Shown here: positions 1 through 58,508 of the stretch, piece by piece
How positions within the stretch are numbered: position 1 is the stretch's first letter
Layout of the letters: every line of letters begins with the position of its first letter
From: a bacterium
Lineage (GTDB): Bacteria > Patescibacteriota > Dojkabacteria > JAKAPS01 > JAJZLI01
Length of the DNA: 58,508 nt
Direction of reading: 5' to 3'
NCBI GenBank assembly: GCA_021785355.1
Contig: JAJYFR010000006.1
Location: 1 to 58,508, forward strand
Program-made: the position numbers and the translations under genes
Notes under the pieces: generated by a model
Database searches by the model: none
The model's input: only the letters and a program-made list of their open reading frames with translations
Told to the model about the DNA's origin: nothing

Positions 1-688
1 ATGTTATATTGTTATTACAGCTAAAAAAACATATATCTCCACTACCTCCTCCTCCATTCAATGTTAATACATTAGAACCTGTTGCATTTATCTGAGGATT
101 CGTCCCTGATAACGTTATATCTCCACTACCATTCGTTACTACTACCTGACTTGCTCCCGTACTCTGTGATGGCGCAAATCCTTGCAATAACGCTGAATTC
201 ATCGCATACGCTACCTGATCTATACTCTGCAGTGGGGTCATCTGGCCATCCCATGCACTTCCGTTATATACATTCACTCCTAAATAGTAATTAGATGATC
301 CTTCAAATAAACTCCCAGTTAATGAAGAATACTCCCCTAACTGCGCATTAAATACTCCATTACTTATCTCATTAGAGGGACTATTCGTATTCGAAAAATA
401 TTGTACCTCTCCCCACACCGCTCCATTCAATGTTCCACTACTCGTCCCTGCACTACTCATCCCTCCTACCGTAGGTGTTGCTCCTGGTGTACACGATGTG
501 GCTGTACTACTCGTATATATACAAAATGCTACATAGTAATTCCCCGTTAATAAATTACCCGCTGAATTCTCTAGTCTCCCTTGATAATTTAATAACGATT
601 GCGGTGATGCTAATACACTTCCTGCACTCAGAAGTATACTCACCAATATTCCTACTAACATTATAAGGATTGTCGCGATTCTTCTCAT
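1..688 (-). CDS. Secreted/surface protein, N-terminal part (runs off the window; not in ORF track)
   Basis: Manual translation from ATG at 688: MRRIATILIMLVGILVSILLSAGSVLASPQSLLNYQGRLENSAGNLLTG...NGVFNAQLG...MTPLQSIDQVAYAMNSALLQG. Signal peptide plus NYQGRL motif typical of large CPR surface proteins; frame open to base 1. Confidence 0.85.
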   Translation of the reverse strand, partial: MRRIATILIMLVGILVSILLSAGSVLASPQSLLNYQGRLENSAGNLLTGNYYVAFCIYTSSTATSCTPGATPTVGGMSSAGTSSGTLNGAVWGEVQYFSNTNSPSNEISNGVFNAQLGEYSSLTGSLFEGSSNYYLGVNVYNGSAWDGQMTPLQSIDQVAYAMNSALLQGFAPSQSTGASQVVVTNGSGDITLSGTNPQINATGSNVLTLNGGGGSGDICFFSCNNNIT

Positions 689-780
689 CTTTTATTTAAA
701 TATTATACATTATATATTATGAGATTTTACGGACCTTGTCAATTATCCGTTGACCTTTATTTACAAGATTTTTCTGTAGT

Positions 781-1692
781 TTAATAATGGTATGCTAGAC
801 CTGCTACAGTTATAGCATTATCACCACATAAAGATATAGCAGGAAAATAAAATTTAAAATTTTCATGTTTATAAAATTCTTCTCTAATTCTTAAATTTGC
901 AGCAGCACCTCCGGATAAAGTTATAGTATTTAATTTATATTCTTTAGCTGCTTTTATTGTTTTTTTTACTAATACTTCTGCTACAGCTGCCTCAAAACTA
1001 GCTAAAATATCTTCTTTAGATACATCTTTATTTGAATCTATAAATCTTTTTACAGCTGTTTTTATTCCAGAGAAGGAAAAATTATAATCATTTGAATGAA
1101 TCATTGGTCTAGGAAAATTCACAGCTTTCTCATTTCCTTCTAGTGCTAATTTAGAAACTATTGGACCACCTGGGTATCCTAAGCCAAACATACGAGCAAC
1201 TTTATCAAAAGCTTCTCCACACGCATCATCTAGAGTTGTTCCTATTACTTCCATTTCTATAGGAGACATCACTTTTATAATTTGAGTATGACCACCAGAT
1301 ATCAGTAAAGAAAGATGAGGAAATTCTATATCTGGATGCTCAAGTATATTCGCATATACATGAGAATAAAGATGATTTATATCTATAACCTCTAAACCTT
1401 TAGCTCTAGCAAAACCATATGTAAAACTTACACCTACTAATAAAGAAGGAATTAGACCAGGATTAGTGGTAACTGCTAATTTATCAATTTTTACATCAGG
1501 AAATCTTTTTAAAAGATCGTCTACTAATAAAGGAAGAATTTCTATATGCATACGAGAAGCTTTTTCAGGTATAACTCCTCCCGCAGAAGAATGCATTTGA
1601 GAAGAAATAGATGAGCCTATAACTTCTGTACCATTCTTTACCAAAGCAACAGCACTATCATCACAAGATGTTTCAATTCCTAAAATTATCAT
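781..1692 (-). CDS. tsaD: tRNA N6-threonylcarbamoyladenosine transferase TsaD
   Basis: ILGIETSCDD, LLISGGHT, DDACGEAFDKVAR, GYPGGP, FSFSGIKT motifs. Confidence 0.97.
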   Translation of the reverse strand: MIILGIETSCDDSAVALVKNGTEVIGSSISSQMHSSAGGVIPEKASRMHIEILPLLVDDLLKRFPDVKIDKLAVTTNPGLIPSLLVGVSFTYGFARAKGLEVIDINHLYSHVYANILEHPDIEFPHLSLLISGGHTQIIKVMSPIEMEVIGTTLDDACGEAFDKVARMFGLGYPGGPIVSKLALEGNEKAVNFPRPMIHSNDYNFSFSGIKTAVKRFIDSNKDVSKEDILASFEAAVAEVLVKKTIKAAKEYKLNTITLSGGAAANLRIREEFYKHENFKFYFPAISLCGDNAITVAGLAYHY

Positions 1693-2159
1693 ATTTCTGA
1701 TACATATAAAGGTAAAACTTTCAAAGGATCATCAAAAATTTTTCTCTCTATTCTATCTAAAACTAAATCTAAAAATTTATCATAATTAATAGAATCTCTT
1801 GCCTCTCCTTTTTCAATTTTATAACCTTTCTCATCTTTTAAATAAACTTTACCTCTACCTGCATTAATAATTAATTTTTTTCCTTCTTTTTCTAAAACTT
1901 CAAATCCACTTATAGCAATTAATGGGATCTTTGAAGCATAGCAAAAACCTTTAATATATGAGAGTCCCACCTTTGTTCTTGTAAAAGAACCTGGGCCTTT
2001 ATTTATAGCTATATATTGAATATCTTTATGAGAAGAAAAGATATTATCTAATAAAGAAAAAAGATTTTTATCTTCAAATTCAAAACTCTCAATTTTTTTA
2101 TTTTCAGCTATAAAAACTTTTAAAACTTCAGTTGTACTATCTATAATTAGTATCTTCAT
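1689..2159 (-). CDS. tsaB: t6A biosynthesis protein TsaB
   Basis: ILIIDS start, GPGSFT motif; lies between tsaE and tsaD. Confidence 0.88.
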   Translation of the reverse strand: MKILIIDSTTEVLKVFIAENKKIESFEFEDKNLFSLLDNIFSSHKDIQYIAINKGPGSFTRTKVGLSYIKGFCYASKIPLIAISGFEVLEKEGKKLIINAGRGKVYLKDEKGYKIEKGEARDSINYDKFLDLVLDRIERKIFDDPLKVLPLYVSEI

Positions 2160-2578
2160 CTTTCTATATTAATATATCTTACTCCATTTTTTATCATAAA
2201 ATTGATTTTTATAATATTAAAACCATTTAGTATATCCAAAAATTTATCTGCCCATTCTATTATAACAAGACCTTCCCCCAGTACATCAAAAAAATCTATA
2301 TTTACAAGATCTTCCTTACTATCCATTCTATACCAATCAAAATGATAAACTGGACCTTTTAAAGATTCATAATCTGATCTGAGTACAAATGTAGGAGAAG
2401 TAACATTATCTAAAACCCCTAATTCTTCCAATAAAAATTTAGTGAAGGTTGTTTTTCCAGCACCCAGATCTCCTATCAGACAAATTATTTCATTACCTTT
2501 TAAAGTTTTTGAAAATTCACTGGCGATTTTCTTTGTATCTTTAAGATTATCTATCTTTATCATTCTAATAAAATTCAA
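2156..2578 (-). CDS. tsaE: t6A biosynthesis ATPase TsaE (likely start ATG at 2563)
   Basis: GDLGAGKTTF, VTSPTF, YHFDWYR, IIEWA motifs. Confidence 0.96.
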   Translation of the reverse strand: MNFIRMIKIDNLKDTKKIASEFSKTLKGNEIICLIGDLGAGKTTFTKFLLEELGVLDNVTSPTFVLRSDYESLKGPVYHFDWYRMDSKEDLVNIDFFDVLGEGLVIIEWADKFLDILNGFNIIKINFMIKNGVRYINIER

Positions 2579-2777
2579 TTGACTACATTATAGAATATAT
2601 CCTTAATTTTTTATAATTTTGTTTTTTGATAATATTTAAAACTGTAAAAAATAGATAAGATAACAATTAATACCAGAGATATTATATCCCTCTAACTGAT
2701 CACCATGTTCTGACATCCGAATATTACAATATTAACAAAAATATTTTATTAATTATATAACGATACTCCTATATAAA

Positions 2778-3956
2778 TTATCTTTGTTCTAAAAAATTTT
2801 CTAACTCAAAAATATTTTTTATAACGACCTTTTCTTTTATATTATAATTATCAAACAATTCTTTTTGTTTTCCTTCTATATCTCTTCCATATTTTACTTC
2901 TATTAGAATTTTATTTCGTATAATAAAATCTATTTCATTCCTATTTATATACAGATATTTAGGATCTTCCATTTTGAGTTTTAGATAGACATAATTTTCA
3001 AATAAACTACCAATATCTCTAACTCCAGTGGAAAAAGTTCTTATTCCTATATCTGATGCATATATTTTTTTTGCAGCCTTTATAGTTTCATTTGTTTTTC
3101 CAAACCTAGAAACAGTATATATTAAATATGAGTCTTCAAACATTTTTAAATATCTATTTGATGTATCTGGAGATATACCCAAAATACGTGCAATTTTATT
3201 TATACTTACAACTTTTCCAGATCTTTCCATTAAAAGTGTAAAATAATTTTGTACTGTACTTATATCTTTTATATCATATTGAGCCACAATATCTTTACGA
3301 AGAATATCATCAACAACTTCTTTTAAATAAGCCACATCATTATGCAGAACATATTCAGGAATTCCTCCAATATTTAAATAGTCTTCAAAATATTTTTGTT
3401 TTAATAAATTATCTTCGGGAAGAATTGTAATATTCTTAAATTGCAAATATTCTTCAAAATCAAGAGGTAGTATCTCTACTAACTTATACCTTCCTGTTAA
3501 ATATGGTTTTTTACTTCTCAGTAATGATGCACTAGAACTAGATGCTACAATCTTTACATATCCAGTATCATATAAATTTTTTAGTTGTATTTCAAAATCA
3601 TCTTTAAAGGTTACTTCATCTAAAAAAACATATATTTGATTTCTGAAAGGTAATTTTTGTATTTTTCTATATTCTTCTATAATTTCTAAAATATTTAAAC
3701 TATTTAGATGATAATCATCTAAACTTATATAAAATATATTTTTACAATTTACCTTTTTTTCATCAATAAGATATTGTATTAATATCTTCATTAATGTTGT
3801 TTTACCTATTCTTCGTAGTCCTGTTAAAAAAAGAATATCATGAATTTCAATATCAATTTTTAATGAATTTAAAATATGATCTCTTAAAATGATTTCACTT
3901 GAAATTGAATATGTTTCACTCCACCAAGGGTTATATCTATAAAATATATTTTCCAT
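2778..3956 (-). CDS. AAA-family ATPase (AAA_14 + DUF4143 type), intact
   Basis: YNPWW, GLRRIGKTT, FLDEV, SSSASLL, LTGR, GGIPE, KKIYASDIG, FENYV, EIDF...IEVK. Confidence 0.92.
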   Translation of the reverse strand: MENIFYRYNPWWSETYSISSEIILRDHILNSLKIDIEIHDILFLTGLRRIGKTTLMKILIQYLIDEKKVNCKNIFYISLDDYHLNSLNILEIIEEYRKIQKLPFRNQIYVFLDEVTFKDDFEIQLKNLYDTGYVKIVASSSSASLLRSKKPYLTGRYKLVEILPLDFEEYLQFKNITILPEDNLLKQKYFEDYLNIGGIPEYVLHNDVAYLKEVVDDILRKDIVAQYDIKDISTVQNYFTLLMERSGKVVSINKIARILGISPDTSNRYLKMFEDSYLIYTVSRFGKTNETIKAAKKIYASDIGIRTFSTGVRDIGSLFENYVYLKLKMEDPKYLYINRNEIDFIIRNKILIEVKYGRDIEGKQKELFDNYNIKEKVVIKNIFELENFLEQR

Positions 3957-4003
3957 TATTTTTATATATTATATGACATTATACTACTATATCGTATAGT
4001 ATG

Positions 4004-4040
4004 TCAATATTCTATACGATGGCATCGTATAGAATATTGA
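4004..4040. promoter_or_regulatory. Perfect palindrome upstream of the AAA ATPase (putative operator)
   Basis: TCAATATTCTATACGATG-G-CATCGTATAGAATATTGA, 18-bp arms. Confidence 0.6.
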
Positions 4041-4048
4041 ATGGATCA

Positions 4049-4087
4049 GGAATTTCAAATACTACACTTTACTCAACAATAAAACGT
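4049..4087 (-). pseudogene. Relic of a RelB/DinJ-like antitoxin paralog
   Basis: 39-bp diverged copy of 4632-4670, which lies inside the antitoxin 4505-4786. Confidence 0.6.
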
Positions 4088-4200
4088 CTTTAGCCATTCC
4101 ATTACTTTCTCAATACTTCCTCTCATCCGTTTATGCTCTCTAGTAAACACAAATCTGGGACCTCTTTTTCTGCTTTTATCTAATTTCTTCATCTCTATTC
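4082..4200 (-). pseudogene. IS5-family transposase fragment (inverted copy of about 4985-5103)
   Basis: Reverse complement aligns with few mismatches to the transposase remnant at 4985-5103. Confidence 0.8.
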
Positions 4201-4241
4201 TCAATCTTGATGGTTTGACAACAATAGCTATATTTAATTTC

Positions 4242-4508
4242 TTAACCATAAAGTTGGCTATGCGTACCTATTATATCAAAGATTACTTCATTTTCTCTTT
4301 GTAGATAAAGTACTCGTATATCGCCTGTTATATCAATACTACGATAATCCTTATATTTACCTTTTAATGCATGATTGCGAAATACAGGACCAAGAGGATT
4401 TTTACTAAATATATTTATTCTTTCTTGTATTTTTTTACGTAATTCTGGATTTAATCTCTTTGCATACTTAATAAAATGTTTAGAGTATGATATCTGCATA
4501 ATAATCAA
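4242..4508 (-). CDS. RelE/YafQ/StbE-family mRNA interferase toxin
   Basis: ISYSKHFIK...RNHALKGKYKDYRSIDITGDIRVLY...DIIGTHSQLYG. Confidence 0.92.
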   Translation of the reverse strand: MIIMQISYSKHFIKYAKRLNPELRKKIQERINIFSKNPLGPVFRNHALKGKYKDYRSIDITGDIRVLYLQRENEVIFDIIGTHSQLYG

Positions 4509-4786
4509 TTTAGTTCATCAGAGAGAAAATCTAAAGATTTTTTTATATCATCAAATTTATAATAGTCCTCTGATTCTATTTGTTTTTTTGAAATAGATAT
4601 TTGTCTTGCTGTTTTAGCATTAGGAACTTCTGGAATTTCAAATACCACGCTTTGTTCTGCAATAAAACGTTTTAATTCATTATTTAAAACTGAACTAACA
4701 CTAATACCCAGTCTCTTAGCAGTTATTGATGCTAACTTCTTAATTTCAGGATTTGTTTTAAGATTTATAACTGCATACTCACTCAT
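4505..4786 (-). CDS. RelB/DinJ-like antitoxin
   Basis: RHH-like N-terminus, EVPNAKT motif; overlaps the toxin start. Confidence 0.88.
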   Translation of the reverse strand: MSEYAVINLKTNPEIKKLASITAKRLGISVSSVLNNELKRFIAEQSVVFEIPEVPNAKTARQISISKKQIESEDYYKFDDIKKSLDFLSDELN

Positions 4787-4828
4787 ACCAAAAGTATATA
4801 CTTTTGGTATGTATTTGTCAAATATATA

Positions 4829-5213
4829 GAAGATGTTCAGAGTTTTGCTTGATATTGCAAAAGAGTTTTAAAATGGGGCAGAATATAAACATTATCATAA
4901 ACTGCCCTATGAGCTTATATGCAGATAAAGGGTATAAGAAGTATGAAAGGAGGAGAGAGTTAAAGAAAAGGAAAAGGCATGCAAGAATAGAGATGAAGAA
5001 ATTAGATAAAAACAGGAAAAGAGGCCCTAAATTTATCTTTACTAGTGAGCATAAACGAATGAGAGGAAGTATTGAGAAAGTAATGGCATGGCTAAAGACG
5101 TTTATGATTGTCAGACTAAGTAGAACACGTATAAAGGCATTGCTAAGTGGGATGTTCTTCTTTTGCCTTAGCTACACTACTTTTACTAGATTAAAAAAAC
5201 TTTGAACATCTTC
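4829..5213 (+). mobile_element. Internally deleted (non-autonomous) IS5-family element
   Basis: Terminal IRs GAAGATGTTCAGAGTTTT / AAAACTTTGAACATCTTC, flanking ATA direct repeat; retains only the C-terminal DDE part (YADKGY...R..IEKVMAWLK). Confidence 0.8.
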
Positions 5214-5372
5214 ATAACATGATTTCTAAAAGTAAGAATTCAGACCTCTATGAGTAGTATTAAATAGAAAAATTAAAAACTGAAATAAATATATTCTTAA
5301 TGATAACTAAATATTTTAAATTTTAATTTCATGGTTATTATTGAATCGGAATAAACTGACTCAAATGACTAT

Positions 5373-5596
5373 ATTTCATCTAAGTTAACCAAAGAATATA
5401 TATTAATCATAGGGGTGTACATTCTTCATAGCTCTTATAACATCTTTTGATTTAGATTCTTCACAAACTATTTTTCTATTTTTTCTTCTTCTACTTGCTC
5501 ATATTCACCAACTTTATCAATACATGAGGTTGCATCACTCACAATATCAAAATGGGATTCTGGAACAAAAACTAATATCTTATATATCTGTTCCAT
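5373..5596 (-). pseudogene. Degenerate YqfO/NIF3-like PII-fold small protein
   Basis: MEQIYKILVFVPESHFDIVSDA...EQVEEEKIE [frameshift] IVCEESKSKDVIRAMKNVHPYD. Confidence 0.55.
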
Positions 5597-5704
5597 TTTT
5601 CCTCATTATAAAACAATTCTTTTTGCTTAAAAATACCGACCATATGAGTTTTAGATGTTTAACAAATTCTCATACTACAAAACAAATGTGGGTGTCTCAT
5701 TACT

Positions 5705-5731
5705 TGACCTTAAGTTGCCTAAGATCGAACC
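5705..5731 (-). repeat. att-like repeat of the tRNA-Glu array (site E4)
   Basis: Minus strand GGTTC-N15-AAGGTCA; the 7-mer equals the tRNA-Glu 3' end. Confidence 0.75.
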
Positions 5732-5813
5732 ACTTTTGGTTTGGATTACAAAAATCATAAATAGCACTATATAATTTTACATATATAATCAATGGGTTCA
5801 ATTTAACTATTTA

Positions 5814-6254
5814 CTATTCCATTTTAAAATCTAAAATATATTTAACAGACGTTATTTTATTTTTTACATTATTAAACAATTTTTTATCTGCTGTAATGAA
5901 ATCATATTTCAAAAATTGTGAAAGGGTGACATAGGAGGCATCATAAAAAGATAAATCGTATTTTATTGATATGTCTAATATATCTAAATAGATTTCTTTT
6001 AAATCATAAAAAATTATTCCATAGTTATTAAAGAGATCTAAAGACTCTTTAGCTAAATTGATATCCAGTTTCTTTAATCTCACTGCTTTGGAAAATACAT
6101 TTCCAATCTCATAATTGAGTATTGCAGGGGAATGTAAATTGATTTGTCCTATATCATATAAATGTTTTAATTTTAGTGCAATATCAATATGTTCTTCTTT
6201 GGGGAATTGTAAATACCATTTAACAATAATTGAATTATCTAAAATTAAATTCAT
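5814..6254 (-). CDS. VapC/PIN-domain toxin
   Basis: LILDNSIIVKW, YEIGN, LSFYDASYV, FITADKKL. Confidence 0.92.
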   Translation of the reverse strand: MNLILDNSIIVKWYLQFPKEEHIDIALKLKHLYDIGQINLHSPAILNYEIGNVFSKAVRLKKLDINLAKESLDLFNNYGIIFYDLKEIYLDILDISIKYDLSFYDASYVTLSQFLKYDFITADKKLFNNVKNKITSVKYILDFKME

Positions 6255-6499
6255 CTCAAATCCTTTTTACTTTCTACAACAATATCAGAGAAATCTTTGA
6301 TTTTTAAGTTTTCTCTAATTTTATCTACTTTTGTGCCTATTATTAATCTTTTGCTATTATCATTTATATCTTGCATTCCTCTAAGAATCAACATATTTAT
6401 TACTTTTTGTAAAGATATTTTTTGGTTATACGCAATATCCCGTGCTTGTTTTATTAATACAGTATTTATTCTAATTGTTGTTCTTTCTGTTTTATCCAT
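6251..6499 (-). CDS. Putative VapB-type RHH antitoxin
   Basis: ERTTIRI RHH start; overlaps the PIN toxin. Confidence 0.8.
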   Translation of the reverse strand: MDKTERTTIRINTVLIKQARDIAYNQKISLQKVINMLILRGMQDINDNSKRLIIGTKVDKIRENLKIKDFSDIVVESKKDLR

Positions 6500-6621
6500 A
6501 TTATTATATTAGCATCAGAGTGACATGATGTCAAGATGTATGTTTCAGACATTTCAAACAGCACTTATATCCAAGAGTATCAATACATTCGGGATGTTTC
6601 AAGTGGGGATGCCTTGTTAAT

Positions 6622-6649
6622 TGGGCTTAAGTTGCCTCAGAATAGAACC
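6622..6649 (-). repeat. att-like repeat of the tRNA-Glu array (site E3, degenerate)
   Basis: GGTTC-N16-AAGCCCA; flanked by CAATACATTCGGGATGTTTC, also found next to the tRNA. Confidence 0.7.
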
Positions 6650-6732
6650 TACTTTTGATTTGGGTTAATAAAAGTATAGGAGCTATTTGCACCTAATTAT
6701 TAGGTTAAATATCTTATAATGGCTCTAGTACG

Positions 6733-7158
6733 TCAGCTATTTTCTTTTATTTCTGTAATAGAGAGAGGTAAACAATAATGATCTGTAAACCTTCCAGCTT
6801 GTGTATCAAATTCCTTACCTTTTTGTTTAAGTTCACTACTTCCTGTAGCAATCACTTTAATTTTAAATTCATCATATAGAATTTTAAGTACAACAGTAGC
6901 CTGAGGATGATTCTGTACTTCATCAATAAGAATAATCTTGTGTGTAGCAACAATTTTCTCTAATAAGGATCTATCTGGAACAAATTTTTCATAATCTGAT
7001 GAAAAATCAAAATTAAAAATAGGAACACCAAGTTTTTCAGAAATTTGTTTTAACAACGTTGTTTTCCCAGAACGTCTTGGCCCCCAAATATAGAATGTTT
7101 TATAATCTTTTCCTTGTAAATAGATTTCTATTTCATTCTCAATCAATCTTTTTAACAT
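6733..7158 (-). pseudogene. Truncated AAA_14 ATPase (N-terminal domain only)
   Basis: GPRRSGKTT, IDEVQ, ATGSS, AGR; ends at 141 aa without the C-terminal domain. Confidence 0.8.
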
Positions 7159-7291
7159 AATATTATTAGATCATATTACTATTAAAATGTAAGCTATCAC
7201 TTTGCAAATTAATATTAATATGTAAAGTACAATTAAGATATATCTTAAACTAATAGCTTAACAGTCTAATTTAGTAAAAAATATCCTATGG

Positions 7292-7354
7292 TGACCTTGG
7301 CATGCCTCAGGCAGAACCGCTTTTAGTCTGGATTGTGAAATTAGTGAAAGTATA
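7292..7354 (-). repeat. att-like repeat of the tRNA-Glu array (site E2)
   Basis: 63 bp, one mismatch to 8253-8315; begins with TGACCTTGGC, the complement of the tRNA-Glu 3' end. Confidence 0.9.
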
Positions 7355-7390
7355 CTGAAAAGTCTATTAACAATAATAGAATAATAATTA

Positions 7391-7666
7391 TTAATAAACT
7401 TGATTATGAGTACCTATATCAATAAAAATGAAAATTATATTCTTTTCCTCTTCAAAATATATAACCCTACAATCACCAGCTATAGAGAATACTCTATATT
7501 TCTTCATTTTACCTTCAAGCTGATGATCTCTCAAAACTGGATTAGATTTATCTTCTATAAATAATTCTAATCTTTCTTTATATCTTTTTCTTAAAATATT
7601 ATTATTTTCAATCCTTTTCTTATAATGTTTAACAAATTTCCTATCTAACCTTATTTCTTTATCCAT
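7391..7666 (-). CDS. YafQ/RelE-family mRNA interferase toxin
   Basis: KFVKHYKK...LRDHQLEGKMKKYRVFSIAGDCRVIY...DIGTHNQVY. Confidence 0.92.
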   Translation of the reverse strand: MDKEIRLDRKFVKHYKKRIENNNILRKRYKERLELFIEDKSNPVLRDHQLEGKMKKYRVFSIAGDCRVIYFEEEKNIIFIFIDIGTHNQVY

Positions 7667-7675
7667 TTTGAAATC

Positions 7676-7993
7676 TTAATCATCTTTAACTTGATCTACA
7701 AGTTTATCTAGTTCCTCTGCAGAATGAATTGTATATGCATTACCTCTCTTTATAGCCTCTTTAGTTTCTTTTAGCCTTTTGTCTAAAAATTGTTCATATT
7801 CTTCACTAATATGCTCAACTGTATCCTCAACCATAAAAGAAGTTTTAATCCTACCTTCAGAAAAACTCATTAAAAAAACTCTAACAACTTCTTGTATAGA
7901 ACTATATCCGTAATCTTCAGCAACTTTCTCTGCCTTCTTTTTTAAAGACATTTTCATAGGAATTTGTATTTTTGTATAATCTGTAGTACTCAT
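7676..7993 (-). CDS. RelB-like antitoxin
   Basis: TKIQIPM...LKKKAEKVAEDYGYSSIQEVVRVFL; immediately upstream of the toxin. Confidence 0.82.
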   Translation of the reverse strand: MSTTDYTKIQIPMKMSLKKKAEKVAEDYGYSSIQEVVRVFLMSFSEGRIKTSFMVEDTVEHISEEYEQFLDKRLKETKEAIKRGNAYTIHSAEELDKLVDQVKDD

Positions 7994-8081
7994 GACTTTT
8001 TTATTATTAATGATATTATTATACTCTTTTAATACGAAGCATACAAGGCTGTCTATAGTACCTATACATTACCAATCTCAT

Positions 8082-8168
8082 ATACAGTATTTATTCTAAT
8101 TGTTGTTCTTTCTGTTTTATCCATATTATTATATTAGCATCAGAGTGACATGATGTTAGATGTATGTT
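8082..8168 (-). repeat. Duplicate of the antitoxin 5' end and promoter (6457-6544)
   Basis: 75 bp identical (6457-6531 vs 8082-8156); similarity continues toward the att-like site. Confidence 0.9.
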
Positions 8169-8252
8169 ACTAAATCAAGCATTTCAATCCGCATTTTTAG
8201 CCTATTATATCAATACATTCGGGATATTTCTGTAGTGGGGTGTCGCATCACT

Positions 8253-8315
8253 TGACCTTGGCGTGCCTCAGGCAGAACCGCTTTTAGTCTGGATTGTGAA
8301 ATTAGTGAAAGTATA
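8253..8315 (-). repeat. att-like repeat of the tRNA-Glu array (site E1)
   Basis: TGACCTTGGCG core shared with tRNA-Glu; left flank 8211-8252 similar to 9115-9156. Confidence 0.9.
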
Positions 8316-8414
8316 TAAGCTTTAAATAACTATTAATGTAGCAATAAAAATCTACTTTATGGTACTTGCCGTCAAACAGTTGTAATATTGACAGCAAAGT
8401 GTTAGTATGTTTGT

Positions 8415-8666
8415 ATGGATGAAGAAGTAAAAACAACAATTAGATTACCTAGATATTTGATTAAAGAGTATAAAAACTTTGCAAAGAATACACATACTAG
8501 TATGAATAGTTCTATTGAGACAGCCTTGAAGTATTTCTTATCTAAAGAGATAACTGTACAAATAAGTGTACTCAATAACAATATTAAAAAAATTAAAATT
8601 CCAACTTTTAGTATGGGTAATATAAAAAGAATAGACAGAAAGAGTATTTATGAAGATATTGTTTGA
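8415..8666 (+). CDS. Putative RHH antitoxin (VapB-like)
   Basis: VKTTIRLP start, IDRKSIYED end; overlaps the PIN gene. Confidence 0.82.
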   Translation: MDEEVKTTIRLPRYLIKEYKNFAKNTHTSMNSSIETALKYFLSKEITVQISVLNNNIKKIKIPTFSMGNIKRIDRKSIYEDIV

Positions 8667-9075
8667 TACAAATATATTAGTTTATGCACATAACGCAGAT
8701 TCCCCATTTAATCAAAAAGCATTAGAGTTATATAACACAACGGAAAATATATGCACCACCCAGCAAAATCTTTTAGAGTTCTACTCTGTGATTACCAATG
8801 ATAAAAGAGTAGAGAAACCTGTGACTGATATGAAAGCACAGTCTTTATTAAAATTTTACTCTGATTCGCAAAAATTTAATATCATATCTCCTAATATAAA
8901 TACTATAAAAATATTAAATGAATTAGCCACTCAGTATAGATTTAAGGGTGTTGAAATTTTTGACATATATATTGTTGCTACTATGATTTCTAATGATATT
9001 TCAATAATATATACTGCAGATACAAAAATCTTTAAGAAATTTCAATCAATAACAGTACTAAACCCATTTATCTGA
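8650..9075 (+). CDS. VapC/PIN-domain toxin
   Basis: ILFDTNILVYA, LLEFYSVIT, IFDIYIVATM, IYTADTKIF. Confidence 0.92.
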   Translation: MKILFDTNILVYAHNADSPFNQKALELYNTTENICTTQQNLLEFYSVITNDKRVEKPVTDMKAQSLLKFYSDSQKFNIISPNINTIKILNELATQYRFKGVEIFDIYIVATMISNDISIIYTADTKIFKKFQSITVLNPFI

Positions 9076-9156
9076 ATATAAAGTATCTGTCATATGTAAT
9101 CTACATAGGCATTTCAATACATTCGGGATGTTTCTGTGGTGGGGTGTCGCGTTAAT

Positions 9157-9230
9157 TGACCTTGGCGGGATTTGAACCCGCGATTTTCAGGATGAGAACC
9201 TGGTGTCCTAGACCACTAGACGACAAGGCC
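9157..9230 (-). tRNA. tRNA-Glu(CTC)
   Basis: GGCCTTG...CAAGGTC acceptor stem, D-loop TAGTGGTCTAGGAC, anticodon loop TTCTCAT, T-arm GGTTCAAATCC; no encoded CCA. Confidence 0.95.
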
Positions 9231-9296
9231 ATAACAATAAAGAATTATATCATAAAATAAATTTACTTTTGTTATTTTTTTTAGTAACATAAACTC

Positions 9297-10064
9297 ATGA
9301 ATAATTCTTTGAAAGATTGGATTTTTCCAACCAAGAAAAATAACTTTAAATCACCTTTACTTAAAAATAAATCACTTACTGTTTACCTTATTTTCTTAAT
9401 TTTTATAAATATAATGTTACCATATTTCATATCATCAGGTAATATATCTTCTCTATCTTTATATAATACTATTAATAAGGACAGAAATTCTGCATCTTTA
9501 GCAAATCTTTCATTTAGTAGATCTCTTTCCTATTCAGCTTCAGAAATCATAGGAGATATATCAAAATATCAATATTTATCTTCAATAAATCCTTTAACAA
9601 ATTATTCTTATTACCATTTTATTAATACTAATAAATTTAGTAATGTGAATGAGATAATTTTAAAAAATTATATATCTCTAAATTCAGCTAATTCAAATAT
9701 ATTGAATCTTTATAAAAATGAAATTCTTAACTCAAGAATAAATGATATAGGTATAGCTGTTAAAAATATCAACTTTTATGGAAATACACAACAGATAATA
9801 ATAGTACTTACTGCAAAAGGAAATAATACTTCATCTCAACCAGCCTTAAATATATCTTCTAACCTAGGACTTATAGATTACACTATAATAACCTATACAG
9901 ATATGTTTATATTGATATTTTTAATATTCTTGATACTCTCTGACGTATTATTTTCTTATTATTACAATAATTTTAAAAATAAAAGTATTCCATATATGAA
10001 TTTAATACTTTCTTTTATAACCATGATAGTCGTATTAATATTAATATTGGGGGTAATATTATGA
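9297..10064 (+). CDS. Membrane protein with a degenerate CAP/SCP-like domain
   Basis: WIFPTKKNNFK leader, TM helix, INKDR...LANLS...EILNSRINDIGIAV, C-terminal TMs. Confidence 0.6.
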   Translation: MNNSLKDWIFPTKKNNFKSPLLKNKSLTVYLIFLIFINIMLPYFISSGNISSLSLYNTINKDRNSASLANLSFSRSLSYSASEIIGDISKYQYLSSINPLTNYSYYHFINTNKFSNVNEIILKNYISLNSANSNILNLYKNEILNSRINDIGIAVKNINFYGNTQQIIIVLTAKGNNTSSQPALNISSNLGLIDYTIITYTDMFILIFLIFLILSDVLFSYYYNNFKNKSIPYMNLILSFITMIVVLILILGVIL

Positions 10065-10876
10065 AAAATTTAATAAAATATAATATTGAAATTTTAAGCT
10101 TCTTATTCTTTATAATTATCCAAATACTTATAATATCACTCTATCTAAGCTCACTAACATTTATCCTTATATATATATTTCTAGCTAATTTAGTAATTCT
10201 TTTATCTTTAATAGATGGAACAAAAAAATTTAAAATTTATGTAAAAGATATAGATATAAAAAAAACAGATAAAACTATATATTTTTATAATCAAATAATT
10301 ATACCTCTATCTTTATTTATATCTACAGAGATATTCTTAATAATAAATAGATTCAACATCACTATATCTGAAATTATTATGCTTATATCTTTAGTATTGT
10401 TTTATACTTCTCTAAGATATATTGAATCTTATTTTGAAGTATTCGAATTTAGTGAGAAAGCTCACTATACTATAAATACTGTAAAATTATTTATATTTTT
10501 CCTTTCTATATATACTCTATTTGAAATTTCTACAATAATAAATATGTCTCTTATAATAGAAATTATTTTTGTTTTTTTAATATCTTTTTCATTAATTCTC
10601 ATGATGATGCAGAGAAATAAGAAATATAATATAAAATATATTGCTTATTCATTTTTATTTTCTCTTATAATTATATTTATATCTACACTGAGTTTATTAT
10701 ATCTTAAGAATGCACTTTTAACTGCATTCTTACTATCTTTGATATTCTATATTTTTGAAAATATTGTTCATCATAAAATACATAAAAACCTTAGCAATGA
10801 GATAATAATAGAGTATATACTTATAGCACTTATTATGTTTTTAATTGCAAGAGGTATATTTCTAATTTATGTATAA
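10061..10876 (+). CDS. Multi-pass membrane protein
   Basis: Many hydrophobic segments; overlaps both neighbours in an operon. Confidence 0.7.
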   Translation: MKNLIKYNIEILSFLFFIIIQILIISLYLSSLTFILIYIFLANLVILLSLIDGTKKFKIYVKDIDIKKTDKTIYFYNQIIIPLSLFISTEIFLIINRFNITISEIIMLISLVLFYTSLRYIESYFEVFEFSEKAHYTINTVKLFIFFLSIYTLFEISTIINMSLIIEIIFVFLISFSLILMMMQRNKKYNIKYIAYSFLFSLIIIFISTLSLLYLKNALLTAFLLSLIFYIFENIVHHKIHKNLSNEIIIEYILIALIMFLIARGIFLIYV

Positions 10877-11171
10877 AATAAAAGCATTAAAACTAACTAA
10901 TTCTAGAGATAAAGCTTTAGGAAAAATAAAATACAGAAAAGAGAATATTTTTTTTCAAACTAGATTTGGAATTCATACATTTGGAATAAAAGAGCCAATA
11001 GATATTTTTGTATTGGACAATAAGTTAAATGTTGTAAAAATAAAAAAAGAATTGAAGCCTCAAAGGTTCTTTTTTTGGAATATAAAATATAATAATATAT
11101 TGGAGATAAATAGTGATATAAAAGAGAATTTAAAAATTGGAGATACTATACACTTAATCCCTACTGACTGA
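10869..11171 (+). CDS. DUF192-family protein
   Basis: GIHTFGIKEPIDIFVLD...ILEI...LKIGD. Confidence 0.8.
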   Translation: MYKIKALKLTNSRDKALGKIKYRKENIFFQTRFGIHTFGIKEPIDIFVLDNKLNVVKIKKELKPQRFFFWNIKYNNILEINSDIKENLKIGDTIHLIPTD

Positions 11172-11247
11172 ATTAGTGTTAATTAGGTCAATCCATTGAC
11201 TGAATTCGTGCGAATTCGGCTAGACAAAATATGTATATAATGACGGT

Positions 11248-11397
11248 ATGATAAACAGAAAATTACAAAAAATAATAATTGAAAAACTTCGTAATTATGA
11301 TAAAAGTATATTGCTATATGGAACAAGACAAGTAGGTAAAACCACCTTAGTAAAAAATATTATCAGTGAATTAGGATATAAAACTCTTTCTATAAAC
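11248..11397 (+). pseudogene. 5' fragment of an AAA_14 ATPase
   Basis: MINRKL...YGTRQVGKTTLV; homology stops at a hairpin element. Confidence 0.8.
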
Positions 11398-11451
11398 TTC
11401 CCACGACCTCACGGTCGGAGTTTTAAGTTCGGAGTCTATAAAGATATTTTT
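11328..11451 (+). repeat. 124-bp target-site duplication, left copy
   Basis: Identical to 13060-13183. Confidence 0.95.
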
Positions 11452-13059
11452 CCTGACTTCCCCAATCAATCAAGGTAGAGATTTGTGATATTGTATTAGA
11501 GCCACAAAATGATAGAAAAATGTTAAAATGGCATACTAATGTATCATCATGTGGAAGATTAGAACTACAAGAACAAATTCTGGGAATATTGCTGTACAAG
11601 TTGTTGAGAATTCTTCTCATAAGGTTAATGTGATAAAGCATATTGGTACAGGTAGAAATGAACAAGAAGTTGAAGATCTTAAGATGCTTGGATATGAATA
11701 TATACAAAAACACAATGTTGATTCAGGACAGATTTCTTTTCTTGATGAGAAAAAGAGTAGTTTAGTATCAATTGATAATTTAAATCTCATTCATACTAAT
11801 CATGCTTTTGCACATGAATATCTATCTCATATATATGAGATTTACGGATTTAATTCTCTAGAAAAGAAACTGCTGCAAGATTTAGTGATTGTAAGAATAC
11901 TTGAACCTGTATCTAAAACAGAGTCAATAGACCTCATAGAAGAGTACTTTAACATTCAATATTCTAAAGGATCTCTTTATCGTAATTTACTCGCGATCTC
12001 TTCAATAAAAGATCAGATTGAAGAGATTGCCGTAGATTATGCAAAGAGAAACCTTAATTTTGATTTCTCTTTGGTATTCTACGATGTCACAAATCTATAC
12101 TTTGAATCTTTTAAATCTGATGAATTTAGAAAGCCTGGTTTCAACAAGGATGGGAAATCTCAACAACCTCAAGTTGCAATAGGATTGGTTGTAAACTCTG
12201 ATGGGTATCCGATATCAATAGAGATCTTTGAAGGTAACAAGTTTGAAGGACATACTTTCATACCTGTAATATTAGCTTTAAAGGAGAAATACAATATTAA
12301 TACTCTCACAGTAGTAGCTGATGCTGCTATGCTATCTTACGATAATATGAAAGCTTTAGAAGAGAATGGACTATCCTTCATAGTAGGTGCAAGGCTTTCT
12401 AAGGTTGACAGTAAGGTATTAGAATCAATAGCAGCAGAACTTAACAGGGAAGAAGGTAAATATATATCAACAGATACAAAGTATGGAACACTAGTTACTG
12501 ATTACTCACGCAAAAGAGCACAGAAAGATAAATCAGATAGGAATAAGCAGATTAGAAAAGCTCAAGCACACATACAGTATCCATCAAAAAATAGAAGACC
12601 TAGATTTGTTAAACAAACAAGTAAAACTGCGCTAGAGATAAATACTGAATTAATAGAAGCAGATGAGCTTAAAGAGGGTATCAAAGGATATTACACGAAT
12701 CTTGTAGATATTTCTCCTCAATTAATAGTTGCAAGATATCATGATTTATGGCATGTAGAGAAATCATTTAGGATTGCAAAAGGTGATCTTAAGGCAAGGC
12801 CAATATACCATAGGAAAAAAGATATGATACTCTCTCATATATTAATTGTTTTCATAGGATTATGTTTATCAAAGTATCTAGAAGTTAATACAGGATTATC
12901 CATAAAGGTCATAAGGAAAAGTATTATGAGGATAGTTGATGTAACAATGCAAGACTCTTTAACTCAACAGTCTTTTACTAAAAGAATGACTATTCCCAAC
13001 TCAGATATATACGCTACTTTATTAAAACTTCTCTAGGCATACTAATTGGGGAAGTCAGG
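11452..13059 (+). mobile_element. IS1634-family insertion sequence (1608 bp)
   Basis: 15-bp terminal IRs CCTGACTTCCCCAAT / ATTGGGGAAGTCAGG; long flanking direct repeat. Confidence 0.95.
11549..13036 (+). CDS. IS1634-family DDE transposase
   Basis: FYDVTNLYFES, GFNKDGK, VVADAAM, YHDLWHVEKSFRIAK, ARPIYH. Confidence 0.96.
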   Translation: MWKIRTTRTNSGNIAVQVVENSSHKVNVIKHIGTGRNEQEVEDLKMLGYEYIQKHNVDSGQISFLDEKKSSLVSIDNLNLIHTNHAFAHEYLSHIYEIYGFNSLEKKLLQDLVIVRILEPVSKTESIDLIEEYFNIQYSKGSLYRNLLAISSIKDQIEEIAVDYAKRNLNFDFSLVFYDVTNLYFESFKSDEFRKPGFNKDGKSQQPQVAIGLVVNSDGYPISIEIFEGNKFEGHTFIPVILALKEKYNINTLTVVADAAMLSYDNMKALEENGLSFIVGARLSKVDSKVLESIAAELNREEGKYISTDTKYGTLVTDYSRKRAQKDKSDRNKQIRKAQAHIQYPSKNRRPRFVKQTSKTALEINTELIEADELKEGIKGYYTNLVDISPQLIVARYHDLWHVEKSFRIAKGDLKARPIYHRKKDMILSHILIVFIGLCLSKYLEVNTGLSIKVIRKSIMRIVDVTMQDSLTQQSFTKRMTIPNSDIYATLLKLL

Positions 13060-13183
13060 ACAAGTAGGTAAAACCACCTTAGTAAAAAATATTATCAGTG
13101 AATTAGGATATAAAACTCTTTCTATAAACTTCCCACGACCTCACGGTCGGAGTTTTAAGTTCGGAGTCTATAAAGATATTTTT
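13060..13183 (+). repeat. 124-bp target-site duplication, right copy
   Basis: Identical to 11328-11451. Confidence 0.95.
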
Positions 13184-13543
13184 GATATATCAGAAATAAA
13201 AATACATTACAAATAAGAAATCTTTTAATATATTCTAGATGTTTTCGTTTTTATTACCTCGTTGTTTTATCATTATATTACAGGTTTATTTGGTACTTCC
13301 AAAAAACAAGTAAATTCAATTAAAAGAATATTCAATAAAATAAGAAATCAATAGATTTAATTTCAGGGTTATTATTCAATTAGAAAAGACTGTGTTTTTA
13401 ATATCACTTTTGAGCTTTTCTCTTCTTCAATAAGGAAATCTCTTAAAGCTTCAGTTTCCTCTAGTTTCATCTCACTATTCAAATCACAGTCCTCATAGTT
13501 TAACTTATGAGAATCTAATACATAAAATTTTCTCTTTAAATTG

Positions 13544-13993
13544 TTAAGAGAAAGTATATATTTTATGCCACATTGTTTTGTCTGATGATAAAGGTTCGTA
13601 GGTGATTTTTCCTGTAAATGTCAAAGTAATATCTCCTACAGTATCTGTAGAAAGCAATTTTTTAAAAAAAACCCCAATTGCGATAACTTTAATATTTTTT
13701 ATTTGATCCACTATAATTTTTAAGGCATCCCCAATATGATTTATTTTTTGAGCTTCATCAATCACTATAAGATCATAACCTGATGCATAAGGAATAATCA
13801 AATTGAAGTTTCTTGAACTTAAAATGTTTTGTATTTCAATATTATCACCAGAATCTAATTTATATCTAAGTTTTGTAGAGCTAAGAAAATTTTCTACAAG
13901 AGTAGTTTTTCCAACTTGCCTAGGTCCATAAAGTATTAATGCTTTTTCATTTTCTAGCAAAGAGTCTATATTAGAATATATTCTGTTTATCAT
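13544..13993 (-). pseudogene. Truncated AAA_14 ATPase fused to unrelated sequence
   Basis: YGPRQVGKTT, VIDEAQ; homology lost after KVIA. Confidence 0.8.
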
Positions 13994-14015
13994 ACCGTCA
14001 TTATATTAACATTAC

Positions 14016-14074
14016 CCTCTGTATTTTGATAAATACGGTGATTACTATCTACTGTATTTATCAAAATACAGAGG
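14016..14074. promoter_or_regulatory. 21-bp perfect inverted repeat upstream of the AAA ATPase fragment
   Basis: CCTCTGTATTTTGATAAATAC (14016-14036) / GTATTTATCAAAATACAGAGG (14054-14074). Confidence 0.6.
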
Positions 14075-14257
14075 CTTTTATTGTAAAAGTATTTATAAGA
14101 TTAATTTAGTTATTTTACTATAAAATCTATATAATTTTCCTTGTTAATTAAAGAAAATTCTGAATCAGGATAAGTATCCATCTAATATTGAGAAGAAGTT
14201 TTTATTATTTCATCAACCTATTTTATTTTATATACATTTAATTTATTTTTGAAATCT

Positions 14258-15517
14258 TTAAAATACAGCTGCAAAAAAGATATTTTGAGAGTTATAACTC
14301 AAACCTCCTCCCATATTTTGACCAAATGTTAGATTTGGACCAAACCAAGGATCTTGCATTGTTCCACTAGCACCTACTGCACCCGTCATTGTAACAAAAT
14401 GTGTACCAAAAGAATTATCTGGAACATAAAAACCTATGACTACAGGAGAGGAAGGAGATGCATATGCATCAATTTGAGAAATTGAAGGATTCCAAATTAC
14501 ATCTTGTACTCCAGGAAGACTATAAAACTGAGCTCCATTATTCCAATATTGTAGAGCTGTTTGAGAAAGAGGTGTAAAATTACTATTTCCTATTAAATTT
14601 TCAGCCATTATTATAGCAATTAAAGAACAGCCTGCACTCGCATATGTATCACCAGAAGAATCTAGTACATAATTACCCCATTGAGAACATTCTTGAGAAA
14701 AATATGCACCTTGTTGACAAGGAACATTCAAAGGGATAGTACCTGGGACTCCTTCTGAAAGCTCTAATCTTGATAATTTTTGCAATATAGACTGTTGTTG
14801 TTGATAGAGAGAATTATTTGAACTCTGAATACTATTACTCTGGTTAATAAGATTTGCTTGTTCATTTTTTAAAGTATTTTGATCTGCTATCAAAGAATTT
14901 TGAGTAGACACTTCTTGTGTTAATAAGCTTTGTGCATTCTGTTGTTTTAGTGCAACAGACGCTTTATTTTTATTTAAAGCATTTACAGTGACATTTAATT
15001 TTTGAACTAGTGTATTTTCATGCGTCATTGTAGATTTAAAATAGACTACTGATACCATTGCATTAGTTATATTTGAATTTCCCATAAACAAAGTTACTGG
15101 AGGTATATATGTTTGTTCATATCCAGATCTAGCATTAGAATCTATTTGCACTTTTATAGCATCTATTTTGACTTGTTCTTGTGCTATTTGAATATTTAAT
15201 TGATTAATTTGGGAATTTAGTGCAGCTACTTGAGCTCTTTCATTATTAACTAAAACTTCTTTCTGAAAAATTAATTGTTGATAAGCATTAATTTGAGGTT
15301 GAAGGTTCGAACTTTCTGTATTAAATGTATTTATTTTCTGTTGATTTTGATTTATCAAATTCTGAATATCATTATATTGTTGTTGTAATGAACTTATAGA
15401 TGAAGTTGCGTTAACTACACCCGGCTTATAAAGCATGAAAGGATATACAGCTATAAGAAACGAAAGTACAGAAAATATTGAGATCCTTATCTTTTTATTA
15501 GAAAATATCTTTTTCAT
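14258..15517 (-). CDS. Secreted coiled-coil protein with a C-terminal peptidase C39-like domain (probable FtsEX-associated hydrolase)
   Basis: Signal/anchor, Q/N-rich coiled coil, YFSQ...W...AGCSLIA, HFV, DPW; downstream of ftsX. Confidence 0.75.
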   Translation of the reverse strand: MKKIFSNKKIRISIFSVLSFLIAVYPFMLYKPGVVNATSSISSLQQQYNDIQNLINQNQQKINTFNTESSNLQPQINAYQQLIFQKEVLVNNERAQVAALNSQINQLNIQIAQEQVKIDAIKVQIDSNARSGYEQTYIPPVTLFMGNSNITNAMVSVVYFKSTMTHENTLVQKLNVTVNALNKNKASVALKQQNAQSLLTQEVSTQNSLIADQNTLKNEQANLINQSNSIQSSNNSLYQQQQSILQKLSRLELSEGVPGTIPLNVPCQQGAYFSQECSQWGNYVLDSSGDTYASAGCSLIAIIMAENLIGNSNFTPLSQTALQYWNNGAQFYSLPGVQDVIWNPSISQIDAYASPSSPVVIGFYVPDNSFGTHFVTMTGAVGASGTMQDPWFGPNLTFGQNMGGGLSYNSQNIFFAAVF

Positions 15518-15557
15518 TGTATTTTCTAATATACCAAAAAAATAGATCTATATCAAT

Positions 15558-16484
15558 TTATTTTTTTAAATATCTTGAGATAGCAATTAATGATGACAAT
15601 CCTCCTATAATTATACCTAAGAGTACTTCACCCAATATTATCTCTATCATTAATAGAGGAGTGTATTGATTAAGAGGAATTCCTTGGAAGAAACTTAGTA
15701 TCGGAAGTAGAATACTTGTCTTATAATAAGTACTTATTGTAAAAAATATAAGATATAAAATTGTTGAAGAGAAAAATACTCCTAATATACCATAGAAAGC
15801 ACCTTCTAATATAAAAGGTCCTGATACATATGAATTAGTAGCTCCTACTAATTTCATTATTTCTATCTCTTCTGAGTGTGAATTTATAGTTATAGCAATT
15901 GTTATTATAATAATAACAAAAGATATTATACCTAAAAAGATTATAAGACCTAAACCTATTTCTGTTATTATTGATACAGCTTTTTTCAAAAATTGAACAA
16001 CACTTTTTATATATAAAATATTGTTAATCTGACCGTGACTTTTAGATTTCAGTTTATATAGCATAGCAGCTATATCTGATAAATTAGTCAGATTAGAAGT
16101 ACTAATTTCAAATGAAGGAGGAAGTGCATTTACATCAACTGCATTTGCTAATTGAGGATTTTGAGTTTTCAAAACACTTTCAAAATTGTTATAAGCTTGT
16201 TTTTTTGATACAAAGACTATTTTAGATGCTTTATTTGAGTTTAATATATCAGTTTTAATAGAAGAGATATATGAAGATGATGCATTTGGATCAAAAAATA
16301 CAATCACTTGAGATTTAGATTCATAATAATGTAATATTACATTTATTGAATATACTGTTAGAGAAAACATAGATATAACAAAAAAAGTTAGAGTCATTAT
16401 TGCTATAGATGCAAAAGAAAGCCACCCATTTCTAATTATGTGTTGAATAGTATATTTAAAAATTCTTTCTATTTTTAAAATCAT
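15558..16484 (-). CDS. ftsX: Cell division permease FtsX
   Basis: RNGWLSFASI, EIEIMKLVGAT, PFILEG. Confidence 0.93.
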   Translation of the reverse strand: MILKIERIFKYTIQHIIRNGWLSFASIAIMTLTFFVISMFSLTVYSINVILHYYESKSQVIVFFDPNASSSYISSIKTDILNSNKASKIVFVSKKQAYNNFESVLKTQNPQLANAVDVNALPPSFEISTSNLTNLSDIAAMLYKLKSKSHGQINNILYIKSVVQFLKKAVSIITEIGLGLIIFLGIISFVIIIITIAITINSHSEEIEIMKLVGATNSYVSGPFILEGAFYGILGVFFSSTILYLIFFTISTYYKTSILLPILSFFQGIPLNQYTPLLMIEIILGEVLLGIIIGGLSSLIAISRYLKK

Positions 16485-17155
16485 TCGTTATATCCTCCTT
16501 TAGAATCTCTAATGATTTTTCCGTCTTCTAGAGCAATAACTCTTTTTTGCATTGAATTAACAACATCTGAAGCATGAGTAGCCATAAGTATAGTAGTACC
16601 CCAACCATTAATCTTAGAAAGAAGTTGTATAATATCCCAGCTTACAGATGGATCCAAATTTCCAGTTGGCTCATCTGCTATTAATATATGAGGATTATTT
16701 ACCAATGCTCTTGCTATTGCAACTCTTTGTTTTTCACCTCCTGAAAGTTGATGAGGAAACAATTTTGCTTTAGATGCTAGGCCTACCATATCTAGTATAT
16801 AGTCAACACTTTTTTTTATCTCTCTATTATTATGATCAGATAGTTCTAGCGCAAAAGCAACGTTTTCAAATGTTGTTTTTTTAGGAAGAAGTTTAAAATC
16901 TTGAAAAACCACCCCTATTTCTCTTCTTAAAAAAGGAAGCATCCTTTTGTTCATATTTTCAATACTATATCCAGCAAAATGAATAGTACCTTCTGAAAGA
17001 TTTTCTTCTTTGATTATAAGTCTCATAATAGTACTCTTTCCTGCCCCTGAATGTCCTACTAAAAATACAAATTCTCCTTCATCTATATCAAAATTAATAT
17101 TAGATAAAACATCCTTTCCATTATATTTTTTATAAACGTTTTTGAAAGTTAACAT
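16481..17155 (-). CDS. ftsE: Cell division ATP-binding protein FtsE
   Basis: GHSGAGKST, VVFQDFKLL, LSGGEKQRVAIARA, ADEPTGNLD. Confidence 0.95.
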   Translation of the reverse strand: MLTFKNVYKKYNGKDVLSNINFDIDEGEFVFLVGHSGAGKSTIMRLIIKEENLSEGTIHFAGYSIENMNKRMLPFLRREIGVVFQDFKLLPKKTTFENVAFALELSDHNNREIKKSVDYILDMVGLASKAKLFPHQLSGGEKQRVAIARALVNNPHILIADEPTGNLDPSVSWDIIQLLSKINGWGTTILMATHASDVVNSMQKRVIALEDGKIIRDSKGGYNE

Positions 17156-17189
17156 ACATATTAAAGAGTATTACAAATACAAAGTTTTT

Positions 17190-18275
17190 TCAATCTAATT
17201 TAATCTCTGCATATATAAATTGATCCAATTCTCCATTTAGAACAGATTCAGTATCAGTTGTTTCAACATTTGTCCTTAAATCTTTTACCAGTTTATATGG
17301 ATGTAGCACATAATTTCTTATTTGATTTCCCCACATAGGAATTTTATGTTCACCTTTAAGATTTGATAATTCCAAAGACATCTTTTCCTCTTCTAATTTA
17401 TATAACTGTGCTCTTATCCTCCTTAGAGCAGATTCTCTATTTTGTACTTGAGATCTCTCAGCCCCTACAGTGACTGTAATACCTGTAGGTACATGTTTTA
17501 ACGTTACTTTAGTAGATACTTTATTTACATTTTGTCCTCCAGGTCCACCTCCTCTAGTTGCTGAAAATTCTATATCTTCATCTCTTATTTCTATTTCATT
17601 ATTATCTTTAATAAGAGGTGTAACCTCAACTAAAGCAAAAGAAGTTTGTCTTAAAGATTGAGCATTGAAAGGAGATATTCTAACCAATCTATGAGTACCA
17701 CTTTCTCTTTTTAAATATCCGAAAATATAATCGCCTTCAATCTCTATACTTACACTACTCAATCCTGCTTCCGTACCTTGTACCATGTCAGTAACTTCAT
17801 ATTTCCATCCTTTTGTCTGAAAATATCTGGTATACATCCTATATAGCATATCTGTCCAATCCATAGCTTCTGTACCACCTTGTCCTGCATGTATTGAAAG
17901 AATTGCTCCATTTCTATCAAATTTTGAAGAGAGATATGTCTTTAATTCTATTTTTTCAAATTCAGATTCTATTTTTTCAAAATCTTTATCTACTTCATCT
18001 TTTAAATTTTCAAAATCTTCACTACCTAAAGATACTAATTCTCTAAGATATGAAACTCTTTCTTCTAGATCATCCAACAGCTCCACTTCTGTTTTTCTAT
18101 CATTTAGTTCTCTCATTATATCCGTAGCATTATTTGAATCATCCCAGAAACCTTCTTTGACAGTTTCTAATTCCAATCTATCTATATCCATTCTTAATTC
18201 TGGATATTTTAGATTTACTTTTAAATCAATAAGCCTTCTTTCTAAAACAGAAATTTTATCTTTAATGATTTCCAT
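17190..18275 (-). CDS. prfB: Peptide chain release factor 2
   Basis: SPF motif, GGQ, WGNQIRNYVLHPY; single continuous frame. Confidence 0.97.
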   Translation of the reverse strand: MEIIKDKISVLERRLIDLKVNLKYPELRMDIDRLELETVKEGFWDDSNNATDIMRELNDRKTEVELLDDLEERVSYLRELVSLGSEDFENLKDEVDKDFEKIESEFEKIELKTYLSSKFDRNGAILSIHAGQGGTEAMDWTDMLYRMYTRYFQTKGWKYEVTDMVQGTEAGLSSVSIEIEGDYIFGYLKRESGTHRLVRISPFNAQSLRQTSFALVEVTPLIKDNNEIEIRDEDIEFSATRGGGPGGQNVNKVSTKVTLKHVPTGITVTVGAERSQVQNRESALRRIRAQLYKLEEEKMSLELSNLKGEHKIPMWGNQIRNYVLHPYKLVKDLRTNVETTDTESVLNGELDQFIYAEIKLD

Positions 18276-18279
18276 AGAA

Positions 18280-18666
18280 TTATATTTTAAGAATACTTTT
18301 TACTTCTTCTATAATTTGTTTAGTGGTATGAAAAGATTTTATTATATATCCAGATGCTTCTCTAGCAAAACCTTCTTTAATAGTAGTATCATCAGAAAGA
18401 TTAGTAAGTAATATGACTGGAATATTCATAACAGAAGGAGATGATTTTAATTCTTTTAATACATCCAATCCATTCATTTGAGGCAACATTATATCTAGAA
18501 GAATAAAATCGGGTTTTTCATTTTTTGCCATAATCAAACCTTCTTCTCCTGTATATGCATTTATGACAGAAAAATTGTTTTGTTCAAAAGACCTTGCATA
18601 TATAAAAGCGATATTCACTTCATCTTCTATTAAAAGTACTTTCAGTTTTTTATTATCTTTCTGCAT
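18280..18666 (-). CDS. Single-domain response regulator receiver
   Basis: LLIEDE, LLDIMLPQMNG, VILLTN, YIIK. Confidence 0.92.
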   Translation of the reverse strand: MQKDNKKLKVLLIEDEVNIAFIYARSFEQNNFSVINAYTGEEGLIMAKNEKPDFILLDIMLPQMNGLDVLKELKSSPSVMNIPVILLTNLSDDTTIKEGFAREASGYIIKSFHTTKQIIEEVKSILKI

Positions 18667-18728
18667 ATTAAAAATTATATTCGCATATACTCTAAAAGTA
18701 AATAGAAAAATATGTTATAATTTAGTAT

Positions 18729-19625
18729 ATGAATAATAACTCTAACTCTCCTACATTAAACCCAATATCTACACTTCTATTTTTCATAGTATTTATATTT
18801 GGAATACTACTATCAACACCTGTAATTCTCACTAATATATATGTAGGTTTAGTTTTAATTCTAATAATTTTAATAATAGCTAGGATAATTTCACTTGCTG
18901 TTAGAACTGCAAGTGAATGGGAAAGAGTTGTAATTTTAAAATTAGGAAAATTTAATAGAATTAAAGGACCTGGTTTATTCTTTATAATTCCAATAATAGA
19001 AAATATTGCTTATTGGATAGATTTAAGAACTGTATCAATACCTATAAGAGCTGAGCAAACTTTAACAAAAGATAATGTACCTGTTTCAGTTGAAGCAATA
19101 TTATTTTGGAAAGTTATAGATCCTAAGAAAGCAGCATTAGAGGTTGCTAATTATAAAAATTCAGCTGAACTAGCAGCACAAACAGCACTAAGAGATATAA
19201 TAGGAAGATCAGAATTATCTACAATACTTTCTGATAGAGAATCTATTGATGTAGAACTTCAAAAGACAATAACCGGAAGAGTTTCTCCTTGGGGTATAAA
19301 TATTATCTCTGTTGAAATTAGAGATGTTATAATTCCTGAAAATCTTCAAAATGCTATGAGTCAAAAAGCTCAAGCAGAGAGAGAAAGAGATGCAAGAGTT
19401 ATTTTAGGAGATTCAGAAAGAATTATAGCTCAAAGTTTCATGGAAGCTGCTGAAAAATATAAAGATGATCCTATCGCACTACATCTAAGAGCTATGAATA
19501 TGCTTTTTGAAGGATTAAAAGAAAAAGGTGCTTTAATAATAGTACCCTCTTCTGCTGTAGATACAATGAATCTTGGAGGAATTGTAGGATTAGCAGATTA
19601 TCAGAAACAACATCCAAAAAAATGA
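18729..19625 (+). CDS. SPFH/stomatin (slipin) family protein
   Basis: GPGLFFIIP, LTKDNVPV, AQTALRDIIG, AQAERER. Confidence 0.93.
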   Translation: MNNNSNSPTLNPISTLLFFIVFIFGILLSTPVILTNIYVGLVLILIILIIARIISLAVRTASEWERVVILKLGKFNRIKGPGLFFIIPIIENIAYWIDLRTVSIPIRAEQTLTKDNVPVSVEAILFWKVIDPKKAALEVANYKNSAELAAQTALRDIIGRSELSTILSDRESIDVELQKTITGRVSPWGINIISVEIRDVIIPENLQNAMSQKAQAERERDARVILGDSERIIAQSFMEAAEKYKDDPIALHLRAMNMLFEGLKEKGALIIVPSSAVDTMNLGGIVGLADYQKQHPKK

Positions 19626-20488
19626 GGTTAGTGATTCTTGGACCAACGGGGGCAGGAAAAACAGAGGTCAGTTATGATATAGCAACTTTATTCTCAGGAG
19701 AAATTATTAGTGCAGATTCTTCGCAAGTATATAAATACTTAAATATAGGAACAAATAAAGAAATTTTTCCAGATATAAAGACTCACCTTGTTGATATTAT
19801 TAATCCTAATGAAATATATAATACACATAGATTTATCAAGGATTCAACAAAAATAATAACATCCGCAGAAAAAGAACAAAAAAATATAATTCTCACTGGA
19901 GGAACAAATTTTTATATTAAATCCTTAATATATTCTATGAATTTTGGAAAAATAGATAAAAAGAAAGAATCAGAATACAGTACTCTAAATAAAGATGAGT
20001 TACAAAAAATTCTTAAAGATAAAGATAAAGAGTTTTACCTTTCTTTGAATAATAGTGACAAAAATAACAGAAGAAGACTTCTGCGTTATATATCATTAGA
20101 TACTTTAAACAAAGATAGAAAAGAAATATTTGATAACAGATATACTCTTTTAGAAATAAAAACCAATACTTATGATCTAATAAAAAAAATTGAAGATAGG
20201 ACTCATAAAATGATAGATTTAGGTATTTTAGACGAAATTGAATATGTATTTAGCCTAGGATATTCAATAAATGATCCTGGATTACAAATAATAGGATACA
20301 GAGAATGCATAGATTATATTCAAGGAAAAATTAAGAATAAAAAAGAATTAGAAGAAGAAATTAATCATTCAACTAGAAAACTTATAAAAAAACAATATAC
20401 TTTTTTGTATAAAATAAAAAACAAGGTTTCTTTGAATAAAGAAGATATTATTCCTTTTATACAAAAGAAAAATCTCACTTCTAAGTGA
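19622..20488 (+). CDS. miaA: tRNA dimethylallyltransferase
   Basis: GPTGAGKT, ISADSSQVYK, GGTNFYI, IGYRE. Confidence 0.95.
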   Translation: MRLVILGPTGAGKTEVSYDIATLFSGEIISADSSQVYKYLNIGTNKEIFPDIKTHLVDIINPNEIYNTHRFIKDSTKIITSAEKEQKNIILTGGTNFYIKSLIYSMNFGKIDKKKESEYSTLNKDELQKILKDKDKEFYLSLNNSDKNNRRRLLRYISLDTLNKDRKEIFDNRYTLLEIKTNTYDLIKKIEDRTHKMIDLGILDEIEYVFSLGYSINDPGLQIIGYRECIDYIQGKIKNKKELEEEINHSTRKLIKKQYTFLYKIKNKVSLNKEDIIPFIQKKNLTSK

Positions 20489-20500
20489 GACTTTTCTTTT
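20463..20500. terminator. Bidirectional intrinsic terminator between miaA and hup
   Basis: AAAAGAAAAA-TCTCACTT-CT-AAGTGAGA-CTTTTCTTTT between convergent genes. Confidence 0.7.
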
Positions 20501-20516
20501 ATGATTAAAATCAAGC

Positions 20517-20789
20517 TTATTTAACAGCTGCTTTTAATGCTTTACCAGCTCTAAATGCAGGAGTTTTTGTTGCAGGAATATTAATTTTTGCTCCAGTTTG
20601 AGGGTTTCTACCTTCTCTTTGAGATCTTACTCTTACTTCAAATTTACCGAATCCTGTAATTAATACATCATCTCCTTTTTTCAAAGATGCAGTAACTACT
20701 TCTACAAAAGAATCTACAGCATCATTTGCTGCTTTCTTTGTAAGACCAGTCATTGAAGCTATTTGGTTTACTAAATCTACTTTTAACAT
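20517..20789 (-). CDS. hup: DNA-binding protein HU
   Basis: GFGKF, GRNPQTG, PAFRAGKALK; start moved to ATG 20789, downstream of SD AAGGAGGTGA. Confidence 0.96.
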   Translation of the reverse strand: MLKVDLVNQIASMTGLTKKAANDAVDSFVEVVTASLKKGDDVLITGFGKFEVRVRSQREGRNPQTGAKINIPATKTPAFRAGKALKAAVK

Positions 20790-20964
20790 ATTGATCACCT
20801 CCTTATTGAATCTATATGTTTTAAAATACAAATATTTCCTATGTCGACTATAGAAAAAGACTGTATCTAAAACATTAATTTAGAGTATATAGCTTTAGTA
20901 CTGTAAATGCAATATATTTACATATCAACACCTTAAAAATACTGTTAATAAAGGAAAAATAAGG

Positions 20965-21465
20965 TCATTCTTCTTTATATATTTTTTCTAATTCTTCATT
21001 ACTTAATAATTTGTATGGCTTTTTAAGGTGATCTAGAAACATTAAACCATTCATATGATCTATTTCATGCAGGATTAAATGAGAATAGAAACCCTCATAT
21101 TGATAAGATCTTCTTTTGTTAAACTCATTGACATATTCTACTACAATCTTTTTAGGTCTTTTAACTTTACCAAATAAATTTCCATCCTCAAGACTCATAC
21201 AACCTTCCCAATCAAAAGATATTTTTGTATCCTCAAATATTATTTTAGGATTAACCATAACTTCCCATTGATCATCAACATAAATAACACTCATTCTAAG
21301 CAAAACTCCTATCTGTACAGCTGCAAGTCCTACACAATTATCAACTGATTCTCCATATTCAATCATTTCTTTTGCCATTAAACGTAATTTTTTATCAAAA
21401 ACTTTTACTGGAGCAGATTTTTTTGATAGTATTAAATTTCCTTCTTTTATTATATTTATTGACAT
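20965..21465 (-). CDS. def: Peptide deformylase
   Basis: VGLAAVQIG, EGCMS, HEIDHMNG. Confidence 0.95.
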   Translation of the reverse strand: MSINIIKEGNLILSKKSAPVKVFDKKLRLMAKEMIEYGESVDNCVGLAAVQIGVLLRMSVIYVDDQWEVMVNPKIIFEDTKISFDWEGCMSLEDGNLFGKVKRPKKIVVEYVNEFNKRRSYQYEGFYSHLILHEIDHMNGLMFLDHLKKPYKLLSNEELEKIYKEE

Positions 21466-21468
21466 ATA

Positions 21469-23127
21469 TTAAGTTTCCCAACTAAAATCAAATACTCCTT
21501 GTTTCAAATTATCAATATTTTTACAAGATTTTTTGTGAATTTTAATAACCCCCTCTAAACTTACCTTACCTATAATTTCATCTTTTAGAGTAGGATTACA
21601 ACATTTAGCTATTTTTACTGCAATGTTATCAAAATTAAAATTATTTTCAAGTATATTGTCTGTATCTATTTTTAATACTTCCTTTTTTTTATGTATACTC
21701 TCAGCTGAAATCTTATTATCTTCCGAAAGTTTATTTTCTTTTATGAATTTACGTATTACTCTTTTTGTTGATATTTGAGAAGCTATATTTTCCCAATCTT
21801 TCTTTGGAATATTAATACCTTTTTCTTTGAGTATATCTACAGTATCACCTGATGATAATTTATGATCTAAAGATACTAATTTTCCATTTACTTTTGCACC
21901 TCTCATTGAATTACCTATTTGAGTATGTATAGAATATGCAAAATCAACAGGATTGGCACCTTTTTCCAATTCTTTCACCATGCCTTTTGGAGTAAAAACA
22001 AAAATTTTATCTTCAAATAACTTAATTTCATTTATATTTTTATGTTTTGCAAATGAAACATCTTTTATCCAAAAAAAATTATTCTTCTTCCCTTTTAGTC
22101 CCAATTTATATGCTACATGAGATGCAGGTCCAAATTCATTATATTCATGCATATCATGTGTTTTTATTTGTATTTCTATTACTCTGTCCATATCGATCTC
22201 TACAGTAGTCTGTAGGGCTCTATAACCTGTTGATTTTGGCCTTGCGATATAGTCGTCAAATTCTGAAGACTTATATGGATACATAGTGTGAATAATACCT
22301 AAACTTTTATAACATTGTTCTATATTATTAACTAGAATAGTTAATGCCCATAGATCATTTAAAAGATATATACAATCTTCATCAAAATATCCTTTTATTT
22401 TTATGATTTTCTTATAAATACTGTAGATATTTTTCTGTCTACTAAATATTTTTGATTTTATATAGTTTAATGATAATTCTTTATGAATATCTGTTTCTAT
22501 TTTTTTTATATATTCCAGATTAATTTTATTATATTTTTTTAAAGTATCCTCTATTATTGAATATTCTTTAAAATTTAATATTCTGAAAGAAATATCATCC
22601 ATTGAAGATTTTAAAGAGTTAAGACCTATATATTCACACATAGGAGAATATATCTCTAAAACTTCTCTTGCATATTCAAATTTATATTCTTCTGTATAAT
22701 TATAATTATCTATATTTCTCAAAAAATATAATTTTTCAGCAGACTTAATAATTATTACTCTCAAATTATTACAAGAAGTTAAGATATACTTTCTAAGAGC
22801 ATCAAAATCTTGTTTATCAGCTTTATCTACTCTTCTAAGAATATTTTCTATATTTTCAAATCCTATAAATATATTCTGATATATTTCTCCAAATTCATTT
22901 TTTATAATATCCAAAGAAAGATTTGGATCTATCAGGGAAGCTATAATTGTTTCAGTATCAGAATAAAATTCTACCAAGATGAAAGCTCTTGATATATAGA
23001 AATTTAATTCTTCTGCTGTTTTATTCTTAGAAAGAAATCCATATGCTTTTCTAAGTAGAGATAAATCTATTTTTATTTTTTTCTCTCTTATAAAGTTTAT
23101 TAAATTTGAAAAAGTGTTAGTTTCCAT
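21469..23127 (-). CDS. rel: RelA/SpoT-family (p)ppGpp synthetase with TGS domain
   Basis: RQKNIYSIYKK, DYIARPK, EIQIKT, FTPKG...DFAYSIHTQIG, AKCCNP. Confidence 0.9.
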   Translation of the reverse strand: METNTFSNLINFIREKKIKIDLSLLRKAYGFLSKNKTAEELNFYISRAFILVEFYSDTETIIASLIDPNLSLDIIKNEFGEIYQNIFIGFENIENILRRVDKADKQDFDALRKYILTSCNNLRVIIIKSAEKLYFLRNIDNYNYTEEYKFEYAREVLEIYSPMCEYIGLNSLKSSMDDISFRILNFKEYSIIEDTLKKYNKINLEYIKKIETDIHKELSLNYIKSKIFSRQKNIYSIYKKIIKIKGYFDEDCIYLLNDLWALTILVNNIEQCYKSLGIIHTMYPYKSSEFDDYIARPKSTGYRALQTTVEIDMDRVIEIQIKTHDMHEYNEFGPASHVAYKLGLKGKKNNFFWIKDVSFAKHKNINEIKLFEDKIFVFTPKGMVKELEKGANPVDFAYSIHTQIGNSMRGAKVNGKLVSLDHKLSSGDTVDILKEKGINIPKKDWENIASQISTKRVIRKFIKENKLSEDNKISAESIHKKKEVLKIDTDNILENNFNFDNIAVKIAKCCNPTLKDEIIGKVSLEGVIKIHKKSCKNIDNLKQGVFDFSWET

Positions 23128-23129
23128 TA

Positions 23130-24788
23130 TTAAAATACATGAGGTTTTAAATCTATTATTTTCATTTGTATCTCTCTTTTATTATTCCACAAATTTTCAC
23201 TAAGATTAAAAACTATATCTATACAAGAAAATTTGATTATTTGATCTGTTGTAAAAGGTGAAGAAAACCATATAGCGGTAATAAATTTTTCTTTAGATCT
23301 ATCTGTAACTTTCATTTTGACAAAACTATCTTTATTTCCTATATTAACTACATACATAACATAAACTCCATAAATTACAAAAACAGGTTGAGGATTACCT
23401 ACTCCAAATGGTTTTAACAAATCTATTTTATGGAATAAAGATAGAGTTATATCTGAAAATTGTAATTCTAAATCTATTTTTATAATCTTTTCTTGAATTT
23501 TTCCTAAAAAAAGTTCTTTTGCTGTTTTTTTAAGATTATTTTTTAATTCTAATATATTTTCCTCTCTGACTTGCAAACCTGCAGCAGCTTCATGCCCTCC
23601 ATATTTTAACAATAAATCTTTATTTCTATCTAATAGATCAACTATATTAAAACCCTCAATGCTTCTAGCTGAACCTATATATATACCATTCTCTGAAAGA
23701 GTCATAGCAATACTAGGCTTTCCACTTTCTTCAGTAAGCCTCCCTGCAATAAGACCAACAATTCCTTCGCTCCATTTATCAGAAAAAACAAAATTAAGAA
23801 AGCTTTCATTCTTCAATTTAGATCTAGCATCTAAAACCCCTTCTTTTGTTAATTTTTGTCTCTCTTTATTAAAATCATTTAATTTATGAGCCAAAGACAA
23901 TGCTACTTCTCTGTTCTCTGTAGAAATTAATCTTAAAGAATATATGGGATCAAATAGTCTTCCAGGTGCATTAATTTGAGGTCCTAAAACAAATCCTATG
24001 TGATATACATCTATATTATCTAATTCTGATACTTCCATCAAAGATGCAATACCTACTCTTTTCTTTGAATTTATAACTTCTAAACCTTTTTTTACAAAAG
24101 CTCTATTCTCACCTCTCATCTTAGAAACATCACATATTGTTGCTAATGCTACTAAATCGAGATATTCTTCTGTATTATATTTTAATTTTTTATTTAAAGC
24201 GCATACAACTTTAAAAGCTACAGCTGCTCCACAAATTTCTGGATTACCATAACCTAATGCAGGATGAATATTTACAAAACTCTTAGGTAAATTGTCTGCT
24301 ATTAAATGGTGATCTGTAACTATAAGATCTAACCCTATTTCTTTAGCTAATTTTGCATTTTCAATGTCTCTTATACCACAATCCACTGAAATCATCAGAG
24401 ATACTCCGTCTTTTCTAAATTCTCTTATTTTATTTTCATTAAGACCATATCCTTCTGTATATCTAGAAGGGATAAATGGCATTACATTTGCATGTAAATT
24501 TTTATAAAGATAACTCCATAGTATAGAAGTAGCACACACTCCATCAACATCATAATCTCCATATATTACAATTTTCTCTTTACTCTCAACAGCTTTATTT
24601 ATTCTTTTAACTGCTTTATCCATACCTTCAAAAGAAAAAGGATCAAAGAAATGATCAGGATTAAGAAAATATCCAACATCATTAGGTTCTATATTTCGAT
24701 GAGAAAGAATTTTTACAAGAATATTATCCAAATTCAAAGCATCATACGAAGAGGTATTCTTATTTTTATAAATACTCCAATAAGCCAT
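23130..24788 (-). CDS. recJ: ssDNA exonuclease RecJ
   Basis: YGDYDVDG, VDCG, TDHH, GSARS, GGHEAAAG, PFGVGNP. Confidence 0.97.
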   Translation of the reverse strand: MAYWSIYKNKNTSSYDALNLDNILVKILSHRNIEPNDVGYFLNPDHFFDPFSFEGMDKAVKRINKAVESKEKIVIYGDYDVDGVCATSILWSYLYKNLHANVMPFIPSRYTEGYGLNENKIREFRKDGVSLMISVDCGIRDIENAKLAKEIGLDLIVTDHHLIADNLPKSFVNIHPALGYGNPEICGAAVAFKVVCALNKKLKYNTEEYLDLVALATICDVSKMRGENRAFVKKGLEVINSKKRVGIASLMEVSELDNIDVYHIGFVLGPQINAPGRLFDPIYSLRLISTENREVALSLAHKLNDFNKERQKLTKEGVLDARSKLKNESFLNFVFSDKWSEGIVGLIAGRLTEESGKPSIAMTLSENGIYIGSARSIEGFNIVDLLDRNKDLLLKYGGHEAAAGLQVREENILELKNNLKKTAKELFLGKIQEKIIKIDLELQFSDITLSLFHKIDLLKPFGVGNPQPVFVIYGVYVMYVVNIGNKDSFVKMKVTDRSKEKFITAIWFSSPFTTDQIIKFSCIDIVFNLSENLWNNKREIQMKIIDLKPHVF

Positions 24789-24789
24789 G

Positions 24790-25803
24790 TTAAAAGTTTT
24801 CTCTAATTTTTCCTTCTAACTCTTTGTATAATTCAGGATCTTCCTTCAAAAGTATTTTAAGTGCATCTTTTCCCTGAGATAGTTGTCTATCTCCCAATCT
24901 AAACCATGCACCAGATCTTTCTAAAATACCTAATGTTAGAGCTGTATCAATTAAAGCACTTTCTTTTGATATTCCATTTGGAAATATGATATCGAAACTA
25001 GCTTCTTTAAAAGGAGGTGCAACCTTATTTTTAACAACCTTAACCAAAACATTATGTCCAATAATATTATCTCCTTTCATAATTTTTTCTTTTCTCCTTA
25101 TATCTATTCTTATTGAAGAATAGAATTTCAAAGCATTTCCACCTGTAGTAACTTCAGGGGAACCAAACATAACTCCAATTTTTGTTCTCAATTGATTAAT
25201 AAAGATAACAGTACATTTCGATCTTGCAGCAATAGATGTTAATTTTCTCATGGCCTTAGACATTAATCTTGCTTGAAGCCCAATAGAGCTATCTCCCATT
25301 TCTCCTTCAATTTCAGCTTTTGGTGTTAAAGCAGCAACAGAATCTACTACTACTACATCAATAGAACCTGATCTTATAAGTGTTTCTACTATTTCTAATG
25401 CTTGTTCTCCATAATCAGGTTGAGATAAATATACATTATCTATATCAACGCCAATTCTTCTTGCATATTCAGGATCAAGGGCATGTTCTGCATCTATATA
25501 TACAACTTTCCCGCCTTGTTTCTGAGCTTCAGCTATAATATGAAGAGCTAGAGTTGTTTTACCTGAACTTTCTGGACCAAAAATTTCAATAATTCTACCC
25601 CTAGGAATCCCTCCTACTCCCAAAGCATAATCTAGAGAAATTGCCCCTGTTGGATAAACATCCATCTTTTCAGTAGGACTATCACCTAATCTCATAACAG
25701 TACCCGTTCCGAATTGCTTTTCTATTTGAGAGAGAGCTATTTTTAAAGTTTCACCTTTATCAAAACCACCTTCTCTTACTTTTTCTTTTTCTTGTTTAGC
25801 CAT
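24790..25803 (-). CDS. recA: Recombinase RecA
   Basis: [33 protein letters not shown]. Confidence 0.99.
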
Positions 25804-25911
25804 AAAAATATCAACTAATATTATTTCTTATTATAACAGATCCAACAATAGTTTAATATAAATTAGGATAATTATATTTTATATGATTTACATTTGAATA
25901 AATTTTACTAT

Positions 25912-27228
25912 CTATCTTTTTGAAAGATTCGCAAATCTAGCTTGCTCTTTGATAAATTTCACTTCTACATCTCCAATCGGACCATTTCTATGTTTTGCAA
26001 CAATTACATCTGCTATACCTTTTTTGTCTACAGTATCAGGATCATAAATTTCTTCTCTATGCAAGAATACTACTACATCTGCATCTTGTTCTATAGCACC
26101 TGATTCTCTTAAATCTGAAAGTTGAGGTCTTCTAGAAGTTCTTGTCTCTACAGCACGAGAAAGCTGAGATGCTGCTATTACAGGAACTTTTAATTCCCTT
26201 GCTATATTTTTTAAGAATCTTGAAATTTCTGATACTTCTTGTACTCTATTCTCTCTGTTAGTACCAGCTATTAACTGCAGATAATCTACTATTATTAAAT
26301 CTATTTTATTCTCAATATCAAGACGTCTTGCCTTAGTACTCATTTCCATGATAGTTTGACCTGGAGTGTCATCAATATATAAATTAGCCTCTGACAGTTT
26401 ACCCATAACATCTGCTAAGTTTTCTAATTTTGATGAATCTAAATGTCCCATTCTATAATCCCATAAATTCATTCCCACTTGAGATGATATCAATCTATCT
26501 GTAAGTTCAGAATTAGACATTTCTAGAGAAAACATAGCCACATTTTTTTTATTTTTCAAAGAAGCATTTCTTGCTATATCAAGTAAAAAAGAAGTTTTTC
26601 CCACAGATGGTCTTGCTGCAACTATTATAAGATTTGATTCTTGAAAACCTCCTAATATATTATCTAAATCTTTAAATCCGCTAACAATTCCTCTTAGCTT
26701 ATCTTTACTTTTCTCAATCTCTTCTGCTCTTTTATAACTTTCAGATAATAATTCTTTTAAATGAACAAAGTCACTTTTAATATTAGATGAAGACACATTA
26801 AATAATTTTTTTTCAGACTCATTAATAACTTCTGCAATTTTAATATTTTCGTTAAAACTAAGATCAACTATATCTCCACCTGTCTTGATTAACTCTCTTC
26901 TTATATATAAATCTTTTATTATATTTGCATAATATAATGCTGAAAGAGCCCCTGTATTATTTTCCACTAGATCTGCAAGATAAATCTCTCCACCTATTTT
27001 ATCTAACATTTTTCTTTGAGAAAGATGAGTTTTTAAACTCATTATATCTACAGGAGAACCTTCTTGAAATAAACTTATTATAGAATTATAAATCTCTCTG
27101 TTAGAATTGAAATAGAAATACTCAGGTTTTAATATTTCTATTAAATCTAATAGAGCATCTCTACTCATCAGTATTGCATTTATACAGAGTTTTTCTGCAT
27201 CATTATTCTGCGGTAAAACTTTATCCAT
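25912..27228 (-). CDS. dnaB: Replicative DNA helicase DnaB
   Basis: AARPSVGKT, FSLEMS, VDYLQL, SQLSR, DLRESGAIEQDAD. Confidence 0.98.
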   Translation of the reverse strand: MDKVLPQNNDAEKLCINAILMSRDALLDLIEILKPEYFYFNSNREIYNSIISLFQEGSPVDIMSLKTHLSQRKMLDKIGGEIYLADLVENNTGALSALYYANIIKDLYIRRELIKTGGDIVDLSFNENIKIAEVINESEKKLFNVSSSNIKSDFVHLKELLSESYKRAEEIEKSKDKLRGIVSGFKDLDNILGGFQESNLIIVAARPSVGKTSFLLDIARNASLKNKKNVAMFSLEMSNSELTDRLISSQVGMNLWDYRMGHLDSSKLENLADVMGKLSEANLYIDDTPGQTIMEMSTKARRLDIENKIDLIIVDYLQLIAGTNRENRVQEVSEISRFLKNIARELKVPVIAASQLSRAVETRTSRRPQLSDLRESGAIEQDADVVVFLHREEIYDPDTVDKKGIADVIVAKHRNGPIGDVEVKFIKEQARFANLSKR

Positions 27229-27889
27229 TTGAAGGGTTGAATATTATTACTTTTTGTTCAAAATCTTCTGTATCAAAATCAGAACTATTAAGATCTAAAG
27301 ATACAACTTCCTCTTTTATTCCTTCATACTCTTCTAAAAATTTATCAATTCTTTCTAGAGGTAATGAGTCTGTTTTATCAGTTTTATAGTGCATAGGAAC
27401 TATAATATTAGGATTAATACTATTTACTATCTCTATTGCATCTTTATAATCTATTGTGTAATGACCTCCAACTGGTATAAACAAAACATCTACCACACCT
27501 AAGGCTTCTATTTGGGATTTGTTTAAAGTTGTTCCTAAATCACCTAAATGAACAAAATTGATTCCATTAAAATTAATAGAATATATTGTATTAAATCCTC
27601 TTTCTGTACCATTAAATTTATCATGAAATGTATTAAATCCTTGTATAATTACTTCTTTTACATCATATTCTCCTGGGTGAGAAATCTCAAAAGTATTGTC
27701 TTTCGCATATTCTCTATTACTATGATCTGGGTGTTCATGTGTTATTACTAATATATCAGGAGAGAAGGAAAATTTAGGAGGAATAAGGTCCCCTATTTGA
27801 GAATAAGGATCTATAAAAATTTTTGTATTTTTATCTTGTAAAATAAAAAAAGCTTGTGAATAATATTTTATTGTAACCTTATTTGTCAT
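27221..27889 (-). CDS. MBL-fold metallo-hydrolase
   Basis: THEHPDH, HLGDLG, IPVGG, VPMHY. Confidence 0.9.
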   Translation of the reverse strand: MTNKVTIKYYSQAFFILQDKNTKIFIDPYSQIGDLIPPKFSFSPDILVITHEHPDHSNREYAKDNTFEISHPGEYDVKEVIIQGFNTFHDKFNGTERGFNTIYSINFNGINFVHLGDLGTTLNKSQIEALGVVDVLFIPVGGHYTIDYKDAIEIVNSINPNIIVPMHYKTDKTDSLPLERIDKFLEEYEGIKEEVVSLDLNSSDFDTEDFEQKVIIFNPSNG

Positions 27890-28061
27890 ATTAACATAGA
27901 GTATATCAAATTTTCAGATGTTAAACAATTCATTGTACGAGTTACATATATTGCATTAATTAATTTCATTTAGGCTGTAATTAATAAAAAACTTTATATA
28001 TTCATGAATTTAATTTCAATATTATTACTTTGAAAAAATCTAGATATTATAATATAGATTC

Positions 28062-28502
28062 TATATAAACTCGTTCTCTTCTAGTAATTCTATCAATGAT
28101 CCCTTCAAATGGGAAATAATATCTCTATGTTTTAAAGAAAGAAATTTATTTAAATCATCTTTCAATTTTTTATCAGGAAACTCTAGTACTTTTCTTTTTA
28201 TTTCGTCCAAAGTTACATCTTTTGCATATAAATTCATTTTCTTCTTTAATAATTTATTAAAAGGTTTTGAATCTATTGTTAATGTAATTTTTTTTTAGTT
28301 CATCTATATCTACTTCTGAAAGGTCCCATTCATCATAATTTAAATTATTTCCTCTCAATGAAGCAAAATATATACTATCAATAATAGCCTTTTCTTTAGA
28401 TGCAATATTAAATTTCACATTTTCATTCCCAGTATAAAAAAGAGCTCTTTTTATTTTATTAAATTTGTATTCTATATTATTAACATTCAAATAAAAAACC
28501 AT
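28062..28502 (-). pseudogene. Degraded AbiE-like type IV toxin-antitoxin remnant
   Basis: 28257-28502 has IASKEKAIIDSIY (AbiEi C-terminal-like); 28062-28238 reads KVLEFPDKKLKDDLNKFL (AbiEii C-terminal-like). Confidence 0.5.
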
Positions 28503-29598
28503 ATTTTCTCTCTAAAGAGCCTATGTATTCAGGATTATATTCCTGTATGTTTTTTTTAATATCTTTTGTATTTGATTTTGCCATAAAATATATTTTTCTT
28601 GCTCTTTTAAAATCTCTCCTATCTAAATAGTATTCTATTAAAGGTATATAGTATTCTGTTTCAAAAGGTTCTATTTCAATCATTTTCTTACTCAAATTAA
28701 GAAGATCTTCTGTTTTTCCTTCAATATTAATAAAATTAGATAACAAAATATATATCGATAAAAAATCAGATTTTTTATATAAATTCTCTATGTATATAAA
28801 GAATCTATCATATCTTTTTATATCCAAAGCTATTTGAGCAAAAAATATTAATTCCTCTTTTGTCTCTGGCATGAGTAAATATTTATTTTTGAATGAATTA
28901 TACATATAAATATATGACTCTAATTGAGTTGTTATTTCTTCATTGTCAATGTCACGGTTATCATAAATATCGTTATAACAAGAAATAATAGCATCATATA
29001 TATTAATATCATTTCTAATAATTATATTCTCATTATTCAAAAGAGCTGTTTCATATAAAATTAATGCAATCGGCTTAGAGATATCTGCTATTAAATCTGC
29101 TGCGTAAGTTAAATATTCATAATTATGAGGTTCATTTTTTAAAGCCATAAATACTGGTAATAATCCAGCAATTGCTATTTCTAAAGCTTTCTCCGTATTA
29201 CCCTTTTCTACAGATTTATGGATTTTATCAATATTTTCCTCAAAAAATCTATTAGATAATATTAATGGCATATATTTAAAGCTAACTTCTTTGTCAAAAT
29301 AAGTATTTAAATGTTCATCCAAATTTGAAAGGTCCACTGTTTCATCTTTTACGACAGGCTCACTTTCTTTAAAAACAAATCCTTTCTCTAATAATTCTAG
29401 ATATTTAAATACTGAGAAGTCTAAAACCATACCATTTTTCCCCTCTGAAAAATTTAATCCATCAAGAAAAATAGTTAATTCTCTCGCTCTATCAAGATAA
29501 CTATGAGGTTCATCCTCCTCAACCTCATATTTTCTTGATTTCAGATCTTCAATAATATTATAGAGATTATCATTTCCAATTCTTTCTGATCTTTCCAT
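28480..29598 (-). CDS. Hypothetical alpha-helical/TPR-like protein
   Basis: 372-aa ORF with TPR-like helices (KMIEIEPFETEYY...RARKIY). Confidence 0.65.
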   Translation of the reverse strand: MERSERIGNDNLYNIIEDLKSRKYEVEEDEPHSYLDRARELTIFLDGLNFSEGKNGMVLDFSVFKYLELLEKGFVFKESEPVVKDETVDLSNLDEHLNTYFDKEVSFKYMPLILSNRFFEENIDKIHKSVEKGNTEKALEIAIAGLLPVFMALKNEPHNYEYLTYAADLIADISKPIALILYETALLNNENIIIRNDINIYDAIISCYNDIYDNRDIDNEEITTQLESYIYMYNSFKNKYLLMPETKEELIFFAQIALDIKRYDRFFIYIENLYKKSDFLSIYILLSNFINIEGKTEDLLNLSKKMIEIEPFETEYYIPLIEYYLDRRDFKRARKIYFMAKSNTKDIKKNIQEYNPEYIGSLERKYGFLFEC

Positions 29599-29724
29599 AT
29601 GATATAAAAATATAATATTCGAGATTTTACCACAACCTATAGTTATAGTAAATATGTTGACTTTAAAATATTTTATTTACAAGCAATTTACAGTTAACAA
29701 AAATTTCTGTATAATACATAAGTT

Positions 29725-30051
29725 ATGAAAAAAAATATACATCCAGAGTATGTAGATGCAGAAGTTATATGTCTTTGTGGAAATAAAACTACTGTAAAAT
29801 CTTCTTCATCAAATACTATAAAAGTTGAGCTGTGTTACAATTGTCATCCTTTTTATACAGGAGAACAGAAAATAGTAGATACAGCAAATAGAGTTAAAAA
29901 GTTTAATGAACAATCAAAAGTTGCTCAAAAAATGCAGACTCATATTCAAGCAAAGAAAGAAAAGATTAATAGTAAAAATAAAAAAGATAATCTTATCAAA
30001 GAAAAACCTATCCTAACACTTAGGGATATGATGGATGCTTTGAAAAAATAA
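29725..30051 (+). CDS. rpmE: 50S ribosomal protein L31 with C-terminal extension
   Basis: [24 protein letters not shown]. Confidence 0.96.
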
Positions 30052-30054
30052 ATT

Positions 30055-31068
30055 ATGCAAGAAGATAAATATAGGGAGTATAAATCTCAACTTATTTCTT
30101 TTAATCAGAAAATCAAAGATAATCCCCTCTACATTGAAGAGATAAAAGATCAATACAATGAAGCATTAATGTATATTGATGATTATGAAGAATATTTAAA
30201 CATTCAAAATCAAATTGAAGAAAATAAAAAAATTACAGATAAAGATCTTCTTATAATAGTAGAAGAAGATAATAAAATCCTTAAAGAAAAAATAGATTCC
30301 ATTGAAAATAAATATAAAAATTTTGATAAAGATGATTTTAAAAATGTGATAATGGAGATTAGATCTGGAACTGGAGGGAATGAAGCATCTTTATTTACAG
30401 AAGAAATGTATGAAGTTTATAAAAAATATATATCTAATAAAGGTTGGAGGTTAGAAATATTAGATTCCTCTGTTAATGAAAGTGGAGGATTGAAACAAAT
30501 AATATTATCTATTAAAGGTGATATGGTTTATGGTAACCTTAAAACAGAGAGTGGTGTACATAGAGTACAAAGAGTACCTAAAACAGAGAGTTCTGGAAGA
30601 ATACACACTTCGACTATAAGTGTTGTTGTTCTTCCTAATATTAATAAGAAAGATTTTGAAATAAAAGAATCAGATCTAAGATTTGATTATTTTAGAGCTT
30701 CAGGTCCAGGAGGACAGAGTGTAAATAAAACTGAATCAGCAGTAAGGGTAACATATCTCCCAACAGGAATGATTGTAACTTCACAAAATACAAAATCTCA
30801 AATACAAAATAAAGAGAATGCACTTCAAATATTAAGATCCAGATTATATGAAATTCAAAAAGAAGAAGATTTAAAAAAGAATTCTGATCTAAGAAAATCT
30901 CAAATAGCAGGAGCAAAGAGGTCAGAAAAAATTAGAACTTATAATTTTATGCAAGATAGAATTACTGACCACAGGATTAGTAAGAATAGGAATTTTCATA
31001 TAAATGACATTTTCGAAAAAAATCAATTACAAGAATTAATAGATATTATAAAGAATGAAAATTCGTGA
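30055..31068 (+). CDS. prfA: Peptide chain release factor 1
   Basis: ESGVHRVQRVPKTE, GPGGQSVN, KIRTYNF. Confidence 0.96.
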   Translation: MQEDKYREYKSQLISFNQKIKDNPLYIEEIKDQYNEALMYIDDYEEYLNIQNQIEENKKITDKDLLIIVEEDNKILKEKIDSIENKYKNFDKDDFKNVIMEIRSGTGGNEASLFTEEMYEVYKKYISNKGWRLEILDSSVNESGGLKQIILSIKGDMVYGNLKTESGVHRVQRVPKTESSGRIHTSTISVVVLPNINKKDFEIKESDLRFDYFRASGPGGQSVNKTESAVRVTYLPTGMIVTSQNTKSQIQNKENALQILRSRLYEIQKEEDLKKNSDLRKSQIAGAKRSEKIRTYNFMQDRITDHRISKNRNFHINDIFEKNQLQELIDIIKNENS

Positions 31069-31789
31069 TATCCTCAAGTACAATGACTCAGATCTAAATG
31101 AAATATTAAAATTTATTCTAAATTTAGATTTATTAAAAAACTTAGATTATGCACTTTCTATAAAAGAAGAAAGGAAATATAAATTATTAAAAAAAAGATT
31201 AGATAAAAAAGAACCTGTTGAGTATATTACAAAAAAAGTATATTTCCATAAATATGAATTCTTTGTAAATAAGAATGTTTTAATTCCAAGACAAGATACT
31301 CAAAGTATATTACCTTATCTTTTAAAATATAATAGTGTTTTAGATATAGGAACAGGATCAGGGGCAGTTGGTATATCTACAAAAAAAGAGAATCCTAATA
31401 TTTCTGTAACTCTATCAGATATATCTGAGAGAGCTTTATATGTTGCAAAGAAAAATGCTAAAGGATTAGATATAAAAATAGTCAAATCTGACTTAACAAA
31501 AAATATAAATATTAAGAATTTTGAATGTATTTTTGCTAACCTACCTTATATTAAAGATATTGATAAGTTACCTGATTCTGTAAAATTATATGAACCCTTT
31601 ATAGCTTTATATGGAGGATCTAATGGTATTGTTTTAATAAAAAAACTTATAAAAGAACTAAAGGATAAAAAATGGATAGGAGATCTTTATTTAGAACTAG
31701 ACCCATTTCAAATAAAATATATTTCATGTAATAAAGAGATTATTAAAGATCAATATAAAATAGATAGATTTATAAAAATAAAATTTTAA
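31055..31789 (+). CDS. prmC: Release factor glutamine methyltransferase
   Basis: VLIPR, DIGTGSG, ANLPYI; follows prfA. Confidence 0.93.
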   Translation: MKIRDILKYNDSDLNEILKFILNLDLLKNLDYALSIKEERKYKLLKKRLDKKEPVEYITKKVYFHKYEFFVNKNVLIPRQDTQSILPYLLKYNSVLDIGTGSGAVGISTKKENPNISVTLSDISERALYVAKKNAKGLDIKIVKSDLTKNINIKNFECIFANLPYIKDIDKLPDSVKLYEPFIALYGGSNGIVLIKKLIKELKDKKWIGDLYLELDPFQIKYISCNKEIIKDQYKIDRFIKIKF

Positions 31790-32976
31790 TTATATTTTTC
31801 TGCTGCTTGTAACTGATTATCTATACCTTTTAGAAAATCTTTAGAAGAAAATACTACTTTCACATTAGGAATTATAGGATGTTTAGGAGTAATCCATCTT
31901 CCAGAAGGTAATAACCAATGTTTAGTAGTTAATATAAGTAATGATCCATTTGAAAAAGTAGTGACATTCTGAGCTGTTCCTTTTCCATATGTATTTTGCC
32001 CTATAATTGTTGCTCTATGATAATATTGTAGAGCTCCTGAAAAAATTTCTGCAGCAGAAGCTGTTCCTCCATTTACTAATATAATGATTGGTATTTTTTG
32101 AAAATTCCCTTGATAAGAGGTTGTAAAATTTGTAATATTACCATTTCTATCCTCTTGTTTTGCAACTACAGTATTTTGGGGTAAAAAATCTCCAGCAGCA
32201 TAAATAGCAGCATCAAAATATCCTCCTGGATTACCTCTTAGATCAATTATAAGCTTAGTAGGATTCAGAGCTGCAACTTTTTGCATTGCATTATTAAAAC
32301 TATTTTCCCAATCAGTTAAAGATGTATCAGAAAATCTTGTAATTTGTAAATCTACAACACCATTACTTAATTTAGTAATATTTTCACTAGCTATATGAAT
32401 ATTCTTTCTTTGTATTTTTAAAGATTCAATCTTATTCTGTATATTTTTTATTTTTAAATTAACATAAGTTCCAACAACACCTCTAACCTCATTAACAATC
32501 TTATCTATATTAGTTGTTGTATTTCCATTAACTGATAAAATTATGTCCCCTACTGATAGTCCTGCTGATTTTGCTGGAGTATTTGGCAATACTTGTTCAA
32601 CCTCTACTTTCCCTTGAGAATTATAACCTAAAGATACTCCAATACCTGCAAATGTATTTCCTGAAATTGCAGAATAATAAGATTTAGCTTCTTTAGGTGT
32701 AAAAAAAAGTGTATGAATATCTCCTAAAGAATTCACCATTCCTGAAATTGCAGAATAATATAAATTATTATTATTTGTATTTTTGTAATAATATTGTGAT
32801 TTTATTAAAGAAAAAACTTCATTAAATAAATTAGAATTTACGTAACTAGAACTCAGAGCATTACTACTATTATTCCCAGAAGAACCATATTGAGACCCTA
32901 TAAAATACCCTAAAGCTATACATACAGCTATAAGAATAAATAAATTTAAATATTTATTAAAGATGATATTTTTCAT
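31786..32976 (-). CDS. S41 family C-terminal processing peptidase
   Basis: PDZ (FAGIGV), DLRGNPGG, TASAAEIFSGAL, TYGKG. Confidence 0.93.
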   Translation of the reverse strand: MKNIIFNKYLNLFILIAVCIALGYFIGSQYGSSGNNSSNALSSSYVNSNLFNEVFSLIKSQYYYKNTNNNNLYYSAISGMVNSLGDIHTLFFTPKEAKSYYSAISGNTFAGIGVSLGYNSQGKVEVEQVLPNTPAKSAGLSVGDIILSVNGNTTTNIDKIVNEVRGVVGTYVNLKIKNIQNKIESLKIQRKNIHIASENITKLSNGVVDLQITRFSDTSLTDWENSFNNAMQKVAALNPTKLIIDLRGNPGGYFDAAIYAAGDFLPQNTVVAKQEDRNGNITNFTTSYQGNFQKIPIIILVNGGTASAAEIFSGALQYYHRATIIGQNTYGKGTAQNVTTFSNGSLLILTTKHWLLPSGRWITPKHPIIPNVKVVFSSKDFLKGIDNQLQAAEKYN

Positions 32977-33980
32977 TAAGTTTCTATTATACCAACAATT
33001 TCATCTGGATGCACACTCACAGTTTCTCGAGAATCTAAAATAATATTTACCTTAAAATTTTTAGAATCAAAAGAATTCACAATACCCGTTGCACCCCAAT
33101 AAGGATAATTGAAAATCTGTACTTTATCATCTTTTTCAACTTCTTTTATATAGAAATCATTCTCAAAATCTTTTTTTTCATCAACAAAAATTATTAAAGA
33201 TTGATTATATTGATCTATCAGGGAAGGTTTATTATTATATTTTACTAAAGAATAAAAATATGTATTTAGTATCAATCCGAATCCATCAATAATACCTACT
33301 GTTATTGGGATAGAATTTATTAAATCTTCTATATTTTCGTTATTTTTTAATTCAATTCCATTCCCTATAATACCACTAACTCCTATAACTAGAGATTTTT
33401 TAATAATTTCTGATGTAATTAAATTTCCAACATATATTATATTTCCTATACAAGAAGAATTTATATCTTCTAGTTTCAAAAAGCCTTTATCATCACACAA
33501 ATATTTTAAATTAGCATTTATATTTTCTCCAAATATATATTTCAAATCTATTTTTAAAACATTTGTATCTATAACTATCTTAGTTTTATCATGAGATATA
33601 TAAGAAACTTTACCTTTTATATTAGATTTATTAACTACATCTTCAGGAAAAGATCTTACTAATATTACACCAGTATCTACAGAAGATAGATCTATTATTC
33701 CATCTACAGGAGAATATAAATATTTTGATCTTTTCTTCATAACTATATCTCCTTTAGAAACAACCTCTCCTTGGGATACAATGATATATTTTTTGAAATT
33801 TGAAGCAAAATCAGATATATTAATTCTATAAAGCATCTTACTTACATTTCCTTTAGAAATAATGCTATCTTTTTCAACAAAATCATCTACAGATACCATT
33901 AAACGAGTATCTGCGTCTATGAAACGACTATATTTGTAATCTTCTAAATAATTAATTTTTCTTATAAAGTTTATATCCAT
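32976..33980 (-). CDS. Hypothetical protein with a C-terminal KOW-like motif
   Basis: SPVDG repeat-like N-terminus; DKVQIFNYPYWGATGIV. Confidence 0.6.
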   Translation of the reverse strand: MDINFIRKINYLEDYKYSRFIDADTRLMVSVDDFVEKDSIISKGNVSKMLYRINISDFASNFKKYIIVSQGEVVSKGDIVMKKRSKYLYSPVDGIIDLSSVDTGVILVRSFPEDVVNKSNIKGKVSYISHDKTKIVIDTNVLKIDLKYIFGENINANLKYLCDDKGFLKLEDINSSCIGNIIYVGNLITSEIIKKSLVIGVSGIIGNGIELKNNENIEDLINSIPITVGIIDGFGLILNTYFYSLVKYNNKPSLIDQYNQSLIIFVDEKKDFENDFYIKEVEKDDKVQIFNYPYWGATGIVNSFDSKNFKVNIILDSRETVSVHPDEIVGIIET

Positions 33981-33983
33981 ATA

Positions 33984-35108
33984 TTAAAAAATCAAATTTT
34001 GAGAATTCTCTATCCATTCAGCAACACTAAAAGGAGTTATACTAGACCTATCTCTTGTATCTATCATAATATTACTTTTTGATATCATTTCAATCATATC
34101 TTTCTTCTCTCCTATAAAAGACCTCTCCGGAAGATTAATTGTTATATGAGCTTTATCTTTAACAGGAATTGTAATTATATTATTTCTATTAACTTTTATA
34201 TTTTTAATACTTTCATCATCAACAATTTTTACATCAATATCAAGATTCATAGGAGCATTAGTACTGAATCCTACATTAAAGACATCTGATACATGTTTTA
34301 TATTAGAAAATATATATTCATCAGGTAAATGATTTAAAAGAGACATTACATTATTATTATCAATATATACACTTATTATTCCTTCTAAATGTAACCCATA
34401 TAATAGAGAGAATACAGCATAATTAGAATTAGATAGAAATTGATATAGGTCTCCCGTAAGTATAAATATAGGAATACTATCTACCCTATCATAATTAAAA
34501 TTAGACAATAAATTTTTATTTAATAAAGATAGTATTGGCAATGTCATTTCTTCTTTAAAATTAAGAGAGAATCTTGATATAAAGTTATATAAGTTATATT
34601 TTCTTATTTTGCCATTAAGAATAGAAAGATCTGAAAAATCTTTAATTTTAAATAATTGATCATAAAGATAATCAAAACTTGTTATCTGAGAAGAAAAATT
34701 ACTATTACCTGATATAAATATACTATCTCTGGATATATTCAATATAAAAGTAGGTATATTATCAAATTTTTTTGAAAATTCAGAAGATATATTATTAAAA
34801 TAATCTTGATTTAAAACGAAAATAGTACTTGTAATTTCTAAAAAATCTTTTCTAAAAAAATCTAAAGATGTATATAAATCTATTTCTATAGAATTAATAT
34901 CTGTAAATTCATTATATTTATGAATAAAAAAAGATACTATTTTATTCAGATACGAAACTCTATTGAATAAAGGGTTAAAAAATTCTTGTAAAATTGGAAT
35001 CTTTTTTTCTAAAAGTATATCTTGATCAAAAAAAAGAAATCCTTTTATATAAAAATTATCAATTAATAATATAAATTTATATTTATTGGCAGTATCTAAG
35101 TTTTCCAT
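33984..35108 (-). CDS. Hypothetical protein (possibly degenerate GlmL/MutL-like)
   Basis: 374-aa ORF; ILTGD and C-terminal IMIDTR motifs. Confidence 0.5.
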   Translation of the reverse strand: MENLDTANKYKFILLIDNFYIKGFLFFDQDILLEKKIPILQEFFNPLFNRVSYLNKIVSFFIHKYNEFTDINSIEIDLYTSLDFFRKDFLEITSTIFVLNQDYFNNISSEFSKKFDNIPTFILNISRDSIFISGNSNFSSQITSFDYLYDQLFKIKDFSDLSILNGKIRKYNLYNFISRFSLNFKEEMTLPILSLLNKNLLSNFNYDRVDSIPIFILTGDLYQFLSNSNYAVFSLLYGLHLEGIISVYIDNNNVMSLLNHLPDEYIFSNIKHVSDVFNVGFSTNAPMNLDIDVKIVDDESIKNIKVNRNNIITIPVKDKAHITINLPERSFIGEKKDMIEMISKSNIMIDTRDRSSITPFSVAEWIENSQNLIF

Positions 35109-35134
35109 TTTTTAGGGCAGAGAAAGTATATATT

Positions 35135-35386
35135 CTAGTCATTAACAGAAAACGGAAGTAATGACATAATTCTAGCTATTTTTATTGATTTCGTCACCTT
35201 TCGTTGATGTTTACTACAATTTCCACTTCTAAATCTGGATAATATTTTACCTTTTTTAGATATAAATTTTTTTAATCTATATACATCTAAATAAGAAACA
35301 TCATCTACTCCATTAACACATAAAGAACATATCAATCCCTTTCTATTAGTCTTCTTTTTATTCTTCTTTTTTACTACTTGTGCCAT
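35135..35386 (-). CDS. rpsR: 30S ribosomal protein S18
   Basis: CSLC, GKILSR, CSKHQR, ARIMSLLPF. Confidence 0.96.
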   Translation of the reverse strand: MAQVVKKKNKKKTNRKGLICSLCVNGVDDVSYLDVYRLKKFISKKGKILSRFRSGNCSKHQRKVTKSIKIARIMSLLPFSVND

Positions 35387-35399
35387 AATTCTTTATTTT

Positions 35400-35861
35400 T
35401 TAAAAAGGTAAATCGTCAATAGAATCTATTTCATCAATAACATCTTCATTTTTATCAACTTTAGTTTTTTTATTTTTATTCAAGTCCTTATCTTCATCCA
35501 AAGAAGGTATATCTGATTCTGATTTTGCAAGAGGTGATAGTATAACCATATTATCTGCCCTTATTTCTGTTTTATTATAATTAACTCCTTCTTTTTCCCA
35601 CTTTCTATTTCTAATCTCCCCTTCTATATAAACTTTCATTCCTGTTTTTAAAAGCTGAGAACATATTTCTGCAAGTTTATTCCAAGCAACAATATTATGA
35701 AATTCTGCAATTTCTTGACTATTTCCTTCTGAATCTTTCCAACTACTATTAGTAGCAATTGAAAAACTACAGACTGCATTTCCTTTAGGAGTATATCTTA
35801 GTTCAGGATCTCTAGTTAGATTTCCGATTAAAAGAGCTTTATTTAATGATCTAGATGACAT
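35400..35861 (-). CDS. ssb: Single-stranded DNA-binding protein
   Basis: LIGNLTRDPELRYTP; acidic DDLPF tail. Confidence 0.98.
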   Translation of the reverse strand: MSSRSLNKALLIGNLTRDPELRYTPKGNAVCSFSIATNSSWKDSEGNSQEIAEFHNIVAWNKLAEICSQLLKTGMKVYIEGEIRNRKWEKEGVNYNKTEIRADNMVILSPLAKSESDIPSLDEDKDLNKNKKTKVDKNEDVIDEIDSIDDLPF

Positions 35862-35881
35862 AATATATAAAATTAACTAAA

Positions 35882-36217
35882 TTAAACATTTTTTTGTATT
35901 TTTACTGTACTAAATTTTTTAACAGAAAATATTCCAAATCTTATTATTTCAGATACTACTCTTGCTGATTTTATTAATTTATCAACATTATCTGCCACAA
36001 AATTCTCACCAGCTTCAAGATTATATAAAATATAATAACCTTCTTTATGTTTTTTTATAACATAAGATAGATATCTTTTTCCCCAAACATCTTGGTTAAC
36101 AACTTTTAGATCTAAATCTTTCATTAGCCCTTCAATTTTATCTAACACAGCAACACGAACATTCTCTGGTAAAGAAGGTTTAAGTGTCAACATAAATTCG
36201 TATTTTTTACTCTTCAT
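35882..36217 (-). CDS. rpsF: 30S ribosomal protein S6
   Basis: KYEFML, WGKRYLSYVIKK, EGYY; rpsF-ssb-rpsR synteny. Confidence 0.95.
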   Translation of the reverse strand: MKSKKYEFMLTLKPSLPENVRVAVLDKIEGLMKDLDLKVVNQDVWGKRYLSYVIKKHKEGYYILYNLEAGENFVADNVDKLIKSARVVSEIIRFGIFSVKKFSTVKIQKNV

Positions 36218-36272
36218 ATAGTTACAATATTACAACAAGAATATAACATAATGATGAACATTTATCAATATA

Positions 36273-36632
36273 TTAATAAATAATGGATTTTAGCACATCT
36301 TTATATTTAGAAGAAATATGAAGAGTTTCTATATTTATTTTCTTTAAAACCAAATCATTAGAAATTTCCATTAGCATATCTTCTCTAACATTCGCTTTCT
36401 TTAAAATATTAACTACCTGATCCCTTAGAGTGATATATTTTTTAATATTCCTGAATCTATATAAAATAGACGTGAAATAAACTGAAAGAATACTAAGAGG
36501 TATAAAAAAAAGTGAAAAAAAATAAAAATTTCCCACAGTTATATTACTATAAGAAAAATACATTAAAGGTATTGCTATTAAAAAAATAAGAACACCTATA
36601 ATAAAGTCTACTTTATAGTTATTCTCTCTCAT
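36273..36632 (-). CDS. Small membrane protein
   Basis: Two TM segments; overlaps the upstream gene. Confidence 0.65.
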   Translation of the reverse strand: MRENNYKVDFIIGVLIFLIAIPLMYFSYSNITVGNFYFFSLFFIPLSILSVYFTSILYRFRNIKKYITLRDQVVNILKKANVREDMLMEISNDLVLKKINIETLHISSKYKDVLKSIIY

Positions 36633-37557
36633 AATATCTTTTCCAAATTACTTTATACAAAGGTATGTAATAAGGTATTTTATTAATTATAGGTATAAAT
36701 GGAGCAAAAATAAGAAGAGTCATAACCAAACCAAATGTAGCAAAAGCCATCAAATCACCTGAAGCTGTAGTTGAATATGGAGGAATCTGGTATAAAAATG
36801 TATATATGCCTAACCACCAAGGACCAGGATAATTCCCTTCTTCTTTTAATATACCCCACTGATTTCCTAGCATAGAATATTTATTTGCTACATTACGAAG
36901 AGGTGTTCCTTGTAAAAACAATAAAGAATTTTGATAATTGTATGTGTAAGTACTATTATTTCCAGGTAAATTATTATTTAAAACATTTTCTAAAATACCA
37001 CTTTTCCCCATTCTAAGAAGATAAGTAATCATTTGAGGTATAGGACCATACACTCCTTTCTTAACAACAATTTTACCTCTTCTATATTTAGCATTATTTA
37101 ATGCATTATAATAATTGTTTTCCATTTTTGTTAATAAAGATGAGTTATTCTTCTTTAAATAAAAATACTGATTCATAATTTTAGACAAAGAAGGATCTAC
37201 TTTGGATTCTATTTTCAGAGGATTTTCAACAAATGTTTTGATAGAATTTACAGGGACATCTACCCCCTCTATTCCCTCAGGAGAAATAAAACCAATACTT
37301 TGTACTTGTCCTTGAGAACTATTATTATAAGGAGGTCCATATGTTGCTATTGCACTTAAACCCAGTATATTTCTCATTTCAACTTGAGCAAATTCTACTG
37401 GATTCTGATTTGCAAATTGCTTTATTGAATAAGGTTTCATTTGAGGAGATTTAAAAAATATAGCAAACAAAATTATAACTATAATTACGCCCAAAAAAGC
37501 ATAAATAAATTCCTTTACTAAATCAGATTCTTTTTGTTTGTATTTAGATTCATCCAT
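36619..37557 (-). CDS. Cytochrome b-associated membrane protein
   Basis: DLVKEF-TM, ATYGPPYN, GNQWGI..EEGNYPGPWWL, YQIPP, APFIP; translationally coupled to cytochrome b. Confidence 0.7.
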   Translation of the reverse strand: MDESKYKQKESDLVKEFIYAFLGVIIVIILFAIFFKSPQMKPYSIKQFANQNPVEFAQVEMRNILGLSAIATYGPPYNNSSQGQVQSIGFISPEGIEGVDVPVNSIKTFVENPLKIESKVDPSLSKIMNQYFYLKKNNSSLLTKMENNYYNALNNAKYRRGKIVVKKGVYGPIPQMITYLLRMGKSGILENVLNNNLPGNNSTYTYNYQNSLLFLQGTPLRNVANKYSMLGNQWGILKEEGNYPGPWWLGIYTFLYQIPPYSTTASGDLMAFATFGLVMTLLIFAPFIPIINKIPYYIPLYKVIWKRYYERE

Positions 37558-38152
37558 TTGTTTTTTCTATTTCAATAGGAGGAACAACTCCCTTTTTTCT
37601 AACTATATAAAGATGTAGTGATAATATTAAAATTATAACAATAGGCAATATTATTGTATGAAAACCATATAATTGAGAATTATCTAATATATTAATAAAT
37701 CTAGACAGTCCTATTGCATTCATGGCATCTTTTGCTTGAACTTGATTCCATTGAGCAAAAAATCCACCTCCGATTAAAAATCCAAAGAAAGCTTCAAACA
37801 TAGATATAGCAAATAATAATGAGCCTAGAATCCAAGTAATTATTCTACCTTCTCTCCATCCTGCCATGAAGAATACAGACAATATATGTATAAATAAGAA
37901 AAAAAAGAAAAACTGAGCCCCCCAAAAATGTACTGACCTAAAGAACAAACCTAACGATGAATATTGATACCACAAAGGACCTTCTATAACCATAACTATT
38001 CCTGAAAGAATAATTATAGCCAAACTTGCCATTGTAAGAACCCCAAACATATATAAAAAAGAAGATACATATACAGGCAATGTATCTGGAAGCAATATAT
38101 CTGGATCTAAATCTTTTTTTATTATATTTTTTAATATTTTAGTTATGTTCAT
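37550..38152 (-). CDS. Cytochrome b/b6 N-terminal domain protein
   Basis: RSVHFWGA...FIHI and YGFH...SLHL give four heme-ligand His; ITWILG. Confidence 0.88.
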   Translation of the reverse strand: MNITKILKNIIKKDLDPDILLPDTLPVYVSSFLYMFGVLTMASLAIIILSGIVMVIEGPLWYQYSSLGLFFRSVHFWGAQFFFFFLFIHILSVFFMAGWREGRIITWILGSLLFAISMFEAFFGFLIGGGFFAQWNQVQAKDAMNAIGLSRFINILDNSQLYGFHTIILPIVIILILSLHLYIVRKKGVVPPIEIEKTNG

Positions 38153-38270
38153 CTTTTTTATTTCTTTTTTTACTTGAAAAATTTGGATAAGGAAAAAATA
38201 AAGCTACACAAAAAACAAGAGGTATTAGCAAATATATAAGAATATCTATATAAAAAGAATTTGTCATCAT
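38139..38270 (-). CDS. Small single-TM protein leading the cytochrome b cluster (not in ORF track)
   Basis: MMTNSFYIDILIYLLIPLVFCVALFFPYPNFSSKKRNKKDEHN, 43 aa; overlaps the cytochrome b start. Confidence 0.6.
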   Translation of the reverse strand: MMTNSFYIDILIYLLIPLVFCVALFFPYPNFSSKKRNKKDEHN

Positions 38271-38300
38271 ATATCTAAGGTTTAACATATTTTAAAAAAA

Positions 38301-38906
38301 ATGTTAATATCTATAATTATAATGTTTACAAATATGGAAAATATAAATATTTATTTATTTAGAATTATTAATAATTTAGCAACAAATCAATATATAAATT
38401 TATTCTTCTCTTTATCAGCTCAATATTTAATATTTTTATATCTATTATTTATTATATTTATTTGGTTCTATAAAAAACAAATAAACAAGAAATTAGACAA
38501 TAAAAGAATTTTTATCCTGTCTGTACTTTCATCTATACTATCTCTTATAATAAATAAAGTTTTAGGATATATATATTATGAAAAAAGACCTTTTGTATCA
38601 CTAAAGCATGTTAATCTTTTATTTAAATATACACCTAACAATTCTTTTCCATCTGACCATATGGCTGTAGTTTCATCCATTGCAGTAATGATATATATAT
38701 ATAATAAAAAATTAGGAATATTCTTACTTGTAATATCTTTACTCATAGGTTTTTCTAGAGTCTTTTCTGGGGTACATTTTCCTATAGATATAATTGTAGG
38801 ATTTTTATCTGCATTAATATCCGCATTAATTGTATATGGATATAGAGAAAAATTAAACTTCTTAACAGAATTTCTTATGAAAATTAGTATAAAATTACAT
38901 TTATAA
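38301..38906 (+). CDS. PAP2-family undecaprenyl-diphosphatase (BcrC-like)
   Basis: KRPF, SFPSDH, SRVFSGVHFPIDI. Confidence 0.9.
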   Translation: MLISIIIMFTNMENINIYLFRIINNLATNQYINLFFSLSAQYLIFLYLLFIIFIWFYKKQINKKLDNKRIFILSVLSSILSLIINKVLGYIYYEKRPFVSLKHVNLLFKYTPNNSFPSDHMAVVSSIAVMIYIYNKKLGIFLLVISLLIGFSRVFSGVHFPIDIIVGFLSALISALIVYGYREKLNFLTEFLMKISIKLHL

Positions 38907-39231
38907 GATCTTTTAGTCATGCGTAAGCCGAATTCTGTTTTATGTGTCCATCTATCTTGAATAAATATTTCTATTTATTTCTTTGCGTTTTTAACTTGCT
39001 GGAGGTGGAGGTTACAATGCCATAGTAAATCACTTTCTATGCGGTAGTCTCTTACACTACCTTTTCACCCTTACTCTAAAAAAGAGCGGTATACTTTCTG
39101 TTGCCCTAATCTAAAGATTACTCCTTACTATCAGTTAAATAGCACCCACTTCATTAAAATAATGCCAGTTCGGACTTTCCTCACATCTATATAAATATAG
39201 AAAGCGTAGACACATACATAACTAAAAGATC
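38907..39231 (-). ncRNA. rnpB: RNase P RNA
   Basis: Minus strand GAGGAAAGTCCG near the 5' end and ACAGAATTCGGCTTA near the 3' end; termini pair as P1. Confidence 0.93.
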
Positions 39232-39238
39232 ATTCTTA

Positions 39239-39472
39239 TTATAACAAAATTCTGTTTATATGAAAGAATGCTCTTAATGAGTAATCAAATGGGAAATTAG
39301 ATACATATATAGATACTATAATAATAAATATTATAGCAATTAAAATATAAGAAAAACTCCAAATTAAAGATTTTTTTACATATAAATAATCTTTTTCTTC
39401 ATTACTACTTTTGCCTTTACTTTGAGATTTTAGAACTTCTATCTCTTGTCGAAGATTTCTTTTTTTAGCCAT
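39239..39472 (-). CDS. Small membrane protein
   Basis: Basic N-terminus plus one TM segment. Confidence 0.6.
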   Translation of the reverse strand: MAKKRNLRQEIEVLKSQSKGKSSNEEKDYLYVKKSLIWSFSYILIAIIFIIIVSIYVSNFPFDYSLRAFFHINRILL

Positions 39473-39547
39473 AATATTGTTAAGTTAAAACAAATATATT
39501 ATACTAAAAAATATCAGTTTATTACAAGAAATATTTATTAAATAGAT

Positions 39548-40804
39548 ATGCAAGAAGTTAATTTTGATTCTAAAGAACTTATAGAATCAGAGATAAATAA
39601 CAAAAAGAAATTTAAAAAATTAAGAAATTGGTATTCATCTCTGTCTCAAAACCAAAAATATACATTATGGTTTAGTTCTATAATTATATTAATAATACTT
39701 ATAGGAATTATTTCATTCTTAGTGATAATACTAAGGCCTAATTCTGCTATTAATGCTAGTAATACAAGTATTAAAACCACACCCCTTTATACTAAAGTAA
39801 AACTTCCTCCACAAAAAAAATATACTGATCCTTTAGATGGAGTACAATTAAATAGTCAAACAAATTTAAATAGGCCCGCTTTAGCTGTTATGATAGAAAA
39901 TTCTATTACAGCAAGACCTCAAAGTGGACTTAATAGTGCAGATTTAGTATATGAAGCTCAAGTTGAGGGTTCTATTACAAGATTTATGGCAGTATTTTTA
40001 GCTAATACACCAAGTATGATAGGTCCAATAAGAAGTGCAAGGTTATATTATATTTCTTGGGCACAAGGATTAGGTGCTTTATATACTCATTGGGGTGGAA
40101 ATATATATGCATTAGAGAAGTTAAAAACTGATAATATTCCAAATATTGATGCAATATTCACTCCAGGATCTGACCAGACATGCTCTAATTCTGTATCTAT
40201 AGTATTTTGTAGACTAGATACTCGTTATGCTCCTCATAATGGATATGGAAATACTCAAAATATTTGGAATTTGGGTCAACAACAAGGATTATTTTCAAAC
40301 CTAACACTAGGTAAAAATATTACACCTTATCAATTTTCTAATACACCTAAAACAAAAGATTTGGGGAAAAGTGGATCTAGTATAAATATATTCTTTGATC
40401 AGGGAGTTATTCCTTATGATGTATCTTGGATATATAACCAGAGTACAAATTCATATACAAGATACAATGGTGGATCTAAACAGTATGATGCATTAACAAA
40501 CCAACCTTTGACAGCTAAAAATGTAGTAGTTCTATATGTAAATGGACATACTACAAGTTACCCAGGTGAAGGAACTACAGAAGCTGCTGCTCCTATATGG
40601 ATATTAAATACTGTTGGGTCAGGAAATGCTTATATATTTGAAAATGGGCAAGAAATACAAGCTACTTGGAATAAATCATCAGATAATTCAAGAATGATGT
40701 TTACAACTCAATCAGGATCTCCTGTGACATTTCAAAGAGGAGAAATTTGGTTCGAAGTTATAGAACCTCAAACAGGATCATTTACTTATACACCAGCAAC
40801 ATAA
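39548..40804 (+). CDS. DUF3048 (YerB-like) membrane-anchored protein
   Basis: RPALAVMIEN, ARPQSGL..ADLVYEAQVEGSITR, GPIRSAR, RYAPHN. Confidence 0.9.
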   Translation: MQEVNFDSKELIESEINNKKKFKKLRNWYSSLSQNQKYTLWFSSIIILIILIGIISFLVIILRPNSAINASNTSIKTTPLYTKVKLPPQKKYTDPLDGVQLNSQTNLNRPALAVMIENSITARPQSGLNSADLVYEAQVEGSITRFMAVFLANTPSMIGPIRSARLYYISWAQGLGALYTHWGGNIYALEKLKTDNIPNIDAIFTPGSDQTCSNSVSIVFCRLDTRYAPHNGYGNTQNIWNLGQQQGLFSNLTLGKNITPYQFSNTPKTKDLGKSGSSINIFFDQGVIPYDVSWIYNQSTNSYTRYNGGSKQYDALTNQPLTAKNVVVLYVNGHTTSYPGEGTTEAAAPIWILNTVGSGNAYIFENGQEIQATWNKSSDNSRMMFTTQSGSPVTFQRGEIWFEVIEPQTGSFTYTPAT

Positions 40805-40808
40805 AATC

Positions 40809-41387
40809 ATGATAGATAAATTTTTGATATCAAAAGTAAGAGTAAAAATATTAAAATTATTCTTGCTTAATTCTCAAAATACATATCATGTAAGAGAGAT
40901 TGTTAGAAGAACAAATGAAGAAATTAATGCAGTAAGAAGAATATTAAAAGAGTTAGAAGATATAAAATTTTTAACAAATGAAAGAAATGGAAATAGACTC
41001 TATTATAAAATAAATATAGATTTCATATATTTTTTTGAATTAAATGCTATGTTTAATAAAGAATTTGGATTAGGACAGAAAATTATAAAACACAAAAACA
41101 AATTAGGTAATATAAAAACAGCATTTTTAACAAAGACATATATTCAAAATAAAAGGAAAAATGACAATGATATAGATCTAGTATTGGTCGGCAATAGTAT
41201 TAATTATATATATTTAGATAAACTCATCAAAGAATTTGAAGACGCAAATGAGAGAAGCATAAACTATACATATCTTACTCAAACAGAATTTGAAGAATAC
41301 AAAAGAAGTAATAACTATTTCCTATCTAATGTTATATTTAAAGAAAAAATAGTACTAATAGGAGAAGAAAGTTTAATATACACATAA
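40809..41387 (+). CDS. wHTH plus degenerate nucleotidyltransferase regulator-like protein
   Basis: SKVRVKILKLF, YHVREIVR..EEINAVRR, DIDLVLVG, INYT. Confidence 0.75.
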   Translation: MIDKFLISKVRVKILKLFLLNSQNTYHVREIVRRTNEEINAVRRILKELEDIKFLTNERNGNRLYYKINIDFIYFFELNAMFNKEFGLGQKIIKHKNKLGNIKTAFLTKTYIQNKRKNDNDIDLVLVGNSINYIYLDKLIKEFEDANERSINYTYLTQTEFEEYKRSNNYFLSNVIFKEKIVLIGEESLIYT

Positions 41388-41447
41388 CATATTCTATCTG
41401 TGATCCTTGCATAAAAGTGAAAGTTATTTTAAAATAGTTCACTAATA

Positions 41448-42791
41448 ATGCGTAGAACCACAAAATTTTTAATATTTATAATTTTTTTATACATAATATC
41501 TATAATTGTAGATATACCTAAGGTAAATATAAATTTAAAACCTATAGGTATAAATTTCAATAGAACAATAGATCATATATCCATTAATCTAAATACTATT
41601 GGAATTAATTATATAAATAAACTTAACCCTTCTTTAGGTTTAGATCTAAGTGGAGGTTCTGAATTAGTTCTACTTGCAAATACATCAAAAATACCTGCAA
41701 GTCAAGTAACTAATGCTTTAGATGCTGCAAGAAATATAATTAATCAAAGAGTAAATCTGTATGGAGTTGCAAATGCTCAAGTATATACAGAAAAATATGG
41801 CAATCAAAATAGAATAGTAGTTGATCTTGCAGGAGTAAAAAATTTAAATGAAGCAAAAAAATTAGTTGGACAAACAGCTAAATTAGAATTTTTGACTATA
41901 AAGCCTAATATTAATTTATCTTCTATAGTTTCTTCTACTATACCCTTAAATGATTTTAACCCAAAAACAAATCTAACAGGAGCAGATCTTGCTTCAGCAT
42001 CAGTTACATATCCTCAAGGAAGTACTACTCCTAATATTCAATTAAACTTCAAACCAGAAGGATTAACTAAATTTTCTAATATAGCAAAAGCTAATGTAGG
42101 AAAACCTATTGGAATAGTACTTGATAATAAGGTTGTTGAGAATCCTGTAATAAATTCTAATTTGGCAAATGGAGTCACATCTTCACCTGTAATAACAGGA
42201 AACTTTACACTTAATCAAGCTCAAACATTAGTAGACCAATTAGATGCAGGAGCATTACCTATACCTGTAAAATTAATTGAAGAGAATACAATTGGAGCAA
42301 CATTAGGATCTCAATCAATTAATGCAAGTTTGATAGCAGGTATCATAGGAATAATAATAATACTTATATTTATGATATGGAATTATAGAACATTAGGAAT
42401 AATTGCAGATATTGCATTAATTTTATATGCTTTAATTACATTTGCTTTATTCAAAATAATTCCAATTACTCTGACTTTAGAGGGTATTGCTGGTTTTATC
42501 CTATCCATAGGAATGGCTGTTGATGCAAATATATTAATATTTGAAAGAATGAAAGAAGAAAATATAGAAGGTAGATCTAGAAAGTCAGTCCTTTCATTAG
42601 GTTTTGCTAGAGCATGGAATTCTATAAGAGATTCTAATATATCTACACTTATAACTACATTTGTTTTATATATGTTAGGATCTTCACAAATAAGAGGATT
42701 TGCTATAACTTTAGCTTTAGGAGTTTTAGTAAGTTTATTTACAGCTGTTACCGTTACGAGGACATTACTTGAAATATTTTATGTAAAATAG
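41448..42791 (+). CDS. secD: Protein translocase subunit SecD
   Basis: LGLDLSGG, GALP, IGATLG, IGMAVDANILIFERMKEE. Confidence 0.96.
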   Translation: MRRTTKFLIFIIFLYIISIIVDIPKVNINLKPIGINFNRTIDHISINLNTIGINYINKLNPSLGLDLSGGSELVLLANTSKIPASQVTNALDAARNIINQRVNLYGVANAQVYTEKYGNQNRIVVDLAGVKNLNEAKKLVGQTAKLEFLTIKPNINLSSIVSSTIPLNDFNPKTNLTGADLASASVTYPQGSTTPNIQLNFKPEGLTKFSNIAKANVGKPIGIVLDNKVVENPVINSNLANGVTSSPVITGNFTLNQAQTLVDQLDAGALPIPVKLIEENTIGATLGSQSINASLIAGIIGIIIILIFMIWNYRTLGIIADIALILYALITFALFKIIPITLTLEGIAGFILSIGMAVDANILIFERMKEENIEGRSRKSVLSLGFARAWNSIRDSNISTLITTFVLYMLGSSQIRGFAITLALGVLVSLFTAVTVTRTLLEIFYVK

Positions 42792-42793
42792 AT

Positions 42794-43687
42794 ATGAATT
42801 TAAATATTGTAAAATACAAATATATATACTTAGGGTTTTCTTTATCTTTAATGATCCTAGCTATAATATTTATTTCAGTATGGGGTTTAAATTTTGGAAT
42901 AGATTTTACAGGAGGAACTCAATTAATATATAAGGTTCAAAAAAATGAAGTATCTCCTTTAAAAAAATATATTGAAAATAATATTTCTCAGGGAAGTATA
43001 GTACAACTAACTAATACAGATTATCAAATACAAACTCCACCTCTAGATCAACAAAAATTAAAAAATTTAGAAACTTATCTTCAAAAAACATTTATACTTT
43101 CCAAACCTCAAAGTATAAAAACTATTGGCCCTACTATTGGAGCACAGTTAGCCCAAGACGCAATTTACTCAATTATAATAGTGATGTTAGGTATAATTCT
43201 ATACATAGGTTTTGCATTCAGAAAAGTACCTAGACCTGCTAATTCTTGGACATTTGGTATATCTGCTATTCTTGCAATGGTACATGATGTCATTATTGTA
43301 TTTGGAGCTTTTGCAATACTAGGTCATTTCTTTAAAGCACCTATAGATTCATTATTTGTCACAGCAATACTTACTGTTATAGGATTCTCAGTACATGACA
43401 CAATAGTAGTATTCGATAGAATTAGAGAGAATTTAATAAAAAAGAGACTTGCTAATTTTTCTGACATGATAAATAATTCACTAATGCAAACATTAAACAG
43501 ATCTTTAAATACATCTTTTACTGTACTTTTAGTTTTATCAGCACTTTTCTTATTGGGAGGTATTACTATTAGGTGGTTTGCTGTAGCTCTTCTAATTGGT
43601 ATTTTTTCAGGAACTTATTCAAGCATATTTGTAGCTTCACAACTTTTAATTATTTATGAACAATATAAAGAAAGAAAATCTAAATAA
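42794..43687 (+). CDS. secF: Protein translocase subunit SecF
   Basis: GIDFTGG, IGPTIG, HDV, GFSVHDTIVVFDRIRE. Confidence 0.96.
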   Translation: MNLNIVKYKYIYLGFSLSLMILAIIFISVWGLNFGIDFTGGTQLIYKVQKNEVSPLKKYIENNISQGSIVQLTNTDYQIQTPPLDQQKLKNLETYLQKTFILSKPQSIKTIGPTIGAQLAQDAIYSIIIVMLGIILYIGFAFRKVPRPANSWTFGISAILAMVHDVIIVFGAFAILGHFFKAPIDSLFVTAILTVIGFSVHDTIVVFDRIRENLIKKRLANFSDMINNSLMQTLNRSLNTSFTVLLVLSALFLLGGITIRWFAVALLIGIFSGTYSSIFVASQLLIIYEQYKERKSK

Positions 43688-44111
43688 ATCTATTCACTAT
43701 ACAGCTGGTGGTATATTAAAAAATAAAGATAATCAAATTTTTTTAATTTTTAATAAAAATAGAAGAACATTTCAATTACCAAAAGGTCATTTGGAGAAAG
43801 GAGAAACTTCTAAAATGGCAGCTATAAGAGAAGTAAGAGAAGAAACAGGATATAGAAATATAAAAATAATATCTCAAAAATCTTTCAAGATATTTTTTAC
43901 ATTTAAAGATAGATTTGATAATAATTTAATAAATCAAAAACATACAATATACTATATAATGAAACTTGTTGATGAAGAAAGAATTCACACAAAAGAACAG
44001 GATGATGAAAAGTTAGGAGGAGATTGGTTTTATATAGATGATGCAATAAAAAAAGCTTCTTTCAAAAATATAAAAAATATATTAATTGAAATGAAGAATT
44101 TGTCTATTTGA
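43656..44111 (+). CDS. NUDIX hydrolase
   Basis: LPKGHLEKGETSKMAAIREVREETG Nudix box. Confidence 0.93.
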   Translation: MNNIKKENLNKSIHYTAGGILKNKDNQIFLIFNKNRRTFQLPKGHLEKGETSKMAAIREVREETGYRNIKIISQKSFKIFFTFKDRFDNNLINQKHTIYYIMKLVDEERIHTKEQDDEKLGGDWFYIDDAIKKASFKNIKNILIEMKNLSI

Positions 44112-44948
44112 AATTCCATTTTTAAATTCTCTACCATTCATATATACTCCACCTTCTTTCTGAATATCATTTATCTTTATATAAAAATCTGCTCCTGCAA
44201 TTAATAAATCTTTTGATTGTAAAAAAATCTCTCCAGACTTTTGAGATTTGATATCAGTAAGTTCAGCATCCTTAATATTTATTATCTTATTATTAAAATA
44301 ACACCAAGCAGGAGATGCTGCTTTTATTAATCTTATAATATTTAATGAATTTTCATCCCAATTAATTTTAACATTTTCTCTTAAAAAATTTTTCTTATTA
44401 CAATAAGTAGATTTACTACTGTCTTGCTTAATAGGTATTATAGATTCATAATTTGAAATAACATCAAATATCATAGAAACAGATTTTTGAGCTAATGTTT
44501 TTTCTAAATAATTATAAGTTTCATTTCCTTTGAGTTCAATTTTTTTCTGAAGATACACATCTCCTTCATCCATATTCTCATTCATTTTAATGATACTCAC
44601 TCCCGTATATTTATCTCCATTTAAAATAACAGACTGTATAGGTGTAGCTCCTCTATATAAAGGAAGTAGTGATGGATGTATATTTAAAAATATAGATTTA
44701 TCTAATAAATTTTTAGGTATGATATTTCCAAATGAAGCAACAACACAAAAATCAGATTCACTTATAACTTTATCCACATTTTCATAAAGAATTGTAGGAA
44801 TTTTTAATTTTTTAGATTCTTTATATAATAAAACTTTTTCACTTTTTATAACAGAATATAGAATATCAACATAATCATTAAGACCCTCTTCTATTATTGA
44901 AGAAAAAAGAGAAGATCCAAAGAATAACACTTTATATTTAGATTTCAT
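44082..44948 (-). CDS. fmt: Methionyl-tRNA formyltransferase
   Basis: NIHPSLLPLYRGATPIQ, TGVSII..MDEG. Confidence 0.94.
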   Translation of the reverse strand: MKSKYKVLFFGSSLFSSIIEEGLNDYVDILYSVIKSEKVLLYKESKKLKIPTILYENVDKVISESDFCVVASFGNIIPKNLLDKSIFLNIHPSLLPLYRGATPIQSVILNGDKYTGVSIIKMNENMDEGDVYLQKKIELKGNETYNYLEKTLAQKSVSMIFDVISNYESIIPIKQDSSKSTYCNKKNFLRENVKINWDENSLNIIRLIKAASPAWCYFNNKIINIKDAELTDIKSQKSGEIFLQSKDLLIAGADFYIKINDIQKEGGVYMNGREFKNGISNRQILHFN

Positions 44949-45009
44949 ATAAAATATATGATATCATATTAAGAGTATATATTGTTTATTTTGTAGTTAA
45001 TGGAAAAAT

Positions 45010-46530
45010 ATGATAGAAGAAATAATTATAGCGGTATTAATAATACTTTTAGCAGGTATTGTTATATACTTTCAACAAAAAATTAAAAAAGATGGAATTT
45101 TATTTAAAGAAAAAATAGAAGAAGCAAAGAAAATTTCAGAGAAAAAGGAAATGGAATTAGCTTCTCAAAAGGCTCAAGAGATAATATCTCAAGCAAAAAA
45201 TAGATCTATAGACATTACAAGAGAAGCTCAGAGAAAAGAAATGGAATCTTTAAAATTAGTATCTCAAAATGAGAATACTATATCTCAAAAACAATCTATT
45301 ATTAATGATAGATTAGAGTCTATTACTCAAAAAGAGCAAAAAATTGATGAAATTAAAGCTAATATTTCTAAAATTAAAGAAGATTTATCAGAAAAATTAG
45401 AAAAATTATCTTCTCTGAGTAAAGAAGATGCAAAAAATTTATTACTAGAAGAACTTGATACAGAATTAGTTAATGAAAAAGCTAAAAAAATTAAAGAGTA
45501 TAGTGATGAAGTAAGGTCTAAAAGTGAAGAAATCTCTAAAGAAATACTGATAGATACAATGGAGAAAACAGTCAGTGAATATATAGGTTCAGCAACAACT
45601 TCTATATTGGATATACCAAATGATGATCTAAAAGGAAAAATTATAGGAAAAGAAGGTAGAAATATAAGAGCATTCGAGAAAGCAACAGGAGTTGATGTAA
45701 TTATAGATGATGTACCAGGCTCTATTACAATATCTTGTTTTGATCCTTTAAGAAGAGAAGTTGCTATACTTGCTATGAAAAAATTAATAGAAGATAAAAG
45801 AATACATCCTGGAAAAATTGAAGAGATGGTAAAAAAAGCTAGAGAAGATATTTCTAAAGAAATAAGAAGATTCGGTGAAAAAATGGCATATGATAGTGGA
45901 ATTAATGGTCTTAGACCTGAATTAATATCTCTTCTAGGAAGAATGAAGTATAGATATAGTTATGGACAAAATGTAGCAACACATTCTTTAGAGATGGTAA
46001 AGATAGCTGCAAATTTAGCAGAAAGTATGAATGCTAATATATATTTAGCAAAAAAATGTGCACTATTCCACGATATAGGTAAAGTTATGACTGCAGAACA
46101 AGAAGGTTCTCATGTTGAAATTGGTGCTGAAATTGCAAGAAAATATGGACTAGAAGATGAAGTTATAAATGCTATATTTTCTCATCATGATATGGCAGAA
46201 CCATCTTGTATCGAGAGTGCAATAACCAAAATTGCAGATAAAATTTCAGCAAGTAGACCTGGAGCTAGAAATAATTCATCAGAAATGTATTCTACAAGAA
46301 TTAAAAAATTAGAAGATACAGTAAGAGAGTTTGAAGGTGTTGAAGAAGCATATGCTATATTTGCAGGGAGAGAAATAAGAGTAATAGTAAAGCCTGATAT
46401 GATAGATGATGCAAAAATGAAGCTTTTATCTTATGAAATAGCTAAGAAAGTTGAAAAAGAAAATACTTACCCAGGAACTGTTCAGATAACTCTAATAAGA
46501 GAAACTAGATCTGTAACTAAAGCAAAATAA
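45010..46530 (+). CDS. rny: Ribonuclease Y
   Basis: TM, coiled coil, KH (KGKIIGKEGRNI), HD (HDIGK). Confidence 0.97.
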   Translation: MIEEIIIAVLIILLAGIVIYFQQKIKKDGILFKEKIEEAKKISEKKEMELASQKAQEIISQAKNRSIDITREAQRKEMESLKLVSQNENTISQKQSIINDRLESITQKEQKIDEIKANISKIKEDLSEKLEKLSSLSKEDAKNLLLEELDTELVNEKAKKIKEYSDEVRSKSEEISKEILIDTMEKTVSEYIGSATTSILDIPNDDLKGKIIGKEGRNIRAFEKATGVDVIIDDVPGSITISCFDPLRREVAILAMKKLIEDKRIHPGKIEEMVKKAREDISKEIRRFGEKMAYDSGINGLRPELISLLGRMKYRYSYGQNVATHSLEMVKIAANLAESMNANIYLAKKCALFHDIGKVMTAEQEGSHVEIGAEIARKYGLEDEVINAIFSHHDMAEPSCIESAITKIADKISASRPGARNNSSEMYSTRIKKLEDTVREFEGVEEAYAIFAGREIRVIVKPDMIDDAKMKLLSYEIAKKVEKENTYPGTVQITLIRETRSVTKAK

Positions 46531-46536
46531 TTAATT

Positions 46537-47838
46537 ATGAAAAGATTATATTCAAACGAACTTAAAGAACATATAGGAGAAGAAGTTTTGATCCAAGGTT
46601 TTCTTTTTCAAAAAAGGATAATGGGAAATATAAATTTTCTTTTAATAAGAGATAAATTTGGTATAGTTCAATGCGTAGTTAAAGATAAAGATCAAATTGA
46701 AATATTAAAAGATGTAATGGATGAAAGTGTTTTAGAAATCACAGGTAATTGTGTAGAAGAAAAAAGATCTAGTATTGGAGTAGAAATTCATAACCCAAAA
46801 GTCAATATAATATCAAAAGTTAAATATCCTTTAAATATAGAAATTAATAAACCTATTATAAATGCTAATATTGATACTATTCTTGATAATAGAGCAATCT
46901 CACTGCGTTCCCCTTTAATAAGATCTGTATTTAATATACAAGCTCAAATGGCAAAAGCTTTTAGAGAATTTGCAGACAAAAATGGTTCGAAAGAAATATT
47001 TATACCAACCATAGTAGGTTCAGCAACAGAGGGAGGTTCTGAGCTATTTGAAATAAAATATTATGATAAAAAAGCATATTTAGGTCAAAGTGGTCAATTA
47101 TATAAACAAATGATGGTAGGAGTTTTTGAAAGAGTATATGCTATATCTCATTCATATAGGGCTGAAAAGTTTGGAACTTCAAGACATACTTCTGAATTTA
47201 TTCAATATGAATTTGAAATGGGTTTTATAAAAGATTATATGGATGTCATTAATTTTGGTATAGATATAATAAGATATATAAAAGATTCGGTAGAAAAAGA
47301 AAATATTGAAGATTTGAAAATTATAAATAAAGAATTACCTCTAATTCCTAAAAATATTCCTATTATGAAATTAAAAGAAGCTCAAGATTTAATTTTTGAG
47401 AAAGAAAATATTGATCATAGAGGAGAAAAAGATCTCTCACCAGAAGATGAGAAATTAATATCTAAAATAATAAAAGATTTATATAAATCAGACCTCGTAG
47501 TAATAACACACTACCCTACTTCAAAAAGACCTTTTTATACTATGCCAGATCCTCAAAACCCTGAAGAAACACTCAGTTTTGATTTTATATTGAGAGGATT
47601 AGAGATCTTAACGGGAAGTCAAAGAATTCATGAATATGAACAATTAATTTTAGCTATAGAAAAAAAGGGCTTAGATCCAAAAAACTATGAAGATTATTTA
47701 GAAATATTTAAATATGGAATGCCTCATGAAGGTGGATTTGGAATGGGTTTTGAAAGATTAACTCAACAATTTTTGTCTTTATCGAATATAAGAGAAGCTA
47801 CTCTATTTCCTAGAGATGTAAAAAGAATTACTCCTTAA
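46537..47838 (+). CDS. aspS: Aspartyl-tRNA synthetase, short (archaeal-like/non-discriminating) type
   Basis: ATEGGSELF, AYLGQSGQLYKQ, GSQRIH, GMPHEGGFGMGFERL, LFPRD. Confidence 0.92.
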   Translation: MKRLYSNELKEHIGEEVLIQGFLFQKRIMGNINFLLIRDKFGIVQCVVKDKDQIEILKDVMDESVLEITGNCVEEKRSSIGVEIHNPKVNIISKVKYPLNIEINKPIINANIDTILDNRAISLRSPLIRSVFNIQAQMAKAFREFADKNGSKEIFIPTIVGSATEGGSELFEIKYYDKKAYLGQSGQLYKQMMVGVFERVYAISHSYRAEKFGTSRHTSEFIQYEFEMGFIKDYMDVINFGIDIIRYIKDSVEKENIEDLKIINKELPLIPKNIPIMKLKEAQDLIFEKENIDHRGEKDLSPEDEKLISKIIKDLYKSDLVVITHYPTSKRPFYTMPDPQNPEETLSFDFILRGLEILTGSQRIHEYEQLILAIEKKGLDPKNYEDYLEIFKYGMPHEGGFGMGFERLTQQFLSLSNIREATLFPRDVKRITP

Positions 47839-48980
47839 TTTTTCAACGCATCTACATAATAATAAAACTGAGCACTTTGATTATTTGAAAGATATGCTGT
47901 TCCTGAAAGTATATATATAGGAATTAAATATTGAGAATAATTTTTAGATTCAAAATATCCTAATTCAATATTATTAACATAAAATTTAGAAACCTGATAA
48001 TTCGAATTATAATTTACATTATATGCATCTCCTGACAAAGTTGGATATATAGAGACTAAACTACCTTTCCCTGAAGATATAAGATTAAAAGCTTCTTGAG
48101 GTGTAATTATGTTGTATGTACTACTTGAAGTGATAGTATAATTGTAGTAATTAGCATTTAGTATTCCATCTAATCCTGAAAGATTAGAATTATCAATTAA
48201 AAAATTTATTAATGGTTTATTAGGATTATTAGTATATATTTTATACTGTCCAATATGTTGCCTATAAAAAACATAGTATGCATTAGGAATTGTACCTGTA
48301 GAATTAGAAAATTCTATATTATTATTATTAATAGTAACTGGTACAGCAGAAAAATAATTCATATTCATTTGTATTAAAGGAATATTTATACCGGTAGCAT
48401 TTTGATAAGTCAAATTACTTAAAAAATTATATACAGACATCTCTGCATTATTTAAAGATGAAAAATTAAAATTATTACCTATATTACTGTTTTGATAATT
48501 AATATAATCTGATATATTTAAATTTAAAAATATATTAAAAGATAGATTTGAAAGATTAATACTTATAGTATGATGAGGTGTTGTCCAATTATATACGTAA
48601 GCATTATTAGTTGAACTATTAGTTGAAGATATTCCCATATTAGATATTAGAGCACTTGCTATATTATATGAATTAAGCGTAATTATAGGTTTTTTTAATT
48701 TATATACAGGAGATATTAAAGGAAAGGAATTTAGATTTTGAGTTGTATCTAGAATATAACTAGAATGATTATTCACAAAAGATACATTTTTAAATGATAA
48801 TGCAGGAATATTACCAAAACCATTTTGTGCTGTTATACTCCTTTGATATGCATAATAATTAGAAATAGAACTTGATATAAAATAAATAATAAAAGATATA
48901 AGAAGTAAAGAGATAAAAAATATCACAAAATATATTAAAGTTCTTTTTGTTGTTCCTATAACTCTTGTAAGTGCAGACAT
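47835..48980 (-). CDS. Membrane-anchored hypothetical protein
   Basis: N-terminal TM, N/S-rich extracellular part, YLIPIY C-terminus. Confidence 0.7.
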   Translation of the reverse strand: MSALTRVIGTTKRTLIYFVIFFISLLLISFIIYFISSSISNYYAYQRSITAQNGFGNIPALSFKNVSFVNNHSSYILDTTQNLNSFPLISPVYKLKKPIITLNSYNIASALISNMGISSTNSSTNNAYVYNWTTPHHTISINLSNLSFNIFLNLNISDYINYQNSNIGNNFNFSSLNNAEMSVYNFLSNLTYQNATGINIPLIQMNMNYFSAVPVTINNNNIEFSNSTGTIPNAYYVFYRQHIGQYKIYTNNPNKPLINFLIDNSNLSGLDGILNANYYNYTITSSSTYNIITPQEAFNLISSGKGSLVSIYPTLSGDAYNVNYNSNYQVSKFYVNNIELGYFESKNYSQYLIPIYILSGTAYLSNNQSAQFYYYVDALKN

Positions 48981-49024
48981 ATCTAATATATAATAGTAAA
49001 TTAGCTTAGTAATTTCAATTTATT

Positions 49025-50434
49025 ATGAGAGTAAGAACACGAATTGCTCCATCACCTACCGGAGATCCTCATATAGGAACGATATATCAGGCACTATTTG
49101 ATTATGCATATGCAAAACAAAATAAAGGAAATTTTATTTTAAGAGTTGAAGATACTGACAGAGAAAGATTTGTAGAAGGAGCAACTCAAAAAATCTTATC
49201 TTCTCTTAAGTGGTTTTCTATTGAACCTGATGAAAGTCCTGTGCATGGAGGAGATTTTGGACCATATGTTCAATCAGAGAGATTAGATATATATAAAAAA
49301 TATATTAACGATTTAATATTAAAAAAAGAGGCATATTTGTGTTTTTGTACAAAAGAAAGACTTGATCATATAAGAGAAGAACAAATAAAAAATAAACAAC
49401 AGCCTAAATATGATAAACATTGCTTAAATCTTACAAAAAAAGAGATTGATGATCTAATAAATAAAGGTACACCTTCTGTTGTTAGATTAAATGTCAAACC
49501 AGGAATTGATATTATTTTTAATGACCTTATCAGAGGAGAAATCAAAATTAAGACTGATTCATTTGATGATCAAGTATTATTAAAATCTGATGGATATCCA
49601 ACTTATCATGCAGCAGTAGTAATAGATGATCATTTAATGAAAATAACTCATATTATAAGAGGGGAAGAATGGATATCTTCTACTCCAAAACATATACTTT
49701 TATATAAAGCTTTTGAATGGGATATTCCTATGTTTGCTCATTTATCTTTACTTAGAAATAGAGATAAATCAAAAATATCTAAAAGACATAATAATACATC
49801 CATAGATTGGTACAAAAAAGAAGGATATCTTCCTGAAGCATTAACTAATTATCTTTTATTATTAGGGTGGTCTCATCCAGAAGGAAAAGAAGTATATTCT
49901 TTAGATGAATTTATTAAAAAATTTTCATTTGATAGGGTAAGTAAAGGTGGTCCTATCTTTGATATAGATAAACTTAATTGGATAAATGGTGTATATATAA
50001 GATCTAAAAGTGTTATTGAAATAAAAAAACTTATAAAGCCTTATTTAATATATGATATTGAAAATAAGAAATTAGAAGAGATTATAAAACTTATACAAGA
50101 TAGATTAAAAAAATTATCAGAAATAAATGATTTAATATCATTTTTTGTAGAAACACCTCAAATAGATCAAGAAATTTTGGAAAACATAATATCTAAAGAT
50201 AAAATAGATGAAATATGTGATATATCATATAAAACTATTGAGGATAAAGGTATTAATCGTGACACAGAAGAAACTCTTAGAAATTATGCTATAGAAAAAG
50301 GATATAATATTGGAGATTTCTTTATGATTATAAGAATAGTTACAACTGGTAAAAAAGCTACACCACCTTTATTTGATACATTATCTATAATAGGGAAAAA
50401 AGAAACATTAAAAAGGCTAAAGAATGGGAGATAG
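49025..50434 (+). CDS. gltX: Glutamyl-tRNA synthetase
   Basis: RIAPSPTGDPHIG, RVEDTD, KISKR. Confidence 0.97.
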   Translation: MRVRTRIAPSPTGDPHIGTIYQALFDYAYAKQNKGNFILRVEDTDRERFVEGATQKILSSLKWFSIEPDESPVHGGDFGPYVQSERLDIYKKYINDLILKKEAYLCFCTKERLDHIREEQIKNKQQPKYDKHCLNLTKKEIDDLINKGTPSVVRLNVKPGIDIIFNDLIRGEIKIKTDSFDDQVLLKSDGYPTYHAAVVIDDHLMKITHIIRGEEWISSTPKHILLYKAFEWDIPMFAHLSLLRNRDKSKISKRHNNTSIDWYKKEGYLPEALTNYLLLLGWSHPEGKEVYSLDEFIKKFSFDRVSKGGPIFDIDKLNWINGVYIRSKSVIEIKKLIKPYLIYDIENKKLEEIIKLIQDRLKKLSEINDLISFFVETPQIDQEILENIISKDKIDEICDISYKTIEDKGINRDTEETLRNYAIEKGYNIGDFFMIIRIVTTGKKATPPLFDTLSIIGKKETLKRLKNGR

Positions 50435-50496
50435 TTTAACGGTAAAACGCTACGCTCTGAACGTAGTAAGTCTAGGTTCGATTCCTAGTCTCCCAG
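50425..50496 (+). tRNA. tRNA-Gln(CTG)
   Basis: TGGGAGA/TCTCCCA acceptor stem, anticodon arm CTACG-CTCTGAA-CGTAG, GGTTCGATTCC; overlaps the gltX 3' end. Confidence 0.95.
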
Positions 50497-50576
50497 AAAT
50501 TATCTATAGACTAAAATTCTATGTATGGACATATAAATATGTTTTATTTTCTGTAATTGTTTGATATACTTTAATT

Positions 50577-50756
50577 ATGAGTAAAGAAGAGAATAAGAAA
50601 CTTATAAAATTATACCAAGAGTATAGACAAAGAAAAATATTGAAAGAGGATGTCTTACAATTTTCACGTGATTTTATGCCTGAAATGATTTATCGTACAA
50701 CTAAATTAGAAGGTGAGCCTGTTACAAGACAAATGGTATCTTTACTATTTAAATAA
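50577..50756 (+). CDS. Putative Fic antitoxin (VbhA/FicA-like; not in ORF track)
   Basis: 59 aa MSKEENKK...IYRTTKLEGEPVTRQMVSLLFK; (S/T)xxxEG inhibitory motif; TAATG overlap with Fic. Confidence 0.78.
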   Translation: MSKEENKKLIKLYQEYRQRKILKEDVLQFSRDFMPEMIYRTTKLEGEPVTRQMVSLLFK

Positions 50757-51388
50757 TGGTCAAAAGTGGTACGAAACCTAAAGGCGCAACATCATATAAA
50801 GATACAGCTTTTGGAATTATTTCTCGAGAAGAACTTATTAAGCTTGAGATTGAAGGGATAAAGAGAGGACTAGAATATTTATATGATCTAGTGCAAAAAC
50901 AAGAACAGGTTGCAATTACTTCAGAATTAATAACGAAACTTCATGAAATTTCTTTTGGTTGGATTTTTCCTAAATGGGCAGGAAAATATAGAACAATTCA
51001 AGTAACATTTTCTGATAAAGAAGCTCCACCATATTATCAAGTATCAGAATTAATGTTCAATTTCTCTAAAGATATAGAATCACGGTTACAAAATCTCCCT
51101 ACTCCAGATAAAGAAAACTTTATTTTTGAAATAATATCCTTATCAGCTTGGTTTCAACATAGATTTGTTTTTATTCATCCATTCCAAGATTACAATGGGA
51201 GGACAGCACGAATGCTAACGACTTTCATATTACTACAATTCAAACTACCCTCTATTGAATTAAAAGCAGATACAGGAGATGACAGGAAACAATATCTTAA
51301 AGCAATGAGGAAAGCAGATGATGGTGATTATAAACTTCTTGAAAGACTTATTAGCCGAGCACTAACAGACAGTCTTAATCATATTTAA
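50756..51388 (+). CDS. Fic-family adenylyltransferase toxin
   Basis: WAGKYRT, IHPFQDYNGRTAR. Confidence 0.93.
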   Translation: MVKSGTKPKGATSYKDTAFGIISREELIKLEIEGIKRGLEYLYDLVQKQEQVAITSELITKLHEISFGWIFPKWAGKYRTIQVTFSDKEAPPYYQVSELMFNFSKDIESRLQNLPTPDKENFIFEIISLSAWFQHRFVFIHPFQDYNGRTARMLTTFILLQFKLPSIELKADTGDDRKQYLKAMRKADDGDYKLLERLISRALTDSLNHI

Positions 51389-51457
51389 TTCTATTATTTT
51401 TCATCATATCTAATTTATCTAGTTTTTCAACGGTTGAAATGAGATTTTTAAAAATGG

Positions 51458-51484
51458 GGTTCCACATACGGGACAGCTTTCCAG
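51458..51484 (+). repeat. att-like repeat of the tRNA-Gln array (site Q1, most divergent)
   Basis: GGTTC-N15-TTTCCAG(AAA) versus tRNA GGTTC-N10-CTCCCAG(AAA). Confidence 0.55.
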
Positions 51485-51619
51485 AAAATAATATCTATTA
51501 ATTTATATATTCAATTTATTCTTTTAAATCCGTATGAAATAGCAATTTGCTATGTATGGCAAAGACAATATTAATAATTAATGTTAGAATTCAATCAATT
51601 ATTTTATTGATTAAATAGT

Positions 51620-52357
51620 ATGTATAATATAACTTTATCTGGAAGCTTTAGGAAACATTTAAAAGAGATTGGGGAGGTTAAAAATATTTTTGAGAAAGAG
51701 CAAAACATAATATTATCTCCAAAATTTCTTGATACAAAAAATTCTCAAGAAGAATTTGTTTTGTTTGAAGAAGAAAAAAGTACATCCCCAAAGACTCTCG
51801 AAAATTTACATTTAAATGCAATTTCTAAATCGGATTTTCTTTATTTAGTTAATCCAAAAGGATATATTGGTAATTCTGCTACTATGGAAATTGGTTATGC
51901 AATATCAAGAGGAATTCCTATATATTCATATGAAAAATCTGAAGAATTTATATTAAACTTATATATTGAAAAATATGGAGATCCTAAAGAAATACTCTCT
52001 TATCATAAAAAACATTATGAAAAGAGAAGACAAGATAATTTTTCCAAATCTTTAGGATTAAAAGAATTACAAGAGTATATATCTGTAAAAGTAAAAGAGA
52101 GAGGATTTGAAGATGAAAGTGCAAAAGATTTATTAGTTCTTTTAATGGAAGAGGTAGGAGAGTTTGCAAAAGCAATAAGAAAATATTCAGGAATAAAAAT
52201 AGATAGTGAGAAAAAGGAAAAATATCCAGCTTTGCAAGAAGAAATTGCAGATGTATTAATTTATATAATTGATCTTGCAAATATATTAAATATTGATTTA
52301 GATGAAAGCTATAGAATAAAAGAAGATATCAATGATTCTAGATTTTGGAATAAATAA
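51620..52357 (+). CDS. Fusion of a nucleoside 2-deoxyribosyltransferase-like domain and a MazG NTP pyrophosphohydrolase
   Basis: N-terminus ITLSGSF...HLNAISKSDFLYLVNPKGYIGNSATMEIGYA; C-terminus LMEEVGEFAKAIRK...EEIADVLIY. Confidence 0.85.
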   Translation: MYNITLSGSFRKHLKEIGEVKNIFEKEQNIILSPKFLDTKNSQEEFVLFEEEKSTSPKTLENLHLNAISKSDFLYLVNPKGYIGNSATMEIGYAISRGIPIYSYEKSEEFILNLYIEKYGDPKEILSYHKKHYEKRRQDNFSKSLGLKELQEYISVKVKERGFEDESAKDLLVLLMEEVGEFAKAIRKYSGIKIDSEKKEKYPALQEEIADVLIYIIDLANILNIDLDESYRIKEDINDSRFWNK

Positions 52358-52365
52358 TTATTGAT

Positions 52366-52953
52366 ATGAACAAAATTTTATTAATATCAGGTCCTTCTGG
52401 TATAGGTAAAAGTTATATATTAAAAAAATTGATTTCTAGCTCATCTCAGTATGAAGCTATATTATCAACTACAACTAGAGAAATGAGAGAAGGTGAGTCT
52501 GATGGAATAGACTATGAATTCTTAACTAGAAATGAATATGTTAACTCTAAACAAAAGTTTTTTATGGATAATTATTTTTTTAATAATTTTTATGGCATTA
52601 AGAAAAAAGTGGTAGATGATATTTTGGAAAAGAGAAAAATTCCAGTAGGAATAATTTATACTCCTGTGATTCATCAATTTTTAAAAGCTTATCCAGATGC
52701 TTTAACTATATTTCTATATCCGCAAAACATAGATTTATGGAAAGAAAATTTATTGAAAAGAGATGGAAGTTTAGACAGATATCAATATGCGTTAGATGAA
52801 TTAAGTAAATGGGAAAATGACTATAGTCGATATTATAATAAAGTATATTATATAAATTCTAATAATGATGATAGAACAATAATTAATGAGATCAATCACT
52901 ATTTTGATATTTACAGGGATAGGGAGGGGAGTATAAAGGAAGAATTTCATTAA
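52366..52953 (+). CDS. Guanylate kinase-like protein
   Basis: ISGPSGIGKS, STTTREMREGESDGIDYEFLT, FYG. Confidence 0.87.
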   Translation: MNKILLISGPSGIGKSYILKKLISSSSQYEAILSTTTREMREGESDGIDYEFLTRNEYVNSKQKFFMDNYFFNNFYGIKKKVVDDILEKRKIPVGIIYTPVIHQFLKAYPDALTIFLYPQNIDLWKENLLKRDGSLDRYQYALDELSKWENDYSRYYNKVYYINSNNDDRTIINEINHYFDIYRDREGSIKEEFH

Positions 52954-53053
52954 TAGTCTTGATTGATTTCTTTATATCTATTTCTGAAAATATGTTAGAG
53001 AATAATAAAATACAAGATTTAAAAAAATTTAATAGATACTATAGTAAGTGTTA

Positions 53054-53132
53054 TGTTGTCAAACCATTAAGATTGAGAATGGAAATTGACGAAAACAGGA
53101 GAGTTTTCTATGATCTTAATGGTTTGACAACA
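53054..53132. mobile_element. 79-bp MITE-like element
   Basis: Perfect 20-bp terminal IRs TGTTGTCAAACCATTAAGAT; one end recurs at 4198-4223. Confidence 0.75.
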
Positions 53133-53310
53133 AAATACCTATTTATTGTATTCCTATTCACTAGTACTATTTTGCTACTTTGCGTCGCATTTATATCACT
53201 TGCAAAACATCTTATTAGTAACTGAAATTTTCTTCTAGAAATACGTACCCTTTTTTACTTTCATTATCTAGATTTTAAGATATTTTATATCTCTTATCTA
53301 GGCTACACCC
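53133..53310 (-). pseudogene. IS1595-family left end and transposase N-terminal relic
   Basis: Minus strand reads RISRRKFQLLIRCFASDINATQSSKIVLVNRNTINRYF; upstream end GGGTGTAGCCTAGATAAG. Confidence 0.65.
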
Positions 53311-53345
53311 TATTTTATTCTCTAACTTACACATATCACATTAAA

Positions 53346-53372
53346 AGTTCGAATAATGTCAACAGTCCCCAG
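53346..53372 (+). repeat. att-like repeat of the tRNA-Gln array (site Q2)
   Basis: AGTTC-N15-TCCCCAG. Confidence 0.65.
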
Positions 53373-53475
53373 TTAACTCTTTTCAACCATGTATGAATAA
53401 CTTTTTAGTAAGTAGTTCAAGTTGTTATATAAAAACTGAGATCTATTTTTATTTTGAATATGTTATAATATTTGT

Positions 53476-53760
53476 ATGAATAAAATTAATTACACACTAC
53501 CAGTTTTAATATTTAAGGAAGACGACCTTTTTGTTGCATATACTCCTGCTTTAGATTTATCTACTGTCGGAGATACTTATGATAAAGCATTAAAAAACTT
53601 TCGTGAAGCTAGTGGCATATTTTTTGAAGAAGTTTTAAAAAAAGGAACTTTAGAAGAAGTTTTAATGGAGTATGGATGGAAGAAAACAGGAAAAACTTTT
53701 GAACCACCAATACAGATATCAAGTGAACCTGTTAATATAACAGTTCCAAGCAGAAGATGA
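53476..53760 (+). CDS. HicB-like antitoxin
   Basis: IFKEDDLFVAYTPALDLSTVGDT..KALKNFREA. Confidence 0.88.
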   Translation: MNKINYTLPVLIFKEDDLFVAYTPALDLSTVGDTYDKALKNFREASGIFFEEVLKKGTLEEVLMEYGWKKTGKTFEPPIQISSEPVNITVPSRR

Positions 53761-53978
53761 AACCTATATCATGGAAAGAATTTGATAAATTTCTACTTTA
53801 TGTAGGTTGTATTTATGATAGACAAAAAGGAGATCATAGAATATATTGGAGAAGTGATTTAAAAAGACCTATTGTATTACCCATGTATAAAAATCTCCCA
53901 AAATTTGTTATTAAGAATAATATAAGATTACTTGGGCTTACCAATAAAGAGTATTTAGAAATATTAAAGAAAATTTAA
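53757..53978 (+). CDS. HicA-family toxin
   Basis: RQKGDHRIY, RPIVLP. Confidence 0.9.
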   Translation: MKPISWKEFDKFLLYVGCIYDRQKGDHRIYWRSDLKRPIVLPMYKNLPKFVIKNNIRLLGLTNKEYLEILKKI

Positions 53979-54023
53979 TATAAATTTATACTTTACTGTT
54001 CCAATATATAATATAATTAAGTA

Positions 54024-54755
54024 ATGTATCAGAACAATAAAAATTATTATAGATTTAAATCAATTATTTCTAATTTACAGTTTATTGATAAATCAATATT
54101 GTTAAATAAAGACTTGATTTTAGAAGAAGATAAAGGAATTAAAATTTATTATGCTCCTTTTGAGTACATAAATAAGGATGCAAAAATTATAATTATAGGA
54201 ATTACTCCTGGATTTACTCAAATGCAAATTTCATATCGAGAATTAGTAAAAGGAATAAATAATAATTTGACTGATTTACAAATATTACAGAATGTTAAAA
54301 AAGAAGCTAGTTTTGCAGGAGTTATGAGAAAGAACTTAGTTGAAATGTTAGATGAGTTAAATATTAATACTTATCTAAAAATATCTACTACAGATAAACT
54401 CTTTAAAGAATATAACCATTTGTTACATAGTACTTCAGTAATAAAGTATCCAGTTTTTGTAAATAACCACAATTATACAGGTCATACTCCAAATATTTTA
54501 AAAACTAAAATTTTGTATGATTATATATTTGATGGATTAGGGAAAGAACTTACTTCAATACCTGACGCAATAATAATACCTCTAGGAAAAATTGTCCAAG
54601 ATTCTTTAAATTTATTGATATATGACAATAAAATTGATAGCAATAGGATATTGTTAAATTTTTCACATCCATCAGGAGCTAATGTAAATAGAAAAAATTT
54701 CTTTAATAAAAATAAAAAGCATTATGTTTCTCAGATAGAGAAATTATTTAAATAG
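54024..54755 (+). CDS. Uracil-DNA glycosylase-like superfamily protein
   Basis: YYAPFEYINKDAKIIIIGITPG, IIIPLG, HPSGAN. Confidence 0.75.
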   Translation: MYQNNKNYYRFKSIISNLQFIDKSILLNKDLILEEDKGIKIYYAPFEYINKDAKIIIIGITPGFTQMQISYRELVKGINNNLTDLQILQNVKKEASFAGVMRKNLVEMLDELNINTYLKISTTDKLFKEYNHLLHSTSVIKYPVFVNNHNYTGHTPNILKTKILYDYIFDGLGKELTSIPDAIIIPLGKIVQDSLNLLIYDNKIDSNRILLNFSHPSGANVNRKNFFNKNKKHYVSQIEKLFK

Positions 54756-54778
54756 TGAGTATCATTTCTTACTATTAG

Positions 54779-54805
54779 GGTTCTGACATTGTCCACAATA
54801 CCCTG
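54779..54805 (+). repeat. att-like repeat of the tRNA-Gln array (site Q3)
   Basis: GGTTC-N15-TACCCTG; TATTAGGGTTCTGACAT shared with 57085-57101. Confidence 0.75.
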
Positions 54806-54951
54806 TTGACAATAGTATAAAATTGTCAATGTGTACTACTCAATTATCTTGCTAAATCAATATAAACTTGAAATTTGCTATGCATGGCAAAGACAAAATT
54901 ATAAATAAGTACTACTATAGAGATAATAAAAAATAAGGAGGTGATTATATT

Positions 54952-55080
54952 ATGGAAACATTAGAGAAAGATATAATAACACCATTAGAGTGGTTAACAG
55001 ATGATAATGTTCAAAAAATAACCATGTGGCAAACATATTCTACCCATAAGGATGATGCAGATGATACTAATGATGATTAG
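54952..55080 (+). CDS. Putative graspetide (ATP-grasp RiPP) precursor peptide (not in ORF track)
   Basis: METLEKDIITPLEWLTDDNVQKITMWQTYSTHKDDADDTNDD, 42 aa; strong SD TAAGGAGGTGAT; directly upstream of the ATP-grasp gene. Confidence 0.82.
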   Translation: METLEKDIITPLEWLTDDNVQKITMWQTYSTHKDDADDTNDD

Positions 55081-55157
55081 AATAAATGGTAAAAGAGAAT
55101 AATTAAATATAAAAATAAAATTATTATCTACATTCTTTAATATTATTTTTTGTCTTT

Positions 55158-56984
55158 ATGATACATATAAGAAGAAAATATTATCTTGATATATACAAAG
55201 AGATATTCGTAATTTATTATAATAATGAAAGTGATCAACTTATTGATGAAGTCATTCAATATGTTTATGATAAATGTTTAGATGATATCTTTAAAGAGAT
55301 AGGTAAAATTTTCACATTTAAAGATAATCAATATTATTATGTTATGAAAACCGCAAAAATTGGGGTAAGATATAAACATAGTATTTATGTTTATAAAATT
55401 AATTTTAAACATAAATATAATTTACAATATGAAAAATTATTAAAAGAAATTCCAATGCTCTCTTCTGGTGAACTTATTCCATCCGTCAATGAAATGTACT
55501 TTAATAAAAAGAAAATGTATTTTGATAAAAAAAATCTGAGTTACTTTTCAACATATAAACTTTACAAAGATTTATTAAAGTTAAAATCTAATAAAGATAT
55601 AGAAGAAATATTTAATGGTAGAATAGAAGATTTAATACCTTTTTTAACATATTATAAATTTAGTAAAGTAATTTGTAACCTTTATTATTTAAAGACTCCT
55701 GATGAGAGACTAGATATAATAAAAGAATTTTTAACTTTTCCTTTTAATATTACGTACGATACTTTTTTATCTGAAATAATTGCTGAATTGGCATATTTGT
55801 CATCCATTAAAAAGTACAATGATGTTGCTAATAAATTGTTATCTCAGTTAATTAATAAGATAGAGAATGATGTATATATTCTTGCAGATACACAGATGGT
55901 AACCTTCAAAGGGTCATTTAACGAAAAAAATATTGATAAAATCTACAAATATATTAATAATAAAGTTGATTTATATTCACAAATAGACCCTGGAGGTTTT
56001 ATTGGAATTCTTAATAATCAAGATTTTTTTATATCAGATAAATATAAATATAAAAAAAGAAAGATATTAATTATATCAGAGCAAAATGACCCACATGTTG
56101 AGAGAGTGTTGAGTTTTATTAATCAGAAAAAATATCATGTAGATGTATTTGGTGTTAATGATTTAGAGAATGATGGGTATGTTGATACTCTATCAGAAAT
56201 GACTGGAGAATTTTTTGATACTGACAAAAGACATCATAGAGTATATGATATTTGTTGGTGGAGAAAACCAATATTTATTACTCCTTCTCAAAAATATTTA
56301 AAGAATATAAACCTATCTAATATTGCAAAAAAAGAAAAAATAAATTTTTTAGAAGGAATTATATTAAATATGTCAATAAAAAGTTGGGTGAATCATAAAT
56401 CAGATATGAAAAAAGCTTCAAATAAAATACATCAGTTAAGTCTTATAAGAATGAATATCCCTAGAACAGTAATTACTAATAAAAAGGAAGTCATTAAAAA
56501 AATATTTGAAGATAAGTTTATTATGAAAACGTTGCAATCTCAAAGTTTGGGATTAGAGGATGGTGTATTAAAAACAACTTTAACAAATATTAACGATATA
56601 GATAAAATTGATTTGAATTTTATGCCTGTTATCTGTCAGGAATTTATAGATAAAATTTGTGATATCCGAGTTACTATTGTTGGGAATAAAATATTTGCAG
56701 CTAAAATATTCTCACATTCAGAAAAATCAAAAATAGATTTTAGAACTGATTATAGTAGTTTAACTTATGAAAAATGTAAATTATCAAAAGATATAGAAGA
56801 TGAATTGTTGAGATTAAATAAATATTACAATCTTAATTATTCTGCCATTGATCTTATACAAGATAAAAATGGTGAGATATACTTTTTAGAATTAAATCCG
56901 AATGGTCAATATCTTTGGATTGAAGAGTCATTAACTCTTCCTATTTCAAAGAATATTGCATCTTTTTTAAAAGGAGATAAATAG
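55158..56984 (+). CDS. MvdC/MvdD-like ATP-grasp peptide macrocyclase with an unknown N-terminal domain of about 295 aa
   Basis: ILIISEQNDPH, WWRKP, WVNH..ASNKIHQL, IPRTVITN, QEFIDK..DIRVTIVG, IDFR, AIDLI, YFLELNPNGQYLWIE. Confidence 0.9.
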   Translation: MIHIRRKYYLDIYKEIFVIYYNNESDQLIDEVIQYVYDKCLDDIFKEIGKIFTFKDNQYYYVMKTAKIGVRYKHSIYVYKINFKHKYNLQYEKLLKEIPMLSSGELIPSVNEMYFNKKKMYFDKKNLSYFSTYKLYKDLLKLKSNKDIEEIFNGRIEDLIPFLTYYKFSKVICNLYYLKTPDERLDIIKEFLTFPFNITYDTFLSEIIAELAYLSSIKKYNDVANKLLSQLINKIENDVYILADTQMVTFKGSFNEKNIDKIYKYINNKVDLYSQIDPGGFIGILNNQDFFISDKYKYKKRKILIISEQNDPHVERVLSFINQKKYHVDVFGVNDLENDGYVDTLSEMTGEFFDTDKRHHRVYDICWWRKPIFITPSQKYLKNINLSNIAKKEKINFLEGIILNMSIKSWVNHKSDMKKASNKIHQLSLIRMNIPRTVITNKKEVIKKIFEDKFIMKTLQSQSLGLEDGVLKTTLTNINDIDKIDLNFMPVICQEFIDKICDIRVTIVGNKIFAAKIFSHSEKSKIDFRTDYSSLTYEKCKLSKDIEDELLRLNKYYNLNYSAIDLIQDKNGEIYFLELNPNGQYLWIEESLTLPISKNIASFLKGDK

Positions 56985-57090
56985 CGATAATAAAGATTTA
57001 TTAAATATTCTTAATCTTATTTTATAATAATATAATTTATAATTACTTAAATAAATAGTGATAAGGACTGGGATATGAATTTATTATTAG

Positions 57091-57117
57091 GGTTCTGACA
57101 TCGTCTAAGATACCCAG
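57091..57117 (+). repeat. att-like repeat of the tRNA-Gln array (site Q4)
   Basis: GGTTC-N15-TACCCAG. Confidence 0.75.
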
Positions 57118-57192
57118 CCAATGCGACAATTATTAACCTATCCAATATGACAAAAAGTATTATTTATTTAAAATACATGATAATATTGTCGT

Positions 57193-58185
57193 ATGAACTT
57201 AAATAAAAATACTAGTTACGTATTAATACATATTCTTAACGGGAATAATACTTCTAAAAAAATTAGCGAACAATTACGAAACGTCAATATTCGTTCTATT
57301 CAACGTGCTTTAATCAGACTAACAGACTTAGGATTATTGACACGTATCGGGACGAATCATCCTAATTACAGCATTAACTATGAAGTATTGTTAGACTTAA
57401 ACATTTCCGATAAATTACTAGAGAACGAAAATCGACCTAAAAGTATGTTCAATCATGAACTTATAGAATGGTTAACTAAATTATCTACTAAAGAACTAGA
57501 ATTGCTATTAAAAATCGATGATGATAAGTTAGTATTTAAACATCCCAATAAAATGACAGCTAAAGAACTGGAGTATCTTACTATTGAGCTTTCGTGGAAG
57601 TCGTCAGCTCTCGAGGGTAATACATATACATTATTAGATACTCAATTATTACTTCTAGAAGGAATAAAGGCTAAGAACAGAACAGAGTTTGAGACACAGA
57701 TGATTCTAAATCATAAAGATGCCATTGCTTTTATAGTTGAGAATAAAGAATTATTCTCCAATAACATAAAATTTAGAACAGTTGAAGAACTTCATAGGAT
57801 AATTGGTAAAAATCTAGGAATAGAGAGTGGAATTAGAAAACAAATTGTCAGGATCACTGCTAGCAACTATGAACCTCTATCTAACCCTCATCAATTAAGA
57901 GAAAATGGTGACTACATTTTGGAAATAATAAATAGAACGACTAACTCTTATATAAAAGCACTTCTGGCTCTTTCCCTAATTCCATATTTACAAATATTTG
58001 AAGACGGCAATAAAAGGACTGGAAGGATGTTCGCCAATGCCATATTAATAAGTCATATCAATAAAGGTTTTAGTCTACGCCAAACAGATGCTAAAAAACT
58101 GGCCATAGCTTATTTGGCTTTTTATGAATTCAACAGCATTCATGCTCTAAATAAGATTCTTAAAACTGAACTTCAATCAAACTAG
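57193..58185 (+). CDS. wHTH-Fic family protein
   Basis: N-terminal HTH (SIQRALIRL), SWKSSALEGNTY inhibitory helix, LQIFEDGNKRTGR. Confidence 0.9.
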   Translation: MNLNKNTSYVLIHILNGNNTSKKISEQLRNVNIRSIQRALIRLTDLGLLTRIGTNHPNYSINYEVLLDLNISDKLLENENRPKSMFNHELIEWLTKLSTKELELLLKIDDDKLVFKHPNKMTAKELEYLTIELSWKSSALEGNTYTLLDTQLLLLEGIKAKNRTEFETQMILNHKDAIAFIVENKELFSNNIKFRTVEELHRIIGKNLGIESGIRKQIVRITASNYEPLSNPHQLRENGDYILEIINRTTNSYIKALLALSLIPYLQIFEDGNKRTGRMFANAILISHINKGFSLRQTDAKKLAIAYLAFYEFNSIHALNKILKTELQSN

Positions 58186-58508
58186 GGTTGAGCTTCATGT
58201 CTTCCTAATGAATATGAGTATTTTTCCAATCTAAATTTATATACTGAAATACTAAGAATCAAGTAATCATAATTTAAACATTTTTTTAAATAATTAGTAT
58301 ATATGACATCTTCCACGATACACAGATTTGATTTTTTCCTATTTTGATTTTAAGAAAACAATTGATTTAGATTATATAAATAGGAGTTTGAATTGACTTA
58401 TATATTTTCATTGAATAATCTAGATAGATTGGATACAATATAAAATAGAGTTATGAATCAAAAACTTATACAAGCAAGTAAAAAGGTTATATTAGATTGT
58501 TGTTTAGA

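Follow-up and report, generated by a model that had tools for sequence, protein, structure and literature searches.

A tandem array of small, putatively mobile cassettes without recombinase at the 3' end of a tRNA-Glu gene in a Dojkabacteria genome

In a member of the Dojkabacteria (Patescibacteriota), five related sites (5705, 6622, 7292, 8253 and the tRNA end at 9157) delimit four cassettes beside a tRNA-Glu(CTC) gene, three of them holding a toxin-antitoxin pair and one a broken defence ATPase, and none carrying a recombinase of its own. The window analysed is a stretch of 58,508 nt (GCA_021785355.1, contig JAJYFR010000006.1, positions 1-58,508 of the forward strand) from an 883-kb genome, hereafter G000. 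The best explanation, to which a probability of roughly 0.7 is given, is that small mobile cassettes, devoid of a recombinase, have been stacked in tandem at the tRNA 3' end and are moved in trans, most probably by a tRNA-targeting large serine recombinase. In its circular form, a cassette would unite left arm, core and right arm in a single attP-like site, which would recombine either with the tRNA end as an attB-like partner or with an existing junction, so that cassettes would accumulate while the tRNA is left intact. The candidate enzyme would be of the tRNA-targeting large serine type found in this bacterial class, supplied by another element that may be absent from G000 or have been lost by it.

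The tRNA-Glu(CTC) gene lies on the minus strand (9156-9231 by ARAGORN, 9157-9230 by Rfam). Its terminal bases, TTGACC on the plus strand, are the insertion point, and the gene would therefore serve as an attB-type right half-site; the spacer between this core and its GAACC box is 12 nt. The tRNA-proximal junction is the left arm of cassette 1 (9111-9155, +), which touches the tRNA 3' end, and cassette 1 itself (8258-9110, +), the closest to the tRNA, holds a vapBC-type pair. Next comes a full junction unit (8196-8329, +; profile E 6e-35) with left arm, core TTGACC (8252-8257) and a right arm with a 17-nt GAACC spacer, and then cassette 2 (7358-8195, -) with a RelE/YafQ toxin and a putative antitoxin. 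The following junction (7292-7357, +) has a core GTGACC (7291-7296) and a right arm but no left arm, and the sequence to its left, CCTATGG, is similar to the one that natively borders the empty site in G002, another species of this genus. Beyond it lie cassette 3 (6699-7290, -) with a truncated AAA_14 ATPase, a full junction unit with a mutated core TTGGGC (6566-6698, +; core at 6621-6626; profile E 1.4e-33; spacer 18 nt) and cassette 4 (5762-6565, -), the most distant from the tRNA, with the pair vapBC-1. The distal junction (5685-5761, +) comprises the final ~17 nt of a left arm, the core TTGACC (5704-5709) and a right arm with a 17-nt spacer. The core spacings of 917, 670, 961 and 904 reported in a first-pass annotation of this DNA all hold, as do the match of 62 of 63 nt (98%) between 7292-7354 and 8253-8315 and the recurrence of the arm CAATACATTCGGGAT at 6578-6600, 8208-8230 and 9114-9134. 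The absent left arm at 7292 and the mutated core at 6622 speak against the best explanation, and since some junctions have decayed, part of the array is probably fixed.

Cassette 4 contains a PIN toxin gene (5814-6254, -) with an antitoxin gene upstream (6251-6499, -) and a promoter-like TTGACA-17-TAATAT at 6534-6506, and cassette 1 a small Arc/DUF6364-like antitoxin gene (8415-8666, +) and a PIN toxin gene (8650-9075, +). With 31.5 and 62 bits, the PIN toxins of these two cassettes exceed the cut-off of 23.6, their antitoxins match DUF6364/Arc below cut-off, and the genes of each pair overlap (6251-6254 and 8650-8666), features that place both among type II VapBC toxin-antitoxin systems. The YafQ/RelE toxin of cassette 2 (7391-7666, -) reaches 44.5 bits for YafQ_toxin (cut-off 30) and 44 bits for RelE_StbE (cut-off 27.9). 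For the 105-aa putative antitoxin encoded upstream of it (7676-7993, -), no family match was found, including none to an antitoxin family, and the label 'relB' therefore rests on position only. In cassette 3, the AAA_14 fragment (6733-7158, -) spans 141 aa and lacks the DUF4143 part, whereas its full-length relatives measure 392-417 aa and have DUF4143; it matches the PADLOC candidate defence family PDC-S01. One module per interval had been claimed earlier, and this stands for the two vapBC pairs on opposite strands, the truncated AAA ATPase and the YafQ toxin, with the 'relB' part reduced to a positional label. The view that these are TA-only mini-elements had to be given up: the wider cassette family also carries AAA_14/DUF4143 ATPases, a Fic protein and multi-gene cargo of 4.4-4.7 kb, and its cargo matches include PIN, RelE/YafQ, PDC-S01 and SoFic. 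The cargo is toxin-antitoxin pairs and candidate anti-phage genes, and the array forms a small island for defence and addiction that passes between species.

The repeat unit of ~115-130 nt consists of a left arm, a core TTGACC equal to the tRNA 3' end and a right arm. In each cassette the cargo, under a promoter of its own, lies between a right arm and a left arm, and neighbours are joined at the core. When the 883-kb genome was searched with a profile built from four full units, 10 unit sites were retrieved (E 6e-35 to 1.5e-6), the next-best match having an E of 1.1, so that chance is not the source of the repeats. They are confined to three loci. Both tRNA-Glu genes and one site without tRNA are used, and the earlier notion of anchoring at tRNA-Glu is correct for this array but too narrow for the family. 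Within one array all units have the same orientation, and their arms are 60-90% identical over about 60-130 nt. CIMEs (cis-mobilizable elements) have attL- and attR-type sites on their flanks and lack genes for integration and transfer (PMC5704250); likewise, each cassette is bounded by units and no recombinase domain occurs in any of them. Cassette ends fall at the core TTGACC, where identity between genomes starts or stops; in the congener G001, the tRNA retains its own TTGACCC and the cassettes carry TTGACCT.

Direct repeats of ~115-130 nt between single-operon cassettes, many of them TA pairs, give the locus a superficial likeness to an integron cassette array with attC sites and IntI. However, no folding of the units was found (z -1.79 to +0.76 against shuffles in eight folds, covering both strands of four units as DNA), both G000 tyrosine recombinases reach 56-59 bits on integron-integrase models against a cut-off of 265, and the cassettes face both directions under promoters of their own. 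An integron cassette array was rejected, neither attC-type hairpins nor IntI having been found. An assembly artefact is at odds with the same architecture in three other assemblies and with contigs of independent runs that span the junctions, and both explanations are scarcely credible. Public contigs from other runs cross the junctions at 7292 (X3, X7), 8253 (X5) and 9157 (X3) with zero differences; among the contigs listed, none spans 6622 with at least 31 nt on each side. Neither an excised circle nor an empty-site variant of this strain was seen in assembled contigs, which cannot show rare forms.

Presence and absence vary among relatives. In G002 both tRNA-Glu genes are without any unit, and units are also absent from G003, G004 and G006. 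G005, from another genus, has only the vapBC cassette corresponding to window positions 5704-6606, placed directly against tRNA-Glu and 89% identical, vs 70-73% for the flanks. A 13-kb array of five cassettes occupies the other tRNA-Glu gene in G001, and G007 has two cassettes, both genomes showing other combinations from the same family. The first-pass annotation would have been contradicted by an identical block in relatives; no such block was found, and variation does occur at the repeat boundaries. The same cassettes stand in different places and orders among genomes, and those found in several genomes are 87-99% identical, vs 70-75% for flanking core genes. For instance, identity between G000 and G001 is 98.8% over 1459 nt for the AAA_14/DUF4143 cassette and 94.4% over 1364 nt for the Fic cassette, and the YafQ-type TA cassette gives values of 90% and 87%. 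Shared cassettes of 0.7-1.5 kb turn up in different positions, beside different tRNA genes and across genera. The proposal of successive site-specific insertions is supported by the relatives; 'site-specific' is drawn from the anatomy of the sites, and some homologous exchange contributes as well.

This anatomy is best seen in the right arms, in which a T-loop-like GAACC box stands 5 nt (rarely 6) farther from the core than in the tRNA. The core-to-GAACC spacer is 12 nt in 7/7 tRNA-Glu genes, and 17 nt in 13 and 18 nt in 2 of 15 cassette right arms. Arrays at tRNA-Asn in G001, and the one in G000, show the same +5 shift, and so does a genuine serine-recombinase island of 15.3 kb at its distal junction; this island lies at a tRNA-Gln gene of G000, a site that is empty in G002. 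In a genome-wide scan of shifts, +5/+6 gave 9 hits, 7 of them in these arrays, and seven other shifts gave 0-2 hits each. For large serine integrases, Rutherford et al. 2013 (PMC3783163) describe one motif in both partner sites, that of the zinc-ribbon domain, whose distance from the centre is 5 bp shorter in attB than in attP. The shift of the box in the arms, an observation that is new here, is this published attP/attB spacing rule. The published sites are quasi-symmetric (PMC3783163), whereas here the motif occurs in the right half only: a mirror image of the box was found in the left 45 nt of 0/22 sites, and the genuine serine-recombinase island is also without one. Moreover, serine integrases are described as normally not recombining attP with hybrid sites (PMC3783163), so that stacking would call either for an enzyme of permissive kind or for left-arm ends able to act as attB halves.

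No recombinase was found in any array seen across four genomes. G000 encodes two Xer-like tyrosine recombinases and one serine recombinase, the latter at tRNA-Gln rather than tRNA-Glu, and the serine recombinases of G001 are likewise at tRNA-Gln genes. Homologues of the G000 serine enzyme are present in 18/221 genomes of the class, and at 16 of the 19 homologue loci the gene overlaps the 3' end of a convergent tRNA gene by 19-133 nt, one of these being a tRNA-Glu(TTC). Within the family, no homologue besides G000's own was detected at E<=1e-10, and one at tRNA-Glu occurs only in a distant family (G022). Neither a cognate recombinase for the tRNA-Glu units nor a parental element carrying these arms was found.

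A tyrosine recombinase as the mover, either a conserved Xer-like enzyme as for Xer-dependent elements and dif modules or a classical tRNA-targeting integrase of a phage or ICE, is distinctly improbable. Xer-like recombinases are present in 9/9 family genomes, usually two of them, and are the only recombinases common to all array-bearing genomes; an imperfect 12-6-12 inverted repeat (8/12, by manual reading) surrounds the core and has the shape of a tyrosine core site, and tyrosine integrases are well known to stack elements in tandem at the ends of tRNA genes (PMC5704250). However, the same two Xer-like enzymes occur in G002, G003, G004 and G006, which are without units, and one Xer-like gene is fixed in a housekeeping-like manner between tRNA-Ile and tRNA-Met in 8/8 loci. 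The 8/12 symmetry is estimated not to be significant once the choice of axis is allowed for, and the search for dif-like sites returned noise only. To our knowledge, the +5 spacing rule has no counterpart in tyrosine systems.

Another explanation dispenses with a dedicated recombinase and invokes DNA uptake followed by homologous recombination, with junction units and the tRNA gene as homology anchors. In its favour, the arms are partly mosaic: the left arms of the Fic cassette clearly differ between G000 and G001 although the body is 94-99% identical, and the vapBC left arm has diverged beyond its cassette body. One contig (run X4), from a near-identical strain, spans 5705 with a different right arm, only 5712-5784 being changed. 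Two cassettes of one array have an exact 75-nt stretch in common, positions 8082-8156 of cassette 2 repeating the promoter region of vapB-1 with its first codons, and the failure to find a cognate recombinase also suits this scenario. The mosaic arms and the strain of run X4 indicate that some exchange by homologous recombination also acts. As a full account it is unlikely, since it leaves unexplained why arms start with the tRNA's own last bases, why the GAACC box sits at +5/+6 in 15/15 arms and also at tRNA-Gln and tRNA-Asn, and how a first insertion could occur at an empty site (G002) with one-sided homology. Arms that are 60-90% identical over about 60-130 nt would in addition be a poor substrate.

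Staphylococcal cassette chromosome (SCC) elements target rlmH and measure tens of kb, and ccr genes are present in many SCC arrays. The arrays described here stand at a tRNA instead and have a recombinase in none seen. They share with SCC composite islands, and with pseudo-SCC elements devoid of ccr, a tandem arrangement at the 3' end of one gene; the SCC elements are moved by large serine recombinases, as is probable here, and among them members without recombinase are reported to adjoin members with one (bioRxiv 10.1101/336396, PMC13739063). CIMEs, in the ICESt1/ICESt3 model of tandem accretion (Guedon et al. 2017, PMC5704250), similarly keep att sites without integration or transfer genes and are stacked by successive site-specific insertion at a target-gene 3' end with an enzyme from another element. 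They are defined there as decayed ICEs or IMEs with tyrosine integrases (PMC5704250), whereas the present cassettes are uniform in size (0.7-1.5 kb, some 4.4-4.7 kb) and retain no vestige of mobility genes, no ICE is present, and the anatomy of the sites suggests a serine recombinase. Tycheposons of Prochlorococcus are also cargo elements at tRNA genes of small streamlined genomes, each pushing another deeper into the island with partial tRNA copies in between, but they are larger and carry their own tyrosine recombinase and replication genes (bioRxiv 10.1101/2020.12.28.424599). A tyrosine recombinase with a replication module was found in no cassette, and assignment to the Tycheposons was rejected. 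Integron cassettes, integrase-less attC clusters and Acinetobacter dif modules are likewise small and without a recombinase; TA pairs are frequent among them, and they lie between recombination sites at which an enzyme from another locus shuffles them (PMC13141974, PMC6449649). Unlike the alternating XerC/D-XerD/C orientation of dif modules, the sites here are direct repeats, chromosomal and at a tRNA end. Acinetobacter-type dif modules (28-bp XerC/XerD sites, alternating) were rejected, as the units are co-oriented and no dif-like site was recognised.

Bacteria with genomes below 1 Mb are generally considered to have little space for mobile DNA. G000 nevertheless has at least four sites with cassettes, of which two are tRNA-Glu genes, one is tRNA-Asn and one is without tRNA, and it swaps near-identical cassettes with other species and genera. 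Literature searches that covered arrays of this kind, mobile elements of Patescibacteria/CPR and DUF4143 gave no printed description of such arrays in Patescibacteria. If transfer in trans by a tRNA-targeting serine recombinase is correct, it would explain how defence and TA genes spread among these organisms although plasmids and obvious phages are lacking, provide a simple sequence rule by which to find cassettes and predict the recombinase class, namely a T-loop box at +5 within a pseudo-tRNA arm, and point to tRNA-targeting serine recombinases as a natural source of very short attP/attB pairs. A broader idea, which is tentative and short of probable, is that tiny-genome Patescibacteria run an open, integron-like gene capture on such enzymes. 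The portable pseudo-tRNA arm (last tRNA bases and T-loop box at +5 bp) would be an attP half-site letting any small module enter a tRNA end through an enzyme encoded elsewhere, with the same design for Glu, Asn and Gln, and defence and TA cassettes would circulate across genera without a recombinase.

Finally, the cassettes could be fossils of larger integrase-bearing islands that decayed in place and are immobile in every lineage. The lost left arm at 7292, the altered core at 6622 and the truncated AAA_14 gene agree with this, as does more decayed material at 2700-5684. On the other hand, no integrase remnant was found in the cassettes examined in four genomes, nor was any relaxase or transfer gene remnant, and cassettes of 0.7-1.5 kb are 87-99% identical elsewhere, in genera with 70-75% identity of core genes, which makes this explanation very improbable. 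The region 2700-5684 between tsaE and the array is probably older, decayed island material; its counterpart is absent from G002 and G005. It holds a relB/yafQ pair (4242-4786, -) between inverted IS fragments, followed by gene fragments, and a full AAA_14/DUF4143 gene (2778-3956, -) whose 3' end reappears in G007 as a cassette remnant.

In the window, the tRNA-Glu(CTC) gene (9156-9231, minus strand) was found to be followed on its 3' side by four more copies of the repeat, with cores starting at 8253, 7292, 6622 and 5705. The window corresponds to contig C8 of G000, a genome of 883 kb in 13 contigs with 26-28% G+C. The core spacings are exactly those reported in the first-pass annotation, sites 7292 and 8253 do share 62 of 63 nt, and 6622, 8253 and tRNA-Glu are each indeed preceded by the arm CAATACATTCGGGAT. 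A profile of four full units retrieved 10 sites across this genome, at three loci only and with E values of 6e-35 to 1.5e-6, the next match having an E value of 1.1. The repeat array is confirmed and chance is ruled out.

The same annotation had assigned one module to each interval, and this was observed for a vapBC module made up of a PIN toxin and the small gene upstream of it (5814-6499, minus), a 141-aa AAA_14 fragment (6733-7158, minus), a RelE/YafQ toxin preceded upstream by a gene for 105 aa (7391-7993, minus) and a second antitoxin-PIN pair on the opposite strand (8415-9075, plus). The 105-aa gene has no family match and is called relB by its position. An exact 75-nt repeat is common to two of the cassettes; it corresponds to the vapB promoter region, with a promoter-like TTGACA-17-TAATAT (6506-6534 in the first copy), and to the first 14 codons of vapB-1, and its second copy (8082-8156) is directed at the relE/yafQ operon. 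The relE/yafQ cargo is positioned as if vapBC had been replaced inside an existing cassette frame. A promoter scan found 32 sites versus 26.8 +/- 4.8 expected, so that single promoter calls are weak.

In a full unit (about 115-130 nt), the core TTGACC matches the terminal bases of tRNA-Glu in reverse complement and is flanked by a left arm, at most about 75 nt long, and a right arm of about 45-60 nt. At the tRNA-proximal junction the tRNA comes after the left arm; both arms are present at internal junctions, and at 5705 and 7292 there are just the last 0-17 nt of the left one. The right arm shows a modest likeness to the 3' half of the tRNA (p<0.05 in 10 of 22 alignments). In an Rfam search the tRNA was the sole match, the unit belonging to no Rfam family. 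Attachment sites that fold as single-stranded DNA, as attC does, were considered and rejected, no such folding being observed in the units (8 folds, z between -1.79 and +0.76). No candidate emerged among the 13 AT-rich matches of a fuzzy search for dif-like sites. The left arm was also considered as a relic of the 3' end of a recombinase gene; despite one frame open across some units, this idea was dropped because arm indels are not multiples of three and no likeness to serine recombinase C-termini was found.

The unit was searched in 61 genomes, namely the window's own and 60 relatives. Sites were found in G000 as well as in G001 (same genus; six), G005 (another genus of the same family; two) and G007, a further relative (three), and a single 36-nt match in the relative G039 looks like chance. 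The empty site that had been proposed as a check was found in G002, a 96% complete genome of the same genus that has both tRNA-Glu genes and no unit; the flanks of the window array are in place there, with tsaD/tsaB/tsaE on the left and 9297-11171 on the right. In G005, vapBC-1, the most distal of the window's cassettes, is the only one present and lies directly against the tRNA. The tRNA-Glu(TTC) of G001 carries a 13-kb array of five cassettes, which hold a histidine phosphatase gene with an IS and an ABC-F gene (4.7 kb), a Fic gene, four enzyme genes (4.4 kb, locus L023 10445-14817; NAD-synthase-like, CN-hydrolase, Orn/DAP-decarboxylase-like and ATP-grasp), a YafQ-type toxin-antitoxin (TA) pair and AAA_14/DUF4143. 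The four-enzyme cassette indicates that the cargo is not restricted to defence or TA genes.

Between G000 and G001, the AAA_14/DUF4143 cassette is 98.8% identical over 1459 nt and the Fic cassette 94.4% over 1364 nt; the YafQ-type TA cassette reaches 90% and 87%, and vapBC-1 89% between the window and G005. The flanking core genes are only 70-75% identical, and the cassettes (87-98.8%) have therefore moved between species, genera and loci. Moreover, cassette order differs between genomes.

The cassette family uses both tRNA-Glu genes and one tRNA-less site, and analogous arrays are found at tRNA-Asn. In G000, tRNA-Glu(TTC) on contig C1 has the same layout as the window array, with three cassettes, of which one has a complete AAA_14/DUF4143 gene, one a Fic gene and one an AAA_14/DUF4143 gene that is split. 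PADLOC assigned the AAA_14/DUF4143 proteins to PDC-S01, a candidate defence family, and the Fic protein to SoFic. The site without a tRNA (contig C11, locus L004 5200-7800) is a 2.6-kb insert between the SpoU methylase gene and serS, two genes separated by 28 nt in G002 and by 13 nt in G005. Here a Glu-type cassette with a YafQ-like TA pair lies between two units and is joined to an Asn-type cassette holding a broken TA-like pair, presumably BrnT/BrnA-like, of which an intact copy is present on contig C9 of G001. The junction reads left arm-TTGAC-Asn-type arm, the Glu-type left arm meeting the Asn-type right arm at a common TGAC. As the distance from TGAC to the GAACC box, a T-loop-like motif of the right arm, is not equivalent in the two types, this junction was not used to place the crossover.

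Arrays of small cassettes follow tRNA-Asn(GTT) genes in G000 (contig C13, L078 1400-5200; four units) and G001 (contig C9, L076 7980-11802; a 79-nt repeat, 96%). Some of these cassettes are TA-like gene pairs. Each unit between them opens with the end of tRNA-Asn, and its GAACC box is at +5, 5 nt further out than in the tRNA.

Parts of the region were also present in 12 public runs from five studies, of which four were compared with the window as assembled contigs, in which circles and rare variants are invisible. Run contigs cross the junctions 7292, 8253 and 9157 with zero differences, and run X7 resembles G005 in layout, its vapBC lying directly against the tRNA. Run X4 has a near-identical strain, with 2 differences at 2000-4083; it is without 4084-5126, and nearly all that otherwise sets it apart from the window is another right arm at 5705 (5712-5784). 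Its contig joins 4083 to 5127 and so is without the relB/yafQ block flanked by inverted transposase copies; a coverage gap at 6755-7071 was not counted as absence. In the window (4073-5205), this relB/yafQ pair (4242-4786, minus) is framed by two inverted 120-nt stretches, 92% complementary, which are copies of the 3' portion of a gene for a DDE_Tnp_1 transposase. The joints 6606 to 8240 (run X5) and 8239 to 6626 (X7) were rejected as deletions, these contigs belonging to paralogous units on C1/C11, and a joint of 4522 to 10838 has just 21 nt on one side.

In pairwise alignments of one cassette in two contexts, identity begins right after the core and stops at the next core. In G001 the tRNA retains its own TTGACCC and the cassettes have TTGACCT, which places the exchange point within or left of TTGACC. 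The left arms of the Fic cassettes in G000 and G001 are unlike each other and that of vapBC-1 is more diverged than the body. Together with the different right arm in X4 and the 75-nt copy, these differing left arms indicate that homologous exchange between units also occurs.

Overall, the most likely reading, to which we give a probability of about two in three, is that the cassettes are recombinase-less mini-elements mobilised in trans. Homologous recombination among the units also plays a part, and some of the array has decayed. The first-pass annotation had proposed successive site-specific insertion of TA-only mini-elements; insertion is supported, but 'TA-only' is contradicted by the AAA_14/DUF4143, Fic and enzyme cargo. 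CIMEs and tandem accretion (PMC5704250), SCC composite islands with their recombinase-less members and tycheposons are among the closest known systems, and integrons and dif modules are close in function. In E. coli, defence hotspots in which no mobile element is detectable have been described (PMC10121019). Literature searches covering arrays of this type and the mobile elements of Patescibacteria/CPR found no description of it in Patescibacteria.

The right arm repeats the tRNA design, with terminal bases and then the GAACC box, equivalent to the T-loop, further out in the arm. For tRNA-Glu, the core end and the box are 12 nt apart in the tRNA (7 of 7 genes) and 17 nt (13 of 15) or 18 nt (2 of 15) in the arm. 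Counted from the tRNA 3' end, the distance is 17 nt in the tRNA and 22 nt in the arm both for the distal end of a serine-recombinase island at tRNA-Gln and for the tRNA-Asn units of G001, and 18 and 23 nt for those of G000. When 20 kb 3' of every GAACC-box tRNA was scanned, the shift +5/+6 gave 9 matches, 7 within these arrays, and seven other shifts gave 0-2 each. In serine integrases, a zinc-ribbon-domain motif occurs in both attP and attB and is 5 bp nearer the centre in attB (PMC3783163). Given this rule, the GAACC shift makes the right arm look like an attP-type half-site, with the tRNA end matching the attB type, and the unit sites look like large-serine-recombinase attachment sites in their anatomy. 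A mirror image of the box on the left side was found at 0 of 22 sites, which counts against a simple serine-integrase fit; the genuine serine-recombinase island at tRNA-Gln is equally without it.

No recombinase gene was found within any of the arrays. Arm patterns gave 0 matches in metagenome contigs and 0 in viral contigs, and 12 stretches in genome contigs, from three known relatives and from unrelated phyla, the latter at about the number estimated by chance; these scans thus revealed no parental element in which these arms are combined with a recombinase. G000 has two tyrosine recombinases, which score best as XerC/XerD yet below cut-offs. Xer-like enzymes are present in 9 of 9 family genomes, mostly two each, with arrays or not. 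One such gene lies between tRNA-Ile(TAT) and two tRNA-Met genes at 8 of 8 family loci (L002, L066-L072), and its stop codon in G000 (contig C3 79060-79920, L002) is 7 nt from the tRNA-Ile 3' end.

The one large serine recombinase of G000 (579 aa; contig C1 27973-29712) has a frame that extends 81 nt into tRNA-Gln(TTG), entering from the tRNA 3' end. It closes a 15.3-kb island at this tRNA (contig C1 14328-29712, L075), a site empty in G002. Other island genes encode an Eco57I-type methylase of 1101 aa and an SNF2/PLD protein of 1160 aa, and a DUF3644 gene is split. At its far junction the island has a pseudo-tRNA-Gln arm, in which the GAACC box is displaced outwards by 5 nt. Homologues were found in 18 of 221 genomes of the class, and at 16 of 19 loci (L079-L097) the gene extends 19-133 nt into a convergent tRNA gene; the homologue linked to tRNA-Glu is at locus L082 of G022. 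With nine target specificities (Gln, Glu(TTC), Leu, Tyr, Pro, Lys, Ile, Asp and Arg), these homologues are a family of tRNA-end-targeting integrases.

Finally, a 3.1-kb segment of the window (11171-14258), to which nothing corresponds in G002 and G005, the genes on its two sides being direct neighbours there, contains a gene for a 495-aa DDE_Tnp_1 transposase (11549-13036) and two AAA_14 gene fragments (11248-11478, plus; 13544-13993, minus).

Follow-up and report, generated by a model that had tools for sequence, protein, structure and literature searches.

Two arrays of small gene cassettes in the 58,508-nt window (the whole stretch of DNA that was analysed) are probably tandem accretions of small elements at tRNA 3' ends, built by large serine recombinases (LSRs) that target tRNA genes, with the integrase now absent. 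In the proposed mechanism, the left half of attP (P arm) would carry a T-loop-like (A/G)GTTC 5 bp farther from the crossover than the GGTTC of the tRNA. Judging from the geometry, this +5 shift would be the attP/attB offset of the zinc-ribbon-domain motif, and the crossover would lie in the last bases of the acceptor strand. With the crossover there, the tRNA would be regenerated upon integration and repeated insertion would be possible, the next element entering at the tRNA-proximal side; each internal junction would consist of the P arm of one element, a core, and the P' of the next, older element.

The initial annotation listed eight sites, four on the minus strand (5705, 6622, 7292 and 8253) and four on the plus strand (51458, 53346, 54779 and 57091), and all of them are present at those positions and on those strands. 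Seven are intergenic when open reading frames of at least 60 aa are counted, and the exception, site 5705, is overlapped by a 78-aa frame (5524-5760, plus strand) that is probably spurious. The sites had been described as (A/G)GTTC, a spacer of 15 nt (10 nt in the tRNAs) and a core resembling the tRNA end, and this description held. The 5-nt offset proved general: the distance from the start of (A/G)GTTC to the core end was 27 nt in 19 of 21 copies and 28 nt in the other two, compared with 22 nt from GGTTC to the tRNA end, and the 27 versus 22 nt spacing holds across five P-arm sequence families. The shared core is 6-7 nt long. On the Glu side it reads AAGGTCA at three of the four sites and AAGCCCA at 6622, which is also the site with the 16-nt spacer, and the Gln-side cores (TTTCCAG, TCCCCAG, TACCCTG and TACCCAG) only resemble the CTCCCAG of tRNA-Gln. 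The repeats also extend farther than had been noted. The motif scan that had been suggested gave no signal, since the loose grammar ([AG]GTT[CT] + N15 + the exact 7-mer of any tRNA) was not enriched genome-wide, with 11 matches outside tRNAs at spacer 15 versus 0-12 at spacers 6-21. The signal is in repeat families rather than in a position weight matrix of the loose grammar.

Array 1 is headed by tRNA-Glu(ctc) (9156-9231, minus strand), in which GGTTC to discriminator spans 22 nt and whose T-loop GGTTC and 3' end would form an attB-type left half-site. Directly 3' of it lies the P' block that starts cassette 1 (9079-9155, minus), followed by the cargo (8316-9078), an antitoxin (8415-8666, plus) and a PIN/VapC toxin (8650-9075, plus). 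Junction 8253 (8175-8315, minus) comprises a P arm with flank (8260-8315), the core AAGGTCA (8253-8259) and the P' of the next cassette (8175-8252, minus). The cargo of cassette 2 (7355-8174, minus) is a YafQ/ParE-like toxin (7391-7666) with an upstream partner (7676-7993). At junction 7292 (7292-7354, minus), the P arm and core AAGGTCA are followed by a right flank, CCATAGGATAT, which differs from the usual P' and is similar to the sequence 3' of tRNA-Glu in genome G001. Cassette 3 (cargo 6673-7291, minus) contains a truncated AAA_14 ATPase (6733-7158) and ends at junction 6622 (6545-6672, minus), where the P arm with the 16-nt spacer and the core AAGCCCA (6622-6628) precede the P' of cassette 4. 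The latter (cargo 5768-6544, minus) carries an antitoxin (6251-6499) and a PIN/VapC protein (5814-6254). Junction 5705 (5683-5767, minus) retains a P arm, the core AAGGTCA (5705-5711) and a short P'-like remnant (5683-5704). The segment 2778-5205, in which no P arm could be recognised, is a probable decayed distal section of array 1; it has an AAA_14-DUF4143 ATPase (2778-3956), a DDE transposase fragment (4804-5205) and, between them, a YafQ/RelB pair (4242-4786).

Array 2 lies on the plus strand and is headed by tRNA-Gln(ctg) (50425-50496). The cargo of cassette 1' (50497-51377) includes a Fic/DOC protein (50756-51388). It is followed by the type B junction (51378-51484), whose reverse complement keeps to the reading frame of an LSR on contig C1 for about 35 codons (GKLSRMWNPIFKNL...*); after these codons come the P arm GGTTCCACATACGGGACAGCT and the core. 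Cassette 2' (51485-53345) encodes a MazG-domain protein (51620-52357), a guanylate-kinase-like P-loop protein (52366-52953) and an 88-aa frame, and the type C junction behind it (53346-53372, AGTTCGAATAATGTCAACAGTCCCCAG) has an identical 35-nt copy on contig C4. Cassette 3' (53373-54778) carries a HicB-like protein (53476-53760), HicA (53757-53978) and a UDG-superfamily protein (54024-54755). Two type A junctions (54779-54805, GGTTCTGACATTGTCCACAATACCCTG; 57091-57117, GGTTCTGACATCGTCTAAGATACCCAG) enclose cassette 4' (54806-57090), whose 608-aa protein (55158-56984) has no Pfam match. Cassette 5' (57118-58508) encodes a Fic/DOC protein (57193-58185), and the array continues past the end of the contig, where there is a 99-nt overlap with contig C13.

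The repeat families of the sites occur genome-wide and in all nine genomes of the family. In the Glu-type unit, about 50 nt are conserved 5' of the core and 55-80 nt 3' of it; the downstream (P') block is common to both tRNA-Glu genes, including tRNA-Glu(ttc) on contig C1, and also follows internal sites. With nhmmer models made from the window sites, and counting copies that were not used in model building, we found additional Glu-type copies at C11 14689 (E 1.9e-17), C1 67398 (1.8e-15) and C1 68690 (3.3e-12), and Gln-type copies at 13 additional places (E <= 0.05). The Gln-side sites of the window form three subfamilies, A (54779 and 57091), B (51458) and C (53346), and Gln-type junctions show no conservation on their P' side. 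The type A motif (at most one mismatch) was present in 9/9 genomes of the family, with no match for the reversed control.

The initial annotation stated that neither array encodes a recombinase within the window, and this was borne out, the only related feature being the DDE transposase fragment of array 1. In the genome as a whole, a single LSR is accompanied by just two Xer-like tyrosine recombinases. The LSR gene (C1 27976-29715, 579 aa, on another contig than the window) contains a Resolvase domain and, scoring close to the Pfam cut-off, a Recombinase domain. At its 3' end the gene passes antisense through tRNA-Gln(ttg), so a gene of the kind called for by the suggested check, with its 3' end over such an att site, does exist. 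In LSRs of this type, attP lies within the last ~30-60 codons of the gene itself; once integrated, the gene points towards the tRNA, which the reading frame enters antisense. The flank of site 51458 links this enzyme to the window: it encodes the missing C-terminal tail of that LSR. In the type B copies, the reverse complement is open in the LSR frame for 35-38 codons in 3/3 copies matched by the script's pattern (which missed a fourth copy, on C4), including 51378-51484, and the tail is conserved at the protein level. Since the reverse complement of 51378-51484 continues the LSR frame, this junction is the distal (attR) end of an LSR element that has lost its recombinase gene here. The type B P arm and the P' of the C1 LSR together make a perfect 8-bp inverted repeat, GGACAGCT-TCCCAGAT-AGCTGTCC. 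For array 1, no LSR of the Glu/Lys group was found in the genome, and no tRNA-Glu adjoins any LSR locus fetched from the 11 genomes of the order, so its enzyme is a putative one.

Relatives show that an LSR clade targeting tRNAs is widespread in CPR/Patescibacteria. LSR relatives were found in 40 of the 221 genomes of the class, and a tRNA lies within the LSR flanks at 24 of 28 fetched class loci. Of the fetched database homologues, 17/21 have G(F/L/V)EP, the antisense T-loop, as their C-terminus, and in metagenomes an opposite-strand tRNA was present at the LSR 3' end in 66 of 80 loci (Glu 20, Gln 17, Lys 15, Ser 7, Arg 4, others 3). Near-identical LSRs with identical P' occur at tRNA-Lys and at tRNA-Glu, and the tree placed the LSR P0001 in the Gln/Ser group. 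LSR-bearing elements of other genomes have the +5 offset at 4/4 of their clear attR sites, and one attP-like junction (L111) has it as well. The claim that the sites behave as LSR attachment junctions is supported, and the general offset fits the 5-bp displacement of the zinc-ribbon motif in attP relative to attB in the site comparison of Rutherford et al. 2013 (PMC3783163), where the ZD motif occupies positions 16-24 in attP and 11-19 in attB.

Cassette content varies among relatives and the breakpoints fall at the sites, as the initial annotation had anticipated. Cassette 4 is the only cassette beside tRNA-Glu in G003 (89% identity versus 70% for the flanks), the HicAB part of cassette 3' recurs at 92% identity in G005 and G002 arrays, its left breakpoint lying at a distance of 17 nt from the core, and cassette 4' shares 82-84% identity with copies in G001 and G003 that lie at other loci, with flanks at 71%. 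At least seven Glu-type cassettes in the genome combine unrelated cargo with the same conserved ends, which are also conserved in four genera. Unrelated cargo, conserved ends and cassettes that are 82-92% identical between genera, compared with 70-71% for flanking core genes, suggest selection on the cassette ends and transfer of cassettes between genomes. These same observations argue against static relics, that is, LSR elements that integrated once each, lost the recombinase and have been immobile since, with variation arising by homologous recombination between repeats. We consider this unlikely, although decay is plain. A full LSR, a 70-codon stump and complete loss can all be seen: G002, of the same genus, has a second LSR that overlaps tRNA-Gln(ttg) and, next to tRNA-Gln(ctg), the tRNA of array 2, a P0001-like LSR that is reduced to a 70-codon stump and has the same P'. 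Some junctions are degenerate (6622 with core AAGCCCA, C11 13932 and G006 6398), one cassette on C5 has no P arm, and what look like joints in other samples result from cross-mapping between paralogous sites. The decay stages favour decayed, accreted elements over purpose-built cassettes.

Accretion by a tyrosine recombinase, either the host Xer-like pair (in the manner of Xer-exploiting elements and pdif modules) or a lost phage-type integrase, is somewhat less likely still. An LSR needs only 2-bp core identity, and 6-7 nt are typical of tyrosine recombinases; the shared core therefore counts against the LSR reading and would be the overlap region of a tyrosine enzyme. Of the 11 genomes of the order, 9 carry two Xer-like genes (five matches in G003 and one in G005). 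However, the genome contains no phage-type tyrosine integrase, what is encoded in the type B flank is the tail of an LSR and nothing linked to a tyrosine integrase, and the same tRNAs in the class and in metagenomes are adjoined by LSR genes instead. We also know of no role for a constant +5 offset of a T-loop-like motif in tyrosine recombinases. Tyrosine integrases classically target tRNA 3' ends, as stated in the abstract of PMC4383910, and tandem accretion is well documented for these enzymes in the relevant parts of 10.1101/2020.12.28.424599 and PMC5704250. Other points that count against an LSR are its absence from the window, the unconserved Gln-type P', the combination in cassette 1' of a P arm of type B and a P' differing from the LSR's own, the unenriched loose motif, the lack of LSR remnants in the cassettes (tblastn, 12 LSR C-termini) and the lack of circular junctions or signs of trans excision among the contigs. 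To our knowledge, recombination between attP and attL is not a reaction of canonical LSRs, so an element could enter at an already occupied tRNA only with relaxed recognition of the right half-site.

That the repeats are regulatory or RNA elements (tRNA-like processing signals, terminators or promoters) or pseudo-tRNA debris is very improbable: the sites are intergenic, share GGTTC with the T-loop and have a tRNA-like end, 54765-54830 folds better than shuffles (z -2.79), and some P' blocks lie upstream of cassette genes, one with a promoter-like match inside (6534-6506), but 6/7 sites tested fold no better than shuffled sequence, the 5' acceptor strand is absent so that no minihelix is possible, Rfam found only the two tRNAs and RNase P, there were 0 terminator-like sites and no enrichment of promoter-like matches (32 versus 26.8 +/- 4.8), and presence or absence of cassettes between genomes breaks at cores. 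In addition, one and the same downstream cassette follows tRNA-Ser(cga) on C5 and a P arm on C2, and these two loci diverge precisely at the core.

The window elements have lost the recombinase gene and remain as 0.7-2.3 kb cassettes with conserved ends and toxin-antitoxin, Fic and nucleotide-metabolism/defence cargo, which makes them cis-mobilizable-element-like; a resident or incoming LSR may still move them in trans. The initial annotation proposed an integron-like and possibly undescribed system. Neither idea survives comparison: no defining integron feature is present, and the concept is already covered by Dehalococcoides ssrA islands, SCC arrays, cis-mobilizable elements and tycheposons, the first three of which the arrays resemble. 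As in integrons, small cassettes rich in toxin-antitoxin genes form ordered arrays, each ends in a recombination site, and new ones probably join at the array head. Unlike integrons, the genome has no IntI, there is no attI/Pc platform, no attC-like folding was found at the sites, and the chemistry would be serine-type on double-stranded sites. Staphylococcal SCC offers a parallel: SCC and ccr-less pseudo-SCC use serine recombinases, insert at the 3' end of a conserved gene (rlmH/orfX) and form tandem composite islands bounded by short direct repeats, and recombinase-less members, which occur here too, can be moved in trans there; unlike here, the target is protein-coding, CcrA/CcrB act as pairs and there is no tRNA mimicry.

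In the sections of McMurdie et al. 2011 (PMC3146451) on the Dehalococcoides ssrA islands, an LSR (DsiB, CcrB-like) likewise lies on the reverse strand beside attL, the islands enter a small structured-RNA gene at its 3' end, direct repeats of that 3' end split the tandem islands, and 15 of 31 islands lack an integration module and are read as cis-mobilizable. They differ, in the same sections, in using one tmRNA gene rather than several tRNA species and a 20-bp exact repeat rather than a T-loop mimic with +5 offset; here attP is inside the LSR coding end, the cassettes (0.7-2.3 kb) are much smaller, and a second small serine recombinase was not seen. The cis-mobilizable elements treated in the pertinent part of Guedon et al. 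(PMC5704250) have lost integration genes and kept attL and attR, and in tandem accretion a new element enters the att site that bears the target-gene end, but these are tyrosine-integrase ICE/IME of Firmicutes, usually of many kilobases. Prochlorococcus tycheposons, in the portions of 10.1101/2020.12.28.424599 describing them, also form tRNA-adjacent islands that grow by successive integrations with older elements pushed inward, leave partial tRNA copies and degenerate remnants scattered, and carry adaptive or defensive cargo; there, however, the repeats are true partial tRNA copies, and 910 of 937 have a lineage-specific tyrosine recombinase, the rest an LSR. The phage LSRs of A118/LI, Bxb1 and phiC31, as far as they are covered in the site comparison in PMC3783163, have a similar domain set, half-sites of ~25 bp versus 20 bp and a distal ZD-type motif shifted by 5 bp between attP and attB. 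Unlike these, the enzymes here target tRNA genes, with several tRNA species per enzyme and attP inside the integrase gene, and tandem insertion would imply tolerance of a foreign right half-site. The arrays appear to represent a variation on a known way of building genomic islands, here at tRNAs and with small defence and toxin-antitoxin cassettes.

The two arrays lie at tRNA-Glu(ctc) (9156–9231, minus strand) and tRNA-Gln(ctg) (50425–50496, plus strand) of the window, which is contig C8 of the 13-contig assembly of this genome (G000; 883 kb, 26% GC). All eight sites reported in the initial annotation were present, four in the Glu array (8253, 7292, 6622, and 5705) and four in the Gln array (51458, 53346, 54779, and 57091), and all junctions shared the orientation of their tRNA. 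The sites in the window exceed short motifs: they are members of longer repeat families. The Glu-type unit consists of an upstream part of about 50 nt ending with GGTTC-N15-AAGGTCA (the P arm, or left attP half, plus the 7-nt core) and a downstream P′ block of 55–80 nt (A.T.A.GCGACACCCCAC...CCCGAATGTATTGA), which is also present directly after tRNA-Glu. With a profile of the four window copies, the P′ block was found after both tRNA-Glu genes of the genome, and extra Glu-type copies were found on C1 (two, downstream of the second gene, tRNA-Glu(ttc)) and on C11 (two). The Gln-side sites formed three sequence subfamilies, named A (54779 and 57091), B (51458), and C (53346), and 13 further Gln-type copies were located elsewhere in G000, many of them at contig ends, where contigs share a 127-nt overlap and branch. 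The P arm of the Gln-type sites was also seen with a Ser-type core near tRNA-Ser genes. From the start of (A/G)GTTC to the end of the core, 19 of 21 P arms measured 27 nt and the other 2 measured 28 nt, compared with 22 nt in the tRNAs.

The short grammar proposed as a detector did not perform as such: when [AG]GTT[CT], a spacer, and the exact tRNA 7-mer were scanned genome-wide, spacer 15 was not enriched over other spacers, so the evidence for the sites rests in the repeat families. The type A motif was found in 9/9 genomes of the family, and the reversed control gave 0. The Glu-type P arm had no matches in the viral or the metagenome contig sets, and its matches among genome contigs were in two related genomes only (G002 and G003). 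The single type A match in the viral contigs (L022) is a chance one, situated within a gene of a phage with 48% GC. That the sites are an RNA element was rejected, because 6 of 7 sites folded as single-stranded DNA no better than dinucleotide shuffles, no Rfam family matched them, and a terminator scan found 0.

In large serine recombinase (LSR) systems, attP forms an imperfect inverted repeat that flanks a central dinucleotide, attL is not a target for canonical enzymes, and the half-turn offset between attP and attB has so far been established with a few phage enzymes. The core common to site and tRNA was 6–7 nt here, and an LSR needs less shared core identity than that. When the type B P arm was joined to the P′ of the genome's own LSR, a perfect 8-bp inverted repeat was obtained (GGACAGCT-TCCCAGAT-AGCTGTCC). 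The inverted repeat of the Glu-type unit, judged by eye, reached only 6/8 (TGAGGCAT / ATGCGACA), the right sides of Gln-type junctions were variable, and type A and C junctions had no conserved right half. At the far ends of LSR-bearing elements in other genomes, (A/T)GTTG was displaced by 5 nt, away from the core, relative to the tRNA GGTTC in 4/4 clear attR sites. Rutherford et al. (2013) place the ZD motif of the half-sites at positions 16–24 in attP and 11–19 in attB, which is a 5-bp shift, and the +5 offset of our P arms relative to the tRNAs fits these positions, in line with the attP/attB geometry first suggested for the 5-nt difference. If the central dinucleotide is taken as GT of AAG[GT]CA, GGTTC would occupy positions 24–20 in the Glu P arm and 19–15 in tRNA-Glu; at Gln sites, the inverted repeat would centre on CA of CCCAG, one position off. 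The tRNA T-loop is likely to be the zinc-ribbon-domain motif of the natural sites.

Neither LSR nor tyrosine integrase genes were found in the window, which agreed with the initial annotation that neither array encodes a recombinase. In total, G000 has two Xer-like tyrosine recombinases and one LSR. Both Xer-like genes are on contig C3, away from the arrays, and two such genes are found in 9 of the 11 genomes of the order (G003 had 5 matches and G005 had 1). The LSR (P0001, 579 aa) is encoded at C1 27976–29715 and faces tRNA-Gln(ttg), and its final ~27 codons are the antisense of this tRNA; an LSR gene with its 3′ end over such a site, as had been sought outside the arrays, is thus present. 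Of the LSR domain set (N-terminal Resolvase domain, Recombinase domain, and zinc ribbon with coiled coil), its Resolvase domain scored 38.7 bits, over the Pfam cut-off, and its Recombinase domain scored 22 bits in one search and 18.5 in another (cut-off 21.1). No zinc ribbon was called by Pfam in P0001; that of the G002 LSR was at the cut-off, and that of a database homologue (P0014) was weak.

P0001 heads a 15-kb element that ends at the type B site C1 14328. Also encoded at this locus (C1 14000–30300) are a 1101-aa methylase of the Eco57I/MmeI type, a 1160-aa PLD-SNF2 helicase, an HTH regulator, and a DUF3644 protein, and the whole looks like a defence island carried along by the LSR. About 107 nt are conserved among type B sites. 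In the 3 copies matched by the script pattern, which missed the fourth copy (C4), their reverse complement is open in the LSR frame for 35–38 codons (GKLSRRWNPIFKNL...stop) and conserved at the protein level, and the type B flank within the window encodes the LSR's C-terminal tail. This open frame means that the excised LSR gene crosses attP and that integration swaps its C-terminus, and the coding tail marks window positions 51378–51484 as the far end of an element without its LSR gene. LSR-bearing relatives at tRNA-Gln(ttg) are found in G000 and in its sister genome G002, where a second LSR overlaps this tRNA; a P0001-like LSR, reduced to a stump of 70 codons and carrying the same P′, adjoins tRNA-Gln(ctg) of G002. 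These loci make up a decay series from whole LSR gene to stump to nothing.

G000 yielded no LSR for the Glu arrays, and among the LSR loci retrieved from the 11 genomes of the order, none adjoins tRNA-Glu. By eye, the Glu-type P′ resembles LSR 3′ ends, a hint that it may be derived from one. A coding relic was rejected as the identity of this block, since no frame was open across all copies, and tblastn of 12 LSR C-termini against the cassettes gave nothing.

Relatives of the LSR were found in 40 of 221 genomes of the class, and 24 of the 28 fetched class loci had a tRNA in their flanks. The C-terminal G(F/L/V)EP, which is the antisense of the T-loop, was present in 17/21 fetched database homologues; P0014 terminates as ...CRWNPI..., resembling the tail of the excised form. 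An opposite-strand tRNA was located at the LSR 3′ end in 66 of 80 metagenome loci (Glu 20, Gln 17, Lys 15, Ser 7, Arg 4, and Asn, Ile, and Trp 1 each). The remaining 14 comprised 7 that stop at a contig end and 7 without tRNA, among which two had GFEP tails and one had an attP-like junction with 27-nt spacing. A search for attR in 33 metagenome loci with at least 3 kb beyond the LSR gave one match, apparently by chance, and the 10-kb flanks were probably too short. A quick tree of 54 proteins separated a Gln/Ser group, which includes P0001, from a Glu/Lys/Arg group (SH-aLRT 100 each). Near-identical LSRs with identical P′ (L124, L125, L126, L128, and L131) were found at tRNA-Lys(ttt), tRNA-Glu(ttc), and tRNA-Glu(ctc), and another near-identical pair (L136 and L137) at tRNA-Lys and tRNA-Arg, which indicates that one enzyme reads features common to several tRNAs. 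The array-bearing tRNAs of G000 (Glu, Gln, and Ser) are among the clade's commonest targets. We found no description in the literature of an LSR clade targeting tRNAs in the Candidate Phyla Radiation (CPR); the word "tRNA" is absent from the main text of a large LSR survey preprint, whose supplements may bear on the clade.

The comparison of cassettes between relatives came out in favour of the sites: cassette content differs, and the breakpoints are at the sites. In G003, which belongs to a different genus, tRNA-Glu(ctc) is followed by cassette 4 alone (window 5704–6606), with 89% identity to the window copy compared with 70–71% for the flanking genes, and the breakpoints are sites 5705 and 6622. 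After tRNA-Glu(ttc), Glu-type junctions numbered five in G002, two in G006, and none in G001. Cassette 4′ of the Gln array was found at other loci of G001 and G003 with 82–84% identity (flanks 71%). HicAB of the window is matched at 92% identity in arrays of G005 and G002, with the left breakpoint 17 nt from the core, and the order in G005 is tRNA-Gln(ctg), A, B, HicAB, A. In G000 itself, a 260-nt stretch that follows tRNA-Ser(cga) on C5 is repeated on C2 after a P arm (98.8% identity), and the break is exactly at the core. Contig ends of G000 (C3 end, C4, C7, C10, C1 start, and the window ends) share overlaps of 99–127 nt and fork at type A junctions. That the assembly is interrupted at the variable parts of the arrays suggests coexisting strains with differing cassette content.

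The comparison with public runs for excision joints used contigs only. Two samples (X4 and X5) had a joint 6606→8240, which skips 1633, and a third (X7) had 8239→6626, which goes back 1614; these were rejected as reciprocal excision products because the additional letters in them correspond to two paralogous sites, C1 68690 and C11 14740, and they were read as cross-mapping. The joint 4522→10838 had only 21 on one side. The joint 6541→9144 of X7 (side 83) reproduces an arrangement like that of G003, and its source may be that species. No circular cassette junctions were found in contigs from other samples, which is no evidence either way.

The cassette cargo is defence and addiction genes. The Glu array carries two VapBC pairs, a YafQ-type pair, and a truncated AAA_14 ATPase; the Gln array carries two Fic proteins, MazG-domain, guanylate-kinase-like, and UDG-superfamily proteins, HicAB, and a 608-aa protein without a Pfam match; and a sister array on C1 carries an EcoRI-like methylase with a GmrSD/HNH nuclease, and NUDIX. 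At least 7 Glu-type cassettes in G000 have unrelated cargo and the same ends. Cassette 1 of the Glu array is coded opposite to the strand of the others, and one promoter-like match is located upstream of cassette 4, such matches not being enriched. A stretch of 75 nt at the start of cassette 4 (6457–6531, promoter region and first antitoxin codons) is 100% identical to 8082–8156, an orphan copy within cassette 2 just past junction 8253; the duplicate points to mosaic exchange of cassette heads.

Other repeats were also recorded. An insertion sequence (11324–13183) with a 495-aa DDE_Tnp_1 transposase (11549–13036) and direct repeats of 128 nt (11324–11451 and 13056–13183, 99% identical) appears to sit inside an AAA_14 ATPase gene (fragments 11248–11478 and 13544–13993), and an 81% identical copy is at a contig end (C6 77241–78829). 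An inverted repeat of 120 nt (4082–4201 and 4984–5103, 92% identical) encloses the YafQ/RelB pair (4242–4786) together with the first part of a DDE transposase fragment (4804–5205), and may be a small composite or MITE-like remnant. The window also has a full-length bacterial class A RNase P RNA (38909–39225, minus strand, 185 bits). Very long, internally repetitive coding regions on C1 (89–100 kb), C11 (1–9.4 kb), and C13 (13.4–16.3 kb), with hundreds of self-matches at 63–78% identity, are probably giant repeat-rich surface proteins and were left out of the repeat analysis. At tRNA-Pro(tgg), a 48-nt direct repeat (96% identical) starts in the last bases of the tRNA (C1 46745–46792) and recurs 3.5 kb downstream (50249–50296); this second copy is without a GGTTC-type P arm, so it may represent a different kind of island at another tRNA.

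The observation made in the initial annotation was confirmed, and its interpretation was supported only in part. We consider it possible, but rather doubtful, that the arrays are a non-autonomous serine cassette system, in which mini-elements of 0.7–2.3 kb with a ~50-nt P arm and a 55–80-nt P′ would be captured and excised in trans at several tRNAs by a promiscuous, T-loop-reading LSR clade. If this were true, CPR bacteria with genomes below 1 Mb would gain a reservoir of defence and toxin-antitoxin genes open to shuffling, comparable in function to the integron but chemically different, and LSRs reading a motif in nearly every tRNA gene would be candidate broad-host integration tools. Mobility in trans would make the arrays a second, mechanistically independent cassette-array system; if the cassettes are not mobile in trans, the arrays are still a clear case of accretion and decay. 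The arrays show how variable islands with toxin-antitoxin, Fic, restriction-modification, and nucleotide-modifying genes are housed in reduced genomes, and they account for the assembly breaks at these places. Targeting of tRNA genes is, in textbooks, the business of tyrosine integrases; in these bacteria with very small genomes, a large serine recombinase clade found across metagenomes does this job, each integration rewrites the integrase's own C-terminus, and the family has a conserved, near-universal target.

Among known systems, the Dehalococcoides ssrA islands are the closest: an LSR lies beside attL, repeats of the tmRNA 3′ end delimit the tandem islands, and half of the islands have no integration module. 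Cis-mobilizable elements are excised or transferred along with, or by, autonomous ones. Their tandem accretion shares with our arrays the direct orientation at the 3′ end of the target gene (here a tRNA), the att boundaries, the lack of an own recombinase, and autonomous (here LSR-bearing) relatives using the same target. SCC arrays, cis-mobilizable elements, and tycheposons follow the same logic; tycheposons, however, are equipped with a replication module and a tyrosine recombinase specific to the lineage, whereas our arrays have no tyrosine integrase and the associated enzyme is an LSR. Integrons have an IntI-type tyrosine recombinase next to attI at the array head, attC sites that are imperfect palindromes folding as single-stranded hairpins, and promoterless cassettes with a common Pc promoter. 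An integron was rejected for G000, which has no IntI and only the two Xer-like enzymes, neither near the arrays, and whose sites do not fold like attC; of the original reading, the LSR part stood, as the sites behave as LSR att junctions, but the integron likeness did not. What is new compared with these systems is a serine recombinase clade targeting tRNAs in CPR bacteria, the use of multiple tRNAs, an attP inside the integrase gene, a T-loop mimic with a +5 offset, and very small cassettes.

Follow-up and report, generated by a model that had tools for sequence, protein, structure and literature searches.

The window analysed here, a stretch of 58,508 nucleotides that makes up an entire contig, contains an array of five co-directional gene blocks behind a tRNA-Gln(CTG) gene. 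Five short sites (Q1 to Q5) divide the region 50497-58325. We predict that the array probably represents five remnants of integrative elements, each now integrase-less, that were inserted where this tRNA has its 3' end by large serine recombinases (LSRs) able to split their own genes. Judged by their sequences, Q1-Q5 appear to be the severed 3' tails of LSR genes, which are at the same time attP half-sites. Some of the blocks may be mobilisable in trans. Below, G000 is this genome, C1, C3, C4 and C13 are its contigs, and other G numbers are comparison genomes.

Array layout and predicted cargo

49025-50434, plus strand: gltX-like gene (469-aa ORF), the conserved upstream neighbour of tRNA-Gln(CTG)
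50425-50496, plus strand: tRNA-Gln(CTG), the anchor (ARAGORN; Rfam tRNA at 70 bits)
50497-51484, plus strand: block 1, a 59-aa ORF (50577-50756) and a Fic protein (50756-51388), closed by Q1
51388-51484, minus strand: Q1, type B site, a repeat of ~97 nt; antisense reads ..GKLSRMWNPIFKNLISTVEKLDKLDMMKNNRI
51485-53372, plus strand: block 2, a 245-aa MazG protein (51620-52357), a guanylate-kinase-like protein (52366-52953) and an 88-aa ORF, closed by Q2
51545-51567, no strand assigned: palindrome TTTGCTATGTATGGCAAAGACAA, operator-like, within the block 2 leader (repeat D2)
53338-53372, minus strand: Q2, type A variant; antisense LGTVDIIRTFN, a peptide-motif match
53373-54805, plus strand: block 3, hicB-like gene (53476-53760), hicA (53757-53978) and a UDG-superfamily protein (54024-54755), closed by Q3
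54771-54805, minus strand: Q3, type A; antisense QGIVDNVRTLI, end CCCTG
54806-57117, plus strand: block 4, an operator-like element (54874-54896), a 42-aa precursor-like ORF (54952-55080) and a 608-aa protein (55158-56984), closed by Q4
57083-57117, minus strand: Q4, type A; antisense W-LGILDDVRTLI, then CCA
57118-58325, plus strand: block 5, a 330-aa Fic protein (57193-58185), closed by the degenerate Q5
about 58304-58325, minus strand: Q5, degenerate or truncated type A; antisense LCIVEDV.., nhmmer E 0.094

The gltX-tRNA-Gln(CTG) pair is present in 8/9 family genomes, this genome counted. The G008 counterpart of the gltX-like gene (73% identity by tblastx) matches tRNA-synt_1c at 1e-112, and the same tRNA-Gln(CTG) precedes sites in G008 and G042. 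The initial annotation had described a tRNA-Gln-anchored array of small blocks of mixed function separated by four related short sites, with all cargo co-directional with the tRNA. All four sites are real repeats, and every ORF of at least 59 aa within 50577-58185 lies on the plus strand.

Most of the proposed cargo functions also held. Pfam identifies Fic domains in block 1 (PF02661 at 8e-14) and block 5 (PF02661 at 2e-8, residues 195-285), MazG in the C-terminal domain of the 245-aa protein (4e-8), Guanylate_kin (2e-18), HicA (6e-10) and UDG (9e-7); for the HicB-like protein the match is weak (E 0.004). Matches of the 245-aa protein to MazG/dCTPase structures in PDB are restricted to residues 140-242. 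The 59-aa ORF of block 1 and the 608-aa protein of block 4 have no Pfam match. The C-terminal half of the 608-aa protein is a graspetide-type ATP-grasp by comparison with PDB (CdnC 7mgv at 5.7e-23 and 5ig9 at 3e-21, residues 301-604), and block 4 has a paralogue with 69% identity at C3 318265-320425. The hicBA pair of block 3 recurs in G008 and G001 with 85-86% protein identity and different neighbours. The TTTGCTATGTATGGCAAAGACAA element is found again at 54874-54896, on C3, and ~90 nt past the tRNA-Gln(CTG) of G007.

The initial annotation allowed that the array may continue past the window, and proposed looking there for more sites, a terminal attR and an integrase. A degenerate fifth site is present within the window. 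A profile search (E <= 100) found no further site in the first 17 kb of C13, whose first 99 nt are identical to the final 99 nt of the window, and no terminal integrase follows. No integrase, LSR gene, LSR stub or recognisable P' arm occurs anywhere in the window. Insertion and deletion differences between relatives map to this locus: tRNA-Gln(CTG) and tRNA-Ser(GGA) are separated by about 25 kb in G000, by 17 kb in G001 and by only 1.3 kb in G006.

Sequence and coding signature of the sites

The sites belong to two families. Type A sites (Q2-Q5) are 33-35 nt long and their antisense strand reads L-G-I-V-D-D-V-R-T-L-I. Q3 and Q4 are 86% alike, and their family has nine strong members genome-wide (E <= 1.6e-8) and more at E 8e-5 to 2e-3; an ordinary repeat finder recovers Q2-Q4 (family D1), although such tools had been thought likely to miss them. 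Q2 scores poorly against the profile (E 6.3), yet it is identical at 35/35 positions to C4 3993-4027, with unrelated sequence on both flanks. Q5, together with ~35 nt of its right flank, is 87% identical to a site in G001 (L044 +3406). Q1, earlier suspected of being the weakest site and perhaps due to chance, is a different family from Q2-Q4, with three further copies in the genome (87-91% identity) and one in G008 (E 9e-28). The right flank of Q1 and the first 12 nt past the tRNA resemble the sequence directly 3' of tRNA-Gln(CTG) in G007. Right flanks of the sites are heterogeneous.

The repeats carry the signature of coding sequence on the antisense strand. We compared 29 strong type A sites, drawn both from this genome and from related ones, with the frame set from CTG (the complement of CAG). 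This frame encodes LGIVDDVRTLI, with changes of the kinds GTG/GTA, GAC/GAT, GTC/GTT, AGA/CGA and CTA/CTT/TTA. Stop codons interrupt it in 2/29 sites, against 23/29 and 18/29 in the other two frames. Across 319 codons there are 74 synonymous and 58 non-synonymous differences (control frames 18/95 and 7/108), and entropy by codon position is 0.64, 0.34 and 0.84. Two type A sites with differences at 7 nt encode an identical peptide; several others are degenerate or carry stops (Q5; G008 -2173). In type B, one antisense frame is open in 5/5 copies and forms an open 32-codon tail. This tail is in frame with the LSR ORF on C1, with the GGG codon at the junction in phase, and the attachment site would therefore lie within the 3' end of the LSR gene.

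We considered whether the repeats are instead regulatory or RNA-level elements at gene ends, such as tRNA-like processing signals, terminators or operators. Their position just past the stop codons of co-directional genes would fit, as would a small dyad in the type A core (ATCG-TCCA-CGAT). The dyad is broken in several members, however, Rfam finds nothing but the tRNA itself, the variation tracks codon positions of the opposite strand, and the element is continuous with LSR reading frames, all of which make this explanation scarcely credible.

The model implied by the initial annotation is the classical tRNA island, with the sites as diverged direct repeats of the tRNA 3' end left by decayed tandem islands of tyrosine integrases. 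It is true that the sites finish with the same 4-5 nt as their cognate tRNA (CCCAG with tRNA-Gln, CCCG with tRNA-Ser) and lie downstream of it in the same orientation, and that each family genome has two tyrosine recombinases. The identity to the tRNA 3' end is limited to GGTTC and CCAG, however, and a profile built from the sites does not match tRNA-Gln itself. In sites of either type the span from GGTTC to CCAG is 27 nt; in tRNA-Gln it measures 22 nt, 5 nt less. The genome contains 11 instances of the pattern GTT[CT]-N17-CCCAG, compared with 0-4 for each of the spacings N13-16 and N18-21; the tRNA has N12. The core that is not shared with the tRNA is conserved across genera, with codon-like variation. 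Both tyrosine recombinase genes (PF00589) are on C3 only, far from the arrays, and are conserved single orthologues in 9/9 family genomes; the recombinases encoded directly beside tRNA-Gln are of the serine type. We judge the tyrosine-integrase origin very improbable.

According to Rutherford et al. 2013 (PMC3783163), the zinc-ribbon-domain motif of serine integrases occupies positions 16-24 in attP and lies 5 bp closer to the centre in attB. The 5-nt longer span in the repeats appears to be this published offset, and GGTTC would be the zinc-ribbon-domain motif. The 3' part of tRNA-Gln(CTG), GGTTCGATTCCTAGTCTCCCAG, would then act as the attB half-site, and GGGGTTCC..TTTCCAG at 51456-51484 is the predicted attP P arm of Q1.

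Serine recombinases and the origin of the array

The same repeats are found behind tRNA-Gln or tRNA-Ser genes in 9/9 family genomes and in two further Patescibacteria genomes. A degenerate site pattern matched 8/8 other family genomes and 1/32 genomes outside the family (a single match with one mismatch); the reversed pattern, used as a control, had no matches in 40/41 genomes. In G000 (twice), G006, G008, G041 and G042, sites are found downstream of tRNA-Gln (CTG or TTG) and in its orientation; in G001, tRNA-Ser genes are followed by Ser-type sites (..TCTCCCG, antisense RETVDDIRTFI). Outside the window, arrays of sites occur on C1 and in G006, G008, G041, G042 and G001. The site sequence is kept across genomes with 26%, 34% and 48% G+C.

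The sole LSR gene of the genome (579-aa ORF, C1 27976-29715, Resolvase PF00239) adjoins the other tRNA-Gln (TTG), and its ORF runs into the antisense strand of that tRNA. A second LSR, in G001 (555 aa), also adjoins tRNA-Gln(TTG) and reads into its antisense strand, with a frame (..W-L-G) that is the type A frame; its database homologues contain PF00239, PF07508 and PF13408. Junctions show a graded series of LSR remains, from full length (G000 C1) through 93 aa (G001 C29, at tRNA-Gln(CTG)) and ~35 nt (G005, after two type A sites) to 7 nt (G001 C19).

Among 120 database relatives of the G001 LSR, 48 end in the antisense translation of the T-arm (DSN/DSD) and 23 have an intact DDFRT-type tail, for example ..WLRIVDDVRTII... 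A G[FLIV]EP ending is seen in 88 of 120 database relatives of the C1 LSR, and three have a WNPI-type tail; the homologue P0133 has an intact type B tail (..CRWNPINRI..). Database LSR proteins that end in translated antisense tRNA (48/120 and 88/120 in the two sets) appear to be a widespread annotation artefact. Intact LSR tails continue for 15-25 residues beyond the edge of the 33-35-nt half-site.

We propose that attP sits within the last codons of the LSR gene and that crossover takes place in or beside CCAG at the tRNA 3' end, probably leaving the tRNA intact. After integration the LSR body would be next to the tRNA and read into its antisense strand, and the 3' tail, which doubles as the 'P' half-site of attP, would be carried to the far end of the insert. 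Two LSR lineages may have contributed, type B (97-nt Q1) and type A (33-35-nt Q2-Q5). Newer arrivals at the same tRNA would displace older inserts outward, and the LSR bodies would later be deleted, probably leaving cargo and tail. For type B, the P arm and the flank past tRNA-Gln(TTG) would give GGACAGCT-N8-AGCTGTCC, with the crossover placed by spacing only and no intact attP recovered.

Several observations count against this proposal. Published serine integrases join only attP with attB, so a tRNA that already has a P' arm behind it would not be expected to take up another insert, and growth of the stack is not explained by known serine-integrase behaviour. The window has no LSR, stub or recognisable P' arm, and a type A LSR is missing from the entire genome. 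Just 4/9 family genomes yielded serine recombinases, and G006 has sites but no such enzyme. Q2 and its C4 copy match over exactly 35 nt and are unrelated on either side, and a central crossover cannot account for the left boundary. The sites show no uniform age gradient: in G008, the tRNA-proximal one is degenerate. Public runs showed neither excised circles nor empty sites.

An alternative is that the array is a working cassette platform, a serine-recombinase analogue of an integron, where an LSR acting in trans excises and re-inserts the blocks, each of them a small non-autonomous element made of cargo and P arm. The tRNA end would correspond to attI and the P arms to attC, with P arms selected as docking sites and not left as scars. 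Intact LSR tails go on past the 33-35-nt half-site, yet conservation ends exactly at its edge, and the site is kept at all three G+C contents. Q2 and its C4 copy are identical at 35/35 positions between unrelated flanks. Near-identical units of hicBA plus site are found at several contig ends (93-100% identity over 97-441 nt), and the hicBA pair is present in arrays of three genomes. On the other hand, the cognate type A LSR is absent here and no serine recombinase was found in 5/9 family genomes. The right flanks do not contain the conserved P' half-site that a circular mini-element needs, several sites are degenerate or stop-bearing, and neither a circular junction nor an alternative joint turned up in the public runs. 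Codon-like variation indicates descent from coding sequence and not DNA-site selection alone. We consider a working platform unlikely.

A more elaborate possibility, which we also view as doubtful, is a Patescibacteria cassette-capture system built on self-splitting LSRs. Loss of the tail would lock an insert, the next arrival at the same tRNA would bring a new tail beside the older, headless integrase gene and could re-complete it, and the tails would be reusable docking sites. If so, cassettes for defence, toxin-antitoxin systems and peptide synthesis would be shuffled between species in an integron-like way by unrelated machinery.

The reading that we favour, integrase-less remnants of self-splitting LSRs, would account for the exchange of accessory genes at fixed hot spots among ultra-small genomes in which mobile-element genes are almost absent; the cargo in this array comprises Fic toxins, HicAB, nucleotide-pool enzymes and a graspetide cluster. 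This reading would also explain why metagenome assemblies break at these loci. Further arrays may be searched for with GTTC-N17 plus the last bases of the tRNA, or with the antisense peptide (L/R)(G/E)(I/T)VDD(V/I)RT(L/F)I. Natural serine integrases that target tRNA genes and truncate themselves could be of interest for the study of directionality control and for integrase prospecting.

Comparison with known systems

We found no publication describing such an array; the closest published case is the ssrA islands of Dehalococcoides. As described in the portion of McMurdie et al. 2011 (PMC3146451) available to us, these are tandem islands downstream of the tmRNA gene ssrA, each delimited by a repeat of that gene's 3' end, with insertion at the T-loop/3' region, a serine recombinase of ~540 aa beside attL on the reverse strand, and a conserved motif just upstream of the repeat that does not match the target gene. 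Islands without an integration module are called possible cis-mobilisable elements there. Both systems thus have tandem inserts behind a tRNA-like gene, sites related to its 3' end (five here) and some members without a recombinase. In contrast to the islands covered in that portion of the paper, tRNA-Gln and tRNA-Ser (and, in passing, tRNA-Glu) take the place of tmRNA as targets here, a block measures 1-2.3 kb and holds one to three genes where the islands are many kb long, and only 4-5 nt are identical to the target where the Dehalococcoides repeat has 20 bp. The site here would lie inside the LSR frame, with the gene split, for which the same portion of PMC3146451 contains no statement. The host here is a Patescibacteria lineage.

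Compared by description, the array also resembles other stacked elements. SCCmec and the composite SCC and pseudo-SCC elements at rlmH use the large serine recombinases CcrAB or CcrC. They too pile up at the 3' end of a single conserved gene, with recombinase-less members between short integration-site repeats, but their target is protein-coding, the ccr genes are unsplit and their size is far greater.

Integrons, including integrase-less attC clusters, share a fixed entry point and short, co-directional, mostly single-function cassettes that are rich in toxin-antitoxin genes and each end in a closing site. The anchor here is a tRNA gene, and there is no IntI-type tyrosine recombinase at the array. 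attC sites are imperfect hairpins of 57-141 nt with R''/L''-L'/R' boxes; by description, the sites here differ in being 33-35 or 97 nt of former coding sequence with no conserved hairpin. The array also differs from Islander-type insertions in that the displaced fragment is not identical to the 3' part of the tRNA.

In SSV-type ('suicidal') tyrosine integrases of archaeal viruses, attP is in the integrase gene and integration at a tRNA gene partitions it. The likeness would be a tRNA target and an integrase gene split into two pieces at the ends of the insert. LSR genes adjoin tRNA-Gln(TTG) on C1 and in G001, and the LSR frame runs across attP into the far-end tail in type A, in type B and in the intact tails of homologues. 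The enzyme here is a bacterial large serine recombinase from which the last 11-32 codons would be cut, and that of the SSV-type elements is an archaeal tyrosine recombinase.

Sites closing the gene blocks

The window is a complete contig (C8) of a genome of 883 kb in 13 contigs with 26% G+C, and five sites (Q1 to Q5) each close a gene block behind one tRNA gene:

50425-50496, + strand: tRNA-Gln(CTG), directly after a gltX-like gene

Type A comprises Q2 to Q5 (33-35 nt) and type B is Q1. Q3 and Q4 are 86% alike, and a genome search with both returned seven more copies, nearly all close to contig ends; a profile from those nine sites found more members, among them Q5, the window's fifth site, which is degenerate and lies at about 58304-58325. 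Q2 scores poorly against the profile, yet a copy from contig C4 matches it at 35 of 35 positions; the flanking sequences of the two are unrelated on either side. The initial annotation regarded Q1 as the weakest site and possibly chance; it is a repeat of about 97 nt (51388-51484) that recurs three times elsewhere in the genome (87-91% identity). All Q1-type copies in the genome terminate in CCAG and have unrelated flanks. The Q1 family differs from that of Q2 to Q4, and a fifth copy is found in another genome of the same taxonomic family, G008 (E 9e-28).

The degenerate type A core pattern is present in all 8 other genomes of the family and in 1 of 32 outside it (a single match, with a mismatch); a reversed-pattern control matched in 1 of 41 genomes. 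A stricter pattern, searched in one genome per species across 185,579 species, gave 15 loci, 14 in Patescibacteria-type MAG records and the remaining one a chance-like match in Ruegeria.

Sites lie downstream of and co-oriented with tRNA-Gln(CTG) in the window, G008 and G042 (48% G+C), and with tRNA-Gln(TTG) on contig C1, in the family member G006 and in G041 (34% G+C); G041 and G042 are Patescibacteria from outside the family. In the family member G001, tRNA-Ser genes are followed by variants that terminate in TCTCCCG; such variants on C2 of the host genome share their right flanks with two tRNA-Ser genes. The motif GTTC-N17-GGTCA occurs three times downstream of the window's tRNA-Glu(CTC) (9156-9231), at 8278, 7317 and 5730 on the - strand and co-oriented with the tRNA, and once more on C1 behind tRNA-Glu(TTC). 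It has the same +5 spacing as at tRNA-Gln, so the window holds another such array.

Evidence from public sequencing runs consists of short, fragmentary assembled contigs only. Contigs from two runs of another study (X5 and X6) bridge the tRNA/block 1, Q1 and Q4 junctions without mismatch, and in one possible source run the 35-nt Q2 unit assembled on its own, as a contig at 41x versus 15x alongside. Three reported joints in these runs have sides of 22-27 nt and lie away from the sites; they were disregarded. The run contigs showed no excised or empty form, which has no bearing on mobility.

Coding signature of the sites and large serine recombinases

Reading the sites as copies of the tRNA end did not hold: the site profile misses the tRNA, and only GGTTC and CCAG are common to both. 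On the antisense strand, which gave the decisive result, translation of the 29 strong type A sites starting at CTG (complementary to CAG) yields LGIVDDVRTLI, and their variation falls mainly at third codon positions or consists of AGA/CGA switches. Stops interrupt this frame at 2 of the 29 sites, compared to 23 and 18 for the other two frames. Among 319 type A codons there are 74 synonymous and 58 non-synonymous differences (control frames, 18/95 and 7/108). Scanning the six-frame translation with the peptide motif gave 16 matches versus 2-6 in ten shuffles, and 14 of the 16 are the sites. The antisense peptide is LGTVDIIRTFN at Q2 and RETVDDIRTFI at Ser-type sites; Q5 reads LCIVEDV and then breaks off. 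For type B, all five copies are open in one antisense frame (..GKLSRRWNPIFKNLILTFEKLDKLDMMKNNRI). Conservation of type A stops exactly at the half-site edge, and Q2 and its C4 twin share exactly 35 nt.

A small ATCGT-CC-ACGAT dyad in type A prompted a reading as a Xer/dif-like or attC-like site, which was dropped because the antisense codon pattern accounts for the same variation (AGA/CGA etc.). Crossover at the dyad centre was first suggested by "half-sites" at C7 +114 and C3 -328024; these can be read just as readily as truncated tails, and no conclusion was drawn.

The coding frames lead into large serine recombinase (LSR) genes. The sole serine recombinase of the host genome is a 579-aa ORF on C1, whose 3' end traverses the antisense strand of tRNA-Gln(TTG) (..GRGQLSG|MQGLEPQ..). 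Its junction GGG codon is in phase with the initial GGG of the type B tail, so the ORF would continue into that tail in an excised circle. A type B copy at C1 14328-14434 lies 15 kb downstream, in the right orientation for the far end of the element. G001 encodes a second LSR (555 aa) that reads into the antisense tRNA-Gln(TTG) in the type A frame (..W-L-G), and in the same genome a 93-aa LSR stub adjoins tRNA-Gln(CTG).

We examined 120 database relatives of each enzyme (P0001-P0240), from at least 1921 matches for the G001 enzyme and at least 741 for the C1 enzyme. For the G001 enzyme, 48 of 120 terminate in DSN/DSD, which is translated from an antisense T-arm, and 23 more have DDFRT-type tails (e.g., ..WLRIVDDVRTII..). 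For the C1 enzyme, 88 of 120 have the ending G[FLIV]EP, likewise a translated antisense tRNA T-arm, and 3 of 120 have WNPI-type tails. Given both end states among the relatives, we place attP within the last codons of the LSR genes, with the tail cut off by integration. As many of the predicted proteins end in antisense-tRNA translation, their annotated C-termini are integration products and not native ends.

LSR stubs of decreasing length occur at junctions in related genomes: one of 93 aa, two of about 35 nt (both in G005, behind type A sites) and one of 7 nt. This gradation fits progressive loss of the integrase body, and also fits a layout in which the tail of a newer element abuts the integrase end of an older one. 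A supposed truncated LSR in G005 was rejected (the 248-aa ORF past the site at +9747 has no similarity to LSR), as were seeming matches of other genomes to LSR residues 552-578, which are translated antisense tRNA only.

The region C1 14328-29640 is an apparently complete 15-kb LSR element, bounded by tRNA-Gln(TTG) and a type B tail. Its cargo includes the LSR, HTH genes, a SNF2/PLD helicase-nuclease, an Eco57I/MmeI-like methyltransferase and DUF3644. Beyond it are older type A sites at 9693, 8867, 5446 and 243, with an EcoRI-type methylase and a GmrSD/HNH gene in between.

Serine recombinases occur in 4 of the 9 family genomes. The family also has two conserved tyrosine recombinases, encoded far from the arrays; most genomes yielded two, G008 one and G005 five. 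Neither a serine nor a tyrosine recombinase was found inside the window.

The locus and its cargo

The interval from tRNA-Gln(CTG) to tRNA-Ser(GGA) is 1.3 kb in the two-contig genome G006, followed by synteny with C13 of the host genome; it is 17 kb in G001 and about 25 kb in the host (the end of C8 plus C13 to 17347). From about 3000 onward C13 is common to the host, G001 and G005, so the variable part comprises the array in the window and three additional genes: a 352-aa ORF (start at 58453), a 232-aa ORF with an ABC-ATPase-like start (candidate) and a 362-aa ORF. There is no recognisable site at the end of these three. Two stretches, the right flank of Q1 and the initial 12 nt past the tRNA, resemble the sequence directly after tRNA-Gln(CTG) in another family member, G007, and the likeness includes a palindromic operator-like element at equal distance. 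The right flank of Q5 was rejected as conserved chromosome (the G001 similarity spans 60 nt only), and an age gradient along the array was inconsistent between genomes.

The cargo was correctly described as co-directional: all ORFs of at least 59 aa within 50577-58185 are on the strand of the tRNA. Pfam bears out the calls of Fic (two genes, blocks 1 and 5), a C-terminal MazG domain and guanylate kinase (block 2), and HicA and a UDG-superfamily protein (block 3); HicB has a weak Pfam match only. We found no support for an "NDT" part of the MazG protein (Pfam; sequence matches to solved structures) or for "IS relics" in block 2. The C-terminal half of the 608-aa protein in block 4 shows sequence similarity to graspetide ATP-grasp ligases of solved structure (CdnC 7mgv, E 5.7e-23). 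An Rfam scan of 50300-58508 matched the tRNA and, besides it, only two chance-level sequences.

A 59-aa ORF (50577-50756) without a Pfam match overlaps the start of the first Fic gene and contains T-T-K-L-E-G, which we take to fit the (S/T)xxxE(G/N) inhibitory motif of Fic antitoxins. Within the 88-aa ORF of block 2 is a 29-nt inverted repeat (53045-53073 / 53113-53141; 90% complementary, 39 nt apart), to which a 60-nt stretch at C1 49926-49985 is related. The precursor and ATP-grasp block (54813-57011) has a 69%-identical paralogous block at C3 318265-320425 and an additional partial copy at C3 314564-315220.

The imperfect palindrome TTTGCTATGYATGGCAAAGACAA occurs in the leader of block 2 (51545-51567) and in that of block 4 (54874-54896), at C3 329313-329362, 332302-332350 and 312850-312947, and in G007 (L078), about 90 nt past tRNA-Gln(CTG). 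Its spacing is fixed, about 60-95 nt behind a site or tRNA, and it probably serves as an operator or promoter.

The hicBA pair of block 3 has 85-86% protein identity to pairs in the G008 and G001 arrays, with different neighbours. Near-identical hicBA-plus-site units occur at contig ends (C3 334887-335065, C10 1-421 and 15206-15698, C4 1-251, C7 1-138), with 93-100% identity over 97-441 nt and one left flank joined to differing right flanks. The assembly breaks at these repeats.

Crossover geometry and known systems

Entry of a second element at an occupied tRNA junction, whose native right half is gone, would not be expected under the attP x attB rule of known serine integrases. The span from GGTTC to CCAG is 27 nt in type A and type B sites versus 22 nt in tRNA-Gln, and GTT[CT]-N17-CCCAG occurs 11 times in the genome versus 0-4 times at neighbouring spacings. 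In serine integrases, the zinc-ribbon-domain motif occupies positions 16-24 in an attP half-site, and in attB it is shifted 5 bp towards the centre (Rutherford et al. 2013, PMC3783163). If GGTTC belongs to this motif, the spacing, as opposed to a mapped cut, would put the crossover at the CC of CCAG.

In the literature collection searched, at the level of titles and abstracts, we found no account of such a system in CPR/Patescibacteria. A split integrase gene is a known feature of the archaeal SSV-type tyrosine integrases. The closest published system found is in Dehalococcoides, where ssrA islands with serine recombinases sit in tandem downstream of the tmRNA gene, and some lack an integrase (PMC3146451).

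Follow-up and report, generated by a model that had tools for sequence, protein, structure and literature searches.

Graspetides are protease-inhibitor-like, cross-linked peptides, and a complex between a leader and its ligase has already been solved structurally. A conserved leader joined to a variable core is the usual signature of a RiPP. Graspetide loci of CPR bacteria have been published by Makarova 2022 (PMC8939145), which assigns them to ATP-grasp branches 1 and 2 and raises the question of what graspetides do in ultra-small epibiotic CPR bacteria. Carter 2026 (PMC13097080) describes a 43-group RODEO survey and the partner-protein-dependent rosaritide pair MirB + MirC. In that survey, groups 27 and 42 include many candidate-phyla examples, groups 27, 28, and 35 consist of synthetase and precursor only, and the DFR motif is described as critical for graspetide synthetases.

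The window analyzed here is a stretch of 58,508 nucleotides from a genome of 883 kb with 26% GC and 94.7% completeness, a small, AT-rich genome that fits the putative CPR host named in an earlier note on this DNA. Judged from its sequence, one locus in the window is quite likely a graspetide (omega-ester/omega-amide RiPP) unit, self-contained in two genes, that belongs to this Patescibacteria/CPR bacterium and has the following features:

54779-54805, forward strand: left 27-nt junction repeat, GGTTCTGACATTGTCCACAATACCCTG
54875-54890, no strand assigned: 16-nt palindrome, TTGCTATGCATGGCAA, in the conserved upstream module
54935-54945, forward strand: perfect 11-nt Shine-Dalgarno sequence, AAGGAGGTGAT, with the ATG 6 nt downstream
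54952-55080, forward strand: precursor peptide ORF, 42 aa, METLEKDIITPLEWLTDDNVQKITMWQTYSTHKDDADDTNDD
55158-56051, forward strand: orphan domain at the N-terminus of the ligase, residues 1-298, with no match in Pfam, NCBIfam, or PDB sequences
56064-56969, forward strand: graspetide-type ATP-grasp ligase domain, residues 303-604, from NCBIfam and PDB matches and the DFR motif
57091-57117, forward strand: right 27-nt junction repeat, GGTTCTGACATCGTCTAAGATACCCAG
58299-58325, forward strand: third, degenerate repeat copy with 6 mismatches, closing the next cassette

The ligase gene (55158-56984, forward strand) is an open frame of 608 aa that begins after a 77-nt gap from the precursor stop, and both genes lie between two copies of the 27-nt repeat. 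The 42-aa ORF and its strong Shine-Dalgarno sequence are present as first reported, and the description of that sequence as rare is fair because AAGGAGG is found at eight places when both strands of the window are counted. The full 11-mer occurs five times in the 883-kb genome, and two of these five copies precede the two graspetide-type precursors. The precursor consists of a leader of roughly residues 1-17, with P11, W14, and D17 invariant, followed by an indel-prone linker and the core MWQTYSTHKDDADDTNDD, which ends in the Asp-rich tail DDADDTNDD. Candidate conserved nucleophiles in the core are T28, S30, T31, and K33, and candidate conserved acyl donors are D35, D37, D38, and D41. A GG cleavage motif is absent from the peptide, and the window cassette contains no protease, exporter, or immunity gene, in agreement with the earlier observation that neither a protease nor a transporter adjoins the pair.

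In the proposed pathway, the 42-aa peptide would be translated from its very strong ribosome-binding site and recognized by the 608-aa ligase through the leader METL..TPLEWLxD. The C-terminal ATP-grasp half would act on the core by phosphorylating Asp side chains and joining them to Thr or Ser as an ester, and possibly to Lys as an amide, with both the cross-links and their positions being putative. The product would be a multiply cross-linked, hairpin-like peptide, from which the leader would presumably be removed, and export would probably proceed in trans via the ABC exporter of a paralogous cluster elsewhere in the genome (at C3).

The C-terminal half of the ligase groups with RiPP maturases rather than with RimK, as the original reading needed it to. 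The whole protein matches TIGR04187 at 1.4e-48 and 165.7 bits (168.6 bits with the C-terminal half), MvdD at 7.7e-40 and 137 bits, MvdC at 2.5e-39 and 135.3 bits, and the grasp-with-spasm model at 2.4e-23, compared with 4.4e-12 and 46 bits for rimK_fam and 28 bits for LysX, a lead of about 90-120 bits for the maturase models over rimK_fam. Because these scores are far below the curated NCBIfam cut-offs (165.7 against 350 bits for TIGR04187, the GRASP_SAV_5884 subfamily; 137 against 475 and 135.3 against 425 bits for the microviridin models MvdD and MvdC, TIGR04184/TIGR04185), the ligase is a divergent relative rather than an equivalog of one of the named maturases. At the default threshold, Pfam returned no match to the whole 608-aa protein, and the C-terminal 307 aa alone matched RimK (PF08443) at 1.1e-9. 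All six PDB sequence matches are graspetide ligases or MvdD-like or unnamed ATP-grasp proteins, and none is a RimK: the best is CdnC (7mgv, 5.7e-23), followed by the ATP-grasp ligases 5ig9 (3.2e-21) and 5ig8 (9.8e-18), with AMdnB (7m4s, 2e-16), 9bou, and 7drm making up the remainder. On these measures, the enzyme is closer to the MvdC, MvdD, SAV_5884, and CdnC maturases than to RimK or LysX.

The DFR motif lies at residues 527-529 of the ligase (DFRTD, 527-531) and is present in seven of the eight alignment rows that reach the region, the eighth (P0006) having lost DFRT; ...YSAID... follows at 561-565 and FLELNPNGQYLW at 576-587. Identity is 81-88% to full-length homologs from other genomes and samples, and about 30-40% to representatives outside the family. 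The likeness to MvdC/MvdD proposed for the gene after the small ORF holds for residues ~303-604 only; the ~298 residues at the front form a different domain that the earlier note overlooked.

The peptide and the ligase could also be a genuine pair that makes no rings, with the enzyme extending or decorating the acidic tail of the peptide or ligating it elsewhere. RimK acts on ribosomal protein S6, and the Asp-rich end of the core, the single Pfam match to RimK, and maturase scores that all fall below their curated cut-offs would suit such an activity. This reading is nevertheless quite improbable, given the margin of the maturase models over rimK_fam, the absence of RimK from the PDB matches, and the DFR motif. 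The peptide itself also argues against it, as the Thr and Ser positions of the core are conserved through synonymous codon changes (three DNA copies encode T31 by ACC, ACT, or ACA), and the C-terminal residue varies among D, G, and DF.

Conservation of the precursor provides the other main line of evidence for a graspetide unit. The common leader METL..P(L/I/F)(E/D)W(L/I)xD is found at six loci in four genomes (the window, C3 in the same genome, L001, L002, L015, and L018), each directly upstream of a ligase, and in eight database peptides, so that the small ORF is conserved beside homologs of the ligase, a point on which the earlier note had staked its interpretation. The eight peptides were matched in a profile search at E values of 1.6e-16 to 5.5e-3, among 16 candidates. 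Within the 883-kb genome, the expression P[LIFVM][DE]W[LIVM].[DE] matches only the window and C3 precursors among frames shorter than 120 aa. The cores are variable, yet all are Thr/Ser-then-Asp-rich; the one leader is joined to several of them, including TYTAYDDRD, ATYTGAGTNNCDDQD, SYTTGNQGSDADD, and TTLNSDDD...STTYTSSQPNDNDD, and the core MWQT[YH]ST[HWY]K.D[AP]DDTND is retained in five variants. The adjoining small precursor thus combines a conserved leader with a core of Thr/Ser/Lys donors and Asp/Glu acceptors. Conservation along the locus is highest in the promoter module, the Shine-Dalgarno sequence, and the core, and it is poor in the spacer that follows the stop. Linker indels measure 12 and 21 nt, both multiples of three. 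A soil-metagenome contig carries 12 additional nt in the precursor linker, and a contig from an independent sediment run is identical across 54832-55265. Scanning metagenomes with the protein alignment turned up no relative in 100 stretches, and the 22-nt core DNA string gave only two chance matches inside unrelated large proteins.

Complex prediction was also applied to the ligase and its precursor. The pair reached an ipSAE of 0.44 (0.44, 0.32, and 0.48 in separate runs), compared with 0.00 for the best of three controls. The mark applied was attained in 116 of 157 cases for solved complexes and in 2 of 215 for mismatched pairs. At scores of 0.60 or below, the number of solved complexes falls to 18 of the 157, and this range contains both of the mismatches that passed. 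The pLDDT of the partner was 47-50 and no interface was reported. Likeness to a known structure may contribute to the ipSAE because a solved leader-ligase complex exists, and the prediction may be taken as weak support for the pairing.

A different explanation would treat the small ORF as a chance frame or a regulatory leader peptide, with the ligase acting elsewhere on a substrate chosen by its N-terminal domain. The modest complex prediction and an N-terminal domain that matches no known family leave room for this explanation. It is very improbable, as the peptide is conserved in its protein sequence and its ORF is invariably placed immediately before a ligase of this clade, including ligases that lack the N-terminal domain. 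Its indels also preserve the frame, and its conserved leader and changing core follow the RiPP pattern.

The N-terminal domain makes the ligase about twice the normal size and is found only in a small ligase family. Pfam searches with seven members at E<=10 gave scattered matches at E values of at least 0.0039, none common to more than three of the seven, and neither a PDB profile search at E<=10 nor NCBIfam produced any match. A search for stand-alone copies returned two proteins, both fragments of the same family. The best ESM Atlas score was 0.84, which is chance level, and a search with the homolog P0008 returned nothing. Comparisons by hhalign of the domain with the ATP-grasp half of the same ligase, and with the 235-aa PRT-like protein at L018 and the 238-aa protein at L015, gave probabilities of 0.1-0.2%, and all three were rejected as relatives.

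An AF2 model of residues 1-298, built from an alignment of seven sequences, had a mean pLDDT of 54.2, and the model of the full-length ligase had a pLDDT of 47.1, with the ATP-grasp half below 40. Foldseek found no match in the PDB for the N-domain model at E<=0.001. The best VIA-align matches were to helical-repeat proteins (Nop9, CID domains, and Puf5), at Z scores of 9.1-10.3 that are within the chance range for helical models, in a comparison that barely covered residues 1-100. The models suggest, with low confidence, that a small alpha/beta lobe precedes an alpha-helical repeat. The domain is not needed for leader recognition as such, because precursors that bear the same leader motif are also served by ligases of this clade that stand alone without it (P0012 and the L018 ligase). 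It is a family-specific addition that would most likely act as a built-in partner or chaperone-like module for substrate handling, rather than as a second known enzyme.

The pair is located in an accessory-gene island downstream of tRNA-Gln, and the att-like flanking repeats reported earlier are real, with the exact 15-mer TTAGGGTTCTGACAT starting at both 54775 and 57087. The 27-nt core has 12 sites in the genome at up to 7 mismatches, compared with none in each of five shuffles, and the same junction is present in four of the eight other family genomes searched. Contigs from other contexts part from the window exactly at 57117/57122, and the next cassette carries a Fic gene (57193-58185). The description of the pair as packaged in one cassette is thus borne out by the repeat boundaries here and falls short on mobility: orthologous clusters in two relatives had no detectable flanking sites, and no contig joining across the cassette was found, the sole joint listed (53732-53875) being outside it.

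An integron-type cassette would call for an IntI-type tyrosine recombinase close by and folded sites of the attC type. PF00589 matches the genome just twice, at C3:79 kb and C3:159 kb, and neither match is near an array, so that this origin is not favored. The 27-nt repeat is short, has no obvious attC palindrome by eye, and has no Rfam match. An origin from a tRNA 3′ end is unsupported because, compared by eye with tRNA-Gln, only the ends GGTTC...CCCAG agree. Rfam detected only tRNA-Gln and two sub-threshold chance matches in 50000-58508. The palindrome TTGCTATGCATGGCAA occurs in about 10 genome copies, including one at 51547 of the window and seven in the C3 array, and is a candidate promoter or operator. 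Its position ahead of the precursor is kept at L001, L002, and L018, and the C3 array encodes two XRE-type HTH proteins. A promoter and terminator consensus scan of this AT-rich DNA gave 31 promoters, close to the 26.8 expected, and no terminators.

The same genome contains a paralogous cluster (C3:320286-316436) in which a precursor is followed by a 605-aa ligase and a 598-aa ABC exporter with ABC_membrane and ABC_tran domains and no C39 peptidase domain. This cluster shares the promoter palindrome, the Shine-Dalgarno sequence, and the leader motif with the window, and its ligase has the same N-domain and an ATP-grasp part 69% identical to that of the window ligase. It differs in its 49-aa precursor, which has a different, two-module core, in the ABC exporter directly downstream, and in a divergent XRE-type HTH gene upstream. 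No 27-nt junction repeat was detected adjoining it.

Decay is evident in the family. The G403 ligase carries a frameshift, the L001 precursor is interrupted in frame by a TAA (on a contig with about 1.7x coverage), P0006 has the DFRT deletion, and the genome of the window also holds a fragment of a ligase (C3:314540-315291). Such broken copies, together with the position in an accessory-gene island, raise the question of whether the window copy is itself a silent or decaying spare, intact in sequence and yielding no mature product because the cassette lacks its own exporter, peptidase, and immunity gene. This seems unlikely, as both frames are open, the 608-aa protein remains close to full-length homologs elsewhere, and the expression signals and the core are the best-kept parts of the locus. 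An identical copy of 54832-55265 was also recovered from sediment, and the C3 exporter is on hand in trans.

Compared with solved graspetide synthetases and related enzymes (CdnC of chryseoviridin, 7mgv; 5ig9/5ig8; AMdnB; MvdD/MvdC), residues 303-604 align end to end with enzymes of ~320 aa and share the DFR motif and the ...AID... and ...E.N... segments, whereas the window ligase carries an extra N-terminal domain of 298 residues. These systems also resemble the locus in that a small precursor gene immediately precedes the ligase and encodes Thr/Ser/Lys residues ahead of Asp residues. The locus differs in its leader, PLEWL in place of PFFARFL, and in its core, and its cassette has no acetyltransferase, protease, or exporter. 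The 42-aa sequence also lacks TxKYPSD, so that its exclusion from the microviridins was sound.

The CPR loci of Makarova 2022 (PMC8939145) share the host group, the small and often unannotated precursors beside ATP-grasp genes, leaders in which hydrophobic residues come after a Pro, and Thr...Asp core patterns. Their partners, namely 'cluster 23', TPR, peptidase, SPASM, or methyltransferase proteins, have no counterpart at this locus, and the leader reads P-L-E-W-L (P-h-x-h-h), similar in character to the published signature Phhx(1,2)h without matching it. The leader and core strings of the family are absent from the four supplement files of that study that were searched. Leader and core strings of the family and accession MHB8362170 gave no family match in the searched part of the Carter 2026 supplement (PMC13097080), the remainder of which may list the family. 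A literature search found no paper joining graspetides and Patescibacteria, and CPR/Saccharibacteria terms gave nothing new among the papers listed. It is plausible that the window family is a new graspetide group.

Rosaritide MirB + MirC, as described in Carter 2026 (PMC13097080), offers a parallel in that a graspetide synthetase may depend on a second protein that is partly helical and chaperone-like. The module of the window ligase is instead part of the synthetase itself, at its N-terminal end, no similarity to anything could be detected for it, and its partner role is putative. A combined reading, in which the N-terminal half is a lineage-specific partner module needed for folding or peptide presentation and the unit is a cassette that a family of CPR bacteria moves between arrays at its own 27-nt junctions without a nearby integrase, is doubtful. 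If true, the module would be a fused equivalent of partner proteins, which were first reported in 2026, and the cassettes would form a new kind of integron-like system, with Fic, HicAB, and other conflict genes also among its cargo. The unit would be one of many such self-expressed cassettes, with its own operator/promoter, perfect Shine-Dalgarno sequence, precursor, and enzyme, and its context of 27-nt junction and palindromic promoter module may show how tiny genomes exchange conflict genes. The pair is also compact and testable, consisting of 42 codons and one enzyme, and because natural core variants and enzymes with and without the N-domain exist, an experiment on substrate tolerance and the role of the fused domain is ready-made. 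The graspetide class and the CPR host group were already known, and current knowledge is not overturned; what is new here is the fused orphan domain, the self-promoted cassette, and a precursor family absent from the material searched.

The cassette encoding a 42-residue precursor and a 608-codon ligase is likely a real, and probably functional, graspetide-type unit. The window comprises the entire contig C8 of an 883-kb assembly (13 contigs, 26% GC, 94.7% complete), and the cassette lies in an accessory stretch that begins at 50.5 kb and extends to the end of the contig:

50425-50496, tRNA-Gln (CTG), preceding the accessory stretch
50756-51388, Fic-domain gene
51547-51562, same palindrome module as upstream of the precursor, preceding the MazG-like gene
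51620-52357, MazG-like gene
52366-52953, guanylate-kinase-like gene
53476-53978, HicB/HicA
54024-54755, UDG-superfamily gene
54779-54805, 27-nt repeat, left copy
54935-54945, Shine-Dalgarno AAGGAGGTGAT, upstream of the precursor ORF
54952-55080 (+), precursor ORF, 42 codons
55158-56984, ligase gene, 608 codons
57091-57117, 27-nt repeat, right copy
58299, 27-nt repeat, third, degenerate copy, closing a Fic-gene cassette

The small ORF was found exactly as the earlier note had described it, with the product METLEKDIITPLEWLTDDNVQKITMWQTYSTHKDDADDTNDD, and the ligase gene starts 77 bases downstream of it. Its Shine-Dalgarno 11-mer occurs five times in the assembly, two of the five preceding precursor genes, one in the window and the other on contig C3 of the same genome. 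Directly upstream of the ligase clade, a precursor-type small gene is present at every readable locus (window, C3, L001, L002, L015 and L018), so the possibility that the ORF would not be conserved beside ligase homologues fails. The relatives' precursors are METDTITPFDWLKDEVDEQIDSTKMTTLNSDDDSPSTTYTSSQPNDNDD on C3, METLERDTITPIDWLKDDVQEFDPEFDTKIVMWQTYSTWKSDADDTNDG in genome G404 (L002), METLENINPLEWLKDTDKQDTEILLGSATYTGAGTNNCDDQD in G403 (L015) and METLNEVNPLEWIQDTEIQEITNGEETYTAYDDRDNI in the second G385 cluster (L018); that of the first G385 cluster (L001) is of the same type with an in-frame TAA, which may be an error or mark a pseudogene, since contig coverage is only ∼1.7x. M1, E2, T3, P11, W14, D17, T31 and D41 are invariant in five aligned precursors, and the window core type keeps T28, S30, T31, K33, D35, D37, D38, T39 and D41, with variation at 29, 32, 34 and 42. 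In the alignment of window, L001 and L002 DNA, four blocks are conserved (palindrome, Shine-Dalgarno plus start, leader, and core), the linker carries 12- and 21-nt indels, and the post-stop spacer is weakly kept; a soil-metagenome contig has 12 extra nt in the same linker. A regular expression for the leader matched only the two precursor ORFs in a six-frame translation of the whole genome, and among the 16 candidates of a search with a profile built from five precursors, eight database peptides came up at E 1.6e-16 to 5.5e-3, including two additional variants of the window core (P0164, P0165) and one new core (P0168).

The downstream gene had been called an MvdC/MvdD-like ATP-grasp, a description that holds for its C-terminal half (NCBIfam MvdD 7.7e-40, MvdC 2.5e-39) and overlooks residues 1-298, which match nothing. 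The whole protein had no Pfam match at the default threshold, and its C-terminal 307 residues alone gave a RimK-like ATP-grasp domain (1.1e-9). The top NCBIfam model was TIGR04187, ATP-grasp ribosomal peptide maturase (1.4e-48, 165.7 bits), followed by grasp-with-spasm (2.4e-23), the RimK family (4.4e-12) and LysX (9e-7) after the Mvd models; because every score falls under its curated cut-off, the enzyme is a divergent relative, and none of the named maturases is its equivalog. The six PDB sequence matches are without exception graspetide ligases or unnamed relatives, including CdnC 7mgv (5.7e-23, residues 301-604), 5ig9 (3.2e-21), 5ig8 and AMdnB. Residues 527-529 form the DFR motif, which Carter et al. 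2026 (PMC13097080) describe as critical to graspetide synthetase activity. Together these results therefore speak against a grouping with non-RiPP RimK enzymes, for which the family score is 4.4e-12 against 1.4e-48 for the maturase model. Among the homologues, one is publicly named 'Patescibacteria group bacterium', and the full-length P0006 lacks the four residues DFRT containing DFR, has a 20-residue C-terminal extension and may be inactive.

Residues 1-298, here the N-domain, had no usable match in Pfam, NCBIfam, a PDB profile search or ESM Atlas, nor did hhalign align them usably to the ligase's own ATP-grasp half. At E<=0.001, an exhaustive HMMER search of the ligase against 1.84 billion representatives returned 8,710 proteins; of the best 150, P0010 alone covered the front half (query 10-520), and the matches to the remaining 149 were confined to residues ∼297-607. 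When 5.8 billion proteins were searched by a word index, nine relatives with the N-domain, some full-length and some fragmentary, were recovered (P0002-P0010, 56-88% identical), along with one further match to the ATP-grasp part only. The N-domain as a lone query returned two fragments of its own family and nothing else, and it was found in two of 401 genomes sampled across the phylum, its own and one congener. AlphaFold2 models from shallow alignments were poor (mean pLDDT 54 and 47); both contain a small alpha/beta lobe (strands 2-9, 14-21, 50-54, 58-64 and 75-81, helix 26-41) and, further on, a helix stack spanning roughly residues 133 to 276. The matches in structure searches were helical-repeat proteins, whose Z of 9.1-10.3 lies in the chance range for helical models. 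The N-domain is therefore classed as an orphan, with an alpha-solenoid scaffold as its probable fold, and by analogy with rosaritide partner proteins (PMC13097080) its role may be substrate-handling or chaperone-like. Leader recognition appears disfavored, because stand-alone members of the ligase clade (P0012 and a 338-aa gene in L018) adjoin precursors with the same leader motif. In a quick tree (59 rows, midpoint root), stand-alone and fused ligases form one clade (SH-aLRT 100), separate from another ATP-grasp type of the same class.

A predicted complex of enzyme and peptide scored 0.44, whereas the highest-scoring of three controls reached 0.00; partner pLDDT was 47-50 and no interface was reported. 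The prediction would tip the balance slightly toward enzyme-peptide pairing.

The att-like boundaries proposed for the cassette correspond to a real 27-nt repeat, with 12 genome copies at <=7 mismatches versus none in five shuffles, many of them close to contig ends. At <=3 mismatches the site occurs in four of eight further genomes from within the family and in none of 12 from outside it (reversed-pattern control, 0), often in the same orientation and spaced 0.9-4.5 kb, and contigs from other contexts part exactly at its right edge. The orthologous L001 and L002 clusters have no detectable flanking copies, no integrase lies near the cassette (the genome's two PF00589 genes are far off, on C3) and none of the contigs was seen to bypass the cassette; mobility is therefore only putative. 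A second Fic-domain gene (57193-58185) occupies its own 1.2-kb cassette between the repeats at 57091 and 58299, without the palindrome module. Elsewhere in the window, a 128-nt direct repeat (11324-11451 and 13056-13183, 99% identical) flanks a 495-aa ORF (11549-13036), and several 40-75-nt direct-repeat families lie at 5683-9167 near tRNA-Glu (9156-9231).

Upstream of the precursor is a 16-nt palindrome, TTGCTATGCATGGCAA, a candidate promoter or operator that is kept in relatives and has ∼10 genome copies, always in accessory regions of this kind. Seven copies fall in a 28-kb array on C3 (305000-335065; L023, L024). The array also holds a paralogous graspetide cluster that includes an ABC exporter, plus a third, broken ligase (314540-315291), another ABC exporter of 654 aa, a histidine kinase, Gly/Trp/Asp-rich small ORFs of 67 and 80 aa, and two XRE-type HTH proteins, of 266 and 251 aa, that are candidate regulators of the palindrome.

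Graspetide-type ligases were found at E<=1e-15 in 13 of 221 genomes sampled from the class. Seven loci carry the other ATP-grasp type, whose ATP-grasp part shares 31-37% identity with that of the window ligase and which has a different, 31-aa precursor. In this widespread minimal pair (L034-L039 and L042, in G157, G550, G191, G560, G556, G529 and G547), an ORF for MFAVKYFTEMDSTGPESTSTVGNESGQTDFD or a variant of it, which has a strong Shine-Dalgarno, precedes a 311-aa ATP-grasp by ∼105 nt. In G385, the cluster with the stand-alone ligase encodes a 235-aa protein between precursor and ligase (L018 2564-3271, minus strand) that resembles phosphoribosyltransferases weakly (HGPRTase, E 0.009), and an ABC exporter is next. 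A second, partial ligase C-terminus lies at a G404 contig end (L002 1-174), 2.3 kb ahead of the complete cluster; it may represent a tandem remnant or else an assembly repeat.

Makarova et al. 2022 (PMC8939145) had already described graspetide clusters in CPR bacteria, and Carter et al. 2026 (PMC13097080) distinguish 43 graspetide groups, of which several are rich in candidate phyla and several have a synthetase and precursor and nothing else. The METL..P.EW..D precursor family was not found in the supplements of these two papers, as far as covered, one of them in part. Against this background the cassette is no surprise and offers a clean experimental system; three features set it apart, namely an orphan domain fused to the ligase, precursors of the METL..P.EW..D family, and the form of a self-promoted cassette.
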